Assembly (NCBI GenBank): GCA_030841085.1 | Contig: JAVEDP010000007.1 | Span: 15,129 to 79,128, forward strand | Length of the DNA: 64,000 bases | DNA from: Pyrinomonadaceae bacterium | GTDB taxonomy: Bacteria; Acidobacteriota; Blastocatellia; Pyrinomonadales; Pyrinomonadaceae | Direction: 5' to 3' | Part shown: piece after piece, positions 1-64,000 of the stretch | Layout: each line of letters opens with the position of its first letter | Position numbering within the stretch: the stretch's first letter is position 1 | Position numbers and translations under genes: made by a program | Notes under the pieces: model-generated | Database searches by the model: none | The model's input: only the letters and a program-made list of their open reading frames with translations | What the model was told of the DNA's origin: nothing

Positions 1-162
1 GCCGCGCTGCTTCACCAGGGGTTTGGCAGCAACAGGCCGAGGCGTTTCGATCTTCACGGCATTCGCGAAATCAAAATTGTCGACACGGTACGATCCGCTT
101 TGTGCGAATGCTGATAACGCCGAAAGCAAGATGACGGAGAGTGCCAGGGGGAAATTTTTCAT
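1..162 (-). CDS. Secreted protein, N-terminal fragment only (gene runs off the left edge)
   Basis: A reverse-strand ATG at 160-162 opens MKNFPLALSVILLSALSAFAQSGSY..., which looks like a signal peptide. The frame stays open to position 1. It is absent from the ORF track because there is no stop inside the window. Confidence 0.4.
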   Translation of the reverse strand, partial: MKNFPLALSVILLSALSAFAQSGSYRVDNFDFANAVKIETPRPVAAKPLVKQRG

Positions 163-542
163 AGGGGAATTCGCGCGGCTATTTCAGATTAAGATCAAGG
201 AAAATTCGGTGAGATTGTTAGCGGGCAAAAACCAGATAGCGCCGGCCCACAACTAAGGCCGAAACGATAGTAACACACAGTTAAACGATTGCCAACACTG
301 CTGAAAGACAACGGAATCTTCAGTAATTTCGCGGTTTAATTGAAGGGCCGTTAGCGGTCGAGCAAAAGAACTGATGGGACAGGGGAGGCAATTTCCCGGG
401 GTGCAAGGGGTCTTGCATAATCTGAAATCGGTGGTTTTCGAAGCGACCTGGACATCTTCGCTGGCGTTAGTATGATACGCGCGCTCTTACCAAATCTGGT
501 TAGTGAATCCGCGCGCTTGTCGCGCCTCACAACGAGGAACAA

Positions 543-890
543 ATGAAAAAAATACTTTCGACGATTTTGTCGCTGCTTGTTGTTTCTGCAATCGCGACCG
601 CGGCGCAAAACTCCAACAGCTCCACGACTACGAATACATCAACCACAAAAACCGCGAAGAAGCGCGCTCCGATCTTTCGCGCGAATAAAGATCAGATCAA
701 ACAAGCGCAGGCGATTCTGAAGACGCGTGGTTTTTATGCGGGCGAGCAGACTGGCAAGCTCGATGCCGATACGCGGGCCGGCTTGAAAAAATATCAAGCT
801 GCGGAAACTCTTAAGGTGACGGGGACGCTAAACAAGGTGACCCTGGAAAAGATGGGCGTGGCGTTAACTGACAAGCAGAAGGCTATGTGA
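543..890 (+). CDS. Secreted peptidoglycan-binding-domain protein
   Basis: Signal peptide MKKILSTILSLLVVSAIATAAQ, then a PG_binding_1-like segment (ILKTRGFYAGEQTGKLDADTRAGLKKYQ). A clean intrinsic terminator follows. Confidence 0.7.
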   Translation: MKKILSTILSLLVVSAIATAAQNSNSSTTTNTSTTKTAKKRAPIFRANKDQIKQAQAILKTRGFYAGEQTGKLDADTRAGLKKYQAAETLKVTGTLNKVTLEKMGVALTDKQKAM

Positions 891-946
891 CAGATGCGAG
901 GGGGAACGGGGCGTGGCTGTGAGTGGCAGCGCCCCGGAAAGCAAAG

Positions 947-995
947 GCGCGAGCGCGTTTACTCCCATAAACGCGGCTCGCGCTTTTGTTATTTT
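947..995 (+). terminator. Rho-independent terminator
   Basis: GC-rich stem GCGCGAGCGCGTTTA / TAAACGCGGCTCGCGC with a 6-nt loop, followed by TTTTGTTATTTT. Confidence 0.75.
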
Positions 996-1029
996 CGTTG
1001 TCAAACGAGATGACTCATCCGTAAGAATC

Positions 1030-1133
1030 TATCCGCAGATTACGCAGATTTCACAGATTGGGAAACAAGAGCAAGCGGCCAACCTGCCTGATCGCTCTTT
1101 CGGAATCTGTGAAATCTGCGCAATCTGCGGATA
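1030..1133. repeat. Long hairpin element, TATCCGCAGATTACGCAGATTTCACAGATT family (copy 1)
   Basis: The 30-nt left arm (1030-1059) is complementary to 1104-1133. The left arm is identical to 43311-43340. It lies between convergent genes. Confidence 0.85.
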
Positions 1134-1139
1134 AGTTTT

Positions 1140-3932
1140 CTAACCCAGGATCTTTTCGACGATTGCGTAACTGGCTTCGAGCGCTTCGCTTAATTTTTCC
1201 GGCTGCGCCCCACCGCCTTCGGCCATGTCCGCTTTGCCGCCGCCTTTGCCGCCAACGATCGGAGCAAGCTCCTTAATTACTTTGCCTGCAGGAACCTTGC
1301 TGGTTAGATCGTTGGAAGTGCGCACGATTAGGGAAACTTTTCCTTCGCTGCTGCGGCCGAGCACGACCACGCCGGATTTTATTCGCGCCAGCAAAGTGTC
1401 GGAAAGTTGGCGCATGCCGGCGGCGTCGAGGCCACTGGCTTCGCGCGCCAGCACCTTTACGCCATTAACATCTCGCGCTTCATCGCCGTTCGCGGATGAA
1501 CCGCCAACCGCGCCGGTCGCAATCTTCATGCGCAGCTCGTCGGCTTCGCGGCGCGCCTTCTTTAGTTCGTCCTGTAACTTGCTTATAACCGCCGGCAATT
1601 CCGCGCGCGAAGTTTTCAAGCCACTGGCTGCTTGATCGATTAGCAGTTCGTCTTCGCGAAATCGTTCGTACGCATCGACGCCGGTGATGGCGCGAATGCG
1701 ACGCACGCCGGAAGCGATCGATTCGTCGCTGGTAATCTTGAACAAGCCGATGTCGCCGGTCGCGCGCACGTGCGTGCCGCCGCACAGCTCGCGGGAAAAT
1801 ATGTCTTCGTCGCCGCCGGCCCCTTTAATAGATAGCACGCGCACCTGCTCGCCATACTTCTCGCCAAACAGTGCCATCGCGCCCGAGCGCATGGCTTCTT
1901 CCGTGGCCATCTCGTCGGTTTGCACCGGTTCGTTTCTGAGAATGTGATAGTTGACCAAACGCTCAATCTCTTCAATCTCGTTCGGCGTCAACGGCTGATA
2001 ATGAGTGAAGTCGAAACGCAAATAGTTCGGCGCCACCACCGAACCGGCCTGCTTGACGTGCGTACCTAAAACTTCGCGCAGTGCCGCATGCATTAAGTGC
2101 GTCGCGGTGTGATTGCGCCGCGTCGCATCGCGCTTTTCAACGTCAACCTCGGCGGTCACAATGTCGCCGACTTTCAGCGTTCCTTTTTCAACTTTAACCT
2201 TATGAACAATCAAACCCTGAACAGGCGAATAGGTGTCGGTGACGACCGCGCTGAGATCAGTACGCCCCGCTGCAGTGAGGTCAGTACCGTCTGCGGATGG
2301 GTTCCTTAGTCTTCCAACATCGCCAACCTGACCACCGCTTTCGGCATAGAAGGGCGTCCTATCAAGAATGACCTCACCTTCATCGGCTTCCGGCATGTCG
2401 TCCAGTTCGCTATTCCCTTTTATCAGCGCTAGGACTTTTGCATTCTCTAGTCTAGTGGTTTCATAGCCTGAAAAGGCTATCGTACCGATACGTTGGGGGA
2501 GATCTAGAAAAATCTCTTTTCCAGACCAACTTCTCAAGCCTGACTGAGATTGAGTTTCGCGTGTCCTCTTGCTTGGAACGCCGTATGTTGTCTGACCCTG
2601 TATCTGCCGCATTGCGTCATCGAATTGCTCGTTGAATTCATCTTCTTCGGGAATATCCACTCCTCGCTCTTGAAGACTTACTCGAATCAAATCCCTCGGC
2701 ACTCCGTAGGTATCATTTAACGGGACTAGTTCTATGTATTCGGGCATCTCACCTTCATACGTTCTGGCTAACACCTCCTCTAGCTTGTGCAATCCGACGG
2801 TCAAGGTTGACCCAAAACGCACCTCTTCCAAACGCACCATCCGCTCGGTGAAATCGCGTTGCGTTTCCAGTTCTGGAAACGCTTCATGCATTTGATCAAC
2901 TACGAAGTTCGTTACCTTGTAGAAGAACAAATCATTAAGACCCAACGCATGACGTCCCTGGTAAATCGCGCGGCGCATGATCTTGCGCAGCACGTAATTC
3001 CGCCCTTCGTTGCCCGGCAGGATTCCGTCGGCGATTGAGAACGCGGTAGCACGGGCATGGTCTGCGATCACGCGCATGGCGAAACCCGATTGTGTTTCAG
3101 CTTCGTAATGACGATCGGCAAGCGTCGCGACGAAATCCACAATGTTCTTCAACAGATCAGTTTCGTAATTCGACTTGACGCCCTGCATGATCACCGCGGT
3201 GCGTTCCAGTCCTAAGCCCGTATCAACCGAAGGCTTCGGCAATGGCTCAAGCTTGTACTTACCGGCCTCAACTTCGATGCGGTTGTATTGCATGAAGACC
3301 AGATTCCAGATCTCCATCGTGGTGTCGCCCGGGCCGTTTACCAGATCGACCCTATTCTTTGTTGGATCCTCCGGATCGTCGCCGAGATAGTAATGAATCT
3401 CGCTGCAGGGCCCACATGGGCCAGTCTCGCCCATCTGCCAGAAATTATCCTTGCCGCTAAAGCGCAGGATTTTTTCCGGGGGCGCCCCAACTTGCGCCCA
3501 GAATCTTTCCGCATCCTCATCCGGACCAACCTGATCGTCGCCTTCGAAGACTGTGAACCAGAGACGCTTCGAATCCATCCCTAGTTCATTGACGAGAAAG
3601 TCCCAGGCAAACTTGATTGCGTCTTCTTTAAAGTAGTCGCCAAAAGAAAAGTTTCCGAGCATCTCGAAAAACGTCTGATGCCGCGCGGTCTTGCCCACTT
3701 CATCGAGATCGTTATGCTTGCCGCCCGCGCGCAGACATTTTTGCGACGAGCAGGCGCGCACATATTCGCGTTTCTCCTGGCCAAGAAATACATCCTTGAA
3801 TTGGTTCATGCCGGCGTTGGTGAAGAGCAACGTCGGATCGTTGGCAGGCAGCAAGGGAGACGAGCGCACGCGCGTATGGTCGTGACGCTCGAAGTACTGC
3901 AAAAACTTTTCGCGAATTTCGTTGCCAGTCAT
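1140..3932 (-). CDS. alaS: Alanine--tRNA ligase
   Basis: 930-aa ORF with FTNAGMNQFK, class II core motifs, the editing-domain HTATHL and CGGTH zinc motifs, and a C-terminal DHHA1-like tail. Confidence 0.97.
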   Translation of the reverse strand: MTGNEIREKFLQYFERHDHTRVRSSPLLPANDPTLLFTNAGMNQFKDVFLGQEKREYVRACSSQKCLRAGGKHNDLDEVGKTARHQTFFEMLGNFSFGDYFKEDAIKFAWDFLVNELGMDSKRLWFTVFEGDDQVGPDEDAERFWAQVGAPPEKILRFSGKDNFWQMGETGPCGPCSEIHYYLGDDPEDPTKNRVDLVNGPGDTTMEIWNLVFMQYNRIEVEAGKYKLEPLPKPSVDTGLGLERTAVIMQGVKSNYETDLLKNIVDFVATLADRHYEAETQSGFAMRVIADHARATAFSIADGILPGNEGRNYVLRKIMRRAIYQGRHALGLNDLFFYKVTNFVVDQMHEAFPELETQRDFTERMVRLEEVRFGSTLTVGLHKLEEVLARTYEGEMPEYIELVPLNDTYGVPRDLIRVSLQERGVDIPEEDEFNEQFDDAMRQIQGQTTYGVPSKRTRETQSQSGLRSWSGKEIFLDLPQRIGTIAFSGYETTRLENAKVLALIKGNSELDDMPEADEGEVILDRTPFYAESGGQVGDVGRLRNPSADGTDLTAAGRTDLSAVVTDTYSPVQGLIVHKVKVEKGTLKVGDIVTAEVDVEKRDATRRNHTATHLMHAALREVLGTHVKQAGSVVAPNYLRFDFTHYQPLTPNEIEEIERLVNYHILRNEPVQTDEMATEEAMRSGAMALFGEKYGEQVRVLSIKGAGGDEDIFSRELCGGTHVRATGDIGLFKITSDESIASGVRRIRAITGVDAYERFREDELLIDQAASGLKTSRAELPAVISKLQDELKKARREADELRMKIATGAVGGSSANGDEARDVNGVKVLAREASGLDAAGMRQLSDTLLARIKSGVVVLGRSSEGKVSLIVRTSNDLTSKVPAGKVIKELAPIVGGKGGGKADMAEGGGAQPEKLSEALEASYAIVEKILG

Positions 3933-3935
3933 AAA

Positions 3936-3970
3936 TCAGAAGTCAGAAGTCAGAAGTCAGAAGTCAGAAC
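3936..3970. repeat. Tandem heptamer array (TCAGAAG)x5 abutting the alaS start codon
   Basis: Five consecutive 7-nt units. On the alaS mRNA strand this reads (CUGACUU)x4-CUGAUUU-AUG. GTCAG/CTGAC blocks at 3975-4010 give a weak partner arm. Confidence 0.9.
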
Positions 3971-4100
3971 AAACAACTGACAACTGGCTACGGACAACTG
4001 ACGAAGGTTGAGTTTAGCATGCGGTTTGAAGGTGAGCGAAACATGACGTAGTCAAATCAATTAAAGAGTGCCAATTGAAAAAACCTGGAAGCCGCGCTAA

Positions 4101-4234
4101 ACAAATACAGAACGGGGAGCGGTAGCGACCTGGTTCGAAGGACAGCCTACAACTGTGAAGAGAACGAGAATCCTTCGTTGGTCGACGCTCGCGCTCCTTG
4201 ACCCGGTCGCTACCGCTCCCGGTTCTGTCTTTGT
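4101..4234. repeat. Long hairpin element, GAGCGGTAGCGACC-core family (copy 1)
   Basis: Arms 4101-4130 and 4205-4234 are about 90% complementary, with a 74-nt loop. The core is shared with 48365-48480. It lies between recX and alaS. Confidence 0.85.
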
Positions 4235-4291
4235 GTAATGTGAGATCGAGGGTACCCAGCCTTTACCATCTATGAACCCTCCGAAGGCCAA

Positions 4292-4846
4292 TCACTCATC
4301 GAGGTCAGTCCTTGAGATGCGACGTACCTTGTCGCTGACTAATTCAAACGCAAAGCCCTGGCGCAGCAAATGATCAAACAGACTTTTGGCTTCGAGACGC
4401 GTTTTCGGCTGGCCGCGCAAACGAATGCGCTTCTCAATGGCGCGATCTATCAGTTCTTCTTCCGGCGTTTCCGCATAGACCAAATTGAGCGCTTCGTCGG
4501 CGACTGCGCCCGGGACTTGTTTCATTTTCAAATCCTGCTGCAGACGGCGGCGGCCAATCGGGCGCTGCTTCACTTTCAACGATGCGTAGCTCACAGCGTA
4601 ACGCTCGTCGTCGAGGTAGCCATACTCCTTCAATCTTGCAATAACCTCATCAACAAGTTGGTCGGTAACGCCCTGGCGCTCCAAAAGCCGCTCGCGCAAT
4701 TCGGCGATTGAGCGCGGTTTGGCGGCGAGCAGTTTTGCCGCGCGTTGAAAGGTGCGGGAGCGAATTCGCTCGGGACTGGCGACGCTCGTCTCGTCCGGCT
4801 GTGTATTCTTCGTCGTTCGTCTGCGCACAAAAGCATTTAAGCACAA
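4292..4846 (-). CDS. recX: Recombination regulator RecX
   Basis: Three-repeat helical RecX-like sequence (KPRSIAELRERLLERQ..., YLDDERYA..., RAIEKRIRLRG...). It sits directly upstream of alaS, as in many bacteria. The exact start is uncertain. Confidence 0.8.
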   Translation of the reverse strand: MCLNAFVRRRTTKNTQPDETSVASPERIRSRTFQRAAKLLAAKPRSIAELRERLLERQGVTDQLVDEVIARLKEYGYLDDERYAVSYASLKVKQRPIGRRRLQQDLKMKQVPGAVADEALNLVYAETPEEELIDRAIEKRIRLRGQPKTRLEAKSLFDHLLRQGFAFELVSDKVRRISRTDLDE

Positions 4847-4964
4847 AGCAAAGAGCGGGGGTAAACCACCCTTCCCAACCGCGAGCTGTTCAAGCTTTGC
4901 GGAACTGGCCCCGCTCTGTGGCCGCTACATCGCTAAACTTCCACCAGCAATCTACAATGCGTTT

Positions 4965-5912
4965 ATGGATGGCGCTTTGATTATCGACAAGCCCGTTGAT
5001 TTGACTTCGCATGACGTTGTTGCACGTGCGCGACATCTACTCAGGGAGAGGCGTGTGGGCCATACCGGGACGCTCGATCCATTTGCGACGGGCGTGCTGG
5101 TGCTACTCATCGGTCGCGCAACGCGGCTGGCCCAGTTTCTCAGCGGGCTTGAAAAGGAATACGAGGCGGTGATTCGGCTGGGATACGCAACTGACACGGG
5201 CGACGTAACTGGTAAACCCCTAGTCAATTCGGAAGCGCTCACCGTTCCGGCATCGGAAGTGAAATTCGGCGAGGCTGAGATAGAAGCGGCGCTGGCAAGC
5301 TTGCGTGGAGAAATCGATCAAGTGCCGCCGATGTATTCGGCGAAGAAGCAACAAGGTCGAAAACTTTACGAACTGGCGCGGCGCGGTGAGGAAGTTGAAA
5401 GACAACCCGTGCGCGTTGCGATCCGAAAGTTTGAAACGAATCGAGCGAAGGGCGGTTTGCTGAAGAACAATCTTGACGGCACGTACGATCTGGATGTGCT
5501 GGTCGCGTGCTCCGCCGGCACTTATGTGCGAACGCTGGCGGAAGATTTCGGCAAGCGTTTGGGCATCGGCGCGCACGTGGCGGAACTGCGGCGCACGCGC
5601 GTGGGCAGCTTCAAGATTGAAAGTGCGTCAAGTTTGGACCGGTTGCAAGAAAGTGTCGCCGAGGAGTCGCTCGGACGCGTGCTGCTGACGCCTGACGCAG
5701 TGCTTGAACACCTGCCTGCCATCGATTTATCAGATGACGATGTGCGAAAGACACGTAATGGCGTGAATATCTCAGTGCAACAAACAAGCTGGACCAACGG
5801 TGACCAAGTAAGGCTGCGTGATGAGCATGGCCACCTCATTGCCGTCGCAACATTTGAAGCGGAGAAGAGTTCATTGCGCCCACGCGTGGTGTTGGCCCAC
5901 AACGAAATATGA
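4965..5912 (+). CDS. truB: tRNA pseudouridine(55) synthase TruB
   Basis: GHTGTLDPFATGVL catalytic-Asp motif plus a PUA-like C-terminus. I chose the in-frame ATG at 4965 (MDGALIIDKP). The ORF-track extension from 4752 overlaps recX and looks non-coding. Confidence 0.93.
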   Translation: MDGALIIDKPVDLTSHDVVARARHLLRERRVGHTGTLDPFATGVLVLLIGRATRLAQFLSGLEKEYEAVIRLGYATDTGDVTGKPLVNSEALTVPASEVKFGEAEIEAALASLRGEIDQVPPMYSAKKQQGRKLYELARRGEEVERQPVRVAIRKFETNRAKGGLLKNNLDGTYDLDVLVACSAGTYVRTLAEDFGKRLGIGAHVAELRRTRVGSFKIESASSLDRLQESVAEESLGRVLLTPDAVLEHLPAIDLSDDDVRKTRNGVNISVQQTSWTNGDQVRLRDEHGHLIAVATFEAEKSSLRPRVVLAHNEI

Positions 5913-6853
5913 AAAAGCGTTATTGGTTAGGCGCGGTATCGGCGTTAGCCGGCGCGGCAGTGGCGGCTAAACTCTGGCTGCGCCCGCCCGATGTCGAGTG
6001 GGATTCGAATCGCGAGGCTGTATTTAACGCCGACTACTCTCGCTTTGCGGAAGTTGATGGGGTGACAGTGCACTATCAGGAAGCAGGCGAGACAAACGCG
6101 CCGCCGCTGCTGCTGATTCACGGTTTTGCTTCATCGAATTTAGTTTGGAGCAAGGTTCTGCTGCCACTTGCGGAGGCCGGGTTCCGAGTTATCGCGCCGG
6201 ATCTTTTGGGCTATGGATATTCCGGGAAGCCACGGCAAATGGATTACACGATCGCTTCGCAGGCAAAGATGCTGATCGGTCTGATCGAGAAACTCAGCAT
6301 CGCCCGCGTTTGTTTAATCGGCAGTTCTTACGGCGGCGCAGTCGCGGCGACGATTGCGCTCGACCATCCCGAGCTGATTGAGAAATTGGTTTTGGTGGGC
6401 GCAGTCACAAATAACAAGCCGACGCGTTACTTGCTGATGCGACTGTTTGGCTCGCCAATTATCGGCGACATACTTTCGCCGTTGGTGGTTGGGTCGCGCC
6501 GCTTGCTGCGGATGCGCATGAAACGCGTCTACGACCGGCACGCGTGGGAGCTGGATGAAAGAAGAGTGCAGGCGCGACATTTGCCGTTAGCCACGCGCGG
6601 CACGCATCGCGCAATTATTCGCACCGTCCGTCGTTGGGACGCGGAGCGAATATCCCGCGACGCGCATTTGCTGGACCAACCGACGCTGATCGTTTGGGGC
6701 GATAAAGATCGCGAAGTGCCATTGGCGGATGGTGAACGATTGCAGCAAGAGATTGCGAATTCGCGTTTGTTTGTTTTTCAAGAGTGCGGCCACTTGCCGC
6801 ATGAAGAATATCCGGCGGAGTTTACGGAGCTGGTAGCGCAATTCTGCGCTTGA
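5909..6853 (+). CDS. Alpha/beta-fold hydrolase
   Basis: HGF oxyanion motif, GSSYGG nucleophile elbow and a C-terminal GHLPHEE histidine. The start overlaps the truB stop (ATGA). Confidence 0.85.
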   Translation: MKKRYWLGAVSALAGAAVAAKLWLRPPDVEWDSNREAVFNADYSRFAEVDGVTVHYQEAGETNAPPLLLIHGFASSNLVWSKVLLPLAEAGFRVIAPDLLGYGYSGKPRQMDYTIASQAKMLIGLIEKLSIARVCLIGSSYGGAVAATIALDHPELIEKLVLVGAVTNNKPTRYLLMRLFGSPIIGDILSPLVVGSRRLLRMRMKRVYDRHAWELDERRVQARHLPLATRGTHRAIIRTVRRWDAERISRDAHLLDQPTLIVWGDKDREVPLADGERLQQEIANSRLFVFQECGHLPHEEYPAEFTELVAQFCA

Positions 6854-6959
6854 AGTTTCAGGTTTCAAGTTTCAGGTTTCAAATTTCCGGAGCTTGTTAA
6901 GAAAGTAAAAATGCTAAGCAAACGTAAACCTGAAACTTGGAACCTGAAACTTGAAACTA
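6851..6959. repeat. Heptamer-armed hairpin (GTTTCAA-type) between convergent genes
   Basis: The left arm (6851-6888) is a degenerate GTTTCAA/G array and the right arm (6924-6959) is its complement. The stop codons of both flanking genes (TGA 6851-6853, TAG 6957-6959 on the reverse strand) lie inside the arms. Confidence 0.9.
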
Positions 6960-8261
6960 ACCCATGTTCAGCGCTTTGCCGACTGATGGATCGCGGCGGA
7001 CGCGCCAGATCTTCGAGTCGAGGTAATAATGAATAAATGCGTAGCCCCAGAGAAATGAAATGCCGAGCTGCATGGCAAATGATTGTTCGCTGTTCATTCC
7101 GGCGCCATTCTTCAAACCGACGTAGCCGAGCAACTGCCGCGGGCCTTGGTAAATAATTCCGAACAAGATTCCAAAGCCGATGTAGTAAAGCAATCGGCGG
7201 CTGATTAGTTCGGCCGCGCCATATTTTTCGCGGGGATGATTTGATTCTGCGGAAGCTGTTCGCGCTCCGCGCTCATTGCGGGCGGGACGCCCGCGATCCC
7301 AGTGTGCGGCGGGCGCGACGTCAGCGGGCCCAGTAGAAATGGTCGAGCTTCGCGTGTATTTCTGATTATGAAACCAAATGAGGCGATGATATTGCAGGTT
7401 GTGATAAATCGTAAGTATCGCAACTATCGCGATCGGCTTGTTTGGCATTGGTGTTAGCAAGACAATCCAATGCATTGGAATTGCCGCCGCCAGCAGCAGA
7501 TATTTCGGAACGTTGAGGGCGTCACCGGTCATTAACCGTTGTCCCTGTCTAACTAACCAGGCAACAAAAAGAATTATCGTTCCCGCCAGCAAAACTGTCG
7601 CGAGGCCGTTCACGCCGAATCGCAAAGAGGCCGGAACGCGCGTCATGGCCTGTGGATCGCGCGCGATGAAAGCGACGAAGGGATAGTTGAAAGCGAACAA
7701 AAGCAGGAGGCGGTCAAGCGCGTTATCTATAGGCGCGAGGTCGTTGTTCTTTTTCTTGTACAGCACCATGAAACCGTAGTGCTGCTTGACCAGATGGTAA
7801 TAAGCCCAGAGCGCCGCGAGAAAGAAAAATACCAGGCCCAGCCCCGCGAATACCATGATTGGACCAACCACAAAAAAAAGCAGCGAGCTCCACAACAAGC
7901 GCCCGCGGCTGCGGCGTTCTACGCGATCAAAATAGGTGCGCGAGAAAGTTCCAAAGACGTGTGGCGCATCGATCAGGATGGCCCACAGCGCCACCATCGG
8001 AATCAATGGCAGCACGCCGGCAACGTACAAAATGAGCAGAGCGTAACTGGAAGCAACGGAGCCGATGAACCAGACGAGATCGTCCCGCGCAGAGATGATC
8101 CAGCGTAGCGAGACGACTTCGGCACGGGCTTGAGGGAAAACTTCAGCAGTGGCCAAGGGGAAATAACCTAATGGAAATTCAGCGAGAGGGAGAGAATTGT
8201 AGCACCAGCCGAGGACGGCTGAAACATAACCTGCATAAAAAGTGAATCGAGCAGTCCGCAC
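6957..8261 (-). CDS. Multi-pass membrane protein of unknown function
   Basis: 434-aa ORF with many hydrophobic helices, a HNLQYHRLIWFH motif and one hydrophilic Arg/Ala-rich insert. The GTG start is uncertain and lies inside a repeat arm. Confidence 0.6.
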   Translation of the reverse strand: MRTARFTFYAGYVSAVLGWCYNSLPLAEFPLGYFPLATAEVFPQARAEVVSLRWIISARDDLVWFIGSVASSYALLILYVAGVLPLIPMVALWAILIDAPHVFGTFSRTYFDRVERRSRGRLLWSSLLFFVVGPIMVFAGLGLVFFFLAALWAYYHLVKQHYGFMVLYKKKNNDLAPIDNALDRLLLLFAFNYPFVAFIARDPQAMTRVPASLRFGVNGLATVLLAGTIILFVAWLVRQGQRLMTGDALNVPKYLLLAAAIPMHWIVLLTPMPNKPIAIVAILTIYHNLQYHRLIWFHNQKYTRSSTISTGPADVAPAAHWDRGRPARNERGARTASAESNHPREKYGAAELISRRLLYYIGFGILFGIIYQGPRQLLGYVGLKNGAGMNSEQSFAMQLGISFLWGYAFIHYYLDSKIWRVRRDPSVGKALNMG

Positions 8262-8392
8262 TTAGCGGACGGCTGACAATAGCCCAGCAGTTCACTGCTG
8301 GGATAATCGGAAGAAGGAAATTGAGTCCGTCGCGAATGGCTCTTTTCCCAGCGATAAATCGCTGGGCTATTGTCAGCCGTCTAAGCGCGGAC
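8254..8392. repeat. Nested-palindrome hairpin element
   Basis: The outer arms (GTCCGCACTTAGCGGACGGCTGACAATAGC and its complement) each carry an inner mini-hairpin (CCCAGCAG-TTCA-CTGCTGGG; CCCAGCGA-TAAA-TCGCTGGG). It lies between divergent genes. Confidence 0.85.
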
Positions 8393-8453
8393 TCAGCGGA
8401 AACACTTTTTGTGCGAAGCTCGGAAGCATCGCCATCTGGTAAACTACGCCTCC

Positions 8454-8828
8454 ATGCCGAGGATAATTTGGATTGGGCTGGCAGGCTTCGCCGGAACACT
8501 CTTGCGCTACTGGTTGTCGGGCGCGGTTGCAAAGCGCTACGGCGAAACTTTTCCTTATGGAACGCTTGCCGTGAATGCGCTTGGCTGCCTGCTGGCCGGT
8601 GCGCTGTTCTATTTGATGTACGACCGTTTTCTAACCAGCCCAACCGTACGGAGCATGGTCTTCATTGGGCTATTGGGTGGATTCACAACTTTTTCCTCGT
8701 ATGGCCTGCAAACGTTTACGCTGTTGCGCGATGGCGAAGTATTGCTCGCGCTGGTTAACATCGCAGCGTCGAATATTGCCGGCTTGTTTCTTGTTTGGGT
8801 GGGCTATCGGTTGGCGGGGTTAATTTAA
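8454..8828 (+). CDS. crcB: Fluoride ion channel CrcB/FluC
   Basis: About 124 aa with four TM helices and the GGFTTFS motif. I chose the ATG at 8454 (MPRIIWIGLAGFAGTLLRY). Confidence 0.9.
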   Translation: MPRIIWIGLAGFAGTLLRYWLSGAVAKRYGETFPYGTLAVNALGCLLAGALFYLMYDRFLTSPTVRSMVFIGLLGGFTTFSSYGLQTFTLLRDGEVLLALVNIAASNIAGLFLVWVGYRLAGLI

Positions 8829-9163
8829 TGAACATTCCGGAAGAAGGTTATCTGCTGCGCATCTTCGTGGGCGAAAGTGATCGCTGCGGACACCGTCCGC
8901 TTTATGAAGAGATCGTTTTGAAAGCTCGCGAAGCCGGACTGGCCGGCGCGACCGTGCTGCGTGGCGTGATGGGTTTCGGGCGCAACAGCATTCTGCACAC
9001 CGCAAAAATTCTGCGGCTATCCGAGGACTTGCCGATGGTGATTGAGATTGTTGACAGTCTCGAAAAAGTGAAAGCGTTTATGCCGCAACTCGATGAGATG
9101 ATTAAGGACGGTTTGGTGACGTTAGAAGAAGTGAAAGTGGTCCAGTACAAGCCATCCCGATAG
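8828..9163 (+). CDS. DUF190 (PII-like) protein, common crcB neighbour
   Basis: MNIPEEGYLLRIFVGESDR...LYEEIV..AREAGLAGATVLRG..GFG pattern. The start overlaps the crcB stop (TAATG). Confidence 0.8.
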   Translation: MNIPEEGYLLRIFVGESDRCGHRPLYEEIVLKAREAGLAGATVLRGVMGFGRNSILHTAKILRLSEDLPMVIEIVDSLEKVKAFMPQLDEMIKDGLVTLEEVKVVQYKPSR

Positions 9164-9180
9164 GAATTTTGTTAAGGCGA

Positions 9181-9831
9181 ATGTCTGACAACGATCCAAA
9201 ACCCTCAGCGCGGCAGTTTCAAGCGCATCCCTGGCATGGTCTGACGCCCGGCAATGACGCTCCGGAGATTGTCAATGCATACATCGAAATTGTCCCGACG
9301 GATGTGGTGAAGTATGAACTCGATAAGCAATCCGGACATCTGCACGTCGATCGCCCGCAAAGATTTTCGTCAATGTGCCCATCGCTCTACGGCTTTATCC
9401 CGCAGACTTTTTGCGGCGACGAAGTAGCGAGGCTTTCCGCCGAACGAACGGGAGCTTCCGACATTAAAGGCGACGGTGATCCGATGGACATTTGCGTGCT
9501 GACGGAGAAGACGTTTGCGCAAGGGAACTTCTTTTTGCGCGCCAAGCCGATCGGCGGACTGCGAATGATTGACGGCGAACAAGCCGACGACAAGATTATT
9601 TCCATCCTCGAGTCAGACCTGGCATACGGCCACATCCACGACATCAGCGAGTGTCCGAAAGCGCTGGTCGACCGGCTCAACCATTATTTTTTGAGTTACA
9701 AACAACTGCCCGGTGATGCGCCGCGAAGAGTAGAGATTGTTGATGTGTATGATCGTGAAGAGGCGCTCGACGTAATTCGTCGCAGTCTGATCGATTACAA
9801 GAGCAACTTTGCCGATTCTAATGTCCGATAA
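9181..9831 (+). CDS. ppa: Inorganic pyrophosphatase (family I)
   Basis: IEIVPTD..KYELDK and DGDPMD metal-binding motifs. I chose the ATG at 9181; the ORF track opens at TTG 9169. Confidence 0.88.
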   Translation: MSDNDPKPSARQFQAHPWHGLTPGNDAPEIVNAYIEIVPTDVVKYELDKQSGHLHVDRPQRFSSMCPSLYGFIPQTFCGDEVARLSAERTGASDIKGDGDPMDICVLTEKTFAQGNFFLRAKPIGGLRMIDGEQADDKIISILESDLAYGHIHDISECPKALVDRLNHYFLSYKQLPGDAPRRVEIVDVYDREEALDVIRRSLIDYKSNFADSNVR

Positions 9832-9878
9832 GCTTTAGCTTGTCGTAACGTCGCGACAAACTAAAAAGTTTATCGGAC
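9823..9878. repeat. Palindromic element, GTCCGATAAGCTT family (copy 1)
   Basis: Imperfect palindrome GTCCGATAAGCTTTAGCTTGTCG..CGACAAACTAAAAAGTTTATCGGAC that overlaps the ppa stop codon. The left half recurs at 14148-14193. Confidence 0.8.
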
Positions 9879-9893
9879 AGTTGCGCTGACCCA

Positions 9894-10118
9894 CTACCAC
9901 GAACCCGAAATCGTTTCCTCAATTCCACATCTCTTACATGTCAACGTCCGCCGCGACGAGTCCTTCCAACTCGCTAGTGGCAAACCCGGATTCGCTTTTC
10001 CATCTGAATGTGAGGGCGAGCGTGGCGTCTGGAGGATTTGGCGTTCGGCATCTTCGGCGCTGCAATGTTTGCAGAGCCAGCCGTAACCAAGGTTGAAGAA
10101 GTGGTTGGTTTGGTCCAC
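9894..10118 (-). CDS. Hypothetical small zinc-ribbon-like protein
   Basis: 74-aa ORF with a GTG start and two CxxC pairs (CKHC, CKRC). There is no other support. Confidence 0.3.
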   Translation of the reverse strand: MDQTNHFFNLGYGWLCKHCSAEDAERQILQTPRSPSHSDGKANPGLPLASWKDSSRRTLTCKRCGIEETISGSW

Positions 10119-10126
10119 CAGAAGAA

Positions 10127-10216
10127 GGGGGTTGGGTGTCGGGGGTTGGGTGTAGGTTGCGAACCTCAGTTTCGCGTCAACATTGTCCGCTAAACCCTAC
10201 ACCCAAACCCTGCACC
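10127..10216. repeat. Hairpin with GGGTTGGGTGT-repeat arms, downstream of htrA
   Basis: The left arm (10127-10158) is a 13-nt unit repeated twice. The right arm (10192-10216) is its complement (CCTACACCCAA core). Confidence 0.8.
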
Positions 10217-10220
10217 ATTC

Positions 10221-11375
10221 TTATTGCCGGCGCCGAGTGTCCGGCGTTTCTGTGAGACGCACCGGCACCGACATCCGGCGACCATTCCGTAAAATCTGCA
10301 CCTGGACCTGATCGCCGACGGCGTGCTTGTTGAGTATGCGATAAAGTTCGTCAGTGTTCGCAACCTTCTCGCTGTCAATGCCGACGATTACGTCGCCAAC
10401 TTCCACGTCGCCATTTTCTGTTTGCGTCAATCCCCGCAAACCAGCGTTTGCAGCAGGGCCGCCGGGCGCAATCTGCCAAATCAAAACCCCCTCGGAAACC
10501 GGCAACTCAACCTGGTTCTTTAACGTGTCAACGTCGCGCGTGGTGATGCCCAGCTTGGGACGGCGAATCTCACCGGAGCGCAGGAGTTCCGGAACAATGC
10601 GTTTTGCAATGTTCACCGGAACGGCAAAACCAACCCCCGCCGATGCGCCCGAAGGCGACAGGATCTGCGAGTTGATGCCGATCATGCGACCGTGCGAGTC
10701 AAATAATGGACCACCAGAGTTTCCCGGATTAATGGATGCATCGGTCTGAATTGCGCCTTCAATTGGCCGGTTGTTGCGCGCGCGTATCGGACGCTGCAGC
10801 CCGCTGATTACGCCGGTCGTCAGAGTTCGGTCCATCCCAAAGGGATTTCCAATGGCCAAAACTTTCTGGCCCACTTCGAGCTTATCTGAATCGCCCAAAG
10901 GGATAATGGTCAAAGGCTCCTTCGGCATCTCGATCAGTTTGATTACAGCCAGATCGGTATCCGGATCGCCGCCGACTACTTTCGCGGCGTAGTTTTTTTG
11001 TCCACCAAAACTGACCGCAAGTTTCTGCGCGCCCTCAATCACGTGATAGTTCGTGAGAATGTTCCCGTCCTGATCGATGACCGAGCCTGAGCCCGAACCC
11101 TCCTGAGGTTCGACGAAGCCGAAGAAATCGCGGGCGTAGGAAGTTGAGTGAACGTTGACGACACCCGGCGACAAGGTGCGATAGATCTCGATGCTGTTTT
11201 GTTCGTCAGTGGCGGTTGCCGGATCGGTAATGCTGCTGGGCGCACTTTCGGAGTATGCCGCGTGGGCCGGCTGCAACCGATTTGAGACCCGGTCAACGAC
11301 CGCAATCGCGCCGGCTGCAAACAGTCCCGAAATCAAAGCAATCACCAGGATTTGACGTGCTGAAAGTCTATACAT
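10221..11375 (-). CDS. htrA: HtrA/DegP-family serine protease with PDZ domain
   Basis: N-terminal TM anchor, trypsin-like His/Asp/Ser motifs (NYHVI, DLAVIK, GNSGGPL) and a C-terminal PDZ domain. Confidence 0.92.
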   Translation of the reverse strand: MYRLSARQILVIALISGLFAAGAIAVVDRVSNRLQPAHAAYSESAPSSITDPATATDEQNSIEIYRTLSPGVVNVHSTSYARDFFGFVEPQEGSGSGSVIDQDGNILTNYHVIEGAQKLAVSFGGQKNYAAKVVGGDPDTDLAVIKLIEMPKEPLTIIPLGDSDKLEVGQKVLAIGNPFGMDRTLTTGVISGLQRPIRARNNRPIEGAIQTDASINPGNSGGPLFDSHGRMIGINSQILSPSGASAGVGFAVPVNIAKRIVPELLRSGEIRRPKLGITTRDVDTLKNQVELPVSEGVLIWQIAPGGPAANAGLRGLTQTENGDVEVGDVIVGIDSEKVANTDELYRILNKHAVGDQVQVQILRNGRRMSVPVRLTETPDTRRRQ

Positions 11376-11652
11376 GGCTAAATTTCCTCTTACTTATTAA
11401 GTTGTTCCGCTGGTTATGAATCGTGTTAGTTCGATGCTAAAGCGATGCTGGCAGGTTGCGCGATTACACTTGCGCGTTGTTTGAACTCTGCCGCTAACGA
11501 CAAATCTAGGCCTATCTCAGAACGTATGCAAGCCCGCAGAAACCCGAATAGCTGCTTTCAGAGACAAGCATTCTTCAAACGTTTCGAAAGAGTTTGCGTT
11601 CCCTTTTTATTGGCGAAATTGCGCAGGTAGAAGCGCGCTTGGGAGGGGTGAA

Positions 11653-12021
11653 CTAAGCAAACATGGACAGGAAAGTCCTGGGCAGGCCGGCGAAATATGT
11701 AATGACCGTAACCGGAGCATGCCAACCGAGAGCCGAAAAACCAGTAGCGACATGCACAAACATCAGCAGCAAGTAGATGCCGAGCACTAACTTCATTCCG
11801 CGGCGGGCAATGGGAATCTCGGCGCAACGATAGAGGGTGTAGGCGGCAAGGGCGCCGATGGCTAGCTTGACCGAAAGAAACGAACTTTCGCTGTGATTGA
11901 GCAGGTGGGCCATGAAGCCATTTCCTTCGGTGGCCACGTTCAGGCGCACCCAAAGAATGGTCAACTGGGCGTCGAGCCAGTTAAGGGAGAACAACAAAAT
12001 CGCTTTGGAAAGTGCGCCCAC
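11653..12021 (-). CDS. DUF5658-like small membrane protein
   Basis: 122 aa with four hydrophobic helices and an N-terminal LNWLDAQLTI motif typical of DUF5658. Confidence 0.6.
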   Translation of the reverse strand: MGALSKAILLFSLNWLDAQLTILWVRLNVATEGNGFMAHLLNHSESSFLSVKLAIGALAAYTLYRCAEIPIARRGMKLVLGIYLLLMFVHVATGFSALGWHAPVTVITYFAGLPRTFLSMFA

Positions 12022-12285
12022 TCTTGCTCCTCAGAGAAACGTTGTTAAACTCACCACTCCTTTTACGCCAGAACCTCCACAACCGAAATGGTTGGGAGGC
12101 TCTGTCGCATACGGGAGGAACGAGACTCGTACCGTGGTGCTAACAAGAAAGTTCCAATACGGTTTCTGTTCCCCAAAATAGTGCAGAACGCCACCTGCGA
12201 CAAAGCGAAAAAATTACCAGGATTACTTGAGACTCATTATATAAGGACGACGGGCGCAGAACACAACCAGCACCGCCATCAAACA

Positions 12286-13149
12286 ATGTCCACATCGATA
12301 GCACAGGCGATATTACAAGGCGCGAACACACTGCGGAAGGGCGGCGTGCCGGACGAAAGGCGCGAAGCTGGTTCGTTGTTGATGTACGTTCTGGAGCGCG
12401 ACCGTAGTTACATCCTGACGCATGCGGAAGCTGAACTGAGCGATGAACAGGTTGAAAAGTTTATCGCTGCCCTTAACGAACGTGCGCGCGGCAAGCCGTT
12501 GCAATACATCACCGGACGGCAGGAATTTTTTGGCCTCGAGTTTGAAGTTAACAGCGACGTATTGATCCCGCGGCCCGAAACCGAATTGTTGGTCGAAGCG
12601 GCATTGGCGCTCGTTTCGCAAAATGGAGCAGCGTTTATTTGCGATGTCGGTACAGGTTCCGGATGCGTCATCGTTACGTTATTGCACAAGCTGTCGCTCG
12701 CACGAGCAGTCGCCCTGGACATTTCACCGGCAGCGTTGGCCGTTGCCGAGCGCAACGCAACACGACATGGCGTTCACGATCGTCTTTCGTTCGTTACTTC
12801 TGATTGCTTTGCGGGTCTTGGACCAGTGCCTGGCCCAGGCTTCGATTTGATTGTTTCGAATCCGCCGTACGTCGCCGAACGCGCGGTTGATGGTCTACAA
12901 AGAGAAGTGCGCGACTTTGAGCCGCGCGCCGCGCTCGTCTCAGGCGAGGATGGTTTGACAGTTATCCGGCGGCTGTTACTCGAGAGCGGCAACTATCTGA
13001 AAAGTGGCGGCGTGCTCATCTTTGAAATGGGGTTTGACCAACACGATGCTGTGCGACAGCTCATCGATGAAAACTCCTGGAAACTGCTTGAGATCTACCA
13101 TGATCTTCAGGGCATTCCGCGCACCGTTGCCTTAGCCAAGCGTGATTAG
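12286..13149 (+). CDS. prmC: Release-factor glutamine N5-methyltransferase PrmC/HemK
   Basis: SAM-binding DVGTGSG and catalytic NPPY motifs. I chose the ATG at 12286; the upstream ORF extension lacks homology-like sequence. Confidence 0.9.
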   Translation: MSTSIAQAILQGANTLRKGGVPDERREAGSLLMYVLERDRSYILTHAEAELSDEQVEKFIAALNERARGKPLQYITGRQEFFGLEFEVNSDVLIPRPETELLVEAALALVSQNGAAFICDVGTGSGCVIVTLLHKLSLARAVALDISPAALAVAERNATRHGVHDRLSFVTSDCFAGLGPVPGPGFDLIVSNPPYVAERAVDGLQREVRDFEPRAALVSGEDGLTVIRRLLLESGNYLKSGGVLIFEMGFDQHDAVRQLIDENSWKLLEIYHDLQGIPRTVALAKRD

Positions 13150-13258
13150 CCAAGCCCTCCTCAATAAGTTGTCACAATTCTCGGAACCACGGTGTTTAGT
13201 CGTCAGAACCGCGCGAAGAACAAACTGGTAAAATTAATTAACCGTTAGGAGACTACCA

Positions 13259-14089
13259 ATGAATAAGTGGCTAAGACGCAGTGCGTTCATCGTAACGCTG
13301 ACAATTGTGACCGCGTTATCAGCATTTGCGAATAAGGAAGGCGATAACGACAAGGCAATGACCTGCCGCGACGATTGGCATAGCGATCGTTTATTAAGTC
13401 ATTGCGAGATGAAAGAACAAACGTTGCCGGCGGCCGGCGCAATTTCTGTCGATGGCCGCCAGAACGGTGGCGTTTCAATCAAGGGTTGGGAGCGCAACGA
13501 AATATTGGCCCGCGCCCGAATTCAAACGGCCGCGCCGACGCAGGCCGAAGCGGACGCACTCGCTCAGCAAATCACAATTCAAACCGCCGGCGCCAAGATT
13601 TTCGCCAATGGACCGGAAAATCGCAGCGACTATTACTGGAGTGTGAGTTACGAAGTCTTCGTTCCGCGACGTTCTGACCTTTCGCTAACAGCGCACAATG
13701 GCGGCATCTCAATCAGCGACGTGCAGGGCCGGCTTGAGTTCACCGCAGTTAATGGCGGCGTGGCGCTAAGGCGTGTGGGTGGCACAGTGCACGGAGGCAC
13801 GACCAATGGCGGGCTATCGATCGAATTGACGGGCGACCGCTGGGACGGCGAAGAGCTGGACGTGAAAACAACCAATGGCGGCATCAGCATGTCGGTGCCG
13901 GAAAATTATTCGGCGCATCTGGAGACCGGCACTGTGAACGGAAATTTAAGTATTGATTTTCCTGTCAGCGTGCAGGGGCGAATCACTCGCGAACTCGCAG
14001 TTAACCTCGGCTCGGGTGGTCCGACAATTCGCGCCATGACTACGAATGGCGGAGTGCGCGTGAAACGCGGCAGCGGCAACCGATACTGA
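13259..14089 (+). CDS. Secreted DUF4097-like beta-helical protein
   Basis: Signal peptide, then repeated NGG(I/V)S(I/L) strands (NGGVSI, NGGISI, NGGVAL, NGGLSI, NGGISM, NGNLSI). Confidence 0.75.
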   Translation: MNKWLRRSAFIVTLTIVTALSAFANKEGDNDKAMTCRDDWHSDRLLSHCEMKEQTLPAAGAISVDGRQNGGVSIKGWERNEILARARIQTAAPTQAEADALAQQITIQTAGAKIFANGPENRSDYYWSVSYEVFVPRRSDLSLTAHNGGISISDVQGRLEFTAVNGGVALRRVGGTVHGGTTNGGLSIELTGDRWDGEELDVKTTNGGISMSVPENYSAHLETGTVNGNLSIDFPVSVQGRITRELAVNLGSGGPTIRAMTTNGGVRVKRGSGNRY

Positions 14090-14112
14090 GTTCGGAATTT
14101 ACCTTAAACATG

Positions 14113-14147
14113 ACGCGGCGTTCTTAATTGAGCGCCGCGTTATTTTT
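14113..14147 (+). terminator. Rho-independent terminator
   Basis: Stem ACGCGGCG / CGCCGCGT with a 12-nt loop, followed by TATTTTT. Confidence 0.75.
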
Positions 14148-14193
14148 GTCCGATAAGCTTCAGCTTGTCGTAACGCGACGATAAAACTAAAGG
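14148..14193. repeat. GTCCGATAAGCTT family (copy 2, appears truncated or interrupted)
   Basis: GTCCGATAAGCTTCAGCTTGTCGTAACG... matches 9823-9850 closely. The closing TTATCGGAC-like end is missing here, but CGACAAGTTAATCGGAC occurs at 14497-14513. Confidence 0.6.
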
Positions 14194-14217
14194 AGGTTCT
14201 GAATAAATTAGTGAAAA

Positions 14218-14470
14218 CTTTGTACTAAGCCCGCGAAGCGCGGCGATAGCATAAAGCCTGGGGTGGAGCGGAGCGAAACCCCAGGATCGTTCAACAAAAA
14301 AGGAAGAGCCCACGAAGTGGGTGACGGTCGTTTAGGGACAGTAAATCGTAGGGTTTACGCTATCGCACGCTCCGCGCGCTTGGGGGCTTTTTACTATCGG
14401 TGTCCTGGGGTTCCGCTTCGCTACACCCCAGGCTTTACGCTGACGCCGCGCTTCGCGGGCTTAATACAAG
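14218..14470. mobile_element. MITE-like element with terminal inverted repeats of about 69 nt, no coding capacity
   Basis: The left end (14218-14286) and the reverse complement of the right end (14403-14470) align at roughly 85-90% by eye. Each end contains two mini-hairpins (CCGCG-AAG-CGCGG and CCTGGGG..CCCCAGG). I saw no target-site duplication. Confidence 0.5.
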
Positions 14471-14592
14471 TTGTTCATTGCCTGAATCAGATCTTCCGAC
14501 AAGTTAATCGGACACTTCCGATGATCTGATTCGCCACTAACTGCCGCTTACGTCCGCTTTAACGTTTCCTGGTTTTAATCTAATCTGTCGGA

Positions 14593-15915
14593 GTGGATAA
14601 ATTTCGGATCAGCGGCGGACGCGCGCTCCAGGGTCGTATCTCCATAAGCGGCGCCAAAAACTCGGCGCTGCCCTGCATGGCCGCTGCCTTGCTAAGTGCT
14701 GAAACGGTTACGCTGCACAATCTTCCTTACGTTCGCGACATCATCACGCAACGTCGCCTGCTTGAAGACCTCGGCGCAACTGTGCTCACGCCAGAACTCC
14801 GCACGCATAAGATAAGCGCAAACCACATAGAAATATTTGAAGCGCCTTATGAACTTGTAAGGACCATGCGCGCGTCGGTGCTGGCGCTTGGTCCATTACT
14901 GGCGCGGTTTGGTAAAGCCAAAGTTTCGTTGCCCGGTGGCTGCGCCATCGGCACGCGCCCGATTGATCTTCATTTGAAAGCGTTTGAGAAATTGGGCGCC
15001 GAAGTTCGGCTCGAAGCCGGCAACGTAATCGCGCGCGCCCCCAAGGCCGGACGTCTAATCGGCGCTGAGATTCATTTTGATAAGGTGACCGTAACCGGCA
15101 CCGAAAATTTGTTGATGGCAGCGACGCTGGCAAGCGGCACGACCGTAATGCACAACGCCGCCTGCGAACCTGAGATTAGCGATCTGGCGGATCTACTCAA
15201 CAAGATGGGCGCACGTATTAGCGGCGCCGGGACAAGCACTATAACGATCGAAGGCGTCGAAGCGCTTGGCCCAGCCGAACACACGATCATTCCGGATCGC
15301 ATTGAGACCGGCACCTTCATTGCCGCGGCCGCCATCACCCGCGGCGAACTGGAAATCAGGGATTGCCGCCCGGACCATCTGGCCGCCGTGATTGACAAGT
15401 TTCGCGAGGTCGGCGTTGAGATTGAGGAACTCAATCCCAGGACGTTGCGCGTTTCCGGCCGTAACGACCTGAGCGCCAAAGATGTAACCACGCAACCGTA
15501 TCCGAAGTTTCCTACCGACATGCAGGCCCAGTACATGGCGCTGATGACGCAGGCAACCGGCAGCGCGGTTATTGAAGAGACAATTTTTGAGAACCGCTTT
15601 ATGCATGGGTCGGAAATGCAGCGCATGGGCGCGAACATTTTTATTGACGGGCACAGCGCTACCGTCAGCGGCCCGACACCGTTAAACGGCGCGCCGTTGA
15701 TTGCTTCTGATTTGCGCGCTTCAGCGTCACTGGTGCTGGCTGGTCTGGTAGCAAAAGGCGAAACGATGATCGACCGCGTCTATCACATCGACCGGGGCTA
15801 TGAAAGAATTGAAGCGAAGCTGCGCGCAATAGGCGCGGACATCGAGCGCATTCGCGAGTCGGTGACGGCGCCGCTGTCGCTGGCGACGACGCCCGCATTG
15901 CCGGCTGAGGCGTAA
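14593..15915 (+). CDS. murA: UDP-N-acetylglucosamine 1-carboxyvinyltransferase
   Basis: GTG start. It has GAKNSALP and the catalytic-Cys loop LPGGCAIGTRPIDLH, and is colinear over its full length with the MurA fold repeats. Confidence 0.96.
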   Translation: MDKFRISGGRALQGRISISGAKNSALPCMAAALLSAETVTLHNLPYVRDIITQRRLLEDLGATVLTPELRTHKISANHIEIFEAPYELVRTMRASVLALGPLLARFGKAKVSLPGGCAIGTRPIDLHLKAFEKLGAEVRLEAGNVIARAPKAGRLIGAEIHFDKVTVTGTENLLMAATLASGTTVMHNAACEPEISDLADLLNKMGARISGAGTSTITIEGVEALGPAEHTIIPDRIETGTFIAAAAITRGELEIRDCRPDHLAAVIDKFREVGVEIEELNPRTLRVSGRNDLSAKDVTTQPYPKFPTDMQAQYMALMTQATGSAVIEETIFENRFMHGSEMQRMGANIFIDGHSATVSGPTPLNGAPLIASDLRASASLVLAGLVAKGETMIDRVYHIDRGYERIEAKLRAIGADIERIRESVTAPLSLATTPALPAEA

Positions 15916-15986
15916 TGCAAGCTTTTAATTTGATTTTGGATGTAACGCAAACTGTAAGTTCGCGCTTCTTGCTTCTGTTTTTGAGA

Positions 15987-16073
15987 TGTAAAGCAAACTG
16001 TTAGTTTGCGATGGCTCGTTGCCATCCAACTTAAATTCTCCGCAGCCACCGCAAACTGACAGTTTGCTTTACA
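15987..16073. repeat. Nested-palindrome element, TGTAAAGCAAACTGTTAGTTTGCG family (copy 1)
   Basis: The 24-nt arms (15987-16010 and 16050-16073) are complementary. Each arm is itself a 7-3-7 palindrome (GCAAACT-GTT-AGTTTGC). A degenerate extra half-site lies at 15941-15964. Confidence 0.9.
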
Positions 16074-16081
16074 AAAATATT

Positions 16082-16432
16082 ATGCCAGAACCAGACTGCC
16101 TATTCTGCCGCATCATTGCCCGGGAGATTCCCGCGGAGTTCGTAAAGGAAGATGATCGCGCGGTAGTTATCAGTGACCTCAATCCGCAGGCGCCAACCCA
16201 CCTTCTGGTTATTCCGCGCGCGCATCTCGACTCGCTTGATGACGCTTCACAAAAAGACGAGGCCCTGCTCGGCCATCTGTTACGTGTCGCCGCCCAGGTT
16301 GCCAACGCCGCCGGCCTTGATGAGAGCGGCTACCGCACAGTCATCAATACCGGCGCGGGCGCGGGCCAGTCAGTTTTTCATCTTCATGTCCACGTGCTTG
16401 GCGGACGGCCGTTGAACTGGCCACCGGGTTAA
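16082..16432 (+). CDS. HIT-family (histidine triad) nucleotide hydrolase
   Basis: CLFCRII N-terminal motif and the HLHVHVLGG histidine triad. I chose the ATG at 16082; the upstream ORF extension is translated repeat DNA. Confidence 0.9.
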   Translation: MPEPDCLFCRIIAREIPAEFVKEDDRAVVISDLNPQAPTHLLVIPRAHLDSLDDASQKDEALLGHLLRVAAQVANAAGLDESGYRTVINTGAGAGQSVFHLHVHVLGGRPLNWPPG

Positions 16433-16436
16433 CGCT

Positions 16437-16495
16437 GGTGGCACAGACTTTAGTCTGTGGCTGCCAGGGAATCACAGACTGAAGTCTGCTCCACC
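16437..16495. repeat. GGCACAGACTTTAGTCTGTGCC-family palindromic element (copy 1)
   Basis: Two CACAGACT-nn-AGTCTG mini-palindromes are enclosed by GGTGG/CCACC. Confidence 0.85.
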
Positions 16496-16670
16496 GATTA
16501 AGCCTCGCAACGTCTTTTAAAAATTTGCAACGCATTTTTCTGAACCTCTTTATTCGCGATGCGTGTAACGAAGCAAACGTTTGCGTCATCGAAGGCGCGC
16601 TGACGTTGGATTCTTCTGTCTTCCCACTCGACCTCAGTCGCGTATTCACGTAGTTAGGATCAGGAGGCTT

Positions 16671-17351
16671 ATGTTAAGGAAAACTTTTACGACAGCGTTG
16701 TTGACGGCAACATTGTTTGCTGCATCGGCAATTATCCAAGCCCAGTCTGGCGACCGGAAATTTGAGATTGGCGCGCAGGGTTCGCTGTTACGCGTGCCGG
16801 CGCGCACGTTCACGACCGTAGCCGCGACGATCAACTTCAATGAAGACCAGAAGAACGATTGGGGATTTGGCGGACGGTTCGGTTACAACTTTTCTCGCCA
16901 CATCGGAATTGAAGCGGAGGGTAACTTTTTCCCGCGCGATCGCGCTATCGATGGCGGGCGCAAGCTGCAGGGATTGTTCGGCGCGAAAATCGGCCAGCGG
17001 TTCGAGAAGGGTGGCTTGTTCCTCAAGGCGCGGCCCGGTTTCGTTCGCTTCAGTCGCGGCCAGTACCAATTTTCAACAGGAGGTTGTCCGACAGTTTTCC
17101 CGCCGCCGATTGGTTGTTTTCAACCGCGAGCAACGACCAATCTTGCTTTCGACATTGGGGCCGTTGGCGAAGTTTATCCCAGCAAGAACACAATCATCCG
17201 CTTCGATGCCGGCGATACGATGATTCGCTTCAGCAGTCAACGACAAGTGGTCGCAGTCGATCCCGCTACTGGCGGTTTGGTGGTCTTACCAGCAGCGGCA
17301 GCCACGAAACATAACCTTCAGACGAGCTTTGGTTTTGGATATCGGTTCTAA
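16671..17351 (+). CDS. Outer-membrane beta-barrel protein
   Basis: AGGAGG Shine-Dalgarno before the ATG at 16671, a signal peptide ending AQS, alternating-hydrophobic beta-strand pattern and a C-terminal GFGYRF. Confidence 0.8.
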   Translation: MLRKTFTTALLTATLFAASAIIQAQSGDRKFEIGAQGSLLRVPARTFTTVAATINFNEDQKNDWGFGGRFGYNFSRHIGIEAEGNFFPRDRAIDGGRKLQGLFGAKIGQRFEKGGLFLKARPGFVRFSRGQYQFSTGGCPTVFPPPIGCFQPRATTNLAFDIGAVGEVYPSKNTIIRFDAGDTMIRFSSQRQVVAVDPATGGLVVLPAAAATKHNLQTSFGFGYRF

Positions 17352-17395
17352 CTGAAGTTATCGATACGCCGAAACGTCTTGGGAACGTCGTAATT

Positions 17396-17746
17396 TTAGT
17401 TACCAAGGATGATCCTCAATGCATCCTCGACGGCGGAAAGATCCGCTGAACCAAGCCGGCCTAATCTTCGGATGACTAAAGACTTCTCGATGGTGGCGAG
17501 AATTGGCTTGCTCGTGGAAGCCTTAAGTAAACCCGCAGCCTTCCAGTCAGTGACAACGACTTCGCCCAGTCGGTAGTAACCGGACAACTGGCTGGTTACC
17601 GCCATCACAATTAGATCCGGTCTCCCGTTATTGTATTGATTGGAGCTAACTACAACGGCGGGGCGTTTCTTGGCCGCAGTTTGATCGGTGAAGGGGAATG
17701 GAACAAGGACAACGTCACCGAATTTATAGTTTGTCGTATTCGGCAT
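17396..17746 (-). CDS. MazF/PemK-family type II toxin
   Basis: YKFGDVVLVPFPFTD....KKRPAVVVS motif typical of PemK/MazF. I chose the ATG at 17746, which overlaps the end of the upstream antitoxin gene. Confidence 0.8.
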   Translation of the reverse strand: MPNTTNYKFGDVVLVPFPFTDQTAAKKRPAVVVSSNQYNNGRPDLIVMAVTSQLSGYYRLGEVVVTDWKAAGLLKASTSKPILATIEKSLVIRRLGRLGSADLSAVEDALRIILGN

Positions 17747-17915
17747 CCTCTGAATTGTTCCAAACCGCCGCAAACGCCGGCTCTGATACCTTCGCGGCCG
17801 CTTCAACCAAAAGCCGATCGTCGCGATGTGCGAGGAAATCTATGAAATCGACGACTTCTGCGATCTTATCCGGCGGCAGTGCTTTTATCTTTTCGATTAG
17901 CTCTTTGTCTTGCAT
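17724..17915 (-). CDS. Cognate antitoxin (DUF2281-like)
   Basis: A 63-aa acidic protein (MQDKELIEKIKALPPDKIAEVVDFIDFL...) immediately upstream of and overlapping the toxin gene. Confidence 0.65.
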   Translation of the reverse strand: MQDKELIEKIKALPPDKIAEVVDFIDFLAHRDDRLLVEAAAKVSEPAFAAVWNNSEDAEYDKL

Positions 17916-18015
17916 GGTGTTTGAATCAATCTTATTACTGAAGAACAGCAACGCCAAATAGATTACCGGTCGGCTTCTGCCTTGGGCAGCGTCCTGATGC
18001 TACTTATGGTTCGGC

Positions 18016-19887
18016 CTACAAACGACAGATCAGCAGCTCGCGTTCGTAGATCGTTTCCGGCGGCAGTCGATCGTGTAACTCAATAAACAGCTCTTCGTGT
18101 CCCACCACTTCCTGGCGCCAGGCGTCGCGATCGAATGCCTGCAACTCTTCAAACTTCTCTTTGGGAAACTCCAGCCCGCTCCACTCGATGTCTTCGTAAT
18201 GAGGCACCCAGCCAATAGGAGTTTCGCAAGCGAGCGCGCGTCCGCGTGCGCGATCGACAATCCATTTCAGCACGCGCATGTTCTCGCCAAATCCCGGCCA
18301 CATAAAGTTTCCGTCTTTGTCTTTGCGAAACCAGTTCACATGAAAAATCCGCGGCGTCTCGGTCAGTGAGCGCTGCATGCGGATCCAATGCCGAAAATAA
18401 TCGCCCATGTGATAGCCGCAGAAAGGCAGCATGGCCATTGGGTCGCGACGCACCTTGCCGATGGTGCCCGCAGCGGCAGCGGTCATCTCCGAACCCATGG
18501 TCGCGCCGATGTAAACTCCCGAGCTCCAATTGAACGACTGATAGACGAGCGGCATCGTCGTCGCCCGCCGTCCGCCAAAAATGATCGCGCTGATCGGCAC
18601 ACCGCTGGGATTTTCCCAATCCGGATCGATCGTCGGGCACTGCGAAGCGGGAGCAGTAAAGCGAGCATTTGGATGCGCCGCTTTCGCGCCTGTCTCTTTC
18701 GCGATTTGAGGCGTCCACTTTTGCCCGCGCCAGTCGAGACATTCCGCAGGTGGCTCGTCGGTCATGCCTTCCCACCAGACGCCGCCTTCCGGCGTCAGCG
18801 CGACGTTGGTGAAAATAGAATTCGTCGCCAGCGTGGCCATGGCGTTGGGATTCGTTTTGACTGACGTGCCGGGCGCTACTCCAAAAAAGCCGGCCTCGGG
18901 ATTGATAGCACGCAAGCGCCCATTCTCGTCAGGTTTGATCCAGGCGATGTCATCGCCGACGGTCCAAACTTTCCAGCCTTCGAAACCTGCGGGCGGAATG
19001 AGCATCGCGAAATTTGTTTTGCCGCAAGCGCTGGGAAACGCGGCGGTCACGTAAGTCTTTTCACCTTGCGGATTCTCAACGCCGACGATCAGCATGTGTT
19101 CGGCCAGCCAGCCTTCATCGCGGGCAATGTTGGAAGCGATGCGCAGCGCGAAACATTTCTTCCCGAGCAAGGCATTCCCACCATAGCCGGAACCGTACGA
19201 CCAAATCTCGCGCGTCTCGGGAAAGTGAACGATGTACTTCTCTTTGTTGCAGGGCCACGGCACATCCGCCTGCCCGGCTTCAAGCGGCGCGCCAACTGAA
19301 TGCATGCAGGGCACGACGCGTTTGTAGTCCTTATCAATCTCGGCGTAAACCGGCAAACCAATGCGCGCCATGATGCGCATGTTGACCACTACATAAGGAG
19401 AATCAGTAAGCTGAACGCCAATCTGCGACATGGGCGAACCGATTGGTCCCATGCTGAATGGCAGCACGTACATGGTGCGCCCGCGCATTGAACCGTCGAA
19501 AAGTTCTTTCAGCTTCCGGCGCATCTGATACGGCTCTTCCCAATTGTTCGTCGGCCCGGCCGCATCTTTTGAAAGTGAACAAATGAAGGTGCGGTCCTCG
19601 ACACGGGCAACATCGCTCTGGTCCGAACGCGCGTAGTAACAACCGGGCCACAGCTCTTCATTGAGTTTGGTGAATGTGCCGCCGGCCACCATCTGCGCTT
19701 TGAGTGCCTCGTCTTCGTCGCGCGAGCCATCGACCCAGTGAATCGTGTCCGGCTTAGTCAAACCAGCCATCTTATCGACCCAGTTGAGCAGATGAGTGTT
19801 GGTGCTCAACGGCACAGTCGGGTTGCGATTGCTGGACCCACCTTTCTCAGTCGTTGCAGTGCGAATTGAAGTCATGGGCATCTCCAA
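18016..19887 (-). CDS. pckG: Phosphoenolpyruvate carboxykinase (GTP)
   Basis: 623 aa with the GTP-PEPCK kinase-1a loop [13 protein letters not shown]-like and GWEV-type motifs. Length and colinearity are typical. Confidence 0.96.
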
Positions 19888-19932
19888 AATAATTAAATCA
19901 AAACGGGTGACGGAACATTGCGAGCGGACAAT

Positions 19933-20175
19933 TTAATCGGCTGCGTTTTGAGCAATGCGGCGTTCGTGGGCCAACTCGCGCAGGGCAACTGACAGGTCGC
20001 GAGCCGCGCGTTCGATGCGATCGGCGACAGCTTCGAGCGAATCGACCTCAGCCGATTGGATAGCGACGACCGAGAGCGCCTCCTCGATCAGTTCAATCAC
20101 GCGCGTTGCTTCTGTTTCAGTTTCCTGCTCGCCGCGCGTCAGCGGGCGAACAACAGTCTTTGGTTCCATGCTCAA
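19933..20175 (-). CDS. Hypothetical small helical protein
   Basis: 80-aa acidic, helix-prone ORF 45 nt upstream of pckG on the same strand. I recognise no motif. Confidence 0.35.
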   Translation of the reverse strand: MSMEPKTVVRPLTRGEQETETEATRVIELIEEALSVVAIQSAEVDSLEAVADRIERAARDLSVALRELAHERRIAQNAAD

Positions 20176-20266
20176 TATGAATCGCCCTTAATTAGATTCG
20201 TTAAGCTAAACTCTTACAACACTGAGGCCATTGGAAGCAAGCGGGCCAAGAGTACGGGAAAGATCA

Positions 20267-20914
20267 ATGAACCCAGCGCCAACACGACATGCATTTACCG
20301 CAAAAGAGTGGCAACTTATCCAGTCGCTGAATACACCGGCGCGCGTCCAGCGTTTCTTCAGTTCAATGCCATATAACTGGGAAAAGAACGGCGGCACGAT
20401 GCGGTCCTTTCGCGAAGTTGTAAAGCGCAACGAGGCCCACTGTTTAGAGGCGGCGTTAGCGGCGGCGGTAATTTTGGAGCAACATGGCTATCCGCCCCTG
20501 TTGCTCGATATTGAATCAGTGGATTTGTTGGACCACGTGATTTTTGTTTTTCAGCACGATGGGTTGTGGGGCTCTATCGCCCGTTCACGCGATATTGGAC
20601 TGCACGGGCGCAAGCCGTTGTTCCGGTCGCTGCGCGATTTGACGTGGAGTTATTTCGAACCGTACGTGGATTTCAGCGGCCGCATTAAAGGTTATGGGCT
20701 GGCGAATCTTTACGATTTGGGAAATTATGATTGGCGGTTCTCGGCCAGGAACATGTCGAAGATTGAGGACTATTTGCGCGAGCTGCCGCACAAGAAAATT
20801 CATTCGTCAGATAAGAGATACGAGAAACTGCTGGCGCACTATCATCGCTATAAGAAGCGTTATCCGGAACGCTCGCCGGCGTATTACGAGAACCGCAATC
20901 AGTGGATGAGGTGA
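20267..20914 (+). CDS. Transglutaminase-like (Cys-His-Asp) domain protein, function unknown
   Basis: AHCLEAALAAAVIL (candidate nucleophile Cys) followed by LLDHVIFVF (His/Asp). I chose the ATG at 20267; the ORF track opens at TTG 20231. Confidence 0.55.
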   Translation: MNPAPTRHAFTAKEWQLIQSLNTPARVQRFFSSMPYNWEKNGGTMRSFREVVKRNEAHCLEAALAAAVILEQHGYPPLLLDIESVDLLDHVIFVFQHDGLWGSIARSRDIGLHGRKPLFRSLRDLTWSYFEPYVDFSGRIKGYGLANLYDLGNYDWRFSARNMSKIEDYLRELPHKKIHSSDKRYEKLLAHYHRYKKRYPERSPAYYENRNQWMR

Positions 20915-20915
20915 A

Positions 20916-21030
20916 GCGAGTTTCGAGTTCCGAGTTTCGAGTTTCGAGTTCGGAGAAACCAGGCTGTTTTGCTGCGGAATCGAACTCAAAGCCTAAAAAC
21001 TCGGAACTCGGAACTAGAAAGTCGAAACTA
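20916..21030. repeat. Heptamer-armed hairpin (GTTTCGA-type) between convergent genes
   Basis: The left arm (20916-20953) is a degenerate GAGTTTC array. The right arm (20981-21030) is its complement and includes the stop codon of the reverse-strand gene. Confidence 0.9.
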
Positions 21031-22035
21031 ACTTTCCTTGACTACCAAACCTTCGCGCGAAAATTTCCAGTCAAGAATTTCAGCGCCCTTTTCCGCGCCG
21101 AGCGCGCGCTCGACATCCGCTTTGCGCCCCTCGGCACACAGGAATGCAATGCAGCCGCCCCCGCCGGCGCCGCAAACTTTCGCAGCTTCCGCGCCGTTAG
21201 CCAAAGCCGTCTGGACCAGATGGTCCATCTGCGGCGTCGTCACTCCCGGCGCCAGCCGTTTTCGGTTCGGATAAGCAGCAAGCATGGTCTCGCGCACTTC
21301 ATCCCAATCATCAGCCAGCAGCGCCTGACGCATTCGCAGCGCAGAATCACGTATGGCGTCGAAGATCTCGAAGAGTTCGGCGTCGCCGTCGATATGCTTC
21401 TTGAAAATTTCCCAGTTGTTCGTTCCTGACAGTCGCGGCTCTCCGGTGTAGCAGATGGCAATACGGTCCTGGATTTTCTTTTCGTCAACTTCCAGTTTTT
21501 CACGCTCGATGCCATCCGCGCGGAAGTGCACACATGAAGTCGAGCCAAACTGGGCCGAGTAGTAATCCTGAAAACCAGCAGGAACGCGAATCACAGTCGT
21601 CTCGATATTCGCGGCGATAGAAATGAACTTCCGCGCTTGATAACGATCTCCGACGAGCCGGTTCAGCGCGCCAATGCAGGCGATTGCCAGCGCCGACGAA
21701 CCGGCCAGACCAGCCCCCGCAGGCGCTTCGCTGTTGGCGATCAGATGGAAACCAGTGGTTGGTTTGAAGAAATGGACCAGCTTGGAAATTAATTCCAGAC
21801 GCTCCTCGCGCGCCAGGTCTTCGATTGCCGCGAGATTAGTTTCAAACGCCATCTTTCGGTCGCGCGACTCGAGCACAATCTGGCCCTCATCGCGCGTCTC
21901 TATCGAGCAATGAGCACGCAGGGAAGTAGCGAAGTTGACCGTGGCCGCGCCGGGGTGAAAGAGATAGATGGGCCAGATGTCGATGGTGCCGCCGGCAAGA
22001 TCGACGCGAGTTGGGGCGGATGACTCAATTAGCAC
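21028..22035 (-). CDS. GHMP-family sugar kinase
   Basis: GHMP motif 2 (PAGAGLAGSSALAIA) and motif 3 (KVCGAGGGGC). GTG start. Confidence 0.85.
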   Translation of the reverse strand: MLIESSAPTRVDLAGGTIDIWPIYLFHPGAATVNFATSLRAHCSIETRDEGQIVLESRDRKMAFETNLAAIEDLAREERLELISKLVHFFKPTTGFHLIANSEAPAGAGLAGSSALAIACIGALNRLVGDRYQARKFISIAANIETTVIRVPAGFQDYYSAQFGSTSCVHFRADGIEREKLEVDEKKIQDRIAICYTGEPRLSGTNNWEIFKKHIDGDAELFEIFDAIRDSALRMRQALLADDWDEVRETMLAAYPNRKRLAPGVTTPQMDHLVQTALANGAEAAKVCGAGGGGCIAFLCAEGRKADVERALGAEKGAEILDWKFSREGLVVKES

Positions 22036-22077
22036 GTTTTATCTTAGTTGTCCTTAAAGAAGTTGTTAAGACCCACG

Positions 22078-22220
22078 ATTTGCCATTTACCATTTTCCAT
22101 TTCTCATTTGTCATTGCAACCGCCGCAAGCGGCTCGGTTATGGCAGCGAGTTGAGAAAAAAAAAGCGACCTCTAATGAATTTGGATTCCAAGGGAAAATG
22201 GTAAATGGGAAATCTCAAAT
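22078..22220. repeat. Heptamer-armed hairpin (CCATTTG-type), copy 1
   Basis: The left arm (22078-22115) is a degenerate CCATTT(N) array and the right arm (22192-22220) is its complement. The loop holds a small GC hairpin and an A9 run. Confidence 0.85.
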
Positions 22221-22237
22221 TCTTTGGCCAGTCGGAA

Positions 22238-22969
22238 TTACTTCGGTTCACCGTCTTTGGCCGCCGCCCGCTTTTTTTCTTCAGCCTGCCGCGACTGTTT
22301 GAATGGAATGTGCTCCTGAAACTCCTGCTTCAGACCTTGCAGTTTTTCCTGCGCGGCTTGTTCCAGTTCCTGCAGACGTTCAGGATCCGCTTCTTCCACT
22401 TTTGGCGATAACCAAAAGCGCTCGGCCAAATAAAATCCGGCAATGCCGACCACCACAATTACCAGCAGAACTTTTCCGAGGCGTTGAAAGTCACCGATGA
22501 CGCTGATTACCGCACCACTAAAAAAATAACCAGCGCCGCTGAGAACCAATACCCACGCAAAACAGCTGGCCGCTGACAGTACCACAAATCGCAGGTAGGG
22601 CATGCGACCAACGCCGTGAAATATGCACGAAGCCCAGCGCAGTCCGTAAATGTATTTCGAAAGAAAGATCGAGAGTCCGCCGAAGTTGTTTGTCAGGCGT
22701 TCCATGCGCGGCTTGGCGGCGCGATAGAACCGCAGATCGCGAACACCTTTGCGAAACTCGCGGCCTGTCAAGTATGCAATGTTATCGCTGACCGTACCGC
22801 CGAGCGTGCCCGCCAGCAGTACCGAAGCAAAACTGTGATCGCCGAAAAAATAACTGTGGGCCAGGACACCGGCAAGCAGGAGCGTAAGGTCGCCCTCGAT
22901 CATTACCAGAATGAAGACGGCGTAGAGGCCGTAACGACCGATCAAGTCGGTAAGAAAATCGAGGTGCAT
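22238..22969 (-). CDS. DedA-family membrane protein with a charged C-terminal tail
   Basis: SNARE-associated/DedA-like N-terminal 190 aa, then a Lys/Glu/Gln-rich tail. Confidence 0.8.
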   Translation of the reverse strand: MHLDFLTDLIGRYGLYAVFILVMIEGDLTLLLAGVLAHSYFFGDHSFASVLLAGTLGGTVSDNIAYLTGREFRKGVRDLRFYRAAKPRMERLTNNFGGLSIFLSKYIYGLRWASCIFHGVGRMPYLRFVVLSAASCFAWVLVLSGAGYFFSGAVISVIGDFQRLGKVLLVIVVVGIAGFYLAERFWLSPKVEEADPERLQELEQAAQEKLQGLKQEFQEHIPFKQSRQAEEKKRAAAKDGEPK

Positions 22970-22979
22970 GTTTGGAAAA

Positions 22980-23054
22980 GTGAGCAGTGTGTAGTGGGCA
23001 GTGTGCAGTTAAACTGATTCTCTTACTGCACACGGCCCACCGCACACTGCTAAC
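22980..23054. repeat. Heptamer-armed hairpin (GTGCAGT-type), copy 1
   Basis: Arms 22980-23009 and 23025-23054 are complementary with mismatches. The unit family is the same as at 32364-32505. Confidence 0.85.
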
Positions 23055-23067
23055 TACTGACTGCCTT

Positions 23068-23529
23068 TTATGATTCCAACTCTTTCGCCGGCTTTACAAC
23101 CAGCACCGGGCACGGCGCATGGCGCACGATTGCTTCGGCAGTTGAGCCGAAAAGAATTCGCCCCAGGCCGGTGCGTCCATGTGATGAAACAACGATTAAG
23201 TCTACCGATCTTTCTTTTGCAACGCGCACGATCTCGGCAGCAGCTTCGCCGTGCACAATCAACTCCTCCACTGCCAGGCCCGCACATTCTTCACATTCAG
23301 CAAACTTGGGCAGTTCGCGTTCCGCCGAGTCTTCCAGTTGATTGGCAATATCCGCTATCGGCAGCGGTTCCGAGATGCCGGAATAACCGACTGTCGGCAC
23401 CATCGGTTCGATTACATGCACGCAGAGAATCGCAGCGCCAAAGGTGCGAGCCAGCGATGCGGCATAGGACAGCGCAAAGTTTCCGCATTCGCTGAAATCC
23501 GTCGGCAGGAGTATTGAACGGATGTTCAT
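23068..23529 (-). CDS. Universal stress protein (UspA family)
   Basis: 153 aa with the ILLPTDFS start, VDLIVVSSHGRTGL and the G..GS ATP-binding motif. Confidence 0.88.
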   Translation of the reverse strand: MNIRSILLPTDFSECGNFALSYAASLARTFGAAILCVHVIEPMVPTVGYSGISEPLPIADIANQLEDSAERELPKFAECEECAGLAVEELIVHGEAAAEIVRVAKERSVDLIVVSSHGRTGLGRILFGSTAEAIVRHAPCPVLVVKPAKELES

Positions 23530-23530
23530 A

Positions 23531-23615
23531 TTAGGTCTTGGGGCTTAGGTCTTGGGTCTTTGTGCAACTACGGAATCACTCTGCAAAAACTAAAGGCGCA
23601 AGACCAAAGACCAAA
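23531..23615. repeat. Heptamer-armed hairpin (GGTCTTT-type), copy 1
   Basis: The left arm (23531-23565) is a degenerate GGTCTT(N) array. A shorter complementary arm lies at 23596-23615. Confidence 0.8.
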
Positions 23616-23712
23616 TTGAAGTTTGATTTTACACGCACAATCACTCGTTTGACACCCCCGATACCCTCGATTATGCTTCGCTCGTTCCGCTTGCTATTGG
23701 ACCTCGGGAAGT

Positions 23713-24675
23713 TTGCACATGGATACGTCCCCTAAATCAGACATGAACTTTATCGGCATCGAGCTTTGCGGCACGAAACTGCGCGCGGCAACGGTCGACA
23801 ATGATGGCACCATTCGCGAACGCAGCGAAGAGCCACTGGAAGCAGAAAACCTGATTGCCCAGATAGCCCGAGTTGTCAAAACTTTGCAGCAGGGTGCGAA
23901 TAATATAGGCGCGGTCGGGATCGCCATCCCCGGTTTGGTCAATCGCAAAACGGATCGAGTGATAGCCTCGAACTATTTGCCGGGGCCCGTCCGCGAAAAC
24001 CTCCACGAGGAAGCAATGAAGGCAACCGGCCTGCGCGTCGAACTCGAGAATGACGCCAACGCGGCTGCGTATGGCGAGTACAAAATCGGCGCCGGGCGTG
24101 GCAGCAAGGATCTTTTCTACATCACCATTGGCGACGGAATCGGCGGCGCAATAATTCTGGACGGAAAACTTTGGATTGGCGCGTCTGGGTTGGCTGGCGA
24201 AGTGGGCCACATAACGATCGATACGGAAGGCGACGAATGCATCTGCGGCAACACAGGCTGCCTGGAGACTGTCGCTTCCGCTCCGAACATCGTGCGCCGC
24301 GCGAACGAGCGTTTGAATCGCGATTCGACTTCCTCGCTTTCCAAGTTGGCGATGAATAAAGACTTCACCGCCAGCGACATGGCGCGCGAGGCAAAAGAGG
24401 GCGACGACTTTTCGTTAATGATGATTGAACGCACTGGAAAATACATAGGCACCGGAGTCGCCAGCGTTATCAACCTCTTGAATATTGAACGGATTGTGCT
24501 GGGCGGCGGAGTGATGCAGGCGGGCGAGTTGATCCTCAATCCCATTATTCAAGAAGCAAAGCGGCGCGCTTTCCAGCCGTGTTTTGAAGCCACGCAAATT
24601 GTTGTCGCCGCGCTGGGTGAAGATGCCGCCACCATCGGGGTGGCGATGCTGGCGCGCGATGCGGCGGTCACGTAA
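23713..24675 (+). CDS. ROK-family sugar kinase (glucokinase-like)
   Basis: IGIELCGTK ATP motif and the ROK zinc motif CICGNTGCLE. The start may instead be the ATG at 23743 (MNFIGIE). Confidence 0.88.
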   Translation: MHMDTSPKSDMNFIGIELCGTKLRAATVDNDGTIRERSEEPLEAENLIAQIARVVKTLQQGANNIGAVGIAIPGLVNRKTDRVIASNYLPGPVRENLHEEAMKATGLRVELENDANAAAYGEYKIGAGRGSKDLFYITIGDGIGGAIILDGKLWIGASGLAGEVGHITIDTEGDECICGNTGCLETVASAPNIVRRANERLNRDSTSSLSKLAMNKDFTASDMAREAKEGDDFSLMMIERTGKYIGTGVASVINLLNIERIVLGGGVMQAGELILNPIIQEAKRRAFQPCFEATQIVVAALGEDAATIGVAMLARDAAVT

Positions 24676-24793
24676 GTTTCAAGTCTCAAGTTTGAAGTTT
24701 CAAGTTTCGTTCTTCGCGGTTGAAATGTTTCGGTTGAGAGCACAGATCCCCGGACTCTCAAACTTGAACCCTGAAACTTTAAACTTGAAACTC
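24673..24793. repeat. Heptamer-armed hairpin (GTTTCAA-type) between convergent genes
   Basis: The left arm (24673-24709) begins at the ROK stop codon. The right arm (24757-24793) ends on the stop codon of the reverse-strand gene. Confidence 0.9.
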
Positions 24794-25442
24794 ATCGCGC
24801 TTCGCGATGGCGGTCGACCCACCCGGCCCATAAAATCAAAAACGAACTCAACGCCAGCGCTCCAATTCCCAGCAGGCGCACGCTCGGTGGCGTCGAACTG
24901 AAAATGTTCGCAACGTACGCCACGCAGACGGCAATCACGAATGACAGCAAGCCCCACTTGCCAATTCCATCCTTCGGCCGGGTGACGCGCAAGTAAATCC
25001 AGACTCCAATCGCACACATCAATCCCTCGACAATCACCGTAGCGATAATTGAGTTCCACAAGCCCAGCCCAAAACGTGGACCACTCGGATAAAGCGGCAG
25101 GTCCGGCCGGTGGCTGATCCAATCAAGCACCCAGTGACTCACGGTACCCACCCAGATAACGATCGCGCCTCGGCCGTAACGTGCTACGAGGTAATACAAC
25201 AGCGCAAAGAGCGTGGCCCATCCGATCGCCGCCAACAAGCTGTGCGAGATTGGGTAGGAAACAAAATCGAGTGGAGTAAACGCGGTGTTGCCGGGTTGGA
25301 TTCGCACCTGTTCCCAGCCCAGCAGTATGAATATGGGCCACAAGAGATCGAGCAGCGACGCGGCAGCGATCAACGCGCCGAGCGAAGTGCGGGGCGCGAA
25401 ACGCTTCGAAGCCAAAGCAACTGCGTAGTGACCAATGAACAT
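24792..25442 (-). CDS. Integral membrane protein, possibly a YdjM-like metal-dependent hydrolase
   Basis: 216 aa with about 6 TM helices and His/Asp-containing motifs (GHY, SHSLL, HWVLDWISH). The family call is from memory and tentative. Confidence 0.55.
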   Translation of the reverse strand: MFIGHYAVALASKRFAPRTSLGALIAAASLLDLLWPIFILLGWEQVRIQPGNTAFTPLDFVSYPISHSLLAAIGWATLFALLYYLVARYGRGAIVIWVGTVSHWVLDWISHRPDLPLYPSGPRFGLGLWNSIIATVIVEGLMCAIGVWIYLRVTRPKDGIGKWGLLSFVIAVCVAYVANIFSSTPPSVRLLGIGALALSSFLILWAGWVDRHREAR

Positions 25443-25453
25443 CGGGCTACCTC

Positions 25454-25497
25454 AACAAAGTCCGCAGCAAGGTCCGCAACAAGCCCCGCAACAAGGA
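25454..25497. repeat. Tandem 12-mer (CAACAAGGTCCG)x3.5
   Basis: Three and a half direct repeats begin 12 nt upstream of the reverse-strand start codon at 25442. An in-frame stop shows they are not translated. Confidence 0.85.
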
Positions 25498-25784
25498 ATT
25501 CTGCCAAAGATTTAACCGCGACCAGGACGGCTGAGGAATCTACCACACCTTCCTAAACCAGTTGATCTTTTCCATTCGGGACTGAAGTTGAAAAAATTTC
25601 CCCATCTGCTAAAGTACGTGACAACTTTGCAAGGACAATAGTTTAGACCAGACTCTTGCGGACCAGCGCGTCTTCAGAGGTAAGTGCGCACTGATCCGCA
25701 AATTTCGCCGCAGCTTATGCTTTGCTGTATTCCAAGCTGCACGCCGATTTGTAAGCAGTAACGAAGTACTGACAAATTTTCGCG

Positions 25785-26453
25785 ATGCCGCAGATTTTTC
25801 ATCACAGCACCAACGCGCTGGCAAAGCTGACGATCTATGGCGCCGTTTTTATTCTCGTCGCGCTGTTATGGATCGCAGTCGAGCTGAATCGTTCGTCGTG
25901 GAATACGGGGCAATGGGTTGAGCGGCAGCAGCCAGTCCAGTTTAGCCATAAGCATCACGTTGGCGACGATGGTATCGACTGCCGCTACTGCCACACTTCA
26001 GTCGAAACAGCCGCGTCCGCGGGTCTGCCGGCAACCACAACCTGCATGAATTGTCATAAACAGATTTGGGCGGACAGCTCTTATCTCGAGCCGGTTCGCG
26101 AGAGCTTTCGCACGGGCAAGCCAATCGAATGGATTAGAGTGCACGACCTGCCGGACTTCGCTTATTTCAATCACAGCATTCATGTGAACAAGGGCGTTGG
26201 TTGTTCGACCTGTCATGGACAAGTCGATCAAATGCCCATTGCTTACCAGGCGTCGACGCTGCAAATGGAATGGTGTCTGGGTTGTCACCGCAATCCGGAA
26301 AATTTTGTGCGCCCGAAGGAAAAAGTTTTCGATATGCAATTTCGACAGGAAAACAAAACGAACGACGAGATTGCCGAAGGCCGATCGTTGGTAACGAAGT
26401 ATCACATTCAACCGCCGAATGTGTTGACAAGCTGTTCGACGTGTCATCGCTAA
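25785..26453 (+). CDS. actA: Alternative complex III subunit ActA (pentaheme cytochrome c)
   Basis: N-terminal TM helix and five CxxCH motifs (CRYCH, CMNCH, CSTCH, CLGCH, CSTCH). It is the first gene of an actABCDEF-ordered cluster. Confidence 0.92.
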   Translation: MPQIFHHSTNALAKLTIYGAVFILVALLWIAVELNRSSWNTGQWVERQQPVQFSHKHHVGDDGIDCRYCHTSVETAASAGLPATTTCMNCHKQIWADSSYLEPVRESFRTGKPIEWIRVHDLPDFAYFNHSIHVNKGVGCSTCHGQVDQMPIAYQASTLQMEWCLGCHRNPENFVRPKEKVFDMQFRQENKTNDEIAEGRSLVTKYHIQPPNVLTSCSTCHR

Positions 26454-26551
26454 TGGCATGGACTTTAGTCTGTGCCTTGCGAAGACAACACATGGTCTGT
26501 GGTTTTATTAGAAGTATTTGGTTGGTAACAAGCACCGACTAAAGTCTGTGC
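26454..26551. repeat. GGCACAGACTTTAGTCTGTGCC-family element (copy 2), actA-actB gap
   Basis: Mini-palindromes GGCATGGACT-TT-AGTCTGTGCC (26455-26476) and GCACCGACT-AA-AGTCTGTGC (26532-26551). Confidence 0.8.
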
Positions 26552-26563
26552 TACTTAAAAAAG

Positions 26564-29500
26564 ATGTCTGAAGACCGACACATAAATTTCAAGCTGATGC
26601 GCCAGTACATCCTGGACCATCAGGACGGAGCAGCGCCGCCACCGGCGGCGGGCGGGTTGTACTCGATCCAGCCGCGAGTTACCGGCGCCGAGAAATCCAA
26701 AAAGTACTGGCGCTCGCTTGACGAGCTGGCAGAGACGCCTGAATTTCGCGAACTTGTCGCCCGTGAGTTTCCGCAAGCGGCTGAAGAATGGAACGATCCG
26801 TTTGAACGCCGGACGTTCTTGAAGTTGATGGGCGCCTCGCTCGCGCTTGCCGGTCTCAGCGGCTGCGCGTTTCAGCCTCCGGAAAAAATTGTCCCCTACG
26901 TGACCCAGCCGGAAGAAGAAGTGCCCGGCAAAGCTTTATTTTTCGCCACCGCTTCGTCGCTCGGCGGAATCGCCACACCCCTGCTCGCGCGCAGCAATGA
27001 AGGGCGGCCCACCAAAGTAGAAGGAAATCCGGATCATCCGAACAGTCGCAACAACGACCCGCAGGATCGCGGTTCAAGTGCTACCGACATTTTTGCGCAG
27101 GCTTCCATCCTGTCTCTTTACGATCCCGATCGTTCGCAGACGCCGCTCTACCGCGACGAAGCGCGCACCTGGTCCACCTTTGTCGGCGAGATTCGCACCG
27201 CGCTCGATGAGCAACGACCCAAGCAGGGCAGCGGCATACGCTTTCTGACTGAAACCGTGACGTCGCCCACTCTCGCCGCGCAGTTCAAAGCGATTCTGAC
27301 TGAGTTTCCACAAGCGAAGTGGCATCAATACGAACCGGCGAACAACGACAACGCGCGTGCCGGAGCGGTGATGGCTTTCGGCCAGCCGGTCAATACTGTC
27401 TACGACTTCAGCAAGGCTGATCGCATTCTTTCGCTCGACGCTGACTTCCTTTCCGCGCATCCCGGGACGTTGAAGTACGCGCGCGATTTTGCAGCGCGAC
27501 GACGCGTCAGTGAAGGTCAGAAAGAAATCAATCGGCTTTACGTTATTGAGACTACGCCGACCACGACCGGCGCGAAGGCTGATCATCGTTGGTCGGTGAA
27601 GCCGAGTGCGCTTCAGAACTACGCGCAGGCTTTTGTCGACATCATCCGCGGTCAGGGAAATTCATCAAGCGGTAACCAGAGCGTTACGTTCGAAACGCGG
27701 TTGGAAGTGAGTACGGGTGTTAACCCTTCCAAAACTCTCTATTGGCCTGACGTCCAAACCATCGCGCGCGATCTGCAGCAACACAAAGGCGCGAGCATCG
27801 TCATTGCCGGCAAGGAAGCGCCGCCCTTTGTGCACGCATTCGCCCACGAGCTGAACAACGCGCTCGGCAATGTCGGCAAAACAGTTTTCTATACCGATCC
27901 AATAGAAGCCAACCCCGTCGACCAGCGCCGGTCGCTGCAGGAATTAATTAATGACATCGACGGCGGTCGAGTTGAGTTGTTGGTGATCGTTGGCGGCAAT
28001 CCGGCTTACAACACACCGGCGGATTTGAAACTCAATCAGGACCGGATGTTCAAGACGAAACTGCGCGTTCACCTCAGCCAGTATCGCGATGAAACTTCCG
28101 AGTTATGTCATTGGCAACTTCCCGAGACGCATTACCTGGAAGCGTGGAGCGACGCCCGCACTTATGACGGCACCGTCACAATCGTGCAGCCGTTGATTGA
28201 GCCGCTCTATCAAAACAAGAGTGCGCACGAATTGTTGGCTGTCTTTACTGCGAAGTATGACCAGAAACCGTATGACATTATTCGCGAGTACTGGGAGGGT
28301 GCGGGTAAACAGCAAACAGTAAACAGCGAACAGCAAACAGTAAGCAGCAAACAGCAGACAGCGAACAGCAAACAGCAACCAGCGCCTGCCAACGGAAGCA
28401 GTTTGGCGCAGGCACCCGCACAATCGAACCCAACCGCTCCAGCCAACACTGTCGTTGGTCCAACGCCGTCAGCCGATTTCGAATCATGGTGGCGCAAGTG
28501 TGTTCACGATGGCTTTATTCCAGGCACCGCGCTGCCGACTAAAACAGTTTCGGTTAACGGTGGAAATCTGACGCAGTCAATTGCGAGCGGCACATCGCCA
28601 GTGGCCAACACCCAACCCCCTACACCCAACACCCAGTTAGAGCTTGTTTTCCGGACCGATCCAACAATTTACGACGGCCGCTTCGCAAACAATGGCTGGT
28701 TGCAGGAGCTTCCCAAGCCGCTGACGAAATTGACTTGGGACAACGCAGCACTGGTTAGTCCAAACACCGCGAAGCAACTCGGTCTGGAAAAAACCAATGG
28801 CAAGAAGGGTCGCGAGGCCTGGGTCGATACCGTGAAGATTTCCTATCAGGGCCGCACGATCAGCGACAAGGTTCCCGCCTACATAATGCCGGGCCAGCCT
28901 GATGGCGTCGTCACGCTTCACCTGGGGTATGGCCGCAAACGCGCCGGCCGTATTGGCAGTGGTGTCGGTTTTAATGCTTATGAAATTCGCACCGCCGACG
29001 CGCAGTGGTCAGGCGCGGGGGCGCAAGTCGAGAAAGGACCAGGCACGTATGTCCTTGCTCTAACTCAACAGCACTTCAACATGGAGGATCCGAATTTCAG
29101 CAAAGAGCCACGCGACATTTATCGCCAGCAAACGTTGGAACAGTATCTCCATGGCGAACATAAAGAACACGAGTCGGAAGAACCGGCGAAAGACGACACG
29201 CTTTACGATCCCAAGCTCTACGACTATCAAAATCAGGGCAATGGTTTGAACTACGCCTGGGGCATGGCAATCGATTTGAACAACTGCATCGGTTGCAACG
29301 GCTGCACCATCGCCTGCCAGTCGGAAAATAATATTCCGGTTGTCGGAAAAGAGCAGGTAGAGCGCAGCCGCGAGATGCATTGGATTCGGCTCGACACTTA
29401 TTTCGAAGGTGACGATGCCAGCAATCCTGAAGGCACGCACTTCATGCCGGTGCCCTGCATGCATTGCGAGAACGCGCCTTGCGAGCCTGTCTGTCCGGTC

Positions 29501-29968
29501 CATGCGACGGTGCACAGCGCCGAAGGCCTCAACGACATGGTCTACAACCGCTGCGTCGGCACGAAATATTGTTCGAACAACTGTCCGTACAAAGTGCGCC
29601 GCTTCAACTTTTTCCTTTATCAGGATTGGGAGACGCCGACTTATCAGTTGATGCGTAACCCGGACGTGTCGGTGCGCAGCCGCGGCGTAATGGAGAAATG
29701 CACTTATTGTGTGCAGCGAATTCAGAGCGCAAAGATCACCAGCGAAATTGAAGGCAGAAAAGTTCGCGACGGTGAGATTGTTACTGCCTGTCAGGCTGTG
29801 TGCCCGACTGAAGCAATTGTGTTTGGCGATATCAACGATCCGAACAGCAAGGTTTCGAAACTGAAAGCGGAGCAGCGCAACTACTCGCTGCTGGCCGAGC
29901 TGAATACAAAACCGCGCACGACTTATTTGTCGGCGCTGCGGAATCCGAATCCGGATATAAAAAGTTAG
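26564..29968 (+). CDS. actB: Alternative complex III subunit ActB (fused molybdopterin-like B1 and 4Fe-4S B2 domains)
   Basis: Tat signal RRTFLKLMGASLALAG, a large MopB-like domain, and a C-terminal ferredoxin domain with CIGCNGCTIAC, CMHCENAPCEPVCP, CVGTKYCSNNCP and CQAVCP. Confidence 0.95.
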   Translation: MSEDRHINFKLMRQYILDHQDGAAPPPAAGGLYSIQPRVTGAEKSKKYWRSLDELAETPEFRELVAREFPQAAEEWNDPFERRTFLKLMGASLALAGLSGCAFQPPEKIVPYVTQPEEEVPGKALFFATASSLGGIATPLLARSNEGRPTKVEGNPDHPNSRNNDPQDRGSSATDIFAQASILSLYDPDRSQTPLYRDEARTWSTFVGEIRTALDEQRPKQGSGIRFLTETVTSPTLAAQFKAILTEFPQAKWHQYEPANNDNARAGAVMAFGQPVNTVYDFSKADRILSLDADFLSAHPGTLKYARDFAARRRVSEGQKEINRLYVIETTPTTTGAKADHRWSVKPSALQNYAQAFVDIIRGQGNSSSGNQSVTFETRLEVSTGVNPSKTLYWPDVQTIARDLQQHKGASIVIAGKEAPPFVHAFAHELNNALGNVGKTVFYTDPIEANPVDQRRSLQELINDIDGGRVELLVIVGGNPAYNTPADLKLNQDRMFKTKLRVHLSQYRDETSELCHWQLPETHYLEAWSDARTYDGTVTIVQPLIEPLYQNKSAHELLAVFTAKYDQKPYDIIREYWEGAGKQQTVNSEQQTVSSKQQTANSKQQPAPANGSSLAQAPAQSNPTAPANTVVGPTPSADFESWWRKCVHDGFIPGTALPTKTVSVNGGNLTQSIASGTSPVANTQPPTPNTQLELVFRTDPTIYDGRFANNGWLQELPKPLTKLTWDNAALVSPNTAKQLGLEKTNGKKGREAWVDTVKISYQGRTISDKVPAYIMPGQPDGVVTLHLGYGRKRAGRIGSGVGFNAYEIRTADAQWSGAGAQVEKGPGTYVLALTQQHFNMEDPNFSKEPRDIYRQQTLEQYLHGEHKEHESEEPAKDDTLYDPKLYDYQNQGNGLNYAWGMAIDLNNCIGCNGCTIACQSENNIPVVGKEQVERSREMHWIRLDTYFEGDDASNPEGTHFMPVPCMHCENAPCEPVCPVHATVHSAEGLNDMVYNRCVGTKYCSNNCPYKVRRFNFFLYQDWETPTYQLMRNPDVSVRSRGVMEKCTYCVQRIQSAKITSEIEGRKVRDGEIVTACQAVCPTEAIVFGDINDPNSKVSKLKAEQRNYSLLAELNTKPRTTYLSALRNPNPDIKS
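28307..28376 (+). repeat. Ten tandem heptamers (AAACAGC-type) inside the actB coding sequence
   Basis: Ten degenerate 7-nt units, translated as KQQTVNS-EQQTVSS-KQQTANS-KQQ. The frame was checked from the actB start at 26564. Confidence 0.95.
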
Positions 29969-30013
29969 CTGTGAAAAGACTGATGATAGCGGAGATGACT
30001 AAGAACCGGAGTC

Positions 30014-30097
30014 TCGGGGTTGGGAAGGTTGGCTTGCCCCCGCTCGGATCGAATAGCACTGAATCCAGAGCGGGGCAAGCCACCCTTCCTGACCTCG
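30014..30097. repeat. Hairpin element in the actB-actC gap
   Basis: GGGAAGGTTGGCTTGCCCCCGCTC pairs with GAGCGGGGCAAGCCACCCTTCC, giving about 22 bp with one bulge and one mismatch. Confidence 0.85.
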
Positions 30098-30221
30098 AGG
30101 TTGCCTGGGTTGAGTTAATTCTCTGAGTCTAGAGGAAGAGAAAAGAAGTTCAGAGTACAGCTTTAGCTTGCCGCTTGCGAAATAAAGCAACCTAACGGTT
30201 GGACTCTAAACTAGTTGGTTA

Positions 30222-31601
30222 ATGGCAGACGAACCACACAACTTAGGACCGCTTCATCATTCGACCGCGCCGGTTGTCGCGCCGGGGCTGACGTTTGCCT
30301 CAGTCACCGACAAGATCAGTTCGATCGTTTTGAAGCGCAAGACACCGCTCTGGTGGTTCCTGGGTTTTGCGCTTTCGTTCATCTTGTTTCAGTTATTGCT
30401 GCTGACCATAACCAAGCTTGTCTTCGAAGGCATCGGACTTTGGGGGGTCAACGTTCCCGTCGCCTGGGGAATGGACATCCTCAACTTTGTCTGGTGGATC
30501 GGCATCGGCCACGCCGGCACTTTGATTTCCGCAATACTGTTGCTGTTGCGGCAAAAATGGCGCACCTCGATCAATCGGTTTGCGGAAGCGATGACTTTGT
30601 TCGCTGTCGCGCAGGCCGGCATGTATCCCATCATGCATCTCGGCCGGCCGTGGCTCGCGTATTGGTTGTTCCCCTATCCGAACACGATGGGCATCTGGCC
30701 GCAGTTTCGCAGTCCGCTGATGTGGGACGTGTTTGCAGTTTCGACTTACGCGACGGTGTCGGCGATGTTTTGGTTTGTCGGTTTGATTCCAGACTTTGCC
30801 ACCTTGCGGGATCGGGCGCGCAGCAAACCTTTTCAACTTTTGTACGGACTGCTGGCGATGGGTTGGCGCGGTTCCGCGCGTCACTGGCATCGCTACGAGA
30901 TGGCTTACTTGTTACTGGCAGGACTGGCGACGCCGCTGGTGCTTTCGGTGCACACGATCGTTAGTTTCGATTTTGCGGTCGGCATCATTCCGGGTTGGCA
31001 TGCGACGATCTTTCCGCCTTACTTCGTTGCCGGCGCGATTTATGCAGGCTTTGCGATGGTGCTGTTGCTGACGATTCCGTTGCGCAAACTCTACGGTCTC
31101 GAAAGTTTCATCACCATGCGCCACATGCACAACATGGCCAAGGTGATGCTGGCTACGGGTTTGATCGTCGGTTATGGCTATGTGATGGAAGCATTTTTCG
31201 GTTGGTACAGCGGCAATCATTACGAACGCTTCATGATCTGGAACCGCATGCATGGTCCATATTCCGGTTACTACTGGGCGCTGATTCTGTGCAACATCAT
31301 CACACCGCAGTTTCTTTGGATCAAAAAGCTGCGCTCAAACCTGCTGGTACTTTGGTTGCTTTCGCTGGTGGTGAGCATCGGCATGTGGCTGGAGCGCTTT
31401 GTGATTGTCGTGACCAGTTTGCACCGCGACTTTTTGCCTTCGTCCTGGGGCATGTATCAGCCGTCGACCTGGGATTGGACCATGTTCATCGGCACGATTG
31501 GTTTTTTCTTTACGTTGCTGTTCTTGTTCATACGGTTCCTGCCGATGATTTCGATTTTTGAGATGCGCACGATTTTGCCCGACGCGGAAGTGGAAGAATG
31601 A
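30222..31601 (+). CDS. actC: Alternative complex III subunit ActC (NrfD/PsrC-like quinol-interacting membrane subunit)
   Basis: 459 aa with about 10 TM helices, NrfD-like, in the third position of the act cluster. Confidence 0.92.
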   Translation: MADEPHNLGPLHHSTAPVVAPGLTFASVTDKISSIVLKRKTPLWWFLGFALSFILFQLLLLTITKLVFEGIGLWGVNVPVAWGMDILNFVWWIGIGHAGTLISAILLLLRQKWRTSINRFAEAMTLFAVAQAGMYPIMHLGRPWLAYWLFPYPNTMGIWPQFRSPLMWDVFAVSTYATVSAMFWFVGLIPDFATLRDRARSKPFQLLYGLLAMGWRGSARHWHRYEMAYLLLAGLATPLVLSVHTIVSFDFAVGIIPGWHATIFPPYFVAGAIYAGFAMVLLLTIPLRKLYGLESFITMRHMHNMAKVMLATGLIVGYGYVMEAFFGWYSGNHYERFMIWNRMHGPYSGYYWALILCNIITPQFLWIKKLRSNLLVLWLLSLVVSIGMWLERFVIVVTSLHRDFLPSSWGMYQPSTWDWTMFIGTIGFFFTLLFLFIRFLPMISIFEMRTILPDAEVEE

Positions 31602-31726
31602 TGTAAAGCAAACTGTTAGTTTGCGGTGGTGGGTTAGCATTCAGTTTGAAAAACAATGACTTGCACTGCATTTGGCATCAACGGTTGAGGAATATGATCC
31701 AACGCAAACTAACAGTTTGCTTTACA
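31602..31726. repeat. TGTAAAGCAAACTGTTAGTTTGCG-family element (copy 2), actC-actD gap
   Basis: The left arm (31602-31626) starts one nt after the actC stop. The right arm is 31703-31726. The 76-nt loop is unrelated to the other copies. Confidence 0.9.
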
Positions 31727-31738
31727 ACGGATTGATCA

Positions 31739-32359
31739 ATGTCGGACGAGAAACGCGAAAGCTTTAGTGAGACTGAGCCGCACGAGGCAGACGAACTGCA
31801 CCTGTCTGTCTCCCGCCGGCATCGCACGGCCCCGGCGCTCTACGGCATCATGGGTGAATTCAACAATCCATCCGACCTGGTTGCGGCGGCGCGCCGCACT
31901 TATGAAGCGGGCTATCGCCGCATCAACGGTTATTCACCCTATCCGATCGAGGAGCTTTCGGAAGCCATCGGTTTCACGCGCACCAGTTTGCCTTTGATTG
32001 TTTTGATCGGCGGGATACTGGGCGGACTCGGCGGATTTTTCATGCAGTACTGGATGGAGGTTGTTGCCTATCCATTAAATGTAGGCGGCAAGCCGTACAA
32101 CAGTTGGCCGGCTTTCATTCCGATTACGTTCGAGTGCACGGTCCTGGTGGCGGCGTTTGCGGCGGTGCTCGGCATGCTGGTGCTGAACAAGCTGCCGCAG
32201 CCTTATCATCCGGTCTTCAATGCGCCGAATTTCGCACTGGCCACGCGCGACCGGTTCTTTTTGGTGATCGAGGCAAACGATCCACGTTTTAGTCACGATG
32301 AAACGAAGCAGTTTCTGAACACAGTTGGCGCGAAAAATGTTAGCGATGTGGAAATCTGA
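31739..32359 (+). CDS. actD: Alternative complex III subunit ActD (DUF3341)
   Basis: YGIMGEFNNPSDLVAAARRTYEAGYRRINGYSPYPIEEL motif and two TM helices, at the canonical position. Confidence 0.9.
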   Translation: MSDEKRESFSETEPHEADELHLSVSRRHRTAPALYGIMGEFNNPSDLVAAARRTYEAGYRRINGYSPYPIEELSEAIGFTRTSLPLIVLIGGILGGLGGFFMQYWMEVVAYPLNVGGKPYNSWPAFIPITFECTVLVAAFAAVLGMLVLNKLPQPYHPVFNAPNFALATRDRFFLVIEANDPRFSHDETKQFLNTVGAKNVSDVEI

Positions 32360-32363
32360 ACTA

Positions 32364-32505
32364 GTGTGCAGTGTGCAGTGTGCAGTGAGCAGCAAGGCGC
32401 GCAGGTCAATGTTGCGCGTGATGGGAAGTCTCCGCCTGCCCACTGCTCGTCCACTGCACACTTTCTTCATCTTGCTGCTCACTGCTCACTGCTCACTGCT
32501 CACTG
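32364..32505. repeat. Heptamer-armed hairpin (GTGCAGT-type), copy 2, spanning the actD-actE junction
   Basis: The left arm (32364-32397) pairs with 32471-32505, with about one mismatch per 7 nt. The candidate actE start codons (32409, 32421) lie in the loop. The right arm is translated as LLLTAHCSLLTV. Confidence 0.9.
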
Positions 32506-33143
32506 TTGGTTGTAGGCGCGACATGCAGGACCAGCCGAAGATGAAACCATATCGTTCGACAGTTTTCTTCAAGGACGGACTTTCGTCGCGGCCGCTGGTT
32601 GAAGGAACCGTGCCGCGCGGCTTCCTGAAAACGGACACGGAGTTTTTCACCGGTAAGAAGCCGGGCAGAACGTCGGCCACGACTAATCCACAAACTGCGA
32701 CCGCACAACAGCCCGTTGTAACTGGCGCTAACGCCGCTAATCTGAACGGCGCGGCTGCTTATCCTGATGATGTCGAGCTTTTTCCTTTGCCGGTGACGAA
32801 GGAAGTTATTGAGCGAGGCAAACAGCGCTACGAAATTTTTTGCACGGTCTGTCATGGGCCAACCGGCAACGGTGACGGCATGATCGTGCGCCGAGGTTTC
32901 CGGCGCGCGGCTTCGTTTAATGACGACCGGCTGCGACAAGCGCCGGTGGGCCATTTCTTCGACGCCATCACCAATGGTTGGGGCGTCATGCCCGCGTACG
33001 CGCCGCAGATTCCGGCGCAGGATCGCTGGGCCATCATCGCGTACATTCGCGCGCTGCAATTAAGTCAGCAAACCCAACAGCCGCAACCAGCTGCTGCAGC
33101 GAGCGCGACGCCGGCAATTCAAAGCGGAGGGCAGCATCAATGA
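32409..33143 (+). CDS. actE: Alternative complex III subunit ActE (monoheme cytochrome c, probable lipoprotein)
   Basis: A single CTVCHG heme motif and an N-terminal hydrophobic stretch ending LLTVGC (lipobox-like). I chose the ATG at 32409, after the actD stop. Confidence 0.85.
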   Translation: MLRVMGSLRLPTARPLHTFFILLLTAHCSLLTVGCRRDMQDQPKMKPYRSTVFFKDGLSSRPLVEGTVPRGFLKTDTEFFTGKKPGRTSATTNPQTATAQQPVVTGANAANLNGAAAYPDDVELFPLPVTKEVIERGKQRYEIFCTVCHGPTGNGDGMIVRRGFRRAASFNDDRLRQAPVGHFFDAITNGWGVMPAYAPQIPAQDRWAIIAYIRALQLSQQTQQPQPAAAASATPAIQSGGQHQ

Positions 33144-34345
33144 TGCACGTTTCCTACAATGCGCCCACCGAGTTGAAGCGCTTGCAGCAACGGGCGTTGC
33201 CGCTTGGCGCCGTGCTGTTCGCGATTTTGGTTGTAGGATTTTTCCTGGATCGCGGCCAGTTTTTCCGCTCCTATTTGTTTGCCTTCAGTTTTTGGGCCGG
33301 CATCTCGGTCGGCTCGTTGGCGCTCTTGATGCTGCAACATCTGACCGGCGGCGGTTGGGGATTCGTAATTCGACGCGTGCTCGAGGCCGCGACGCGAACA
33401 CTGCCGCTGATGCTGCTCTTGTTCCTGCCGATAATTGCCGGGGCGCATTGGCTCTACCCGTGGACGCATGCGGAGGAGATTGCCAAGAGTCCAGCGCTTG
33501 TCGAAAAGGCACGGCTTTATTTGAATCTGCAATTTTTTGTGGTGCGCGCGGCAATCTATTTCGCGATCTGGTTGGCGTTGGCCTTCTTCCTGAATCGCTG
33601 GTCGATATTACAAGACCGAACAGCGGACCCGTCGTTTTCGAAGCGCATGCGCGTGCTTAGCGGGCCGGGCTTCGTTTTGTTTGTTTTCACGGTAACGTTT
33701 GCTTCGATCGACTGGTTCATGTCACTCGATCCGGAATGGTCGTCAACGATATACGGATTCATTTTCGTGGCGTCGTGGGCGCTGAGCGCGCTCGCGTTTG
33801 TGATCGCGGCGCTGGCTCTGCTGACAAAATATGATCCATTGAAGACTGTCGTTGCGCCACTTCATTTTCACGATTTGGGCAAACTGCTGCTGGCGCTGGT
33901 GATGCTTTGGTCCTATTTCGCGTTTTCGCAATTTCTGATTATCTGGTCGGGAAATTTGCCTGAAGAGATTCGCTGGTACTTGCCGCGCATAAAGGGAGCG
34001 TGGGGCGCGATCGCGCTGGCGGTCGTAGTGCTCCACTTTGCATTTCCCTTTCTGTTCCTGCTGTCGCGCTCGTTGAAACGCAACCCGCACAAGCTGGTGC
34101 TGGTAGCGGGATTGATTCTTGTGATGCGTTTGTTAGATCTGTTGTGGATGATTACGCCGAACTTTACCGGCGAACATTTCCACATTAGCTGGATGGAGAT
34201 CGTCGCGCCGCTCGGGATGGGCGGACTTTGGCTCGCGTTTTTTGGCTGGCAGTTGAGCAAGCGGCCACTGGTAGCCATTAACGATCCGCAGTTTGAAAGC
34301 GTGCTGGAGCAGGGACACTCGCATGAGGCACACTCAGTTGTATGA
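33140..34345 (+). CDS. actF: Alternative complex III subunit ActF (membrane subunit)
   Basis: Polytopic membrane protein. The ATG at 33140 overlaps the actE stop (ATGA). The ORF-track extension from 32978 lies inside actE. Confidence 0.88.
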   Translation: MMHVSYNAPTELKRLQQRALPLGAVLFAILVVGFFLDRGQFFRSYLFAFSFWAGISVGSLALLMLQHLTGGGWGFVIRRVLEAATRTLPLMLLLFLPIIAGAHWLYPWTHAEEIAKSPALVEKARLYLNLQFFVVRAAIYFAIWLALAFFLNRWSILQDRTADPSFSKRMRVLSGPGFVLFVFTVTFASIDWFMSLDPEWSSTIYGFIFVASWALSALAFVIAALALLTKYDPLKTVVAPLHFHDLGKLLLALVMLWSYFAFSQFLIIWSGNLPEEIRWYLPRIKGAWGAIALAVVVLHFAFPFLFLLSRSLKRNPHKLVLVAGLILVMRLLDLLWMITPNFTGEHFHISWMEIVAPLGMGGLWLAFFGWQLSKRPLVAINDPQFESVLEQGHSHEAHSVV

Positions 34346-34941
34346 CTAGAAACGAACACCAGGGAAACGGTCATGGGCACGTTACCGAAACGCCGGACGT
34401 GTCGCACATCAAGAACATTGACGTCACGCATGAAGCGAGCGACGTCAACGTCGGCGGAATCGTGAAGTTTGTCATCGGCCTGACTGTCTTTGCGATTGTA
34501 GTCCAGGTTTTGATGTGGGGCATGTTCCGCTTTCTCAATTCGCAGGAAGAAGGAAAAGAACCGTCTCTTGGCCCAATGGCGATGACTGAGCAGGAGCGAC
34601 GACCGCCAGATCCGAAACTGCAATCCGCGCCGGGGTTCGGTGTGAAACTCGAGAACGGACAATGGGTGCCCCTCGAAAATCGTGAGCCGCAGGCTGAATA
34701 CCGCGCGCTGCGCCAGCAATGGCAGAGCCAGCTCGATTGCGCGCCTGAGGGGACTTCCGAAGTTCGCACCCCCGGAGCCTGCACGCCAATCGATCAAGCT
34801 ATGCAGAAAGTCCTTGAGGGAAAGGGTCTGCCTTCGCGACCTCAAGCGGAAACGAATCAGGGTGGTCCAACGGAAGACTACGGCATCGATATGCCGACAG
34901 CAGCAAGCTCAGGTCGCATGACGGAGAAGAGAAGGCAATGA
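34342..34941 (+). CDS. Single-pass membrane protein in the ActG position (identity unverified)
   Basis: 199 aa with one TM helix (VKFVIGLTVFAIVVQVLMWGMF). It is translationally coupled on both sides (ATGA overlaps with actF and the SCO gene). Confidence 0.65.
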   Translation: MTRNEHQGNGHGHVTETPDVSHIKNIDVTHEASDVNVGGIVKFVIGLTVFAIVVQVLMWGMFRFLNSQEEGKEPSLGPMAMTEQERRPPDPKLQSAPGFGVKLENGQWVPLENREPQAEYRALRQQWQSQLDCAPEGTSEVRTPGACTPIDQAMQKVLEGKGLPSRPQAETNQGGPTEDYGIDMPTAASSGRMTEKRRQ

Positions 34942-35927
34942 AAACAGACGGCAGACGGCAGACGGCGGACGGCAGTCCGCAGACAGCAGTCGGCAGGAAA
35001 ATCCGTGGCTGCGTTGAAGCTGCGTCGCGGCTCTTCGGGCTGGGGATTTTCTTTTCCTGCTCCTGCCTCCTGCTGCTGCCGACTGACGCTTCCGCTCAGT
35101 TCAGTCAGACGCAGGGCAATTCGCCGCTCTATAGCTCGCGACCTTATCAGCCGCGCGCGCCCGTCGGTTTGCCGAAAGCTTTGAATGGCGTGGGCATCGA
35201 TCAGAAATTGAATGAACAACTGCCGCTCGATCTGGTCTTGAAAAATGAGAACGGCGAAAGCGTAAAGCTGGGCGATTATTTTGGCAAAAAGCCGGTAGTG
35301 ATTTCATTGGTTTATTACCAGTGCCCAATGCTTTGCAATCAGATCCTTAACGGCATGGTCACGGCTTTTCGGGTGATGTCGTTTGCACCCGGCAAAGAGT
35401 TCGATGTCGTAACGATCAGTTTCGATCCGCGCGAGACGCCGGAGCTCGCTGCTGCCAAGAAGAAGACTTATGTTGAGTATTTGCCCGAAGACAAACGCGC
35501 GTCTGCTGTCGCCGGCTGGCACTTTCTGACCGCCGACGAAGCCAGCATCGCTCGCATCACCAGCGCCGTTGGTTTTCGTTATCACTGGGATGACGCGACG
35601 AACCAGTTTGCGCACGCCAGCGCGATTTACGTGGCCACGCCCGGAGGTAAACTTGCGCGCTACTTTTATGGAATTGAATATGCCCCGCGCGACCTCCGTC
35701 TGGGATTGATCGAGGCAGCTGAAAATAAGATTGGATCGCCGGTGGACCAGTTGCTGCTCTATTGTTATCACTACGATCCGGCCACCGGAAAATATGGCGC
35801 GGCGGTGATGAACATGATGCGTGTTGGCGGTGTCCTTACTTTGATTGCGCTGGCGATATTGTTGTTGGCGTTGCGCCGTCGCAGTCGCGCACAGGTAGCG
35901 TGGCGTGCGCGGCAGGCCGGAACTTAA
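34938..35927 (+). CDS. SCO1/SenC-family copper chaperone
   Basis: Thioredoxin-like domain with the CPMLC (CxxxC) copper site and a downstream His, plus N- and C-terminal TM segments. It lies between the act and cox genes. Confidence 0.88.
   Translation: MKTDGRRQTADGSPQTAVGRKIRGCVEAASRLFGLGIFFSCSCLLLLPTDASAQFSQTQGNSPLYSSRPYQPRAPVGLPKALNGVGIDQKLNEQLPLDLVLKNENGESVKLGDYFGKKPVVISLVYYQCPMLCNQILNGMVTAFRVMSFAPGKEFDVVTISFDPRETPELAAAKKKTYVEYLPEDKRASAVAGWHFLTADEASIARITSAVGFRYHWDDATNQFAHASAIYVATPGGKLARYFYGIEYAPRDLRLGLIEAAENKIGSPVDQLLLYCYHYDPATGKYGAAVMNMMRVGGVLTLIALAILLLALRRRSRAQVAWRARQAGT
34945..34997 (+). repeat. Tandem heptamers (CAGACGG-type, about 7 units) at the 5' end of the SCO gene
   Basis: The array starts 7 nt after the ATG and is translated as TDGRRQTADGSPQTAVGR. 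Confidence 0.9.
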
Positions 35928-35928
35928 A

Positions 35929-35984
35929 GTGGCATAGACTTCAGTCTGTGTTGCGTGAGAAGCACAGACAAAAGTCTATGCCAC
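35929..35984. repeat. GGCACAGACTTTAGTCTGTGCC-family element (copy 3)
   Basis: GTGGCATAGACTTCAGTCTGTG ... CACAGACAAAAGTCTATGCCAC, starting 2 nt after the SCO stop codon. Confidence 0.85.
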
Positions 35985-36055
35985 ATTCGAGGGCTTAGCT
36001 TAAGAACTTCAGATTCAAGGATTACATTTTGTTTCGACTGGGCTTGATTTGAAGT

Positions 36056-36148
36056 CTCTGTGCGTCCTTTGTGTCCTTTGTGCCTCCGTGGTGGGTTCCT
36101 TCATACTTTCCATCACAGAGACGCAGAGGACACAAAGGACGCACAGAG
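36056..36148. repeat. Hairpin with TCCTTTGTG-repeat arms upstream of coxB
   Basis: CTCTGTGCGTCCTTTGTGTCCTTTGTGCCTC (36056-36086) pairs with CACAGAGACGCAGAGGACACAAAGGACGCACAGAG (36114-36148). Confidence 0.85.
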
Positions 36149-36199
36149 AAAAGCGAAACCAGATCGAACCGAACCGCGGGCACTAAACGAAGACGCAAT

Positions 36200-37219
36200 A
36201 TGCAGACATCCTGGATTCCATTTATTCCGGAAAGCGCTTCCACTGTTTCCAGCAAGGTGGACGCGCTCTACTTCTATCTTTCCGGCGTGACACTGTTTTT
36301 TACCCTGCTTATTTCCGGCACCATTATCTTTTTCGTTATCAAGTACCGCCGCCGTAGTCCGTTTGAGATTCCGCAGCCGATTGCGGGTTCACACAAACTG
36401 GAAACGATGTGGTCGGTTATTCCTTTCATCATTGCGATGAGCATGTTTGCCTGGGGCGCGCAGATCTATTTCGAAAATTCGCGGCCGCCAAAGAATGCCA
36501 ACGAAATTTACGTCGTCGGCAAGCAATGGATGTGGAAGATTCAACACTCAACCGGCCAGCGCGAGATCAATGAACTGCACGTGCCAGTGGGCCGCAAGAT
36601 CAAGTTGATCATGACCGCCGAAGATACGATTCACGACTTTTTCATTCCCGCGTTTCGCATTAAGGCCGACGTCTTGCCGGGCAAATACACTACGCAATGG
36701 TTCGAAGCGACCAAGGCCGGCACGTATCATCTTTTCTGCGCGGAATACTGCGGCATGAACCACTCGGGCATGATTGGTTCAGTAATTGTGATGCAACCTT
36801 CCGAGTTTGATAACTGGCTGAGCGGCAACGCGGGACAACAATCGCCGGCCGTTGCCGGGCAACAACTTTATCAATCGCTTGGCTGTATCACCTGTCATGG
36901 CGCGAATGGCGAAGGCGGGCGCGGTCCGGGGCTGGTCGGATTGTTCGGCCGCAAAGTAGACCTGACCAATGGACAATCGCTGACGGCGGATGAATCGTAT
37001 GTGCGCGAGTCGATCGAAAATCCGCAGGCCAAGATTGTTATGGGTTTTGGTCCAATCATGCCGACATTTCAGGGACAAGTGACACCCGAACAGTTGATTC
37101 AATTGATGTCGTTTATTAAGTCGTTACAAGTTACGGGCGCGCCTGCGGCGACCGCGCCGAGTCCGAAGTCAGCGCCGACGCCGGCGTCCGCGCCAACGGC
37201 GGCGCCAAATCGTCAGTAG
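36200..37219 (+). CDS. coxB: Cytochrome c oxidase subunit II with fused cytochrome c domain (caa3-type)
   Basis: Two TM helices, the CuA site [12 protein letters not shown] and a C-terminal CITCHG heme c motif. I chose the ATG at 36200; the upstream ORF extension is translated hairpin DNA. Confidence 0.94.
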
Positions 37220-37224
37220 CATTT

Positions 37225-38913
37225 GTGATTATGAAAGCGATCGAAACATTTCAATTACCCAGCGCGGCGAAGGTTAACTACATCAACGCCGAGTATGGCC
37301 TGAAGTCCTGGCTGCTGACGAAGGACCATAAACGAATTGCGCTTTTATATCTCGGCTCGATCTCGTTTTTCTTTTTCCTCGGCGGACTCTACGCGATGTT
37401 CATCCGGCTTGAGCTGTTAACGCCGCAAGGCGACTTGCTCTCGTCCGCAACCTACAACAAGGTCTTCACTCAGCACGGAATCATAATGGTCTTTTTCTTT
37501 TTGATTCCGTCGATACCGGCGACGCTGGGAAATTTTTTGGTGCCTATGATGATTGGCGCCAAGGACCTGGCGTTTCCCCGCATCAACCTGCTCAGTTGGT
37601 ACATCTATCTGCTCGGCGGCTTTATTACGATTTATGCATTGCTCGCCGGCGGCGTCGACACGGGCTGGACTTTTTACGCGCCGTACAGCACGACTTTTTC
37701 CAACTCGTATGTAATTGCCGCGGGTTTGGGGATTTTTGTCAGCGGCTTTTCGTCAATTCTGACTGGCCTGAACTTCATCGTCACTATCCATACGATGCGT
37801 GCGCCCGGCATGACCTGGTTCCGTCTGCCGTTGTTCATCTGGGCACACTATGCCACATCGCTCGTGATGGTGTTGGGAACGCCGGTGATTGCAATCACGA
37901 TTTTGCTGCTGGCGTTCGAACGGTTGGCCCATGTGGGAATTTTCGATCCGGCAGCCGGTGGCGATCCGGTGCTGTTCCAGCACTTGTTCTGGTTTTACTC
38001 GCATCCTGCGGTGTACATCATGGTGCTGCCCAGCATGGGCGTGGTCAGTGAATTGATCGCCAACTTTTCGCGCAAAAATGTTTTTGGGTACAAGTTTGTA
38101 GCGTTCTCGAGTCTGGCGATCGCGGTCTTTGGTTTTCTGGTTTGGGGTCATCACTTATTTGTCGCCAGCCAGTCGGTCTACGCGGGAATGATCTTTTCGT
38201 TTCTGAGTTTCGCAGTCGCGATTCCTTCAGCGATCAAAGTCTTCAACTGGACGGCTACGCTCTACAAGGGTTCGATCTCTTATGACACGCCGATGCTTTA
38301 CGCGCTCGGTTTTATCGGCCTGTTCACTATCGGCGGCATGACCGGATTGTTTCTCGCGTCGCTAGCCGTTGATGTTCACGTCAGCGATACGTATTTCATC
38401 GTGGCGCACTTCCACTACATCATGGTTGGTGGCGCCCTGTTTGGTTACCTCGGCGGCTTGCATTATTGGTGGCCCAAAATCAGTGGCCGCATGTATCCGG
38501 AGGGTTGGGGCAGATTCTCGGCGCTGGTAATCTTCGTCGGTTTCAATCTGACGTTCATGCCGCAGTTTATTGCGGGTTACCTGGGTATGCCGCGCCGCTA
38601 TCACGCTTATCCGCCCGAGTTTCAAGTCTTCAATGTGTTGTCGTCAGCGGGCGCGTCGATATTGGGTTTCGGACTTTTGATACCGGCGATTTATCTGGTG
38701 TGGTCCATGCGTTATGGCAAACACGCGGAAGCAAACCCCTGGCATTTGCCGGGGTTGGAGTGGCGCACCGCTTCGCCGCCGCCCACAGAAAATTTTTTGG
38801 TAACGCCGGTAGTCACTTGGGAAGCGTACGAGTTTGCGCCGCCTGAAGAGATGCAGGTGGTAGGGAAGTTAAAAGGCGAAGGGTTGGAAGTGGCGGATGT
38901 GAGTGAGAAGTAG
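37225..38913 (+). CDS. coxA: Cytochrome c oxidase subunit I
   Basis: 562 aa with 12 TM helices and heme-copper motifs ([13 protein letters not shown], the HFHY region). The start is GTG 37225 or ATG 37231. Confidence 0.96.
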
Positions 38914-38990
38914 AAGGCAGTAGGCAGTAGGCAGAAGGCAGAGAGAAACAGCGAACCTGCTTGAAACTTGTAACTTGAAACTTGAAACTG
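38911..38990. repeat. Two adjacent heptamer arrays (GGCAGTA-type, then CTTGAAA-type) with no inverted partner
   Basis: 38913-38945 is a GGCAG(T/A)A array and 38960-38990 is a CTTGAAA/CTTGTAA array. The two arrays are not complementary to each other. They lie in the coxA-coxC gap. Confidence 0.85.
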
Positions 38991-38997
38991 GATAGAG

Positions 38998-39714
38998 ATG
39001 GCAGACAGCGTCGCAATTAAACACGAGGCAAGCCACCCGGCTTTGCAGCATCACTTTGAGAACCTCGAGCAACAGCGCGAGGCGGCCTCGCTGGGCATGT
39101 GGGTTTTTCTGGTCACCGAGATCATGTTTTTCGGTGGGATGTTTTTTGCCTACACGCTTTATCGCACTAAGTATCCCGCTGCTTTCGCTTCCGCCAGCAA
39201 TCATCTTTCACTGCCGCTCGGAGCAATCAATACGGCCGTGCTGATCTTCAGCAGTTTTACGATGGCGATGGCGGTGTACAGCGCGCAAACAGGGAAGCGC
39301 CGCAATCAGGTTGTGTGTTTGGCATTGACGATTCTGCTGGGCGTGACATTTCTGGGAATTAAGGCGGTCGAATACCACGACAAATACGTCGACCATTTGA
39401 TTCCAGGAAGATTGATACCCGGCCGTCCATTTAGCGCCAGCGACGTTCATCTGTTGCCTGGAGCGGCGCCGCAAAATGTCGAGATGTTCTACTGGATCTA
39501 TTTCGCAATGACCGGCATGCATGCCGTGCATATGATCATTGGAGTGGGACTGCTGTCGGTGATCCTATTTTTCGCAGCGCGCGGCAAGTATGGACCGGAA
39601 TATCATAACCCGGTTGAAATTTCCGGACTGTACTGGCACTTCGTCGATATCATTTGGATCTTTTTGTTTCCGCTGCTGTACCTGCTGGGCCGGCACCTTG
39701 AACACGGGGGATAG
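38998..39714 (+). CDS. coxC: Cytochrome c oxidase subunit III
   Basis: 238 aa with 5-7 TM helices and subunit III-like motifs (FFGGMF, YWHFVDIIW). Confidence 0.92.
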   Translation: MADSVAIKHEASHPALQHHFENLEQQREAASLGMWVFLVTEIMFFGGMFFAYTLYRTKYPAAFASASNHLSLPLGAINTAVLIFSSFTMAMAVYSAQTGKRRNQVVCLALTILLGVTFLGIKAVEYHDKYVDHLIPGRLIPGRPFSASDVHLLPGAAPQNVEMFYWIYFAMTGMHAVHMIIGVGLLSVILFFAARGKYGPEYHNPVEISGLYWHFVDIIWIFLFPLLYLLGRHLEHGG

Positions 39715-39749
39715 GTGAGGTGAAATTGGGAAGCGAGAAAGAAAAGCAA

Positions 39750-39886
39750 GATTTACCATTTGCCATTTGCCATTTCTCATTTTTCATTTCGGTTTATGTG
39801 CGCACGTTCCCGCAGTTATAAAAAGTGGACACCAACAACAAATGAAAAATGGCAAATGGAAAATGGCAAATGGCAAATGGTAAATC
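39750..39886. repeat. Heptamer-armed hairpin (CCATTTG-type), copy 2, coxC-coxD gap
   Basis: The left arm (39750-39790) and right arm (39840-39886) are complementary CCATTT(N)/AAATGG(N) arrays. Confidence 0.9.
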
Positions 39887-39917
39887 GTTCTTAGCGTTCG
39901 ATCGGTAAATACTTCTA

Positions 39918-40205
39918 ATGAGCGAACATATCGTTTCACTCAAAATCTACCTAAGCATTTTTCTTGCCTTGCTGGTCGGCACGGCCTTGACCGTCTGGGC
40001 CGGCCTGCACGATTTCCCTGGACAGTTGAATGTGATTATTGCTTTGACGATCGCGGTAGTAAAAGCGACGCTGGTCGTGCTTTATTTCATGCACGTTCGT
40101 TATAGCTCGCGGCTGATTTGGGTTGTCTTTACCTCGGCGTTGTTTTGGCTGGCTATTCTCTTCGCGCTCACTTTGAGCGACTATTGGACCAGAAGCTGGC
40201 TCTAG
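39918..40205 (+). CDS. coxD: Cytochrome c oxidase subunit IV (prokaryotic COX4-like)
   Basis: 95 aa with three TM helices and the VKATLVVLYFMHV motif. Confidence 0.85.
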   Translation: MSEHIVSLKIYLSIFLALLVGTALTVWAGLHDFPGQLNVIIALTIAVVKATLVVLYFMHVRYSSRLIWVVFTSALFWLAILFALTLSDYWTRSWL

Positions 40206-40299
40206 TCGTTCAACTCCCCACCGAAAACCTGTCCCAGTATAGCGATCCCCCGTCGCTGCTGTGCAGTTCCGCCCTTCATCGGTATAATCACCGTTTCCT

Positions 40300-41328
40300 A
40301 TGACGACAGAATTGGCGACAAACAGCATGCAAACAGCATTTGAACAGTTTCTTGAGCGCCAGAGCGAAGAAGCCTGGGCCGCAACCTTAACCACTTTGCT
40401 TCGCTCGATTCACGAAGTTGATAAGAACGCGACGCAGATTTGGTTCGCGTTCTATCCTCTTTCATTGTTCACGGCTTTGCAGCAGGCCGAGGACAAAGAT
40501 GAGCTGGCGAAACAACTGCTGATGCAGGGCCACTACGAACTCAAGGACCAGATCGATTCGTCACACACATTTCTTTACGGCCACCGTTATTGGCCGCAGG
40601 TAAAGAAAGCGGTAGAGGCTTTCGCGGAAACCTTCGCTGCCGACAGCGCCGCGCAGCTTTCGGATCAGATTTTGGAAGTGGCGGGCCAGACTGCGGCCAG
40701 TTTGAAGGTCGATGTGTCGCTGTTGGTTGGCATCACGGCTGTGGGGTTCATGACAATGCAACAGGCCGGACTTGCAAACTTCAAGAGCGCGCCGGGCGCA
40801 ATGCTGCTCGATAAAAAACACGCGAAGCGATCGGCTGATCAGATTCTCGGCGAGCGCGCGAAAGATGACAGTCAGGGACTGCTCGGTTTTCTGAAAACGG
40901 TCGATAAGAAATGGACCGTCACTTACGACGAAAACGATGCGGCAGCCAATTACAAGATGAACCACGATCAGGATATGGCCTGGGGCGCGTCCGACGATCG
41001 CACGCGCAATTGGCGCGAGATCGATCCTCGTCGTCCCGAAGGTCCGATTCCGGTTGAATGCCGTTCCGCATCCTGCGGCACGTGTTGGGTAGGCGTGTTG
41101 GGCGGTGCAGAAAAACTTTCTGACGTGGCCGTGCGCGAAGGAAAAAAGATCAAGGAGTTTGGTTACATCGATACGACCGAACCTAAGCCTTTGATTCGAC
41201 TTGCCTGTCAGGCGAAAACTTTCGGCGCCGTTTCCATTGTCATCCCACCGTGGAATGGCGTGTTTGGGAAGTACTTAAAATCGAGGAACGATACCGGCGA
41301 AACGGACACCTTTGGTGATGTCGGATGA
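40300..41328 (+). CDS. Two-domain protein: unknown helical N-terminal domain plus C-terminal plant-type 2Fe-2S ferredoxin domain
   Basis: The C-terminal region has CRSASCGTCWV (C-x4-C-x2-C) and a distal RLACQ cysteine. I recognise no motif in the first 210 aa or so. Confidence 0.7.
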   Translation: MTTELATNSMQTAFEQFLERQSEEAWAATLTTLLRSIHEVDKNATQIWFAFYPLSLFTALQQAEDKDELAKQLLMQGHYELKDQIDSSHTFLYGHRYWPQVKKAVEAFAETFAADSAAQLSDQILEVAGQTAASLKVDVSLLVGITAVGFMTMQQAGLANFKSAPGAMLLDKKHAKRSADQILGERAKDDSQGLLGFLKTVDKKWTVTYDENDAAANYKMNHDQDMAWGASDDRTRNWREIDPRRPEGPIPVECRSASCGTCWVGVLGGAEKLSDVAVREGKKIKEFGYIDTTEPKPLIRLACQAKTFGAVSIVIPPWNGVFGKYLKSRNDTGETDTFGDVG

Positions 41329-41338
41329 GGAAATTGGG

Positions 41339-41551
41339 TTAAGCGACTACAGCGATCTTTTCTACCTCAGCATCAACTGTTTGAATGATGGACTGGATAG
41401 AATCTACTTCCTGTCCCTCAAAATACACTTCACCACATTGGCTACAAATCCAGGCAGCGATTCTATCGAGAACGAGATGATAGCCATTCCGATCCACATG
41501 AAATGGAGCCGCACCCCGCTTCATCTTGCCCTTACACTGGATACATTTCAT
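41339..41551 (-). CDS. YgiT/MqsA-type zinc-ribbon protein (putative antitoxin)
   Basis: 70 aa: MKCIQCKGKM ... WICSQCGEVYF (CxxC...CxxC). It overlaps the upstream DUF4258-like gene by 4 nt. Confidence 0.7.
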   Translation of the reverse strand: MKCIQCKGKMKRGAAPFHVDRNGYHLVLDRIAAWICSQCGEVYFEGQEVDSIQSIIQTVDAEVEKIAVVA

Positions 41552-42315
41552 CGCTTTATCCTCACTCTGAAATCATTTGACCACTCATCCTCATTTGGTA
41601 TATACGCGGTGATAATAGCCAGAAAATCCGGTTTAGGCGAGCAAACCAAGTGGATCGGGCGGCCGGTTGCCCCATAACCAAGCATCAGGCAACTCGGGCC
41701 TCGAGGATCGTCAGGATAGTTCTCGATTACTTCGCCACTCGCGATAACAGTTCGCACTTCTGATGTGGTTATCATCCGATCTGGTCGCGACATTTGCCTC
41801 ACTGCGTGTGAAAGAAAGAGAATCTGTTGTGCACCGGACGACCGGACGCTCTCCCGAACCACTTCAAACTCAAGCTGCTGATTGCCGCCCGTACTTTCGA
41901 GTGGTTGATATGCGCTACCGTCCATCACCCCGTGAGGATTAAAGTAAACCGAGCTCAGTTGTCTTGGGGGTGTGATTAGGATTACCGAGTCAATATTTAC
42001 ACCCTCCCCTTTGAGACTCTCTTCGAGCAGCTTTCGATCCTCAGTTTCGTTGCGACTGAGAGAAACGTGATAGCCCCATTCACTGCCGAGTTCTGCGTCG
42101 TAGTGCGTCTCAACCGTCAACACCCATCCGTCTGGGTAGGAAATTTCTGTGTCTTGTAAAATAGCAAATTTGCCGCGAGCATCTTTATCGATGCCCGTGA
42201 CCGTCGGGAGAAATCTCATCCCGTAAAAGGTGAAGACAAAAGTGTCACAATCGAAGAAGCCTTCAACTTCGGCGTCACTAATCTGGACTCTAAATGGTCG
42301 CGCCTTAATAGGCAT
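41548..42315 (-). CDS. DUF4258-like toxin domain fused to an unknown N-terminal domain of about 160 aa
   Basis: The C-terminal 95 aa or so (ILFLSHAVRQMSRPDRMITTSEVRTVIASGEVIENYPDDPRGPSCLMLGY...) resembles DUF4258. I recognise no motif in the N-terminal part. GC was about 42-45% in two 60-nt blocks counted by hand. Confidence 0.65.
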   Translation of the reverse strand: MPIKARPFRVQISDAEVEGFFDCDTFVFTFYGMRFLPTVTGIDKDARGKFAILQDTEISYPDGWVLTVETHYDAELGSEWGYHVSLSRNETEDRKLLEESLKGEGVNIDSVILITPPRQLSSVYFNPHGVMDGSAYQPLESTGGNQQLEFEVVRESVRSSGAQQILFLSHAVRQMSRPDRMITTSEVRTVIASGEVIENYPDDPRGPSCLMLGYGATGRPIHLVCSPKPDFLAIITAYIPNEDEWSNDFRVRIKR

Positions 42316-42414
42316 AATGCGTTACTGAATTCGCTTAAACAAGATTCGAATACATACGTAGAAAAAAGTTCGCATAAATCTATTCTAAGATCTTGAGTAC
42401 GGTAACATATCGCA

Positions 42415-43302
42415 ATGTTCCGATTGAATCATCGCGACTACAGGTCGCAATTTTCCCCGCTGCTGCTTGTTCTTGCCGCCGCAATTCTCTGGAGCACCGG
42501 CGGGCTCTTCATTAAATGGGTCACGCTGTCCGGGCTCGAGCTTTCGTTCGGGCGTTCGTTATTCGCGGCAATCACTGTTGCCATCTTCACGCGTCGCGAA
42601 GGCTTTGGCTTAAATCTGGTCACCGCGCTGGCGTCCGTACTTTACGCGGCGCTGTTGCTGCTGTTCGTGTTGGCAACGAAAGAAACCACGGCGGCCAACG
42701 CGATTTTTTTGCAATACACGGCGCCGGTCTATCTGCTTATCTTTGAACCGCTGTTCTACAAGGAAAAGTTTCGCTCGCGAGATTTGGTTGTTGTGATTTT
42801 TTGCGTGCTGGGCATGTCGCTCTTTTTTGTCGGCAAGCTACGTCCTCAGGATGTTACGGGAAATCTGCTGGCGCTTGGTTCCGGCTTCTGCTTCGCCTGT
42901 TATTTTCTGTTGTTGCGGCACACTCAGGCGCGTGAGGTTAACCGGGCATCGTCCGTAATCTACGGCAATCTCTTACTGGTAATAATTGCAGCGCCGGCGG
43001 CACTGAAAGTGCTGCCGGACATTTCCAGATTCGATGCAGCCGGGATTGTCTATCTTGGCGTCGTGCAAATAGGCGTTGCCTATACGCTGTTCACGTTGGC
43101 GATGGCGCGCGGCGTTCGTTCACTCGACGCGGGCATCGTTGGTTACGTCGAGCCGGTGCTGAATCCAATTTGGGTTTTTCTGGCAATTCGTGAGCGGCCA
43201 ACTTCGTGGGCCATTTTCGGCGGGGCCATTATTGTCGCGGCAGTCATCGGTCACATGTTGTTGGAGGCGCGTAGTGGCAAGCGAACAGTTGATCTGGCGT
43301 GA
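42415..43302 (+). CDS. EamA/DMT-family transporter
   Basis: 295 aa with about 10 TM helices and two EamA-like halves. Confidence 0.85.
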   Translation: MFRLNHRDYRSQFSPLLLVLAAAILWSTGGLFIKWVTLSGLELSFGRSLFAAITVAIFTRREGFGLNLVTALASVLYAALLLLFVLATKETTAANAIFLQYTAPVYLLIFEPLFYKEKFRSRDLVVVIFCVLGMSLFFVGKLRPQDVTGNLLALGSGFCFACYFLLLRHTQAREVNRASSVIYGNLLLVIIAAPAALKVLPDISRFDAAGIVYLGVVQIGVAYTLFTLAMARGVRSLDAGIVGYVEPVLNPIWVFLAIRERPTSWAIFGGAIIVAAVIGHMLLEARSGKRTVDLA

Positions 43303-43310
43303 AATTGTTT

Positions 43311-43443
43311 TATCCGCAGATTACGCAGATTTCACAGATTAGAATTAAACAGATCATTCAAATTGATAGCGTGGGTTGTAAGAGGCAATCAGGTGAAGCA
43401 ATGGTTCATTTTGCTTCTGCGTAATCTGTGTAATCTGCGGATA
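43311..43443. repeat. TATCCGCAGATTACGCAGATTTCACAGATT-family hairpin (copy 2)
   Basis: The left arm (43311-43340) is identical to 1030-1059. The right arm (43417-43443) is complementary. It lies between convergent genes. Confidence 0.85.
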
Positions 43444-43449
43444 CTGTCT

Positions 43450-44424
43450 TCACCCGCCATCCGCGCGCTGCTTGGCTGCAGCCGCCACCGCCGCCAGTCG
43501 TTGTACTTTCTGTTCGAAAGTTTCGCCGGCAACTGGACCTGTATCAGTTACGCCGCAGTAGGTAGAGCGCAGCATGAGAGTGCGATCGGCTTGTCCGGTG
43601 GGTTTATGCTCAGTTGTTGCAGGCGTCGCGGAAACAGGTGGAGCGGAAGCGACAACTTCAGGTGTCGCGACTGATGGAACTTCTGCAGACGCACTCTGAT
43701 CCGGCGCCGCTTCCACGGGAGCCCCAGCCGGAGCGACTGGACCACCGCCTTCTTCCGCGCGCCGTTTCGCCGCGTCCGACACGGCCTTTAGCCGCGCAAC
43801 TTTCTGTTCAAAAGTTTCGCCAGCAACCGGCCCGGTATCTACCACTCCTGAATAAGTTGTTCGAAGGAATAATTGCCGGTTTGGTTCCGCGCCGGCTTTG
43901 GCTGCTGGCTTTGCCGCCGCCGGAGTCGCCGCTCTTGCTGCGGCAGGTGCAGCCGTTTTGGCCGCAGCCGGTGCTGCGGTTGTCGCCGCTGGCATTGCAG
44001 GTTTCGCGGCGGGTGCGTACGCAGCGGTTGTTTCCATTATGAAAACGCCGCGTGCATCTTTCTTAATCACCGGCAAAGTGCCGCCGGCAGCTTGCAGTAA
44101 TGCGGATAATTCTGCCTCTACAAAACGATGCTGCTTTTGCGGATCGCGCACATGGCCCAACGGTGGTCCCATGTAGTACGTGCCGCACGTCTGGCATTTG
44201 AACAACACGTCATCACCGCGCAGATGGACTTCGGCAGGCTCACCTGCCGTCTTCAACTGTTTGAGGTGACCCCAGCAGGGTTTCCCTTTCTCATTTTTCT
44301 CGTTGCAGACGGTTTGCGCGTTGGTGATTCTTTTCGGAACCGGCGCCGTGGTGGCCGTCGACACCTGTTTGTCAGAACTTGCTTCGGAGGCAGTTGCGGT
44401 CATAAGCGTATCTTGATGCGCCAA
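43450..44424 (-). CDS. Zinc-ribbon protein with Ala/Pro linkers and a duplicated C-terminal module, function unknown
   Basis: N-terminal C-x9-C ... CxxC (CNEKNEKGKPC, CQTC). There are two copies of (L/M)LR(T/S)TY(S/C)GV.DTGPVAGETFEQKV.RL.AV..AAK.RA. Confidence 0.6.
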   Translation of the reverse strand: MAHQDTLMTATASEASSDKQVSTATTAPVPKRITNAQTVCNEKNEKGKPCWGHLKQLKTAGEPAEVHLRGDDVLFKCQTCGTYYMGPPLGHVRDPQKQHRFVEAELSALLQAAGGTLPVIKKDARGVFIMETTAAYAPAAKPAMPAATTAAPAAAKTAAPAAARAATPAAAKPAAKAGAEPNRQLFLRTTYSGVVDTGPVAGETFEQKVARLKAVSDAAKRRAEEGGGPVAPAGAPVEAAPDQSASAEVPSVATPEVVASAPPVSATPATTEHKPTGQADRTLMLRSTYCGVTDTGPVAGETFEQKVQRLAAVAAAAKQRADGG

Positions 44425-44531
44425 TAGTTGAAAGTGTTTACAAAACGAATCTTACCCAGTTGAGCAAATCGACGTCAATGAAGATAGCGAGGTTGCTCGT
44501 TACAAATTTCGCCGTGGTATCCTGAACAGAA

Positions 44532-45005
44532 ATGTTTAAAGACCTGGCCGGCGCAATTTGGCGGCGAACGCCTGCAATACTAAAAAGATGGGGAATGCGT
44601 TTTACGCAGACGCGTTTCACTGTGACCGCCGGGGCTATTATTACGAACAGCGAAGGACGCGTGTTGCTGCTGCACCATCGTTTTCGTCCCGGGTCGGGTT
44701 GGGGAATACCGGGCGGCTTCATCAAACGAGGCGAACAACCCGACCAGGCGTTGCGTCGCGAGTTGCGCGAAGAAGTCGGTTTAGAAATCGAGGACCTGAC
44801 TTTGTTCAAAACTCGCGCGTTCAGAAAAGCGCGCCAGGTCGAGATCATTTTCCGCTGCCGCGCGCGAGGCGAAACCGAACAACTAAGTTTCGAGATCAAA
44901 CGGCTGGCCTGGTTTGACCCGCAGGAGTTGCCGAAAGCGTTGCCGCCGGACCAAGCCGAGTTAATCAAGTTAGCGGTCGCCGATGGAGCAGAAACGCATG
45001 ATTGA
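44532..45005 (+). CDS. NUDIX hydrolase
   Basis: Exact Nudix box fit: GFIKRGEQPDQALRRELREEVGL (G-x5-E-x7-REUxEExGU). Confidence 0.9.
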   Translation: MFKDLAGAIWRRTPAILKRWGMRFTQTRFTVTAGAIITNSEGRVLLLHHRFRPGSGWGIPGGFIKRGEQPDQALRRELREEVGLEIEDLTLFKTRAFRKARQVEIIFRCRARGETEQLSFEIKRLAWFDPQELPKALPPDQAELIKLAVADGAETHD

Positions 45006-45027
45006 TGTATGCTGTGCAACGAATAAA

Positions 45028-45140
45028 AGTACTGAGTACTGAGTACTGAGTGCTGAGTACTGAGTACTGAGTAAGTGAGGCGCACCGATTCAAGTTGCAT
45101 TAACTCACACTCAGTACTCAGTACTCAGTACTCAGCACTC
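45028..45140. repeat. Heptamer-armed hairpin (GTACTGA-type)
   Basis: The left arm (45028-45079) holds about 7 units of AGTACTG. The right arm (45104-45140) is its complement. Confidence 0.9.
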
Positions 45141-45163
45141 CACACTTTGGGCCGGAGAATAAA

Positions 45164-45772
45164 ATGGTTGATCTGATTCCGTCGTCTGACACCGTAATGC
45201 AGATGCTGAAGCGCACCGGCGCTTTTCGCGAAGGCCACTTCGTTTATCCCAACGGCAAGCACTCGCCGCATTATTTTCAGATGCCGCTCGCGTTTCGTTA
45301 CTACGATACTGCGCGTGTGTTGGCCGTTGCGCTGAGCAGAAAATTTCGCATCGATCGCGATGTCTCCAGCCAGTTGCCAAAGGTGTCGATCATCAGCCCC
45401 AGCTCCGGTGGGATTCCGGTAGCCTTTGGCGTGCGCGATGCATTGAGTGCGGAGCAGATTTACTGGGCCGAGCAGGAAGGCGGCAAGCGTATGTTCCGGC
45501 AGTACATCAATAAGGGCGAAGTGAACCCGTGCATCATCGTTGACGATATTATTCGCAGCGGCGCGGCGATCGAAGAGACGGTGAAGTTGGTGGAATCACT
45601 GGGCTCAAACATTATTGGCTGCGGCGCAATCGTGCGGTTTGACTCAGCGCCGGATACCGTACAAGGCGTGCCCATTAAGTCGTTGGTCACGTTTAATGCG
45701 CACATGTACGACAGCGGCGATGCCTGCTCCGATTGCGTGAAGGGCGCACCGGTTGAGAATGTTCGGTTCTAA
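45164..45772 (+). CDS. Phosphoribosyltransferase (orotate PRT-like)
   Basis: PRPP-binding loop CIIVDDIIRSGAAI, about 200 aa. Substrate not determinable from sequence alone. Confidence 0.7.
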   Translation: MVDLIPSSDTVMQMLKRTGAFREGHFVYPNGKHSPHYFQMPLAFRYYDTARVLAVALSRKFRIDRDVSSQLPKVSIISPSSGGIPVAFGVRDALSAEQIYWAEQEGGKRMFRQYINKGEVNPCIIVDDIIRSGAAIEETVKLVESLGSNIIGCGAIVRFDSAPDTVQGVPIKSLVTFNAHMYDSGDACSDCVKGAPVENVRF

Positions 45773-45799
45773 ATCTTGAGGGCGCTAAGTTGAAAGCAA

Positions 45800-45960
45800 A
45801 GAAATTTACCATTTGCCATTTACCATTTGTCATTGCCGAAAACTGCAACGCACTTAGCAAACGAGGTTTACCTTCATACTAAGCTCGTACCTAAGAGCCG
45901 TTCGCGTTGTCCTTGGTTGAAATGACAAATGAGAAATGGTAAATGGCAAATGGTAAATCT
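45800..45960. repeat. Heptamer-armed hairpin (CCATTTG-type), copy 3, between convergent genes
   Basis: The left arm (45800-45834) and right arm (45920-45960) are complementary, with an 85-nt loop. Confidence 0.9.
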
Positions 45961-45983
45961 CTTTTCTTCTCAACCGTCCAGTT

Positions 45984-46598
45984 CTAGATCTCACGTCTGT
46001 TAGACAGCGCCTTATCCATCGTTACTTCGTCAACGTATTCCAAATCGCTGCCCACCGGCATGCCCATCGCAATGCGCGTGACGAGCAGGCCCAGAGGTTT
46101 TAATAAGCGGCCGATGTAGTTTGCGGTTGCTTCGCCTTCGGTGGTTGGGTTCGTTGCCAGAATGACTTCGCTGACTTCCACGCCGTCATTGTTTTCCGGT
46201 TTCAGACGCGGCAACAGGTTGGCGAGATGGAGTTCGTTTGGACCAATGTGACGCATAGGCGAGAGGCTGCCGTGAAGTACGTGATAGACACCTTTGAAGC
46301 TGCGGGTTTTTTCGACCGCGACCATGCTGTGCGGTTCTTCGACGACGCAAATGACGGAATGATCGCGCGAGGTAGAGGCGCAGATGCGGCAGGGATCGAT
46401 TTCGGTGAGGTTATTGCAGACCGAGCAAAGGACGATGCGTTGCTTTACATCGCGCACCGCCGTCAGCAAACGATCGAGCTCGTTTTCCGGCGTGCGCATG
46501 ATGTGAAAAGCGAGCCGCTGCGCGGACTTGTGGCCGATGCCGGGCAAGCGTTTTAGCTCATCGATTAGTTTAGTGACGGGTTCGGCGTATTCTAACAT
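45984..46598 (-). CDS. recR: Recombination protein RecR
   Basis: HhH motif (LPGIGHKSAQRLA), C4 zinc finger (CSVCNNLTEIDPCRIC) and a Toprim domain. Confidence 0.96.
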   Translation of the reverse strand: MLEYAEPVTKLIDELKRLPGIGHKSAQRLAFHIMRTPENELDRLLTAVRDVKQRIVLCSVCNNLTEIDPCRICASTSRDHSVICVVEEPHSMVAVEKTRSFKGVYHVLHGSLSPMRHIGPNELHLANLLPRLKPENNDGVEVSEVILATNPTTEGEATANYIGRLLKPLGLLVTRIAMGMPVGSDLEYVDEVTMDKALSNRREI

Positions 46599-46696
46599 TT
46601 GGTTTTGGTCTTAGGTCTTTGGGCTTTGGTCTTTGAGAAAAAACCGCGAGTCCCACCAAAGGCCCAAGACCAAAGACCAAAGTCCAAAGACCGAAA
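46599..46696. repeat. Heptamer-armed hairpin (GGTCTTT-type), copy 2, ybaB-recR gap
   Basis: The left arm (46599-46635) starts immediately next to the recR start codon. The right arm (46657-46696) is its complement. Confidence 0.9.
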
Positions 46697-46717
46697 TGGC
46701 AAGCAGTCAGAATTCGC

Positions 46718-47035
46718 TTAACCTAATAATCCACCTAATCCGGGCGGCAACATCCCGCCCAGCTTCCCCTTCATGGCTTCGTCAACTTTGCGATTGGCCT
46801 CGTTGATGGCCGCGAGGATCATGTCCTGGAGCATTTCCACGTCGCCTTCCTTGACCGCTTCCGGATCGATCTTAAGGGAAACGATTTCATGATTACCTTT
46901 CATCTGCACGGTGACAACGCCGCCACCCGCTGAAGCTTCTGCGCGCATCTCTTCCATTTCCTTCGACATCTTTTCCTGCATCACCTGCGCCTGCTTCATC
47001 ATCTGCTGAATGTTTAAGCCACCGGGAAATTTCAT
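46718..47035 (-). CDS. ybaB: Nucleoid-associated protein YbaB/EbfC
   Basis: 105 aa: MMKQAQ.MQEKM......E..A.AGGG.V.V...G pattern. It sits directly upstream of recR, the conserved arrangement. Confidence 0.93.
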
Positions 47036-47165
47036 TGCTCGCCCCTCTCTAAAGTAATCGATTGGTTAATTGCTGCTTTGTGGCATCGTAGCTTTCATTA
47101 GATGCGAATGCAACGAGGCCCGGACTAACGCTCCTCATTCTGTATCTGCTATAAGCTTGCGACAA

Positions 47166-47855
47166 ATGGCCGGCCCAGAAACTTCCCAAAGCGTAGAAAA
47201 AACTATCAATGCCGACATCAAACTGTATTACGATCTGCATGCTGCTGCACAAGCTTCCGCGCCTTTGCTGATTGCGCTGCACGGTTATGGCGCAAACAAG
47301 AAACAAATGATGCGCGAGGCGCTGCAAATGGCGCCGGAGGGATTTGCCGTTGTCTCGCTACAGGGATTTCATCAACATTTAAAGGAGCCGAAAGAGCCCG
47401 GTGGTCCATTGCGCTTCGGCTTTGGCTGGCTTTCTAATTTTCATCCGGAAGACTCGGTGCGCGTTCACCACCAGGCACTTTTAGATCTCATGCAAATATT
47501 GAGTGACGATAAGACCATTGATCCAAAGCGAGTGTTTCTGCTCGGCTTTTCCCAAACCTGCGCGTTGAATTATCGTTTCGCATTCACACATCCTGAAGTT
47601 CTGCGCGGCGTTATTGGAATTTGTGGCGGCTTGCCCGGAGACTGGGAGAGCAGCGAGAGCTATAAACCAACAGGCGCCGCGGTGTTTCACCTGGCCGGAG
47701 AGAAGGATGAGTTTTATCCTCCGCAGCGCGTGAGCGATTACGAAGCGCGCTTGAAACTGCGGTCACAGAATGTCGAGTTCAAGAGTTACGACGCGGCGCA
47801 CGAGATTGTGCCGGCAATGCGCGAAGATGTCAGAACGTGGTTACGGAAAGGATAG
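47166..47855 (+). CDS. Carboxylesterase/phospholipase-family alpha/beta hydrolase
   Basis: LHGYGAN and GFSQT (G-x-S-x-G-like) motifs and a C-terminal His. I chose the ATG at 47166. Confidence 0.75.
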   Translation: MAGPETSQSVEKTINADIKLYYDLHAAAQASAPLLIALHGYGANKKQMMREALQMAPEGFAVVSLQGFHQHLKEPKEPGGPLRFGFGWLSNFHPEDSVRVHHQALLDLMQILSDDKTIDPKRVFLLGFSQTCALNYRFAFTHPEVLRGVIGICGGLPGDWESSESYKPTGAAVFHLAGEKDEFYPPQRVSDYEARLKLRSQNVEFKSYDAAHEIVPAMREDVRTWLRKG

Positions 47856-48314
47856 ATGAAAAGAATGCGATACAGAATATTAATAGCGACGAGTTTATTA
47901 CTGTTACTTGGCGTGACTTCAGCCTCTGCTCAAACAAGAGCAGCAAGAGACGCCAAGGCCATTCAGGCTGTCCTCGACGCGCAAGTCGCAGCTTGGAACC
48001 GCGGCGACATTGAAGGCTTTATGGATGGTTACGAACATTCCGAAAAAACGGTTTTCGTCGGTGGCGATAACGTGACTCGCGGCTGGCAGACTGTGTTGGA
48101 CCGTTACAAGAGAAATTACGACACGCGTGAGAAGATGGGCACCTTGAAATTTTCCGATCTGGAAATCACGCCCTTGGGAAACGACGGCGCGCTGGTTCTA
48201 ATGCGCTGGCATTTGCAGCGCGCCAAGGACGAGCCACACGGAAGATCGACGCTGATTATGCGACGCACAAAACAAGGTTGGAAAATCGTGCACGATCATT
48301 CGTCTGCAGCCTAA
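47856..48314 (+). CDS. Secreted SnoaL-like/DUF4440 (NTF2-fold) protein
   Basis: Signal peptide, then QAVLDAQVAAWNRGDIEGFM and a C-terminal GWKIVHDH pattern. Confidence 0.75.
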   Translation: MKRMRYRILIATSLLLLLGVTSASAQTRAARDAKAIQAVLDAQVAAWNRGDIEGFMDGYEHSEKTVFVGGDNVTRGWQTVLDRYKRNYDTREKMGTLKFSDLEITPLGNDGALVLMRWHLQRAKDEPHGRSTLIMRRTKQGWKIVHDHSSAA

Positions 48315-48364
48315 GTCTAGTTTGCTCAAGTTCAAAACTTCATAGATGGAAAGAATGCAGGCAA

Positions 48365-48480
48365 TGCAGAAACCGCGAGCGGTAGCGACCGGATGCTGAA
48401 CTAAACGTCTTAATGAAGAGCGTTATGGAGCCGGTCGCAAGTGTTTGTAGCATCCGGTCGCTATCGCTCGCGGTTCTGCA
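48365..48480. repeat. GAGCGGTAGCGACC-core hairpin (copy 2)
   Basis: Arms 48365-48396 and 48450-48480 are complementary. The core is shared with 4101-4234. Confidence 0.85.
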
Positions 48481-48560
48481 TTTAAGCTGGCGCGTATCCC
48501 CGCATTGTGATAATCAATGGCCCGCGAAACATTTCAACCCCGACCCCCCTGAAGGAGGAT

Positions 48561-48979
48561 ATGAATATGAATTTCGGACGCGTTTTTCTCGGCGGCCTGC
48601 TTGCCGGTCTGATTCTGAACATCGGTGAATTCTTGCTGAACGAAAAAGTTTGAAAAGCCAGATGGAAGCCTTTTTAACTGCGCACAATTTCAAGAACCCG
48701 GGCAGCAATTTCATTATCATCGCTGTCGTGATGACCTTCCTACTCGGTATCGTGGCTGTCTGGCTCTATGCGCTGATCAGACCGCGACTCGGCCCGGGGC
48801 CGAAGGCGGCCATCGTTGCTGCGCTGATACTCTGGTTTGGAATTTACCTCTACAGTGGCATCATCAATGGTGTTCTGTTCGCAATTCCCACCAATGCGTT
48901 GCTGATTGGAATTGTCTGGGGCCTGGTCGAATACATTATCGCGACGATTGCCGGCGCCTGGGCTTACAAAGAAGCGTAA
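48561..48979 (+). pseudogene. Small polytopic membrane protein gene split by a -1 frame change at an A5 run
   Basis: A GGAGG Shine-Dalgarno and ATG (48561 or 48567) open MNMNFGRVFLGGLLAGLILNIGEFLLNEKV, which stops at 48651-48653. The -1 frame is open from 48629 and continues as ...LKSQMEAFLTAHNF... to 48979. The second piece has no Shine-Dalgarno of its own. Confidence 0.55.
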
Positions 48980-48993
48980 CGAGCTAACCAGCA

Positions 48994-50250
48994 TTGTCTC
49001 AAACACTCGCTGTTATTAACTGTTCACAACTTGTAACTCTTTCCGGGCCTGCTCGTCCGCGAGTCGGCCCGGAGCTGTGTCAACTTTCGATCGTCGCAGA
49101 CGGTGGCATGCTCATACGCGACGGTCGGATCGCGACGGTTGGCACGCGTTCTGAAGTCGAGAAGCTGATTGATAACGACTGCGAGGTTGTTGATGCAGGC
49201 GGTCGCATAGTTTTGCCAGGCTTTGTCGATGCGCACGCGCATCCTGTGTTCGCCGGGACGCGTGCAAATGAATTCGAAGAACGATCTCAAGGTGCTAGCT
49301 ATCAGGAGATAGCAGCGCGCGGCGGCGGCATCCAGTCAACCGTAAACGCGACGCGCGCTGCGACGCTCGACGGTTTAGTCGCTTCGGGAAAGCGTTACGC
49401 GGAATGGTTCATCCGCAGCGGCACCACTACCGTCGAAGCAAAATCCGGATATGGCTTGACGGTTGAAGATGAATTAAAGACTCTGCGCGCGATTAAGCGG
49501 CTTGACGAGGAAACGCCGCTTCGTTATGTGCCGACGTTTCTCGGCGCGCATTCGATTCCCGCCGAATACAAATCGCGTCGCGAAGAATATGTTTCGCTGA
49601 TCATTGACGAGATGTTGCCGCGTATTGCGCAGGAGGAACTGGCCGAATACTGCGATGTCTTTTGCGAAGCAAACGTTTTCACGACCGACGAATCGCGCCG
49701 GATTCTTTCCGCCGCACGCGCTCAGGGGCTGGGACTGAGAATCCACGCCGATCAGTTATCGTTGTCAGGCGGAGCGCAATTGGCGGCCGAACTGGGTGCC
49801 ACCACGGCCGATCATCTTGAATACACGGATACGGCAGGAATCGCGGCGCTGAAGTCAGCAGGTGTGCAGCCAGTGCTTTTGCCCGGTTCGGTTTATGCGC
49901 TTGGCTCGAGCCATTATCCGGCAGCACGCGAGATGATTGCTGCCGGTCTTGCCGTGGTGCTCGCTACAGATTTCAATCCCGGCTCATCGCCGACGCCGTC
50001 GATGCCGATGATTCTTTCGCTTGCTTCGACGCAGATGAAGATGACGCCGGCGGAATCGATCACTGCGGCGACTATTAACGCGGCCTACAGTTTGAATCGC
50101 GGCGACAAAATCGGCTCACTCGAAGCAGGGAAGGTTGCGGACTTTGTGATTTACGACTGCTACGATTATCGCGACCTCGCTTATTTTTTTGGGATCGAAC
50201 ATCCGTGGCGGGTTTATACAGGCGCGCGCCAGGTATTCCGGCGGTTGTAA
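48994..50250 (+). CDS. hutI: Imidazolonepropionase
   Basis: [40 protein letters not shown] and DFNPGSSP motifs, colinear with HutI. Confidence 0.93.
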
Positions 50251-50345
50251 AGCAAACTGTTAGTTTGCGGACGAGGCATTGAAACTTCGTGCCGTAAGCC
50301 AACGGATTGCTCGCCAACGGCCGCAAACTAACAGTTTGCTTTACG
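50246..50345. repeat. TGTAAAGCAAACTGTTAGTTTGCG-family element (copy 3)
   Basis: Arms 50246-50270 (overlapping the hutI stop) and 50321-50345. The 50-nt loop is about four fifths identical to the loop of copy 4. Confidence 0.9.
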
Positions 50346-50369
50346 ATTTGGACGAAGCATAAAAATCAT

Positions 50370-50398
50370 TTGACGCATCAACTGTTGTATTTTATTAT
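50370..50398 (+). promoter_or_regulatory. Sigma-70-like promoter (TTGACG-17 nt-TATTAT)
   Basis: -35 at 50370-50375 and -10 at 50393-50398, with an exact 17-nt spacer. No annotated gene lies immediately downstream. Confidence 0.5.
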
Positions 50399-50404
50399 GC
50401 CCTC

Positions 50405-50635
50405 CAACACTGGAAAGGAGGTGATTCAAAAATATATGAGTTCTTATCACAGTGAGGTGGCTGCGGCCTGACCTCTGAACCAGAAACTACTTGTTAGGAT
50501 TTAGGTTCAGTTGTCTTACTGCAAAGTGCTCCTCCTTTTCAGGAAGCTGCACACCCAGTTAGTCCACAGGCCAATCCGAACAGTTCACCGAAGCCGTCCA
50601 TGATCCTCCGGGATTCTGGACGGCTTTCACTTTTG
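50405..50635 (+). ncRNA. Candidate small RNA or leader transcript (about 230 nt), class unknown
   Basis: It is bounded by the promoter above and an intrinsic-terminator-like hairpin. It contains a strong SD (AAAGGAGG, 50414-50421), an 11-codon ORF (50436-50471, MSSYHSEVAAA) and a perfect 8-nt anti-SD (CCTCCTTT, 50531-50538). Confidence 0.3.
50591..50635 (+). terminator. Intrinsic-terminator-like hairpin
   Basis: Stem AAGCCGTCCA / TGGACGGCTT (10 bp) with a 16-nt loop, followed by TCACTTTTG. Confidence 0.5.
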
Positions 50636-50657
50636 ATGTAAACCAAACTGTTAAGTC

Positions 50658-50757
50658 CGTAAAGCAAACTGTTAGTTTGCGGTCGAGGCATTGAAGCTTC
50701 GTGCCCGTAGGCTAACGGGTTGCTACCAACGTCCGCAAACTAACAGTTTGCTTTACG
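50658..50757. repeat. TGTAAAGCAAACTGTTAGTTTGCG-family element (copy 4)
   Basis: Arms 50659-50682 and 50733-50757. A degenerate half-site lies at 50637-50659, as in copy 1. Confidence 0.9.
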
Positions 50758-50830
50758 AAGGCCGCAACTTGCGCTCCGGCCACGCGAGTGAGAAATTAGG
50801 AATTCCCGGACAACAAGGAGAAAGTTTTAG

Positions 50831-53800
50831 TTGTCATCTGCTAATCCCCCCGTTTTTTATGATCCCGCGGGACGTCGTTGGCGCCGCGTCCGCCGCACCT
50901 GGCTCGCGCTTGCCGTGATCGTGACATCCATGGCGGGAATCTTTATCGCCAGCGTGTTGGTAAATCCTGTCTTGCCGAGCCTTAACGTTCGTCAGGTAGC
51001 CAGCCTGCCTAACAGTGCGGATATCAAGCCAAAATCACCCAGCGTCCCGGCAAATCCCAGCGAACAAAAAGCAAGAAAGGCACAGGCTGAACTGCAACAT
51101 GCCCTGGCACTGACCAGAGTTGTTCCCGGCCGGCGTCGTTCGCACGTTCCCATCGTTCCACCGCCGACGCTGCCGCCACCAATCGTACCGACAAACAGAC
51201 CGCTTTCCATCGGCTTTTACATTAACTGGGACGAGTCGAGTTACGCTTCATTGAAACGTAATTTGGATCATCTCGACTGGGTCATCGCCGAGTGGTCACA
51301 CCTGCAAACAGCTGCAGACGGCAGCGCGTCGTTGGTAACTGAAGTTGATGCGCCTGCGCTTAACTGGATTCGCCTGACGCGGCCGCAAGTTCAGGTAATT
51401 CCGATGGTCCAAAATCTGGTGGATGAAAAGTGGCAACCGGATTTGCTGACGCGCGCCGTGAGCGACGAGCCCGCCCGGCAGCGCCTGATCGCAGCGCTGG
51501 CCGACTTTGTGCAACAAAATAAATTTCCCGGAATTTGCATCGATTTTGAAGAGCCCCCGCCGGCGACGCAGCAGGCACTCTTAACTTTCATTCAGGAGTT
51601 GCATCAGCAGTTCGCAGCCAAAGGTTTGTTCGTCATTCAGGCCGTGCCTTTTGACGATCCCGATTGGCATTACAAAGATTATGCGGCGGCTACGGACTAT
51701 GTGATGTTGATGGCTTACGACCAGCATTGGGCCGGAAGCGATCCGGGTCCCGTGGCTGCGCAGGATTGGTACGAACGCATTATCGCTAAGCGAATGCAGG
51801 ATCTCGATCCCTCGAAAACGATCGTTGCGCTCGGAAGTTATGGATACAACTGGACTGAAGGGGAGAAAGACGCGGACGAAGTCACCTGTCAGGAAGCGTT
51901 GATTACCGCTAAAGAATCGGACGCGAAAATAATATTTGATCCAGCCACTCGCAATCCAAATTTTGAATACGACGAGGACGATGGCTCGCATCACATCGTT
52001 TGGTTTTTGGATGCGGTTACCGCCTATAACCAGATGCGCGCGGCGAGTGGCTTTAACCCGGCCGGCTTTGCAATTTGGCGTTTGGGTTCTGAAGATCCTT
52101 CAATTTGGTCCATCCTCGGCAATTCACAACCAGCTTCGGCAAATGTTTTGAGCCGTATCGTCTACGGCTACCAGGTTGACTTTCAAGGCTCAGGCGAGTT
52201 GCTGAAAGTCATGTACCGTCCACGCGATGGTTGGCGCAATCTGGATATCGATGGCGGCAATGGTTTCATAAACAACGAGGAGTTTGTAGTAACTCCTACG
52301 TCTTATGTTATTGAACGCGGCGGCGATCATCCGGGGATGATTGCGCTGACTTTTGACGATGGACCGGACCCGCGTTGGACACCGGCGATTCTTGACATCC
52401 TGAAGCGGGAAAATGTTCCAGCAACATTTTTCATCATCGGGAAAAACGGGCAGGCATACCCCGATCTGGTGCGGCGCATTGTCAACGAAGGTCATGAAAT
52501 TGGTAACCACACCTTCACCCATCCAAACCTCGGTGAAATTCCAGCCTCGCTTACTGAACTGGAACTCAATGCAACCCAGCGGCTGATCGAATCGCTGGTT
52601 GGCAGATCCGCGGTTCTGTTTCGCCCGCCGTATTTTGGCGATGCGGAAGCCGACAAGCCGCAGGAAGTAGAGCCCGCGTATCAGGCGCAGAACCTTGGTT
52701 ACCTGGTGGTCGGTGTACGCATCGATCCCGACGACTGGAAATTACCCGTAACGGCCGATCAAATCGTCCAACGAACAATCGATCGCGCTATGGATCACAA
52801 CCCGGAAACGCGTGGCGAAGTAGTGCTGCTTCACGATTCCGGTGGCGATCGCGCCGCCACGGTGCAGGCGTTGCCGGAACTAATTCACCAGTTGCGCGCG
52901 CGCGGATTTCAACTCGTGCCTGTTTCCGATCTGGCGGGACTAACTCGCGATCAGGTTATGCCGGTGATTCCCGCGAATCAGCGAGTGTTCACCCGCGCCG
53001 ATGCAATCACCTTTTTCTTTCTTTCAACCAGCGGCTGGACGTTGCAGTGGATCTACGTAATCGGAATTGTGCTTGGGTTGGGGCGACTGATTTTTATTGG
53101 CGCGTTGGCGTTTGCTCAATGGCTCAGGTCCCGCCGGCGCGAACGGCTGCATGCCGGTGAGCGCTATCGACCTTTCGTTTCGGTGCTGGTCCCGTCGTTT
53201 AACGAAGAACTCGTCATCCGAAATACGATCGACAGTTTGCTGGCGTCTGATTATGAGAACTATGAAGTGATCGTCGTTGACGACGGTTCGACAGATCGGA
53301 CCGGGGAAGTCGTTAAGGAAAGTTTTTCCGGCAACGATCGGGTGAGATTATTTTCGATTCCGAATGCCGGAAAAGCCACCGCTCTAAATTTCGGTTTGAA
53401 ACACGCGACCGGCGAGGTGGTGATCGCGCTTGATGCTGACACGCTTTTTGCGCCGCAGACGCTCGCGGCCCTGGCGCACCGCTTTTACGATCCGAAGATG
53501 GGCGCGGTCGCCGGCAATGCAAAGGTCGGCAACCGCATCAACCTCGTTACGCGCTGGCAAGCGCTTGAGTACATCACTTCGCAAAACATGGACCGTCGCG
53601 CCTTTGCCAGTTTGAACTGCATTACGGTTGTGCCCGGCGCGGTCGGCGCCTGGCGTAGCGATTTGCTTGAACGAGCGGGCGGTTTTCCCGGCGACACGCT
53701 TGCCGAGGATCAGGATCTAACGTTGAGAATTCGCCGGCTGGGATACAACATTGGCTACGAAGAAAACGCGATCGCCTGGACCGAAGCGCCTGATCGCCTG

Positions 53801-54286
53801 CGTTCGCTGGCGCGTCAGAGATTTCGCTGGGCCTACGGAACGTTGCAGTGCATGCGCAAACATCTGGATGCGCTGTTTCGTCCGCGCTACGGCACGCTCG
53901 GGTTCGTCGCGTTGCCGAACGTTTGGATTTTTCAAATTCTGTTTCCGCTGATTTCACCGGTGATGGACTTGATGCTGGGCTACACGTTGATTTCGGCGGG
54001 ACTCGATTGGCTGCAGCAACCGAAAGGTTATTCGTTTACAAACTTGCGCCAGGTGCTTTTTTACTATGCACTGTTTCTGGCCATCGACTGGGTGGCCGCC
54101 TGTTTCGCCTTTATGCTCGAAAAGAAAGAGCAGTGGCGCTTGCTTTGGTGGTTGTTTCTCCAGCGCTTTTGTTATCGGCAGGTGATGTACTACGTCATGA
54201 TCAAATCAGTCGCTGTAGCCACGAGCGGTAAGACCGTCGGCTGGGGCAAACTTGAACGCAAGGCGACGGCGGAAGCACAGTCGTAA
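50831..54286 (+). CDS. Tri-domain exopolysaccharide enzyme: GH18-like domain + CE4 (NodB) deacetylase + processive GT2 synthase
   Basis: TTG start with an AAGGAG Shine-Dalgarno. N-terminal TM helix. GH18-like PGICIDFEE (D-x-E retained). NodB motif ALTFDDGPDPRWTP...VPATFF. GT2 motifs VVDDGSTDRT, ALDADT and QRFRWAYG. Several TM helices flank the GT2 domain. Confidence 0.88.
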   Translation: MSSANPPVFYDPAGRRWRRVRRTWLALAVIVTSMAGIFIASVLVNPVLPSLNVRQVASLPNSADIKPKSPSVPANPSEQKARKAQAELQHALALTRVVPGRRRSHVPIVPPPTLPPPIVPTNRPLSIGFYINWDESSYASLKRNLDHLDWVIAEWSHLQTAADGSASLVTEVDAPALNWIRLTRPQVQVIPMVQNLVDEKWQPDLLTRAVSDEPARQRLIAALADFVQQNKFPGICIDFEEPPPATQQALLTFIQELHQQFAAKGLFVIQAVPFDDPDWHYKDYAAATDYVMLMAYDQHWAGSDPGPVAAQDWYERIIAKRMQDLDPSKTIVALGSYGYNWTEGEKDADEVTCQEALITAKESDAKIIFDPATRNPNFEYDEDDGSHHIVWFLDAVTAYNQMRAASGFNPAGFAIWRLGSEDPSIWSILGNSQPASANVLSRIVYGYQVDFQGSGELLKVMYRPRDGWRNLDIDGGNGFINNEEFVVTPTSYVIERGGDHPGMIALTFDDGPDPRWTPAILDILKRENVPATFFIIGKNGQAYPDLVRRIVNEGHEIGNHTFTHPNLGEIPASLTELELNATQRLIESLVGRSAVLFRPPYFGDAEADKPQEVEPAYQAQNLGYLVVGVRIDPDDWKLPVTADQIVQRTIDRAMDHNPETRGEVVLLHDSGGDRAATVQALPELIHQLRARGFQLVPVSDLAGLTRDQVMPVIPANQRVFTRADAITFFFLSTSGWTLQWIYVIGIVLGLGRLIFIGALAFAQWLRSRRRERLHAGERYRPFVSVLVPSFNEELVIRNTIDSLLASDYENYEVIVVDDGSTDRTGEVVKESFSGNDRVRLFSIPNAGKATALNFGLKHATGEVVIALDADTLFAPQTLAALAHRFYDPKMGAVAGNAKVGNRINLVTRWQALEYITSQNMDRRAFASLNCITVVPGAVGAWRSDLLERAGGFPGDTLAEDQDLTLRIRRLGYNIGYEENAIAWTEAPDRLRSLARQRFRWAYGTLQCMRKHLDALFRPRYGTLGFVALPNVWIFQILFPLISPVMDLMLGYTLISAGLDWLQQPKGYSFTNLRQVLFYYALFLAIDWVAACFAFMLEKKEQWRLLWWLFLQRFCYRQVMYYVMIKSVAVATSGKTVGWGKLERKATAEAQS

Positions 54287-54307
54287 CCAGTCATTCAACA
54301 AGGCAAC

Positions 54308-55825
54308 TCACCAGCAGCCTGCGTACTCGACCTGTCCGGTGGCCTCCCAAGTTTGTCCACCGTCCCAAGACTCGTACCATACCCACCAGTACTCCGTGCA
54401 GTAGTAGTAGCCCCCGCCTCCACCGCCTCCTTCTCCACCGCCACCGCCACCGCCGACTGGCGGAAAACAGGTCCAACTGCAAACGGGTACCTCATTGAAA
54501 TACAGGGTGCCATCACAGGCAGGCGGAGCGGGTGTGGGCGAAGGACATGGATCCTTCACACAGCAGCTTCCATCGGCATGATAGAAGGGCGGACAGCCGC
54601 CACTGTTGATGCCCGGCGGTTCGGGATTAGTGCAATAGTCTCTTGGAATGCCGCTCGCACAATTGCCCGGACTTGTGAAGGGGCAAGGAACCGGCGTCGG
54701 CGTCGGAGTGGGGCTAGGTGTTGGCGTTGGAGGGGGCGTTGGGCCTCCACAAGGTTCGAGGGTGATTGTTTGACAGGTGAACGTCGCTCCGTTTACTAGG
54801 GGACATTCTATCGAATCGAAATCCGATGTATAGCAAGATCCTCGTGGGTCACTACAGAATGTCGGCGTCGGTCTTTCTTGATTGGGGCAGTTAAGGCATA
54901 CATGGGATCTATGGCTTATCAGAGAAGTACATCCATCAGCCGGGCAACAGTCCTGCGGATTTGGATTCGGTTCGAAGGACACCGATTTGAATGATTTTGA
55001 TGAAGACAAAAATTTTACCGGCAGGAAGCTTGCCGGTAAATCAGTGATCGATGATCTCTTTCTGAGACTGCCTTGTTCAGCAGACTTCGATGGTAAGCTT
55101 TTAGGATCACCTTTATTAGGCTGATCCATGCATCGATTCAAGCTCGATCGCTCATTGCTGGGGCGCGGGAAGACAAGCCCACCTGGTCCGTAGCCCGTGC
55201 CGTCGCCGAAATTCACGCGTTGAAATTTGATCGTAATCTTCTTGGGATATGCACGGTTCTCCTTTCGCTGGAGTATCTCCCAGGCCTCCAACTGTCCCGG
55301 GTGAATCTTCAGGATAGTTGACTCGCCCGGCATGACGGGAATGTCCTCAGGCGTAGCAAGAACCTTAAGGTCTCCCAGTTCAGTCCTGCCGTAATAGAGA
55401 GGGGCCACTATACGATATCCAGCGGCGGCTTTTATGTCGGTAATCAGAAGGAGGTAAAACTCATAGATCGGCTTATCTCCGGTATTGGTGACCTCAAGCT
55501 CAAAGTCTCGGGCCCACTTTTCGTTTTTCAAATCTCTGAATGCTTTCTCTTTCTCTTTTTTAATCCTAACCTTGAGCGGCACCTGCTTCGGGATGGCGTC
55601 CTCAAGCTCTCGCTCTTCAACGCGTGATTGCGTATTTTTGAGCATTCGAGCCTCCGCGTCGGTTAGCTTCAGCTTGAACTGATCTTTTCGGCGCAGCACC
55701 TTTGCCCTCGTTCGCTGCGGTTGGATATTGGTTTCTCCTTTGCCATGCTTTGCTGACACAAGCAGGGATATTGAGACGGCTAGGATTGAAAGAAGCAGCC
55801 ACGTAATTCTTTTATGCGTTACCAT
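54308..55825 (-). CDS. Secreted protein with an unknown N-terminal domain and a Cys/Pro/Gly-rich C-terminal region
   Basis: Signal peptide. An N-terminal domain of about 230 aa ending FGDGTGYGP. Then about 40 Cys, PT-rich linkers (PTPPPTPTPSPTPTPTPVP), a G7-E-G7 run and an aromatic tail (YYYCTEYWWVWYESWDGGQTW). Confidence 0.75.
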   Translation of the reverse strand: MVTHKRITWLLLSILAVSISLLVSAKHGKGETNIQPQRTRAKVLRRKDQFKLKLTDAEARMLKNTQSRVEERELEDAIPKQVPLKVRIKKEKEKAFRDLKNEKWARDFELEVTNTGDKPIYEFYLLLITDIKAAAGYRIVAPLYYGRTELGDLKVLATPEDIPVMPGESTILKIHPGQLEAWEILQRKENRAYPKKITIKFQRVNFGDGTGYGPGGLVFPRPSNERSSLNRCMDQPNKGDPKSLPSKSAEQGSLRKRSSITDLPASFLPVKFLSSSKSFKSVSFEPNPNPQDCCPADGCTSLISHRSHVCLNCPNQERPTPTFCSDPRGSCYTSDFDSIECPLVNGATFTCQTITLEPCGGPTPPPTPTPSPTPTPTPVPCPFTSPGNCASGIPRDYCTNPEPPGINSGGCPPFYHADGSCCVKDPCPSPTPAPPACDGTLYFNEVPVCSWTCFPPVGGGGGGGEGGGGGGGYYYCTEYWWVWYESWDGGQTWEATGQVEYAGCW

Positions 55826-56104
55826 TGTGAGTCTCCTTCAAGCTTAGTGAGGGTTCATCGAGACAAATGAGACTACGCTCTCAAATGTGAGTTCATTGGT
55901 TAGAAGGTATTCGATTTGCACGAGCAAGGACTATTTGGCATCAGTGAGCTTCGCTTTTCTGGGGCTTATTTATCAGCAGAGCTGACGAAAAGTCAACGCA
56001 AAAAATCTTTAGCAAGTCGGCATGAGCGAATGATAAATGATTGGATTTACGGCTTAGGCTGAGAGCCGCAGCCAATACGGCCGGTCCACCTTTGTTGTTT
56101 TGGT

Positions 56105-56446
56105 CTATGCCATTCGGAAATACGCTGACTTTGCACGAGGTATCGCGATCCCTTCATTGCCCACGTAGCCCGTTCCATCGCCAAACCTCAGCCCCTCAAG
56201 TTTAAGTTGGATCTTCTTAGGCTGCGGCCGATGATCTTCACGTTGAAGCTTCTCCCAAACCGGCACTTGCCGGGGGTCAATCTTGAAGGCTTTCGTCTCG
56301 CCCGGCCAAATCGGAACATCAATATTCTCAAAATGTAAATAGCCATTCGCGGGCGCATGGCCGGCTAGGGTAAGCTGGATCGCAAGCGGCAGCCGTGAAC
56401 GGATATTACTGATGGAAATTAAGAGGGACGGCAAACCAAATGGCAA
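56105..56446 (-). pseudogene. Truncated paralog of the N-terminal domain of the 54308-55825 protein
   Basis: PIWPGETKAFKIDPRQVPVWEKLQREDHRPQPKKIQLKLEGLRFGDGTGY aligns with PVMPGESTILKIHPGQLEAWEILQRKENRAYPKKITIKFQRVNFGDGTGY. It has no signal peptide, and its 5' end runs into the opposite-strand gene. Confidence 0.45.
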
Positions 56447-58142
56447 GCAATACGCAAAGCGGAATGGAGTTATTGTCTACGCGCTGTTGTTAACTGCGGC
56501 GTTTTGCTTTCGTGTTTCGGTGGCGCGCTTGCTGCCGAATGACGAGCCGGGTGACGGAAAAATCTATGCGCAGATTGCGCGCAACGTCCTCGAGCAACAC
56601 GTCTACTCGCATGCGACCGAGCCGCCTTACGACCCATCGCTGATTCGACTTCCGGGCTATCCGCTTTTTCTTGCCGGCATCTACGCAGTTTTTGGACACG
56701 GCGACAACACCGCTGTGCGCATTGCGCAGGCCTTGATCGATACCGCTTCGTGCGCGTTGATCGCGTTGTTGGCGTTCTACTGGGAGCCGGATGAAAAACT
56801 AAAGCGGCGCAGTGCCATTGCCGCGCTCGCACTCGCGGCTGCTTGTCCCTTCAGCACCATCTACGTCGCAACGATTCTGACTGAAACGCCTACGATTTTC
56901 TTCGCAGTCGCGATGTGTTTGACGGCAACGCTCGCATTTCGAGCGCTCGAGCAAAAGCGCGCGCTGCTGTGGTGGTTGGCAACGGGAATTATTTCCGGAC
57001 TTGCTGTTTTATTCCGGCCCGATAGCGGACTGTTTGCCGCTGCGATTGGCATTACGCTGGTTGCGACAACTCTAAAACGTTCAGGTGGTCCCGCAGGAAC
57101 TGCGCACGAAAGCAAAATCTTGTTCAGATTTTCCCGAGCTGCTTTTTTGGGGGCTGTCTTTTCGTTGGCTTTCTGTTTGGTCCTGGTGCCGTGGACCATC
57201 CGCAATGAGCGCGTGTTTCACCTGTTTCAGCCGCTGGCGCCGGCGCACGCCGAGATGCCGGGTGAATTCGTGCCGCGCGGCTATTTAGCCTGGCTGCGCA
57301 CCTGGATTGATGATGGCCGTTACATTGAACCGGTGCTTTGGGCGCTTGATGAATCTCCGATCAAGATCGCAGATATTCCGGATAGCGCTTTTGATTCCGC
57401 TGAAGAGAAACAGCGCGTAGCCTCGTTGTTTGATAAGTACAATCATCCGCCGGATGATGCGTCGCATGACAGCAGCAGCAACGCGCAATCGCAAGCGGCG
57501 CCCTCGCCCGCGGATAATCAAATCGAGGAGCAGGACCAAGCCAACGACAACGCGAACGACAATTCCAACGACAACAACAACGAAGCTGATTCCGGCAACC
57601 AAAACGACGAAGACAATGCAAATTCAAACGATGAAGCAGACGAAAACGATCAAGCTGATGAAGATACGAGCGCCGATCAGTCTTCAACTCAAGCGGTCGA
57701 GATGACGCCGGAAATCGATGCCGGCTTTGCGCAGCTCGCTGCCGAACGCAGAGCGCGTCATCCGATCCGTTATTACCTTTTCTTACCGTTCAAGCGCGGA
57801 CTGTCGCTCTGGTTTGATACTCACTCGCAATACTATCCGTTCGAAGGCGAGCTGCTGCCCCTGGGTGATCTTGATTATGACAACCAGCAACAATACTGGC
57901 TGCCGCTTTTTGCCGGGCTGACTTTTCTTTACACGTTGCTTGGCGTGGCTGGTGCCTGGTTCTTGTGGAGTTCGGGATTGTTCACCGCACGGCGCTGGTT
58001 GCTGCTGGCGGCACTCATGATCCTGTTGCGAGTTGGCTTCTTCGCAACGATTGAAAATCCTGAACCACGTTACGTAGTAGAGGTGTTTCCATTTCTGTCC
58101 GTACTCGGTGGCATCGCGATCACGCGCATCAAGTTCCGCTAA
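56412..58142 (+). CDS. GT-C fold glycosyltransferase (ArnT/PMT-like, GT39/GT83-type) with an acidic low-complexity insert
   Basis: Polytopic membrane protein whose first loop has the D/E-containing motif LLPNDEPGDGKIYAQIARN. It carries an Asn/Asp/Glu-rich insert of about 80 aa. The start is uncertain. Confidence 0.75.
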   Translation: MEIKRDGKPNGKQYAKRNGVIVYALLLTAAFCFRVSVARLLPNDEPGDGKIYAQIARNVLEQHVYSHATEPPYDPSLIRLPGYPLFLAGIYAVFGHGDNTAVRIAQALIDTASCALIALLAFYWEPDEKLKRRSAIAALALAAACPFSTIYVATILTETPTIFFAVAMCLTATLAFRALEQKRALLWWLATGIISGLAVLFRPDSGLFAAAIGITLVATTLKRSGGPAGTAHESKILFRFSRAAFLGAVFSLAFCLVLVPWTIRNERVFHLFQPLAPAHAEMPGEFVPRGYLAWLRTWIDDGRYIEPVLWALDESPIKIADIPDSAFDSAEEKQRVASLFDKYNHPPDDASHDSSSNAQSQAAPSPADNQIEEQDQANDNANDNSNDNNNEADSGNQNDEDNANSNDEADENDQADEDTSADQSSTQAVEMTPEIDAGFAQLAAERRARHPIRYYLFLPFKRGLSLWFDTHSQYYPFEGELLPLGDLDYDNQQQYWLPLFAGLTFLYTLLGVAGAWFLWSSGLFTARRWLLLAALMILLRVGFFATIENPEPRYVVEVFPFLSVLGGIAITRIKFR

Positions 58143-58296
58143 GGCATTTTCTTAGAACGAAAAGCATTAACTCATAAGACCGAGAACTTTACGCTGAAAT
58201 GTCATGGGCACATCAGGCGGCAAAGCCGAACTGACGTGGCCCATAGCATTTGAGGCAAAGCTCTTCTTTAGGTTTTCTTAATCGCCTGCTGCCTAT

Positions 58297-58974
58297 TTAT
58301 GGAACAGGCGAAGACGCCGGTGAGGCTTGTTCCGACGGCATAACGCGCGAAGGGTCAGGCTTGTCGGCAGAGGTATGCACGTGAATGGCTTTCCAATCTT
58401 TTCCTACTCTTTTGAAAACCAAAGTCATCCGCCCGGTCGCAGTTTCCGGAGTTCCTTTGTAAGTTTGGGATTGCGTCCACAGACAAGTCACGATCGCACC
58501 ATCACGGCCGAGCATGGTTATTGAAACATCGCGCACATCGAGTTTGACTTCCTTCACATCGGCGTAGGAACTCTCGCGGTTTTTGCGCATCTGGTCCCAA
58601 CCGCGCGTTACGGTGCCGTTGTTATTGAACAAAAGCAGGCGCGGGGAATTCAGGTAGACACTGGCTACGGCTTTCGGGTCAGCATGACGAATTCCGTTTA
58701 CGAGCGCGTTGAATGCGGCGATGACACTTTGCGAACCCGGCGTTTCGTTGCCGGTAATTTTAGGTTTCGTTTCGCTGCGACGAGCCGCCGGCGCTTTCGC
58801 AGCGGGTTGTTGCACATCGGTACTCGGCGTCGCTCGTGTTGGAGTTCTGCCAGGAACGGGCGTTCCAGTCGTGCGCGGACGAATCGAGGGCGCGGAATTT
58901 GAGTTCTGGGCCAACGCGGCGGAAGTTGCCAGAGGCAAAACCAAAATGAGAACGAGTGTGAAACTACCTTTCAT
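58297..58974 (-). CDS. Secreted SnoaL-like/DUF4440 (NTF2-fold) protein with a Pro/Thr/Ala-rich linker
   Basis: Signal peptide, a low-complexity linker, then an NTF2-like domain ending GKDWKAIHVHTS. Confidence 0.7.
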   Translation of the reverse strand: MKGSFTLVLILVLPLATSAALAQNSNSAPSIRPRTTGTPVPGRTPTRATPSTDVQQPAAKAPAARRSETKPKITGNETPGSQSVIAAFNALVNGIRHADPKAVASVYLNSPRLLLFNNNGTVTRGWDQMRKNRESSYADVKEVKLDVRDVSITMLGRDGAIVTCLWTQSQTYKGTPETATGRMTLVFKRVGKDWKAIHVHTSADKPDPSRVMPSEQASPASSPVP

Positions 58975-59028
58975 AATTGCTCCTATTTAACCATGCTTCG
59001 CTGGGAATCAAATGCGCGACTTCGTAAA

Positions 59029-60549
59029 CTACACATCGCCGACCGCGTTCATCGCGTCAAACCATGGTACTCCACTGCGCAATCTTTCAACAGAACGTTT
59101 TTGACCGAGAATGGCGAACACTTCAAACATCGAAGGTCCGACCGCCTGACCAGTCAACATCGTTCGCGAACCATTGATTAGCAGGCCTGCCTTCACGCCG
59201 CTCTCTTCAGCGAAACCACGAAGCGCCGCTTCAGCGGTGTCGTGATTGAACGGATCCAATTTCTCCAGGTGGTCAGCAAGTCCCGGCAACAGCTCTTTGA
59301 GTTTCGGTTCCTTCCGCAGATTTTTGTTGACCGCCGCTTCGTCGAAATCAAAGTCGTCGGAAAAATAAGCGCGACCCTGTGCCGAGAAATCCTTCAGCGT
59401 GTGAAAGCGTTGGCGAATAACCTGGACGGCGCTGACAAACCAGTCGTGGTCGTCTTCGTCATATTCTTCTCGCCACAGTTTGTTCGCGCGCAACTCCGCT
59501 TTGATCATTGGCAGCAAATCATCTACCGGCATAGTGCGGATGTATTCCGCGTTCATCCAAAGCGCTTTTTCATCCGTCCAGTGGCGCGGATCGTTCTCCT
59601 GAAAATTGAAAACCGCGGGCGAGCGGTGAATGTGTTCGAGCGAAAACTCCGCAATCAATTCGTCAACAGATAAGACTTCTTTGCCTTCCGCGGGCGACCA
59701 TCCCAACAGCGCCAGGAAATTGCGAAAGGCCGCAGGCACAAAACCACGATCGCGATAAGTGGTTAACGAAACTACTTCGCCGTGTTTGCGTTTGGAAAGC
59801 TTTCCTTTGTTCGGCGCCAGGATCAGCGGCAAGTGCGCAAAGTGAGGCAGGCGCGCGCCCAGCGCCTGATACAGCAGAATCTGCTTGTGCGTATTGGTCA
59901 GATGATCCTGGCCGCGGATGACGTGTGTGATGCCCATCTCGATATCGTCGATTACAACCGAGAGGTTATAAAGCGGGTGGCCATCGGAACGCAGCAGGAC
60001 CAGGTCTTCAATTTCGGAGTACTCGCGTTCTTGTGGTCCATAAACCATATCGTCAAAGTGCGTCTTGCCATCGCTCGCAATTTTCAAACGTACGGCAAAT
60101 GGTTCGCCGGCCGCAGCGCGCTTGTCTGACTCTTCGCCGGCCAAATCGCGGAACGGATTGCTGCGATGGTCCACGCCTTCGGCTGCGTGCGCGCGTGCGC
60201 GATCGGCGATGCCTTGTTTGACGGTCGCATCGTTGCGTTCGGCTTTCGGTGTGAAGTCGCGATAGGCCTTTCCTTCTGCGACCAGTTTGTTAGCGGCAGC
60301 TCGATGCTTGTCGGCATTCGCGGATTGAAAAACTAATTCTTCGTCGTAAGACAATCCCAACCATTCAAGACCGTCGATAATTGAGCGCGTGGATTCGTCC
60401 GTCGAGCGCTGCAGATCCGTGTCTTCAATTCGCAGCAGAAATTTGCCGCCGGTTTTTTTCGCGTAAAGCCAGTTGAACAGCGCCGAGCGCGCCGCGCCGA
60501 TGTGCAGATAGCCGGTTGGAGATGGAGCGAAACGTACGCGAACGGACAT
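59029..60549 (-). CDS. gltX: Glutamate--tRNA ligase
   Basis: Class I HIGH-type motif (PSPTGYLHIGAAR) and the KMSKS variant KLSKRK. At 506 aa it is colinear with GluRS. Confidence 0.95.
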   Translation of the reverse strand: MSVRVRFAPSPTGYLHIGAARSALFNWLYAKKTGGKFLLRIEDTDLQRSTDESTRSIIDGLEWLGLSYDEELVFQSANADKHRAAANKLVAEGKAYRDFTPKAERNDATVKQGIADRARAHAAEGVDHRSNPFRDLAGEESDKRAAAGEPFAVRLKIASDGKTHFDDMVYGPQEREYSEIEDLVLLRSDGHPLYNLSVVIDDIEMGITHVIRGQDHLTNTHKQILLYQALGARLPHFAHLPLILAPNKGKLSKRKHGEVVSLTTYRDRGFVPAAFRNFLALLGWSPAEGKEVLSVDELIAEFSLEHIHRSPAVFNFQENDPRHWTDEKALWMNAEYIRTMPVDDLLPMIKAELRANKLWREEYDEDDHDWFVSAVQVIRQRFHTLKDFSAQGRAYFSDDFDFDEAAVNKNLRKEPKLKELLPGLADHLEKLDPFNHDTAEAALRGFAEESGVKAGLLINGSRTMLTGQAVGPSMFEVFAILGQKRSVERLRSGVPWFDAMNAVGDV

Positions 60550-60557
60550 AAGAATAA

Positions 60558-60677
60558 GAGGTCAGAGATCAGAAGTCAGAGGTCAGTAAAAGAGGTCAGA
60601 GGTCGGAAGTCAAAGGTCAGTTAAAAAGGAACTCGAACGCTTCTTACTGACCTCTGACCGCTGACTTCTGACCTCTG
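60558..60677. repeat. Heptamer-armed hairpin (GAGGTCA/AGAAGTC-type) between tRNA-Ser and gltX
   Basis: The left arm (60558-60622) holds about 9 degenerate units and the right arm (60644-60677) is its complement. It shares the 12-mer CTGACTTCTGAT (mRNA sense) with the alaS leader. Confidence 0.9.
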
Positions 60678-60683
60678 TAGTTC

Positions 60684-60774
60684 TGGCGGAGATGACAGGA
60701 TTCGAACCTGTGAAGGGCTTTTGACCCTTAACGGTTTAGCAAACCGCCGCCTTCAGCCACTCGGCCACATCTCC
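60684..60774 (-). tRNA. tRNA-Ser (anticodon GCU)
   Basis: Hand fold of the reverse strand: 7-bp acceptor stem GGAGATG/CATCTCC; D-arm GCC-GAGTGGCTGAA-GGC; anticodon stem-loop GCGGT-TTGCTAA-ACCGT; long variable arm; T-arm ACAGG-TTCGAAT-CCTGT; discriminator G and an encoded CCA. Confidence 0.9.
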
Positions 60775-60842
60775 GGCGAGCACGCGAAAAATTATTCTAG
60801 TCGGCAGGTGAATATTGTCAAGGCAGGTGCGGTTTCGGGCAG

Positions 60843-61088
60843 TCATAGTTTGAATCCGACGTCCATGCGTTGCAGCGCCTCATCCACCTCATGAAGCAGT
60901 CGAGTTAATTCGGCAGGACGATGAAAGCCATTTGCCGCCGCCTGTAACTTCTCGCGCCGATCGATTAATTGATTGCGTAGCACGGGGCTCGATTGCGGTA
61001 ACCATTTCGTGAATCCTTCCTGGTTCAGGCGGTCGTGCTGGCGGGACGTGGAGCTCTTTGTAGTTGTACTGGAAGCCGGGGAGCGCAA
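60843..61088 (-). CDS. Hypothetical small protein; the C-terminal helix resembles the pre-zinc-finger part of TraR/DksA-family proteins, possibly truncated
   Basis: The ORF overlaps the arsR 3' end by 64 nt. LTRLLHEVDEALQRMDVG resembles the LL.E.D.AL.RI..G motif, but no CxxC zinc finger follows in any frame. Confidence 0.25.
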   Translation of the reverse strand: MRSPASSTTTKSSTSRQHDRLNQEGFTKWLPQSSPVLRNQLIDRREKLQAAANGFHRPAELTRLLHEVDEALQRMDVGFKL

Positions 61089-61417
61089 CAGATTTTCTGT
61101 AAGCGAGAACGATCGTTTTGCATGGCCGGATGGCCGGCCAACCAGGTTCTAACTTCGCGAAAAATTCTGGCAGCGTGCGGGTCGCGCGGTTCCGTAATGC
61201 GATAGTGAATCCATTTGCCGTCGCGTCGCGCTGAAACTACACCGGCTCGTTTCAAGTAAGCGAGATGCCGCGAAATCTTTGGTTGATTGATTTTCAAAAC
61301 TTCGACGAAGAAACATACGCATACCTCGTCTTCGCCGATGAGATTGATCAATCGCAGACGGGTGCGGTCTGCCAGTGCTTTGAAGAGAAAAGCGATGTTT
61401 TCTTCGTTGTTTGCCAT
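61025..61417 (-). CDS. arsR: ArsR/SmtB-family metalloregulator
   Basis: Winged-helix ALADRTRLRLINLI, the CVC metal/metalloid site (EVCVCFFVEVL) and QPKISRHLAYLKRAGVV. Confidence 0.88.
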   Translation of the reverse strand: MANNEENIAFLFKALADRTRLRLINLIGEDEVCVCFFVEVLKINQPKISRHLAYLKRAGVVSARRDGKWIHYRITEPRDPHAARIFREVRTWLAGHPAMQNDRSRLQKICCAPRLPVQLQRAPRPASTTA

Positions 61418-61583
61418 GCGGGTTTAGACCTGTGTGCCTTGCAGTTAAGTATTACGATCTTGACCCTTCGGGAGTTCCTTTTTCACCCGAATTTCCGGGC
61501 AGTTTTTCAATTGAATTTACGCGGCAGTCCAGCAAAATTCTATCCGGATCATGCGTTCAAATCTAAACCACTGACCGATGGTT

Positions 61584-62090
61584 TCAATCGATACCCGCGA
61601 TATCGCTACGGCGCTCTAGCAATATCGTGTCACGCCAGACGCCTCTCATCTTGCCAATGCGTTCACGCCGGCCGACTTCGCGAAAGCCACACGATTTATG
61701 CAGCGCGAGACTTGCCGTATTCTCCGGAAACATGTTTGCCTGCAGGGTCCAAATGTCGTTCGCCTCCGAATCCGCGATCAGCTTTTGCAACAGCGCGCGT
61801 CCGACGCCTAAGCCACGCGAGCCAGCGGCGACGTAGATACTTACCTCGGCCTCGCCGGCGTAAACCGCGCGACTTGAAATCCGCCCGAGGGCCACCCAGC
61901 CAATTACTCGCTCTTCTGAAGCTGCTACCAACCTGGGGGCAGGGAAATGAGTTGCATCCCAAGCTTCCCAAGCCGGCGCCTCGGTCTCAAAAGTTGCATG
62001 ACCGGTGGCGATTCCTTCGAGATAAATGGCGCGCACCGCCGGCCAATCGCCCTCAACCAGCGCCCTAATTTGAATTTTTTCGCTAGGCAT
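61584..62090 (-). CDS. GNAT N-acetyltransferase, phosphinothricin/arsinothricin acetyltransferase-like (ArsN1-type candidate)
   Basis: 168 aa, PAT-like: IYLEGIATGHATFET...WV.......R.VY...AEVSIYV....RG.GVGR.LL. It sits next to arsR and arsI. Confidence 0.7.
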   Translation of the reverse strand: MPSEKIQIRALVEGDWPAVRAIYLEGIATGHATFETEAPAWEAWDATHFPAPRLVAASEERVIGWVALGRISSRAVYAGEAEVSIYVAAGSRGLGVGRALLQKLIADSEANDIWTLQANMFPENTASLALHKSCGFREVGRRERIGKMRGVWRDTILLERRSDIAGID

Positions 62091-62110
62091 AAAAAGAAAT
62101 CATATACGTC

Positions 62111-62139
62111 TTGACAGATATATCGGCGCGGAGTAATGT
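62111..62139 (+). promoter_or_regulatory. Sigma-70-like promoter for arsI (TTGACA-17 nt-TAATGT) within the divergent ars control region
   Basis: -35 at 62111-62116 and -10 at 62134-62139. AT-rich dyads (ATTCG-CTTATA-CGAAT at about 62148-62163) could be ArsR operators. AGAGGAGG Shine-Dalgarno lies before the ATG at 62186. Confidence 0.5.
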
Positions 62140-62185
62140 GCTCTCACATTCGCTTATACGAATATGAAATATAGAGGAGGACGAA

Positions 62186-62638
62186 ATGGAAAGCAAGCAA
62201 ACGGTACAGGCATTGAAGGCGCACTTGGCATTGAACGTGCGAAATCTGGAGCGAAGTATTCAGTTTTACAAAAAGATGCTGGGCATTGAGCCGAGCAAGG
62301 TGCGGCCGGGCTATGCGAAATTCGACGTGCAAAACCCGCCGCTGAATCTGACCTTGAACGAGGCGGCGTTTGGCGAGCGGGGCGCGCTGTCGCACCTTGG
62401 CATTCAGGTGGGCTCGACAGATGACGTGCTGCAAAAGCGCCAGCAATGGACAGAAGCGGGACTGATCACCCGCGATGAAATGCAGACCGATTGCTGCTAT
62501 GCGACGCAGGATAAGACCTGGGTGCAGGATCCGGATGGCAACGAATGGGAAGCCTTCGTGGTCCTCAAGGACAATCTGGAATCCAGCAGTCTGTGCTGCG
62601 CGACGAGTCAGCCGCAAACTGTGAACATCGGGCGGTAG
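62186..62638 (+). CDS. arsI: ArsI/CadI-family glyoxalase-fold metalloenzyme (candidate C-As lyase)
   Basis: VOC/glyoxalase fold (HLALNVRNLERSIQFYKKMLG) with the vicinal Cys pair in TDCCYATQDKTWVQDPDGNEWE and a Cys-containing tail. Confidence 0.8.
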   Translation: MESKQTVQALKAHLALNVRNLERSIQFYKKMLGIEPSKVRPGYAKFDVQNPPLNLTLNEAAFGERGALSHLGIQVGSTDDVLQKRQQWTEAGLITRDEMQTDCCYATQDKTWVQDPDGNEWEAFVVLKDNLESSSLCCATSQPQTVNIGR

Positions 62639-62694
62639 CAAGACTTTAGTCTGTGCTGTTGCCGCGAAGGCACAGACTAAAAAGTCTATGGCAC
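62638..62694. repeat. GGCACAGACTTTAGTCTGTGCC-family element (copy 4)
   Basis: GCAAGACTTTAGTCTGTGC ... GGCACAGACTAAAAAGTCTATGGCAC, starting at the arsI stop codon. Confidence 0.85.
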
Positions 62695-62695
62695 T

Positions 62696-62731
62696 AAAAA
62701 AGCCTGGACGTTTCAATCGTCCAGGCTTTTG
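62696..62731. terminator. Bidirectional Rho-independent terminator
   Basis: AAAAA-AGCCTGGACG-TTTCAAT-CGTCCAGGCT-TTT, between the convergent arsI and the Spy-like gene. Confidence 0.8.
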
Positions 62732-62753
62732 CTCGAAGTGAAGTTCCGGCTGC

Positions 62754-63281
62754 TTATTTCGGGTTCTTGTTCTGAAGCTCTTGTCGCTCTTTCATGTGCT
62801 GTTCAAACTTCGCTTTGCGCTCCTGCTGCAACTGCTCAAGTTTGGTTTTCTGTTCCGCTGTCAAAATTCCTTCCATCTCAGCGCGGATGCCTTCCATACT
62901 CGCTCGCATCTCCTGACGCAAAGCCTTTGCGCGTGCTTCATCGTCGGCGGTGAAGGTGCCGGCAATTCGTTTCTCGCGCAGCGCGAACAATTCTTCCCGC
63001 TGCGACTTCGTGCCGGCCAAACGCCGCTGCATGATTGCGCGTGACTGCTGGCGCTGCTCGTCGGTGAGATTCAATTCGCGCAGGAGTTGGCCCGCGCCTC
63101 CCCGGTGTCCCATTCGTTCACGACGACCCCGGCGTTCACCGCGTGCGGCGAATCGCTCGGATCTGTTCTTGAGCCCAGAATCGGAGTCAGGCGACGGTGT
63201 CTGCGTTTGCTGGGCGACGACAACCGTGCCGAACGCGAGGATGATCCCTAAAATTGTGATTAAGCTCTTTCGTGAGTACAT
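62754..63281 (-). CDS. Periplasmic Spy/CpxP-family (LTxxQ motif) protein
   Basis: Signal peptide, two LTxxQ motifs (LNLTDEQRQQ, LTAEQKTKL) and a highly charged helical sequence. Confidence 0.75.
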   Translation of the reverse strand: MYSRKSLITILGIILAFGTVVVAQQTQTPSPDSDSGLKNRSERFAARGERRGRRERMGHRGGAGQLLRELNLTDEQRQQSRAIMQRRLAGTKSQREELFALREKRIAGTFTADDEARAKALRQEMRASMEGIRAEMEGILTAEQKTKLEQLQQERKAKFEQHMKERQELQNKNPK

Positions 63282-63508
63282 TTCTGTAAAACTCCTTCGC
63301 TAATAATCTATGGCTTTATCCTTTTCCTTAGACGGCGCAGCCCGGAAGTTGGTCTGGAAAGATAGCGATTGACTTTTCAAAGCAATGCAGAGTACTTTAC
63401 AACGCAAAGACACGAGCCAGGGCTGACTTCGGTTTTGTCTCCAGTCGTCAAATCGTAAAAGTTTGTGAGTAGTAAAAAACTGAAGCGTCACGCTACAATA
63501 CCGCGCCA

Positions 63509-64000
63509 ATGGATCTTCTCGAAAAAATAGACTCACCGGCGGATTTGCGCCGCCTGCCGGTTGAGCAATTGCAATCGGTCGCAGACGAAATTCGGCAGTA
63601 CATACTCGAGACAATGTCGCGAGTAGGTGGCCATACCGGGGCTTCACTCGGCGCCATAGAGCTCGCTGTGGCCCTGCATTACGCGTTCGATACGCCGAAG
63701 GACCGCTTGGTTTGGGACGTAGGCCACCAGGCCTATGCGCACAAAATTCTTACGGGGCGTCGCGCAGAATTGCCCACCATCAAACAATATGGCGGCATCA
63801 GTGGTTTCCTGCGGCGTGACGAATCGGAGTACGACACGTTTGGCGCCGGCCACGCTTCCACTTCGCTTTCGGCCGCGCTTGGCATGGCTATCGCTCGCGA
63901 TAAGAAAGGCGAGGATCATCACGTGGTGGCATTGATTGGTGATGCCTCGCTCGCCGGCGGCATGGCGATGGAGGCTATCAATCAGGCCGGGCATTTAAAG
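63509..64000 (+). CDS. dxs: 1-deoxy-D-xylulose-5-phosphate synthase, N-terminal 164 codons (runs off the right edge)
   Basis: [16 protein letters not shown]..., [44 protein letters not shown]. It is not in the ORF track because there is no stop inside the window. Confidence 0.93.

Follow-up and report, generated by a model that had tools for sequence, protein, structure and literature searches.

Hairpins with heptamer-array arms at fixed intergenic positions in the Pyrinomonadaceae (Acidobacteriota)

The STRR sequences of heterocystous cyanobacteria are tandem repeats of 7-nt units that lie mostly between genes and draw on a limited set of recurring units; several of the STRR units described by Mazel in 1990 reportedly share a CAGT/ACTG or GGTCA core with the units found here. 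The REPs of enterobacteria, which are linked to RAYT transposases, form a high-copy family of 20–40 nt sequences that share a single consensus, and REP/BIME elements are thought to protect upstream mRNA from 3′ exonucleases. Intergenic TAACTGA repeats, in 2–6 copies, occur in Beggiatoaceae, cyanobacteria and Bacteroidetes, and a posttranscriptional role has been suggested for them; they consist of one unit, are nearly all direct (one inverted set in 170) and are found immediately before start codons (MacGregor, 2015, PMC4679880). In Xanthomonas, 70–75 convergent pairs of GGGAATC arrays keep their positions while differing in length (Rehm, 2015, PMC4692102), and a heptamer repeat in inverted pairs, of which an earlier note on the DNA studied here knew no example, has thus been published.

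Periodic inverted repeats in the 64-kb window

In the 64-kb stretch of DNA analysed (the window), which comes from a soil bacterium of the Pyrinomonadaceae, a lag-p scan found 24 arrays of period 7 and 29 of period 14, compared with 0–5 for each other period from 3 to 18 and about 0.2 arrays in the shuffled window. The suggested excess of 7-nt units is real, period 7/14 outranking all other periods in TRF and in the scan alike. An ungapped inverted-repeat finder (arm at least 20 nt, at least 75% complementary, spacer at most 200 nt) returned 25 long inverted repeats in about 23 gaps, every one intergenic or at a gene edge, and none in 10 block-shuffles of the window; the ‘more than 25 gaps’ first reported is matched only approximately. 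The arms are heptamer arrays in 11–13 of the 25, or roughly half, and arrays of a 9-nt unit (nonamer) in two more. Eleven heptamer hairpins are robust (6853, 20919, 22077, 22979, 24675, 32363, 39750, 45034, 45794, 46603 and 60557) and two are weaker, one by its fold (23531–23615) and one by units that differ and match at 5/7 positions (3927–4002); a fair count is 12–13, and the ‘at least 14’ of the earlier note was slightly generous. All coordinates in that note, checked by TRF, sequence reading and inverted-repeat search, hold what it described. The hairpins are as follows, none assigned to a strand.

1030–1133: nonamer hairpin, arms being arrays of the 9-nt unit CGCAGATTA, z −10.8; immediately past the alaS stop codon, adjoining the canonical terminator 947–995
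3927–4002: imperfect hairpin of adjacent arrays (AGTCAGA)6 + (ACAACTG)4, units complementary at 5/7 positions, minus-strand fold z −4.1; directly upstream of the alaS start codon, in the 5′ UTR
6850–6958: heptamer hairpin, arms (AAGTTTC/AGGTTTC)n + (GAAACTT/GAAACCT)n, inverted repeat 93% complementary, z −7.6; fills the convergent gap between an alpha/beta hydrolase gene (5909–6853, +) and ORF 6957–8261 (−), its arms touching both stop codons
20914–21034: heptamer hairpin, arms (CGAGTTT)n / (AACTCGG)n, z −5.75; convergent gap between gene 20231–20914 (+) and a GHMP kinase gene (21028–22035, −)
22077–22214: heptamer hairpin, arms (ATTTGCC/ATTTACC)n / (GGTAAAT...)n; between co-directional minus-strand genes, VTT-domain (22238–22969) and the GHMP kinase (21028–22035)
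22979–23055: heptamer hairpin, arms (AGTGAGC/AGTGTGC)n / (ACTGCAC...)n, z −7.75; downstream of usp (23068–23529, −), 9 nt short of the VTT-domain gene start, with TTTT next on the sense strand
23531–23615: weaker heptamer hairpin, arms (GGTCTTG)n / (AAGACCA)n, z −1.8; divergent gap, adjoining the usp start codon
24675–24792: heptamer hairpin, arms (AAGTTTC)n / (AAACTTG)n, z −4.2; convergent gap between a ROK-family gene (23713–24675, +) and a YdjM-like gene (24792–25442, −), both stop codons overlapped by the arms
32363–32505: heptamer hairpin, arms (AGTGTGC)4 / (CTGCTCA)4.4, −78.4 kcal/mol, z −6.5; begins 4 nt past the actD stop codon
39737–39899: heptamer hairpin, arms (ATTTGCC)n / (CAAATGG)n; between coxIII (38998–39714) and coxIV (39918–40205), left flank A-rich, right flank T-rich
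43311–43443: second nonamer hairpin, z −7.0
45026–45148: heptamer hairpin, arms (AGTACTG)6.6 / (ACTCAGT)4.6, −68.5 kcal/mol, z −10.2; between a NUDIX gene (44532–45005) and a phosphoribosyltransferase-like (PRT) gene (45164–45772)
45794–45968: heptamer hairpin, arms (ATTTACC/ATTTGCC)n, −83 to −99 kcal/mol in four lineages; convergent gap between the PRT gene and recR (45984–46598, −)
46603–46696: heptamer hairpin, arms (GGTCTTT)n / (AAAGACC)n, z −4.1; within the ybaB–recR pair, ending 4 nt before the recR start codon
60557–60677: heptamer hairpin, arms (AGAGGTC/AGAAGTC)n / (CTGACCT)n, z −8.7; 6 nt downstream of tRNA-Ser (60684–60774, −), 7 nt before the gltX start codon (60549)

The long hairpins have stems of 25–60 bp and loops of 13–115 nt. 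Nine of the ten heptamer hairpins submitted to the proposed RNA folding check were far more stable than their dinucleotide shuffles (200 per element), with z from −4.1 to −10.2 and 0/200 shuffles equally stable; the latter also holds for both nonamer hairpins. Independent assemblies from other samples (L002, L085 and L086) have sequence identical to that of the window, indicating that the heptamer hairpins are not an assembly artefact. Three further loci carry arrays that are unpaired or lie in genes.

28307–28383, plus strand: in-frame heptamer array (AAACAGC)11 in the fused ActB gene
34945–34996, plus strand: heptamer array (CAGACGG)7.4 at the 5′ end of a SCO1/SenC-like ORF (34938–35927), for which no inverted partner was found
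38912–38989, plus strand: two unrelated arrays between coxI and coxIII, (AGGCAGT)4 at 38915–38942 and (CTTGAAA)4 at 38960–38989, with no inverted partner and no hairpin (fold z +1.6)

Read in the frame of ORF start 26564, the ActB array translates into KQQTVNS-like repeats of 7 residues, which lie in the linker joining the molybdopterin-like half to the Fe-S half. A separate, true REP-like family (GTAAAGCAAACTGTTAGTTTGCG) is also present in the window.

With respect to genes, the arms start 0–35 nt past stop codons and often reach within 4–18 nt of the next start codon, with some elements placed in 5′ UTRs (those of usp and alaS) or extending into coding sequence (the ActE signal peptide). The hairpin at 23531–23615 abuts the usp start codon, confirmed by Pfam coverage from residue 3, and is therefore in the 5′ UTR. 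At 32363–32505, the loop holds the actE start codon (32409 or 32421) and the right arm is the coding sequence for the hydrophobic core of the ActE lipoprotein signal peptide, the translation containing the lipobox LTVGC and the haem motif CTVCH. Per kb of gap there are 1.08 elements in convergent, 0.93 in co-directional and 0.45 in divergent (promoter-only) gaps, the roughly two-fold depletion in the last being not significant (p = 0.07 and 0.18). To call the hairpins ‘near-default gene punctuation’ was an overstatement: heptamer arrays occur in 14 of about 47 window gaps of at least 40 nt, and among 80 relatives only 16–21% of gaps containing a gene 3′ end have a paired array.

The view that most of these structures lack a U-tract and are not simply intrinsic terminators is upheld. 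The 10 nt after the stem contain on average 3.3 T, with five or more in only 15%, and there is no U-tract enrichment after stems; T-rich tails are seen in a few elements (22979, 45794, 39737), and the flanks at 45794–45968, rich in A to the left and in T to the right, give it the appearance of a possible bidirectional terminator. The three canonical terminators cited (947–995, 14113–14147, 62696–62731) are real, and the frequency of short sites resembling canonical terminators does not exceed that in shuffles. Given the mostly absent U-tract and this lack of enrichment, the hairpins are not ordinary intrinsic terminators, and the principal structures where genes end are the long hairpins.

Spread through the family and turnover of units

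In 1.36 Mb from the 80 relatives, 397 arrays had period 7, 319 period 14, 66 period 8 and at most 34 any other period. An inverted partner lies within 170 nt for 59% of 416 arrays and a direct partner for 15%, the reversed-sequence null being 1%, and 64% of arrays fall in the approximately 15% of the DNA that is non-coding. The heptamer-array trait thus runs through the family Pyrinomonadaceae; array density tracks relatedness (rho 0.45), and in some relatives about 20 kb of sequence contains not a single array. Of 56 relatives compared at the actD|actE junction, 45 have arms with a period of 7 or 8 nt and 5–6 lack excess structure. The hairpin is dispensable, as these relatives and those with no arrays demonstrate. 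In the closest relative, the hairpin downstream of recR has been lost where a toxin-antitoxin pair was inserted.

Orthologous gaps bear out the prediction that positions are conserved while units turn over. The ybaB–recR hairpin is present in 9/9 genomes with identical YbaB, with four unit families among them, and the NUDIX|PRT and recR|PRT gaps likewise show a fixed position and a unit that changes between lineages, as with AGTAATG/AGTCATG in L091 and L095 at the counterpart of 45026–45148. The gap of 20914–21034 has the matching unit family in L006, L007 and L009 and AAACTTG in L019 and L020, the arrays of 22077–22214 have orthologues in L006 and L007, a related NNNCAGT hairpin occupies the gap of 22979–23055 in 15 relatives, and AAAGACC arrays occur at the gap of 23531–23615 in L012, L016, L020, L021 and L032. 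Slippage, one of the origins suggested earlier, is seen directly in the 93%-identical strain L003, which differs by whole units in single arms: against 45026–45148, its left arm is about three units shorter and its right arm one shorter with an identical loop, and against 45794–45968 it is one unit longer with a nearly identical loop. Between these close strains, arms change faster than loops.

Between species, pairing is retained. For the NNNCAGT hairpin in the 22979–23055 gap, own arms pair at −1.185 kcal/nt and cross-species arms at −0.957 (permutation p < 5e-5), and at 45794–45968, 5–6 pairs are altered on both sides between lineages and 31–34 of 34 are still paired. The arms co-evolve, complementarity being retained through changes on both sides, and the stem is the maintained part, since neither elements with the same unit nor different species have related loops. 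Tests for selection at the RNA level that compare the strands are weak or negative: folding is slightly more favourable for the sense than for the antisense strand (23 vs 15 elements, p = 0.018, shared ancestry uncorrected), and G-U versus A-C mismatches on the sense strand (46 vs 36, p = 0.32) give no significant strand signal.

Proposed role and alternative readings

We propose that the hairpins are stem-loops of RNA that reside at the ends of genes and within operons and are reshaped by slippage of heptamers, and judge the chances for and against this proposal to be about equal. The hairpin would be inherited at a fixed gap as a resident structure and not as a mobile-element copy; replication slippage, in 7- or 14-nt steps, would lengthen or shorten its arms and change their unit, and the two arms would be kept complementary during this remodelling. 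The 7-nt periodicity would be mainly a mutational signature, which selection can tolerate, since arms made of repeats have several possible pairing registers and so survive an indel with the fold intact. Both an action of the stem in RNA and its job there are inferred: a very stable hairpin would mark gene ends and intercistronic junctions, most likely at the RNA level, and could stop 3′-to-5′ exonucleases, serve as a processing site, or make RNA polymerase pause or terminate with no need of a U-tract. It may thereby fix where transcripts end and how stable each operon segment is, in a manner similar to the REP/BIME elements of enterobacteria.

A serious rival, which we consider possible if on balance unlikely, is a neutral by-product: a high rate of 7-nt slippage lengthens inverted repeats, template switching (quasi-palindrome correction) copies arm to arm and could maintain complementarity without selection, and periodic hairpins persist through harmlessness, without any function. 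Arrays are indeed found wherever sequence is tolerant, whether unpaired (38915, 38960), in genes (the ActB linker, the ActE signal peptide, 34945) or in 5′ UTRs; the G-U signal is not strand-specific, hairpins are missing from some lineages, density follows relatedness as for a lineage mutational trait, and the faster change of arms than of loops points the same way. In the part of Rehm (2015) that cites Mrazek (2007), heptamer excess in many bacteria is ascribed to polymerase slippage. Harder to reconcile with neutrality are the 4:1 ratio of inverted to direct partners, the two-fold deficit in divergent gaps and the precise placement of arms against stop codons, and the retention of the ybaB–recR hairpin in 9/9 genomes despite unit-family replacement requires either selection or an unexplained site-specific generator. 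A DNA-level element, in which a cruciform or single-strand hairpin is a binding or topological site or affects replication or recombination, is improbable. Placement follows stop and start codons and not genomic spacing, elements are enriched where transcripts end, no link to any DNA-binding protein was found, and selection at the DNA level usually disfavours long palindromes; nevertheless, BIMEs act as sites for gyrase and IHF, pairing has no significant strand asymmetry, arm polarity is alike from either strand, and 30–60 bp stems with 13–115 nt loops could extrude.

It is also conceivable, at a similarly low probability, that the first-transcribed arm is an array of putative 7-nt sites for a cold-shock-domain protein, which when abundant would coat the 5′ arm and block the hairpin, giving antitermination or unmasking the next start codon. 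The consensus site of Bacillus subtilis CspB, GTCTTTG/T (Morgan, 2007, PMC1904285), occurs literally in GGTCTTT-type arms, and CspB is reported to bind direct repeats of a heptamer, each of which takes up one protein (MacGregor, 2015, PMC4679880). The 5′ arms are G+T-rich in 11–12 of 12 window elements and 26/39 distinct units and are C-poor (G>C in 25 vs 9), but many units are not T-rich (GAGCAGT, AAACAGC, AAGGCAG), periods 8 and 9 occur too, and the likeness, with binding putative, is limited to one unit family and a protein of another phylum. An origin as MITE-like or REP-like non-autonomous mobile elements, with heptamer arrays as their terminal inverted repeats by chance, is hardly credible, and the statement in the earlier note that this is not one dispersed mobile sequence stands. 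Units vary by locus (at least six unit families within 64 kb, 108 in the family-wide data set), loops of same-unit elements are unrelated, no target-site duplications were seen, and the elements are orthologous across species, with units changing in place, and not present or absent by insertion. On the other side, three ATTTGCC-type elements share unit-variant order and outer ends (GATTTACC...GGTAAATC), the two nonamer hairpins have near-identical 30-nt arms 42 kb apart (with unrelated loops), and the genome does hold a true REP-like family.

Comparison with known repeats

Hairpins downstream of stop codons are common to these elements and to Rho-independent terminators, but the stems here measure 25–60 bp and the loops 13–115 nt, and true short terminators are separate in the window. 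Like REP/BIME elements, the heptamer hairpins are imperfect palindromes that are intergenic and intra-operon and often form inverted pairs, whereas they have periodic arms and no common consensus; mRNA stabilization by REP/BIME elements is, by analogy, our working model for what they may do. Abundant intergenic heptamer arrays and a suggested posttranscriptional role are shared with the TAACTGA system, but the Pyrinomonadaceae arrays comprise many units, mostly in inverted pairs and mainly after stop codons. The arrays resemble STRR in being 7-nt, tandem, mostly intergenic and built of recurring units, and differ in that the host is an acidobacterium and 59% have an inverted partner; no excess of HIP1 was found here. 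The GGGAATC pairs of Xanthomonas are also close opposite-strand heptamer arrays, intergenic, capable of forming a stem-loop, retained in position between related species and variable in length. Xanthomonas, however, has one G-rich unit with G-quadruplex potential, while the Pyrinomonadaceae have many units, none of the G4 type, and in the latter one unit gives way to another at an unchanged position, the arms covary, and some arrays have a period of 8 or 9 nt. The heptamer-repeat type of cyanobacteria and Xanthomonas is thereby extended to a new phylum, the Acidobacteriota.

Hairpins with heptamer-array arms in the window

We identified 25 inverted-repeat loci in the window with an ungapped finder (arms of at least 20 nt, complementarity of at least 75%, spacer of at most 200 nt), and all 25 were intergenic or at gene edges. 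No such locus was found in ten block-shuffles. Eleven of the loci were heptamer hairpins, in which each arm is a tandem array of a 7-nt unit, and two were nonamer hairpins, with a 9-nt unit; single elements are named here by their start positions. Two weaker heptamer elements, at 23531-23615 and 3927-4002, lay outside the 11. The coordinates listed in an earlier note, made from the sequence alone, all proved correct, and its counts were slightly generous: its "more than 25" hairpin gaps came to 25 loci, and its "at least 14" with heptamer arms to 11 plus the two weaker elements.

Inverted-repeat loci of the window, by type
Heptamer-array arms: 11 loci
Nonamer-array arms, unit CGCAGATTA: 2 loci
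Separate REP-like family: 4 loci
Other kinds: 8 loci

Tandem Repeats Finder returned 78 rows for the window, most frequently with periods 7 and 14, and the rows were often paired, with reverse-complementary consensus units spaced by a few tens of bases. A lag-p self-match scan gave 24 arrays of period 7, 29 of period 14 and 0-5 for each of the remaining periods from 3 to 18 (about 0.2 in shuffles). The heptamer arrays were joined by an inverted-repeat tool as arms of 28-53 nt that were 77-96% complementary, with stems of 25-60 bp. Nine of the ten heptamer hairpins tested, and the two nonamer hairpins, gave z scores of -4.1 to -10.8 against 200 dinucleotide-shuffled sequences, none of which was equally stable. 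Two arrays, at 38915 and 38960, were unpaired (z +1.6 against dinucleotide shuffles). Counting the pairs that cross the split point in the minimum-free-energy structure was a poor hairpin detector, passing 42 of 47 gaps. The fact that the same regions are 100% identical in independent assemblies from other samples indicates that the hairpins are not assembly artefacts. Positions 20068-26529 and 35164-55772 also match exactly Ga0467039_0000052 and Ga0467039_0000026; as these are different contigs of one JGI metagenome, the window assembly is the more contiguous.

The window carries alaS, a GTP-dependent PEP carboxykinase gene, murA and gltX, together with operons for alternative complex III, with a fused ActB of 1134 residues, and for cytochrome oxidase. 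A search of public genomes with the ActB protein gave 80 loci at 62-91% amino-acid identity, nearly all labelled Pyrinomonadaceae, Blastocatellia or Acidobacteriota MAGs. The HIP1 octamer GCGATCGC showed no enrichment in the window; this and the Acidobacteriota relatives ruled out a cyanobacterial origin.

The arms of the heptamer hairpins start 0-35 nt past a stop codon, and several, among them those of 6853 and 24675, overlap it. Where the flanking genes are co-directional, the hairpin ends 4-18 nt short of the next start codon (4 for recR, 7 for gltX, 9 for the VTT-domain gene), and some elements sit in 5′-UTRs (usp, alaS). In the alternative complex III and cytochrome oxidase cluster, nearly every junction has a long inverted repeat of some kind. 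Family-wide, paired arrays numbered 1.08 per kb of convergent gap, 0.93 of co-directional and 0.45 of divergent gap, a contrast that by gap counts is not significant (p = 0.07 and 0.18) and comes from loci that are not phylogenetically independent.

Heptamer arrays also extend into coding sequence at two genes of the complex III operon:
28307-28383 and 28605-28635 (+), fused ActB gene, internal heptamer arrays
32409-33143 (+), actE, encoding a monohaem cytochrome c lipoprotein (lipobox LTVGC, haem motif CTVCH), in a 618-nt "gap" left by a longest-ORF pass

In ActB, (AAACAGC)11 encodes an in-frame KQQTVNS-like repeat of seven residues in the linker between the two halves of the protein, and the length of the ActB match differs among relatives (3093-3399 nt). 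The actD|actE hairpin begins 4 nt past the actD stop codon and has the actE start codon within its loop; its right arm, (CTGCTCA)4, doubles as the coding sequence for the hydrophobic core of the signal peptide of this lipoprotein. At this junction 45 of 56 relatives have periodic arms, and five or six of the 56 show no excess structure, indicating that the hairpin is dispensable.

The window also holds repeats of other kinds. A separate REP/BIME-like family consists of a 23-nt self-complementary sequence, GTAAAGCAAACTGTTAGTTTGCG, present in nine copies where none is expected. At four intergenic sites the copies are arranged as inverted pairs separated by 50-75 nt, and exact copies occur in two more distant relatives (L031 and L043; L-numbers denote loci or contigs of related genomes).

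Other repeats of the window
15942-16073, 31602-31726, 50247-50344 and 50658-50757: GTAAAGCAAACTGTTAGTTTGCG sites
14160-14529: longest inverted repeat, arms of 127 nt without periodicity, 74% complementary (67-nt core 90%), 116 nt apart, between the canonical terminator 14113-14147 and the downstream murA
36055-36149: inverted repeat, 40-nt arms, 88% complementary, including the 9-nt repeat GTCCTTTGT twice; spans the annotated coxII start (36071) and is missing in almost all relatives, whose gap is tiny
25453-25496: (CAACAAGGTCCG)3.7, a directly repeated 12-nt unit that could be a regulator binding array; it precedes the alternative complex III operon and lies in a divergent gap

Spread and remodelling of the hairpins in the family

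The lag-p scan of 1.36 Mb from 80 relatives gave 397 arrays of period 7, 319 of period 14 and 66 of period 8, and no further period exceeded 34 arrays. Array density ranged from 0 to 7.5 per 10 kb and dropped with distance from the window lineage (Spearman rho 0.45). Non-coding DNA, about 15% of the total, held 64% of the arrays. With an inverted partner defined as at least 12 of 14 matches within 170 nt and reversed sequence as the null, 59% of 416 arrays in the relatives had an inverted partner and 15% a direct one, against 1% in the null. There were 108 canonical units among 421 arrays; a few families recurred, such as ACTGCTC (35), AAGGCAG (27) and AAACAGC (19), with counts that are not independent because many come from orthologous sites. 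One subclade has an 8-nt unit (ACGCGGAG, ACGCGGGG or ACACGGAG) instead of the 7-nt one, which likewise occurs as inverted pairs, their stems having predicted energies of -120 to -159 kcal/mol; these arrays lie in the actD|actE and actC|actD gaps of L038, L039, L041, L046-L048, L053, L054, L064, L073 and others. Taken together, the data confirm the heptamer-hairpin observation and extend it to the whole bacterial family.

Comparison of the window with L003, a strain of 93% DNA identity, revealed how the arms change. In L003 the left arm of the element at 45028 is shorter by about three units and the right arm by one, and the left arm of the element at 45800 is one unit longer than in the window; the loops are identical in the former and nearly so in the latter. 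These differences are whole-unit slippage, asymmetric between the arms, and they support the earlier suggestion that slippage is a source of the arrays. The hairpin of the ybaB-recR gap was present in nine of nine genomes with an identical YbaB protein, in four unit families. The gap between the NUDIX gene and the phosphoribosyltransferase-like gene (PRT) likewise keeps its hairpin, with AGTACTG or AGTAATG/AGTCATG as unit and unrelated loops. Positions are conserved and units turn over, as the earlier note had expected. In orthologous gaps around the ActB locus, hairpin and related unit are often both kept across much of the family; for example, about 15 loci have NNNCAGT units downstream of usp, and five have AAAGACC on its upstream side.

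Unit of the ybaB-recR hairpin in nine genomes
GGTCTTT: 4 genomes
GTACTTT: 2 genomes
CGAGTTT: 2 genomes
GCCAATT/GCCGATT: 1 genome

The two arms of a hairpin co-evolve, and their complementarity is kept. For the hairpin downstream of usp, arms of the same species paired at -1.185 kcal/nt against -0.957 for arms taken from different species, and none of 20,000 permutations was as good. Two lineages compared at the recR|PRT hairpin differ on both sides at 5-6 of the outer 34 base pairs, with 31-34 of the 34 intact in each. In the best ungapped register, Watson-Crick pairs account for 88% of the arm positions of 47 elements. The arms also differ in composition, with the same polarity whichever strand is read. 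Of the 12 window elements, 11-12 have a G+T-rich 5′ arm, and 26 of the 39 distinct left-arm units of relatives are G+T-rich too; the 5′ arm is also C-poor (G exceeding C in 25 units against 9), and the 3′ arm is A+C-rich.

The site downstream of recR in the closest sequenced relative, UBA11741 (L088 and L094, 4052-4641), has a two-gene toxin-antitoxin-like insertion (Unstab_antitox), the hairpin being missing. A DUF4411 gene and a peptidase M78/HTH gene occupy this site in L090 (4045-5683).

Origin and possible role of the hairpins

Our data show that the elements are stem-loops resident in intergenic positions; heptamer slippage remodels their arms, and complementarity is maintained. Elements sharing a unit have unrelated loops, and none had direct repeats at the flanks inspected. 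A single mobile family was ruled out by the alignments of same-unit elements, and a MITE by these unrelated loops, the inspected flanks and the orthology of elements across species; with 108 canonical units in the family data, the earlier statement that this is not one dispersed mobile sequence holds. Three ATTTGCC-type elements share an order of unit variants and their outer ends, and the 30-nt arms of the two nonamer hairpins, 42 kb apart, are nearly identical, which leaves a small door open for copying between loci.

Three canonical terminators reported previously are real:
947-995, canonical terminator
14113-14147, canonical terminator
62696-62731, canonical terminator

A consensus pattern scan of 40 kb found no excess of terminator-like sites over shuffles. 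The 10 nt past a heptamer stem contain on average 3.3 T on the sense side against 3.0 on the antisense side, with five or more T in 15%, in keeping with the earlier remark that most hairpins lack a U-tract. The absence of a U-tract bias and of a scan excess ruled out canonical intrinsic terminators as the general explanation; a few elements (22979, 45794, 39737) resemble long-stemmed terminators. The nonamer hairpin at 1030 has the alaS stop codon on one side and a canonical terminator on the other, a position that fits a non-termination role. Of 39 co-directional elements, 23 folded better on the sense than on the antisense strand (Wilcoxon p = 0.018, shared ancestry not corrected), and sense-strand G-U and A-C mismatches did not differ significantly (46 against 36, p = 0.32); given this weakly positive comparison and the non-significant count, we do not rely on RNA-strand-specific selection. 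At the Rfam gathering score, tRNA-Ser alone passed and no family matched the hairpins; their sub-threshold matches were unrelated miRNA-precursor models, meaning just "generic long hairpin". Two near-threshold matches to the Acido-Lenti-1 RNA motif (33.9 and 29.7 bits, gathering score 37) lie on opposite strands at 8264-8393 and jointly make the inverted repeat of the divergent gap 8262-8408.

The best reading, to which we give an even chance, is that the hairpins act as RNA punctuation of gene ends and operon junctions, where they would serve as a barrier that gives stability, as a processing site, or as a pause or terminator that needs no U-tract. The main rival, an origin by mutation alone with no function, seems unlikely to us but deserves serious weight. 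We consider it very improbable that the arms are functional arrays of 7-nt sites to which a chaperone of single-stranded nucleic acids binds, for instance a cold-shock-domain protein, so that each hairpin is a switch set by the concentration of this protein. By coating the G+U-rich arm, which is transcribed first, the protein would prevent the stem and permit read-through or translation of the next gene. The consensus of Bacillus subtilis CspB is GTCTTTG/T (Morgan 2007, PMC1904285), present literally in the GGTCTTT-type arms, and a passage in MacGregor (2015, PMC4679880) says that CspB binds as one protein per heptamer. The cold-shock-protein idea is a lead only, given the many units poor in T and the existence of periods 8 and 9. 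The arm polarity may suit cold-shock protein binding, or may spare the first-transcribed arm from resembling a C-rich Rho loading site. If the chaperone switch were true, both the conserved polarity (5′ arm keto-rich, 3′ arm amino-rich) and the 7-nt period would belong to its design, and the hairpin set would be a genome-wide stress-responsive punctuation system.

Apart from any such role, the family is a rich comparative system, with dozens of sequenced relatives, many units, hairpins at orthologous gaps, and visible slippage, unit replacement and arm covariation. It makes two questions approachable: whether stems are maintained by selection or by arm-to-arm copying, and whether the period is a polymerase property or a protein footprint. 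For annotation of Acidobacteriota, the warning is that genuine coding sequence can include arrays, as in the ActB linker and the ActE signal peptide, and that canonical terminators do not mark gene ends in this lineage.

Comparison with known repeat systems

Heptanucleotide tandem repeats have been known from cyanobacteria since about 1990 and from other bacteria since 2007, the cyanobacterial STRR arrays being the classical case. To our knowledge, neither the reason for a 7-nt period nor the role of heptamer arrays has been established. The present arrays resemble STRR in their tandem heptanucleotide units, periods 7 and 14 being dominant, but their host belongs with the Pyrinomonadaceae and Blastocatellia (ActB up to 91% identical) and has no HIP1 excess. 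In the literature library searched, we found no paper on heptamer repeats in Acidobacteriota. Canonical intrinsic terminators have a short G+C-rich stem followed by a U-tract, whereas the stems here are far longer and the U-tract is mostly absent. REP/BIME elements have one high-copy palindromic consensus of 20-40 nt, a description that fits the GTAAAGCAAACTGTTAGTTTGCG family but not the heptamer hairpins, which lack a common consensus. Direct repeats of TAACTGA have been described upstream of start codons in Beggiatoaceae, cyanobacteria and Bacteroidetes (MacGregor 2015, PMC4679880).

Inverted pairs of heptamer arrays as such are not first described here. The earlier note knew of no inverted-paired version, but 70-75 convergent GGGAATC array pairs, conserved in position and variable in length, were reported in each of two Xanthomonas genomes (Rehm et al. 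2015, PMC4692102). An excess of heptamers among the simple repeats of bacteria has been reported and tentatively put down to polymerase slippage (Mrazek 2007, as cited in Rehm et al. 2015, PMC4692102). As in Xanthomonas, same-unit arrays in the Pyrinomonadaceae are convergent and close (in 11-13 window hairpins and most arrays of the relatives), and position is conserved between related genomes with array length variable. The Xanthomonas pairs differ in having one G-rich, G-quadruplex-capable unit, whereas the units here are diverse and none of those listed has a GGG-tract pattern.
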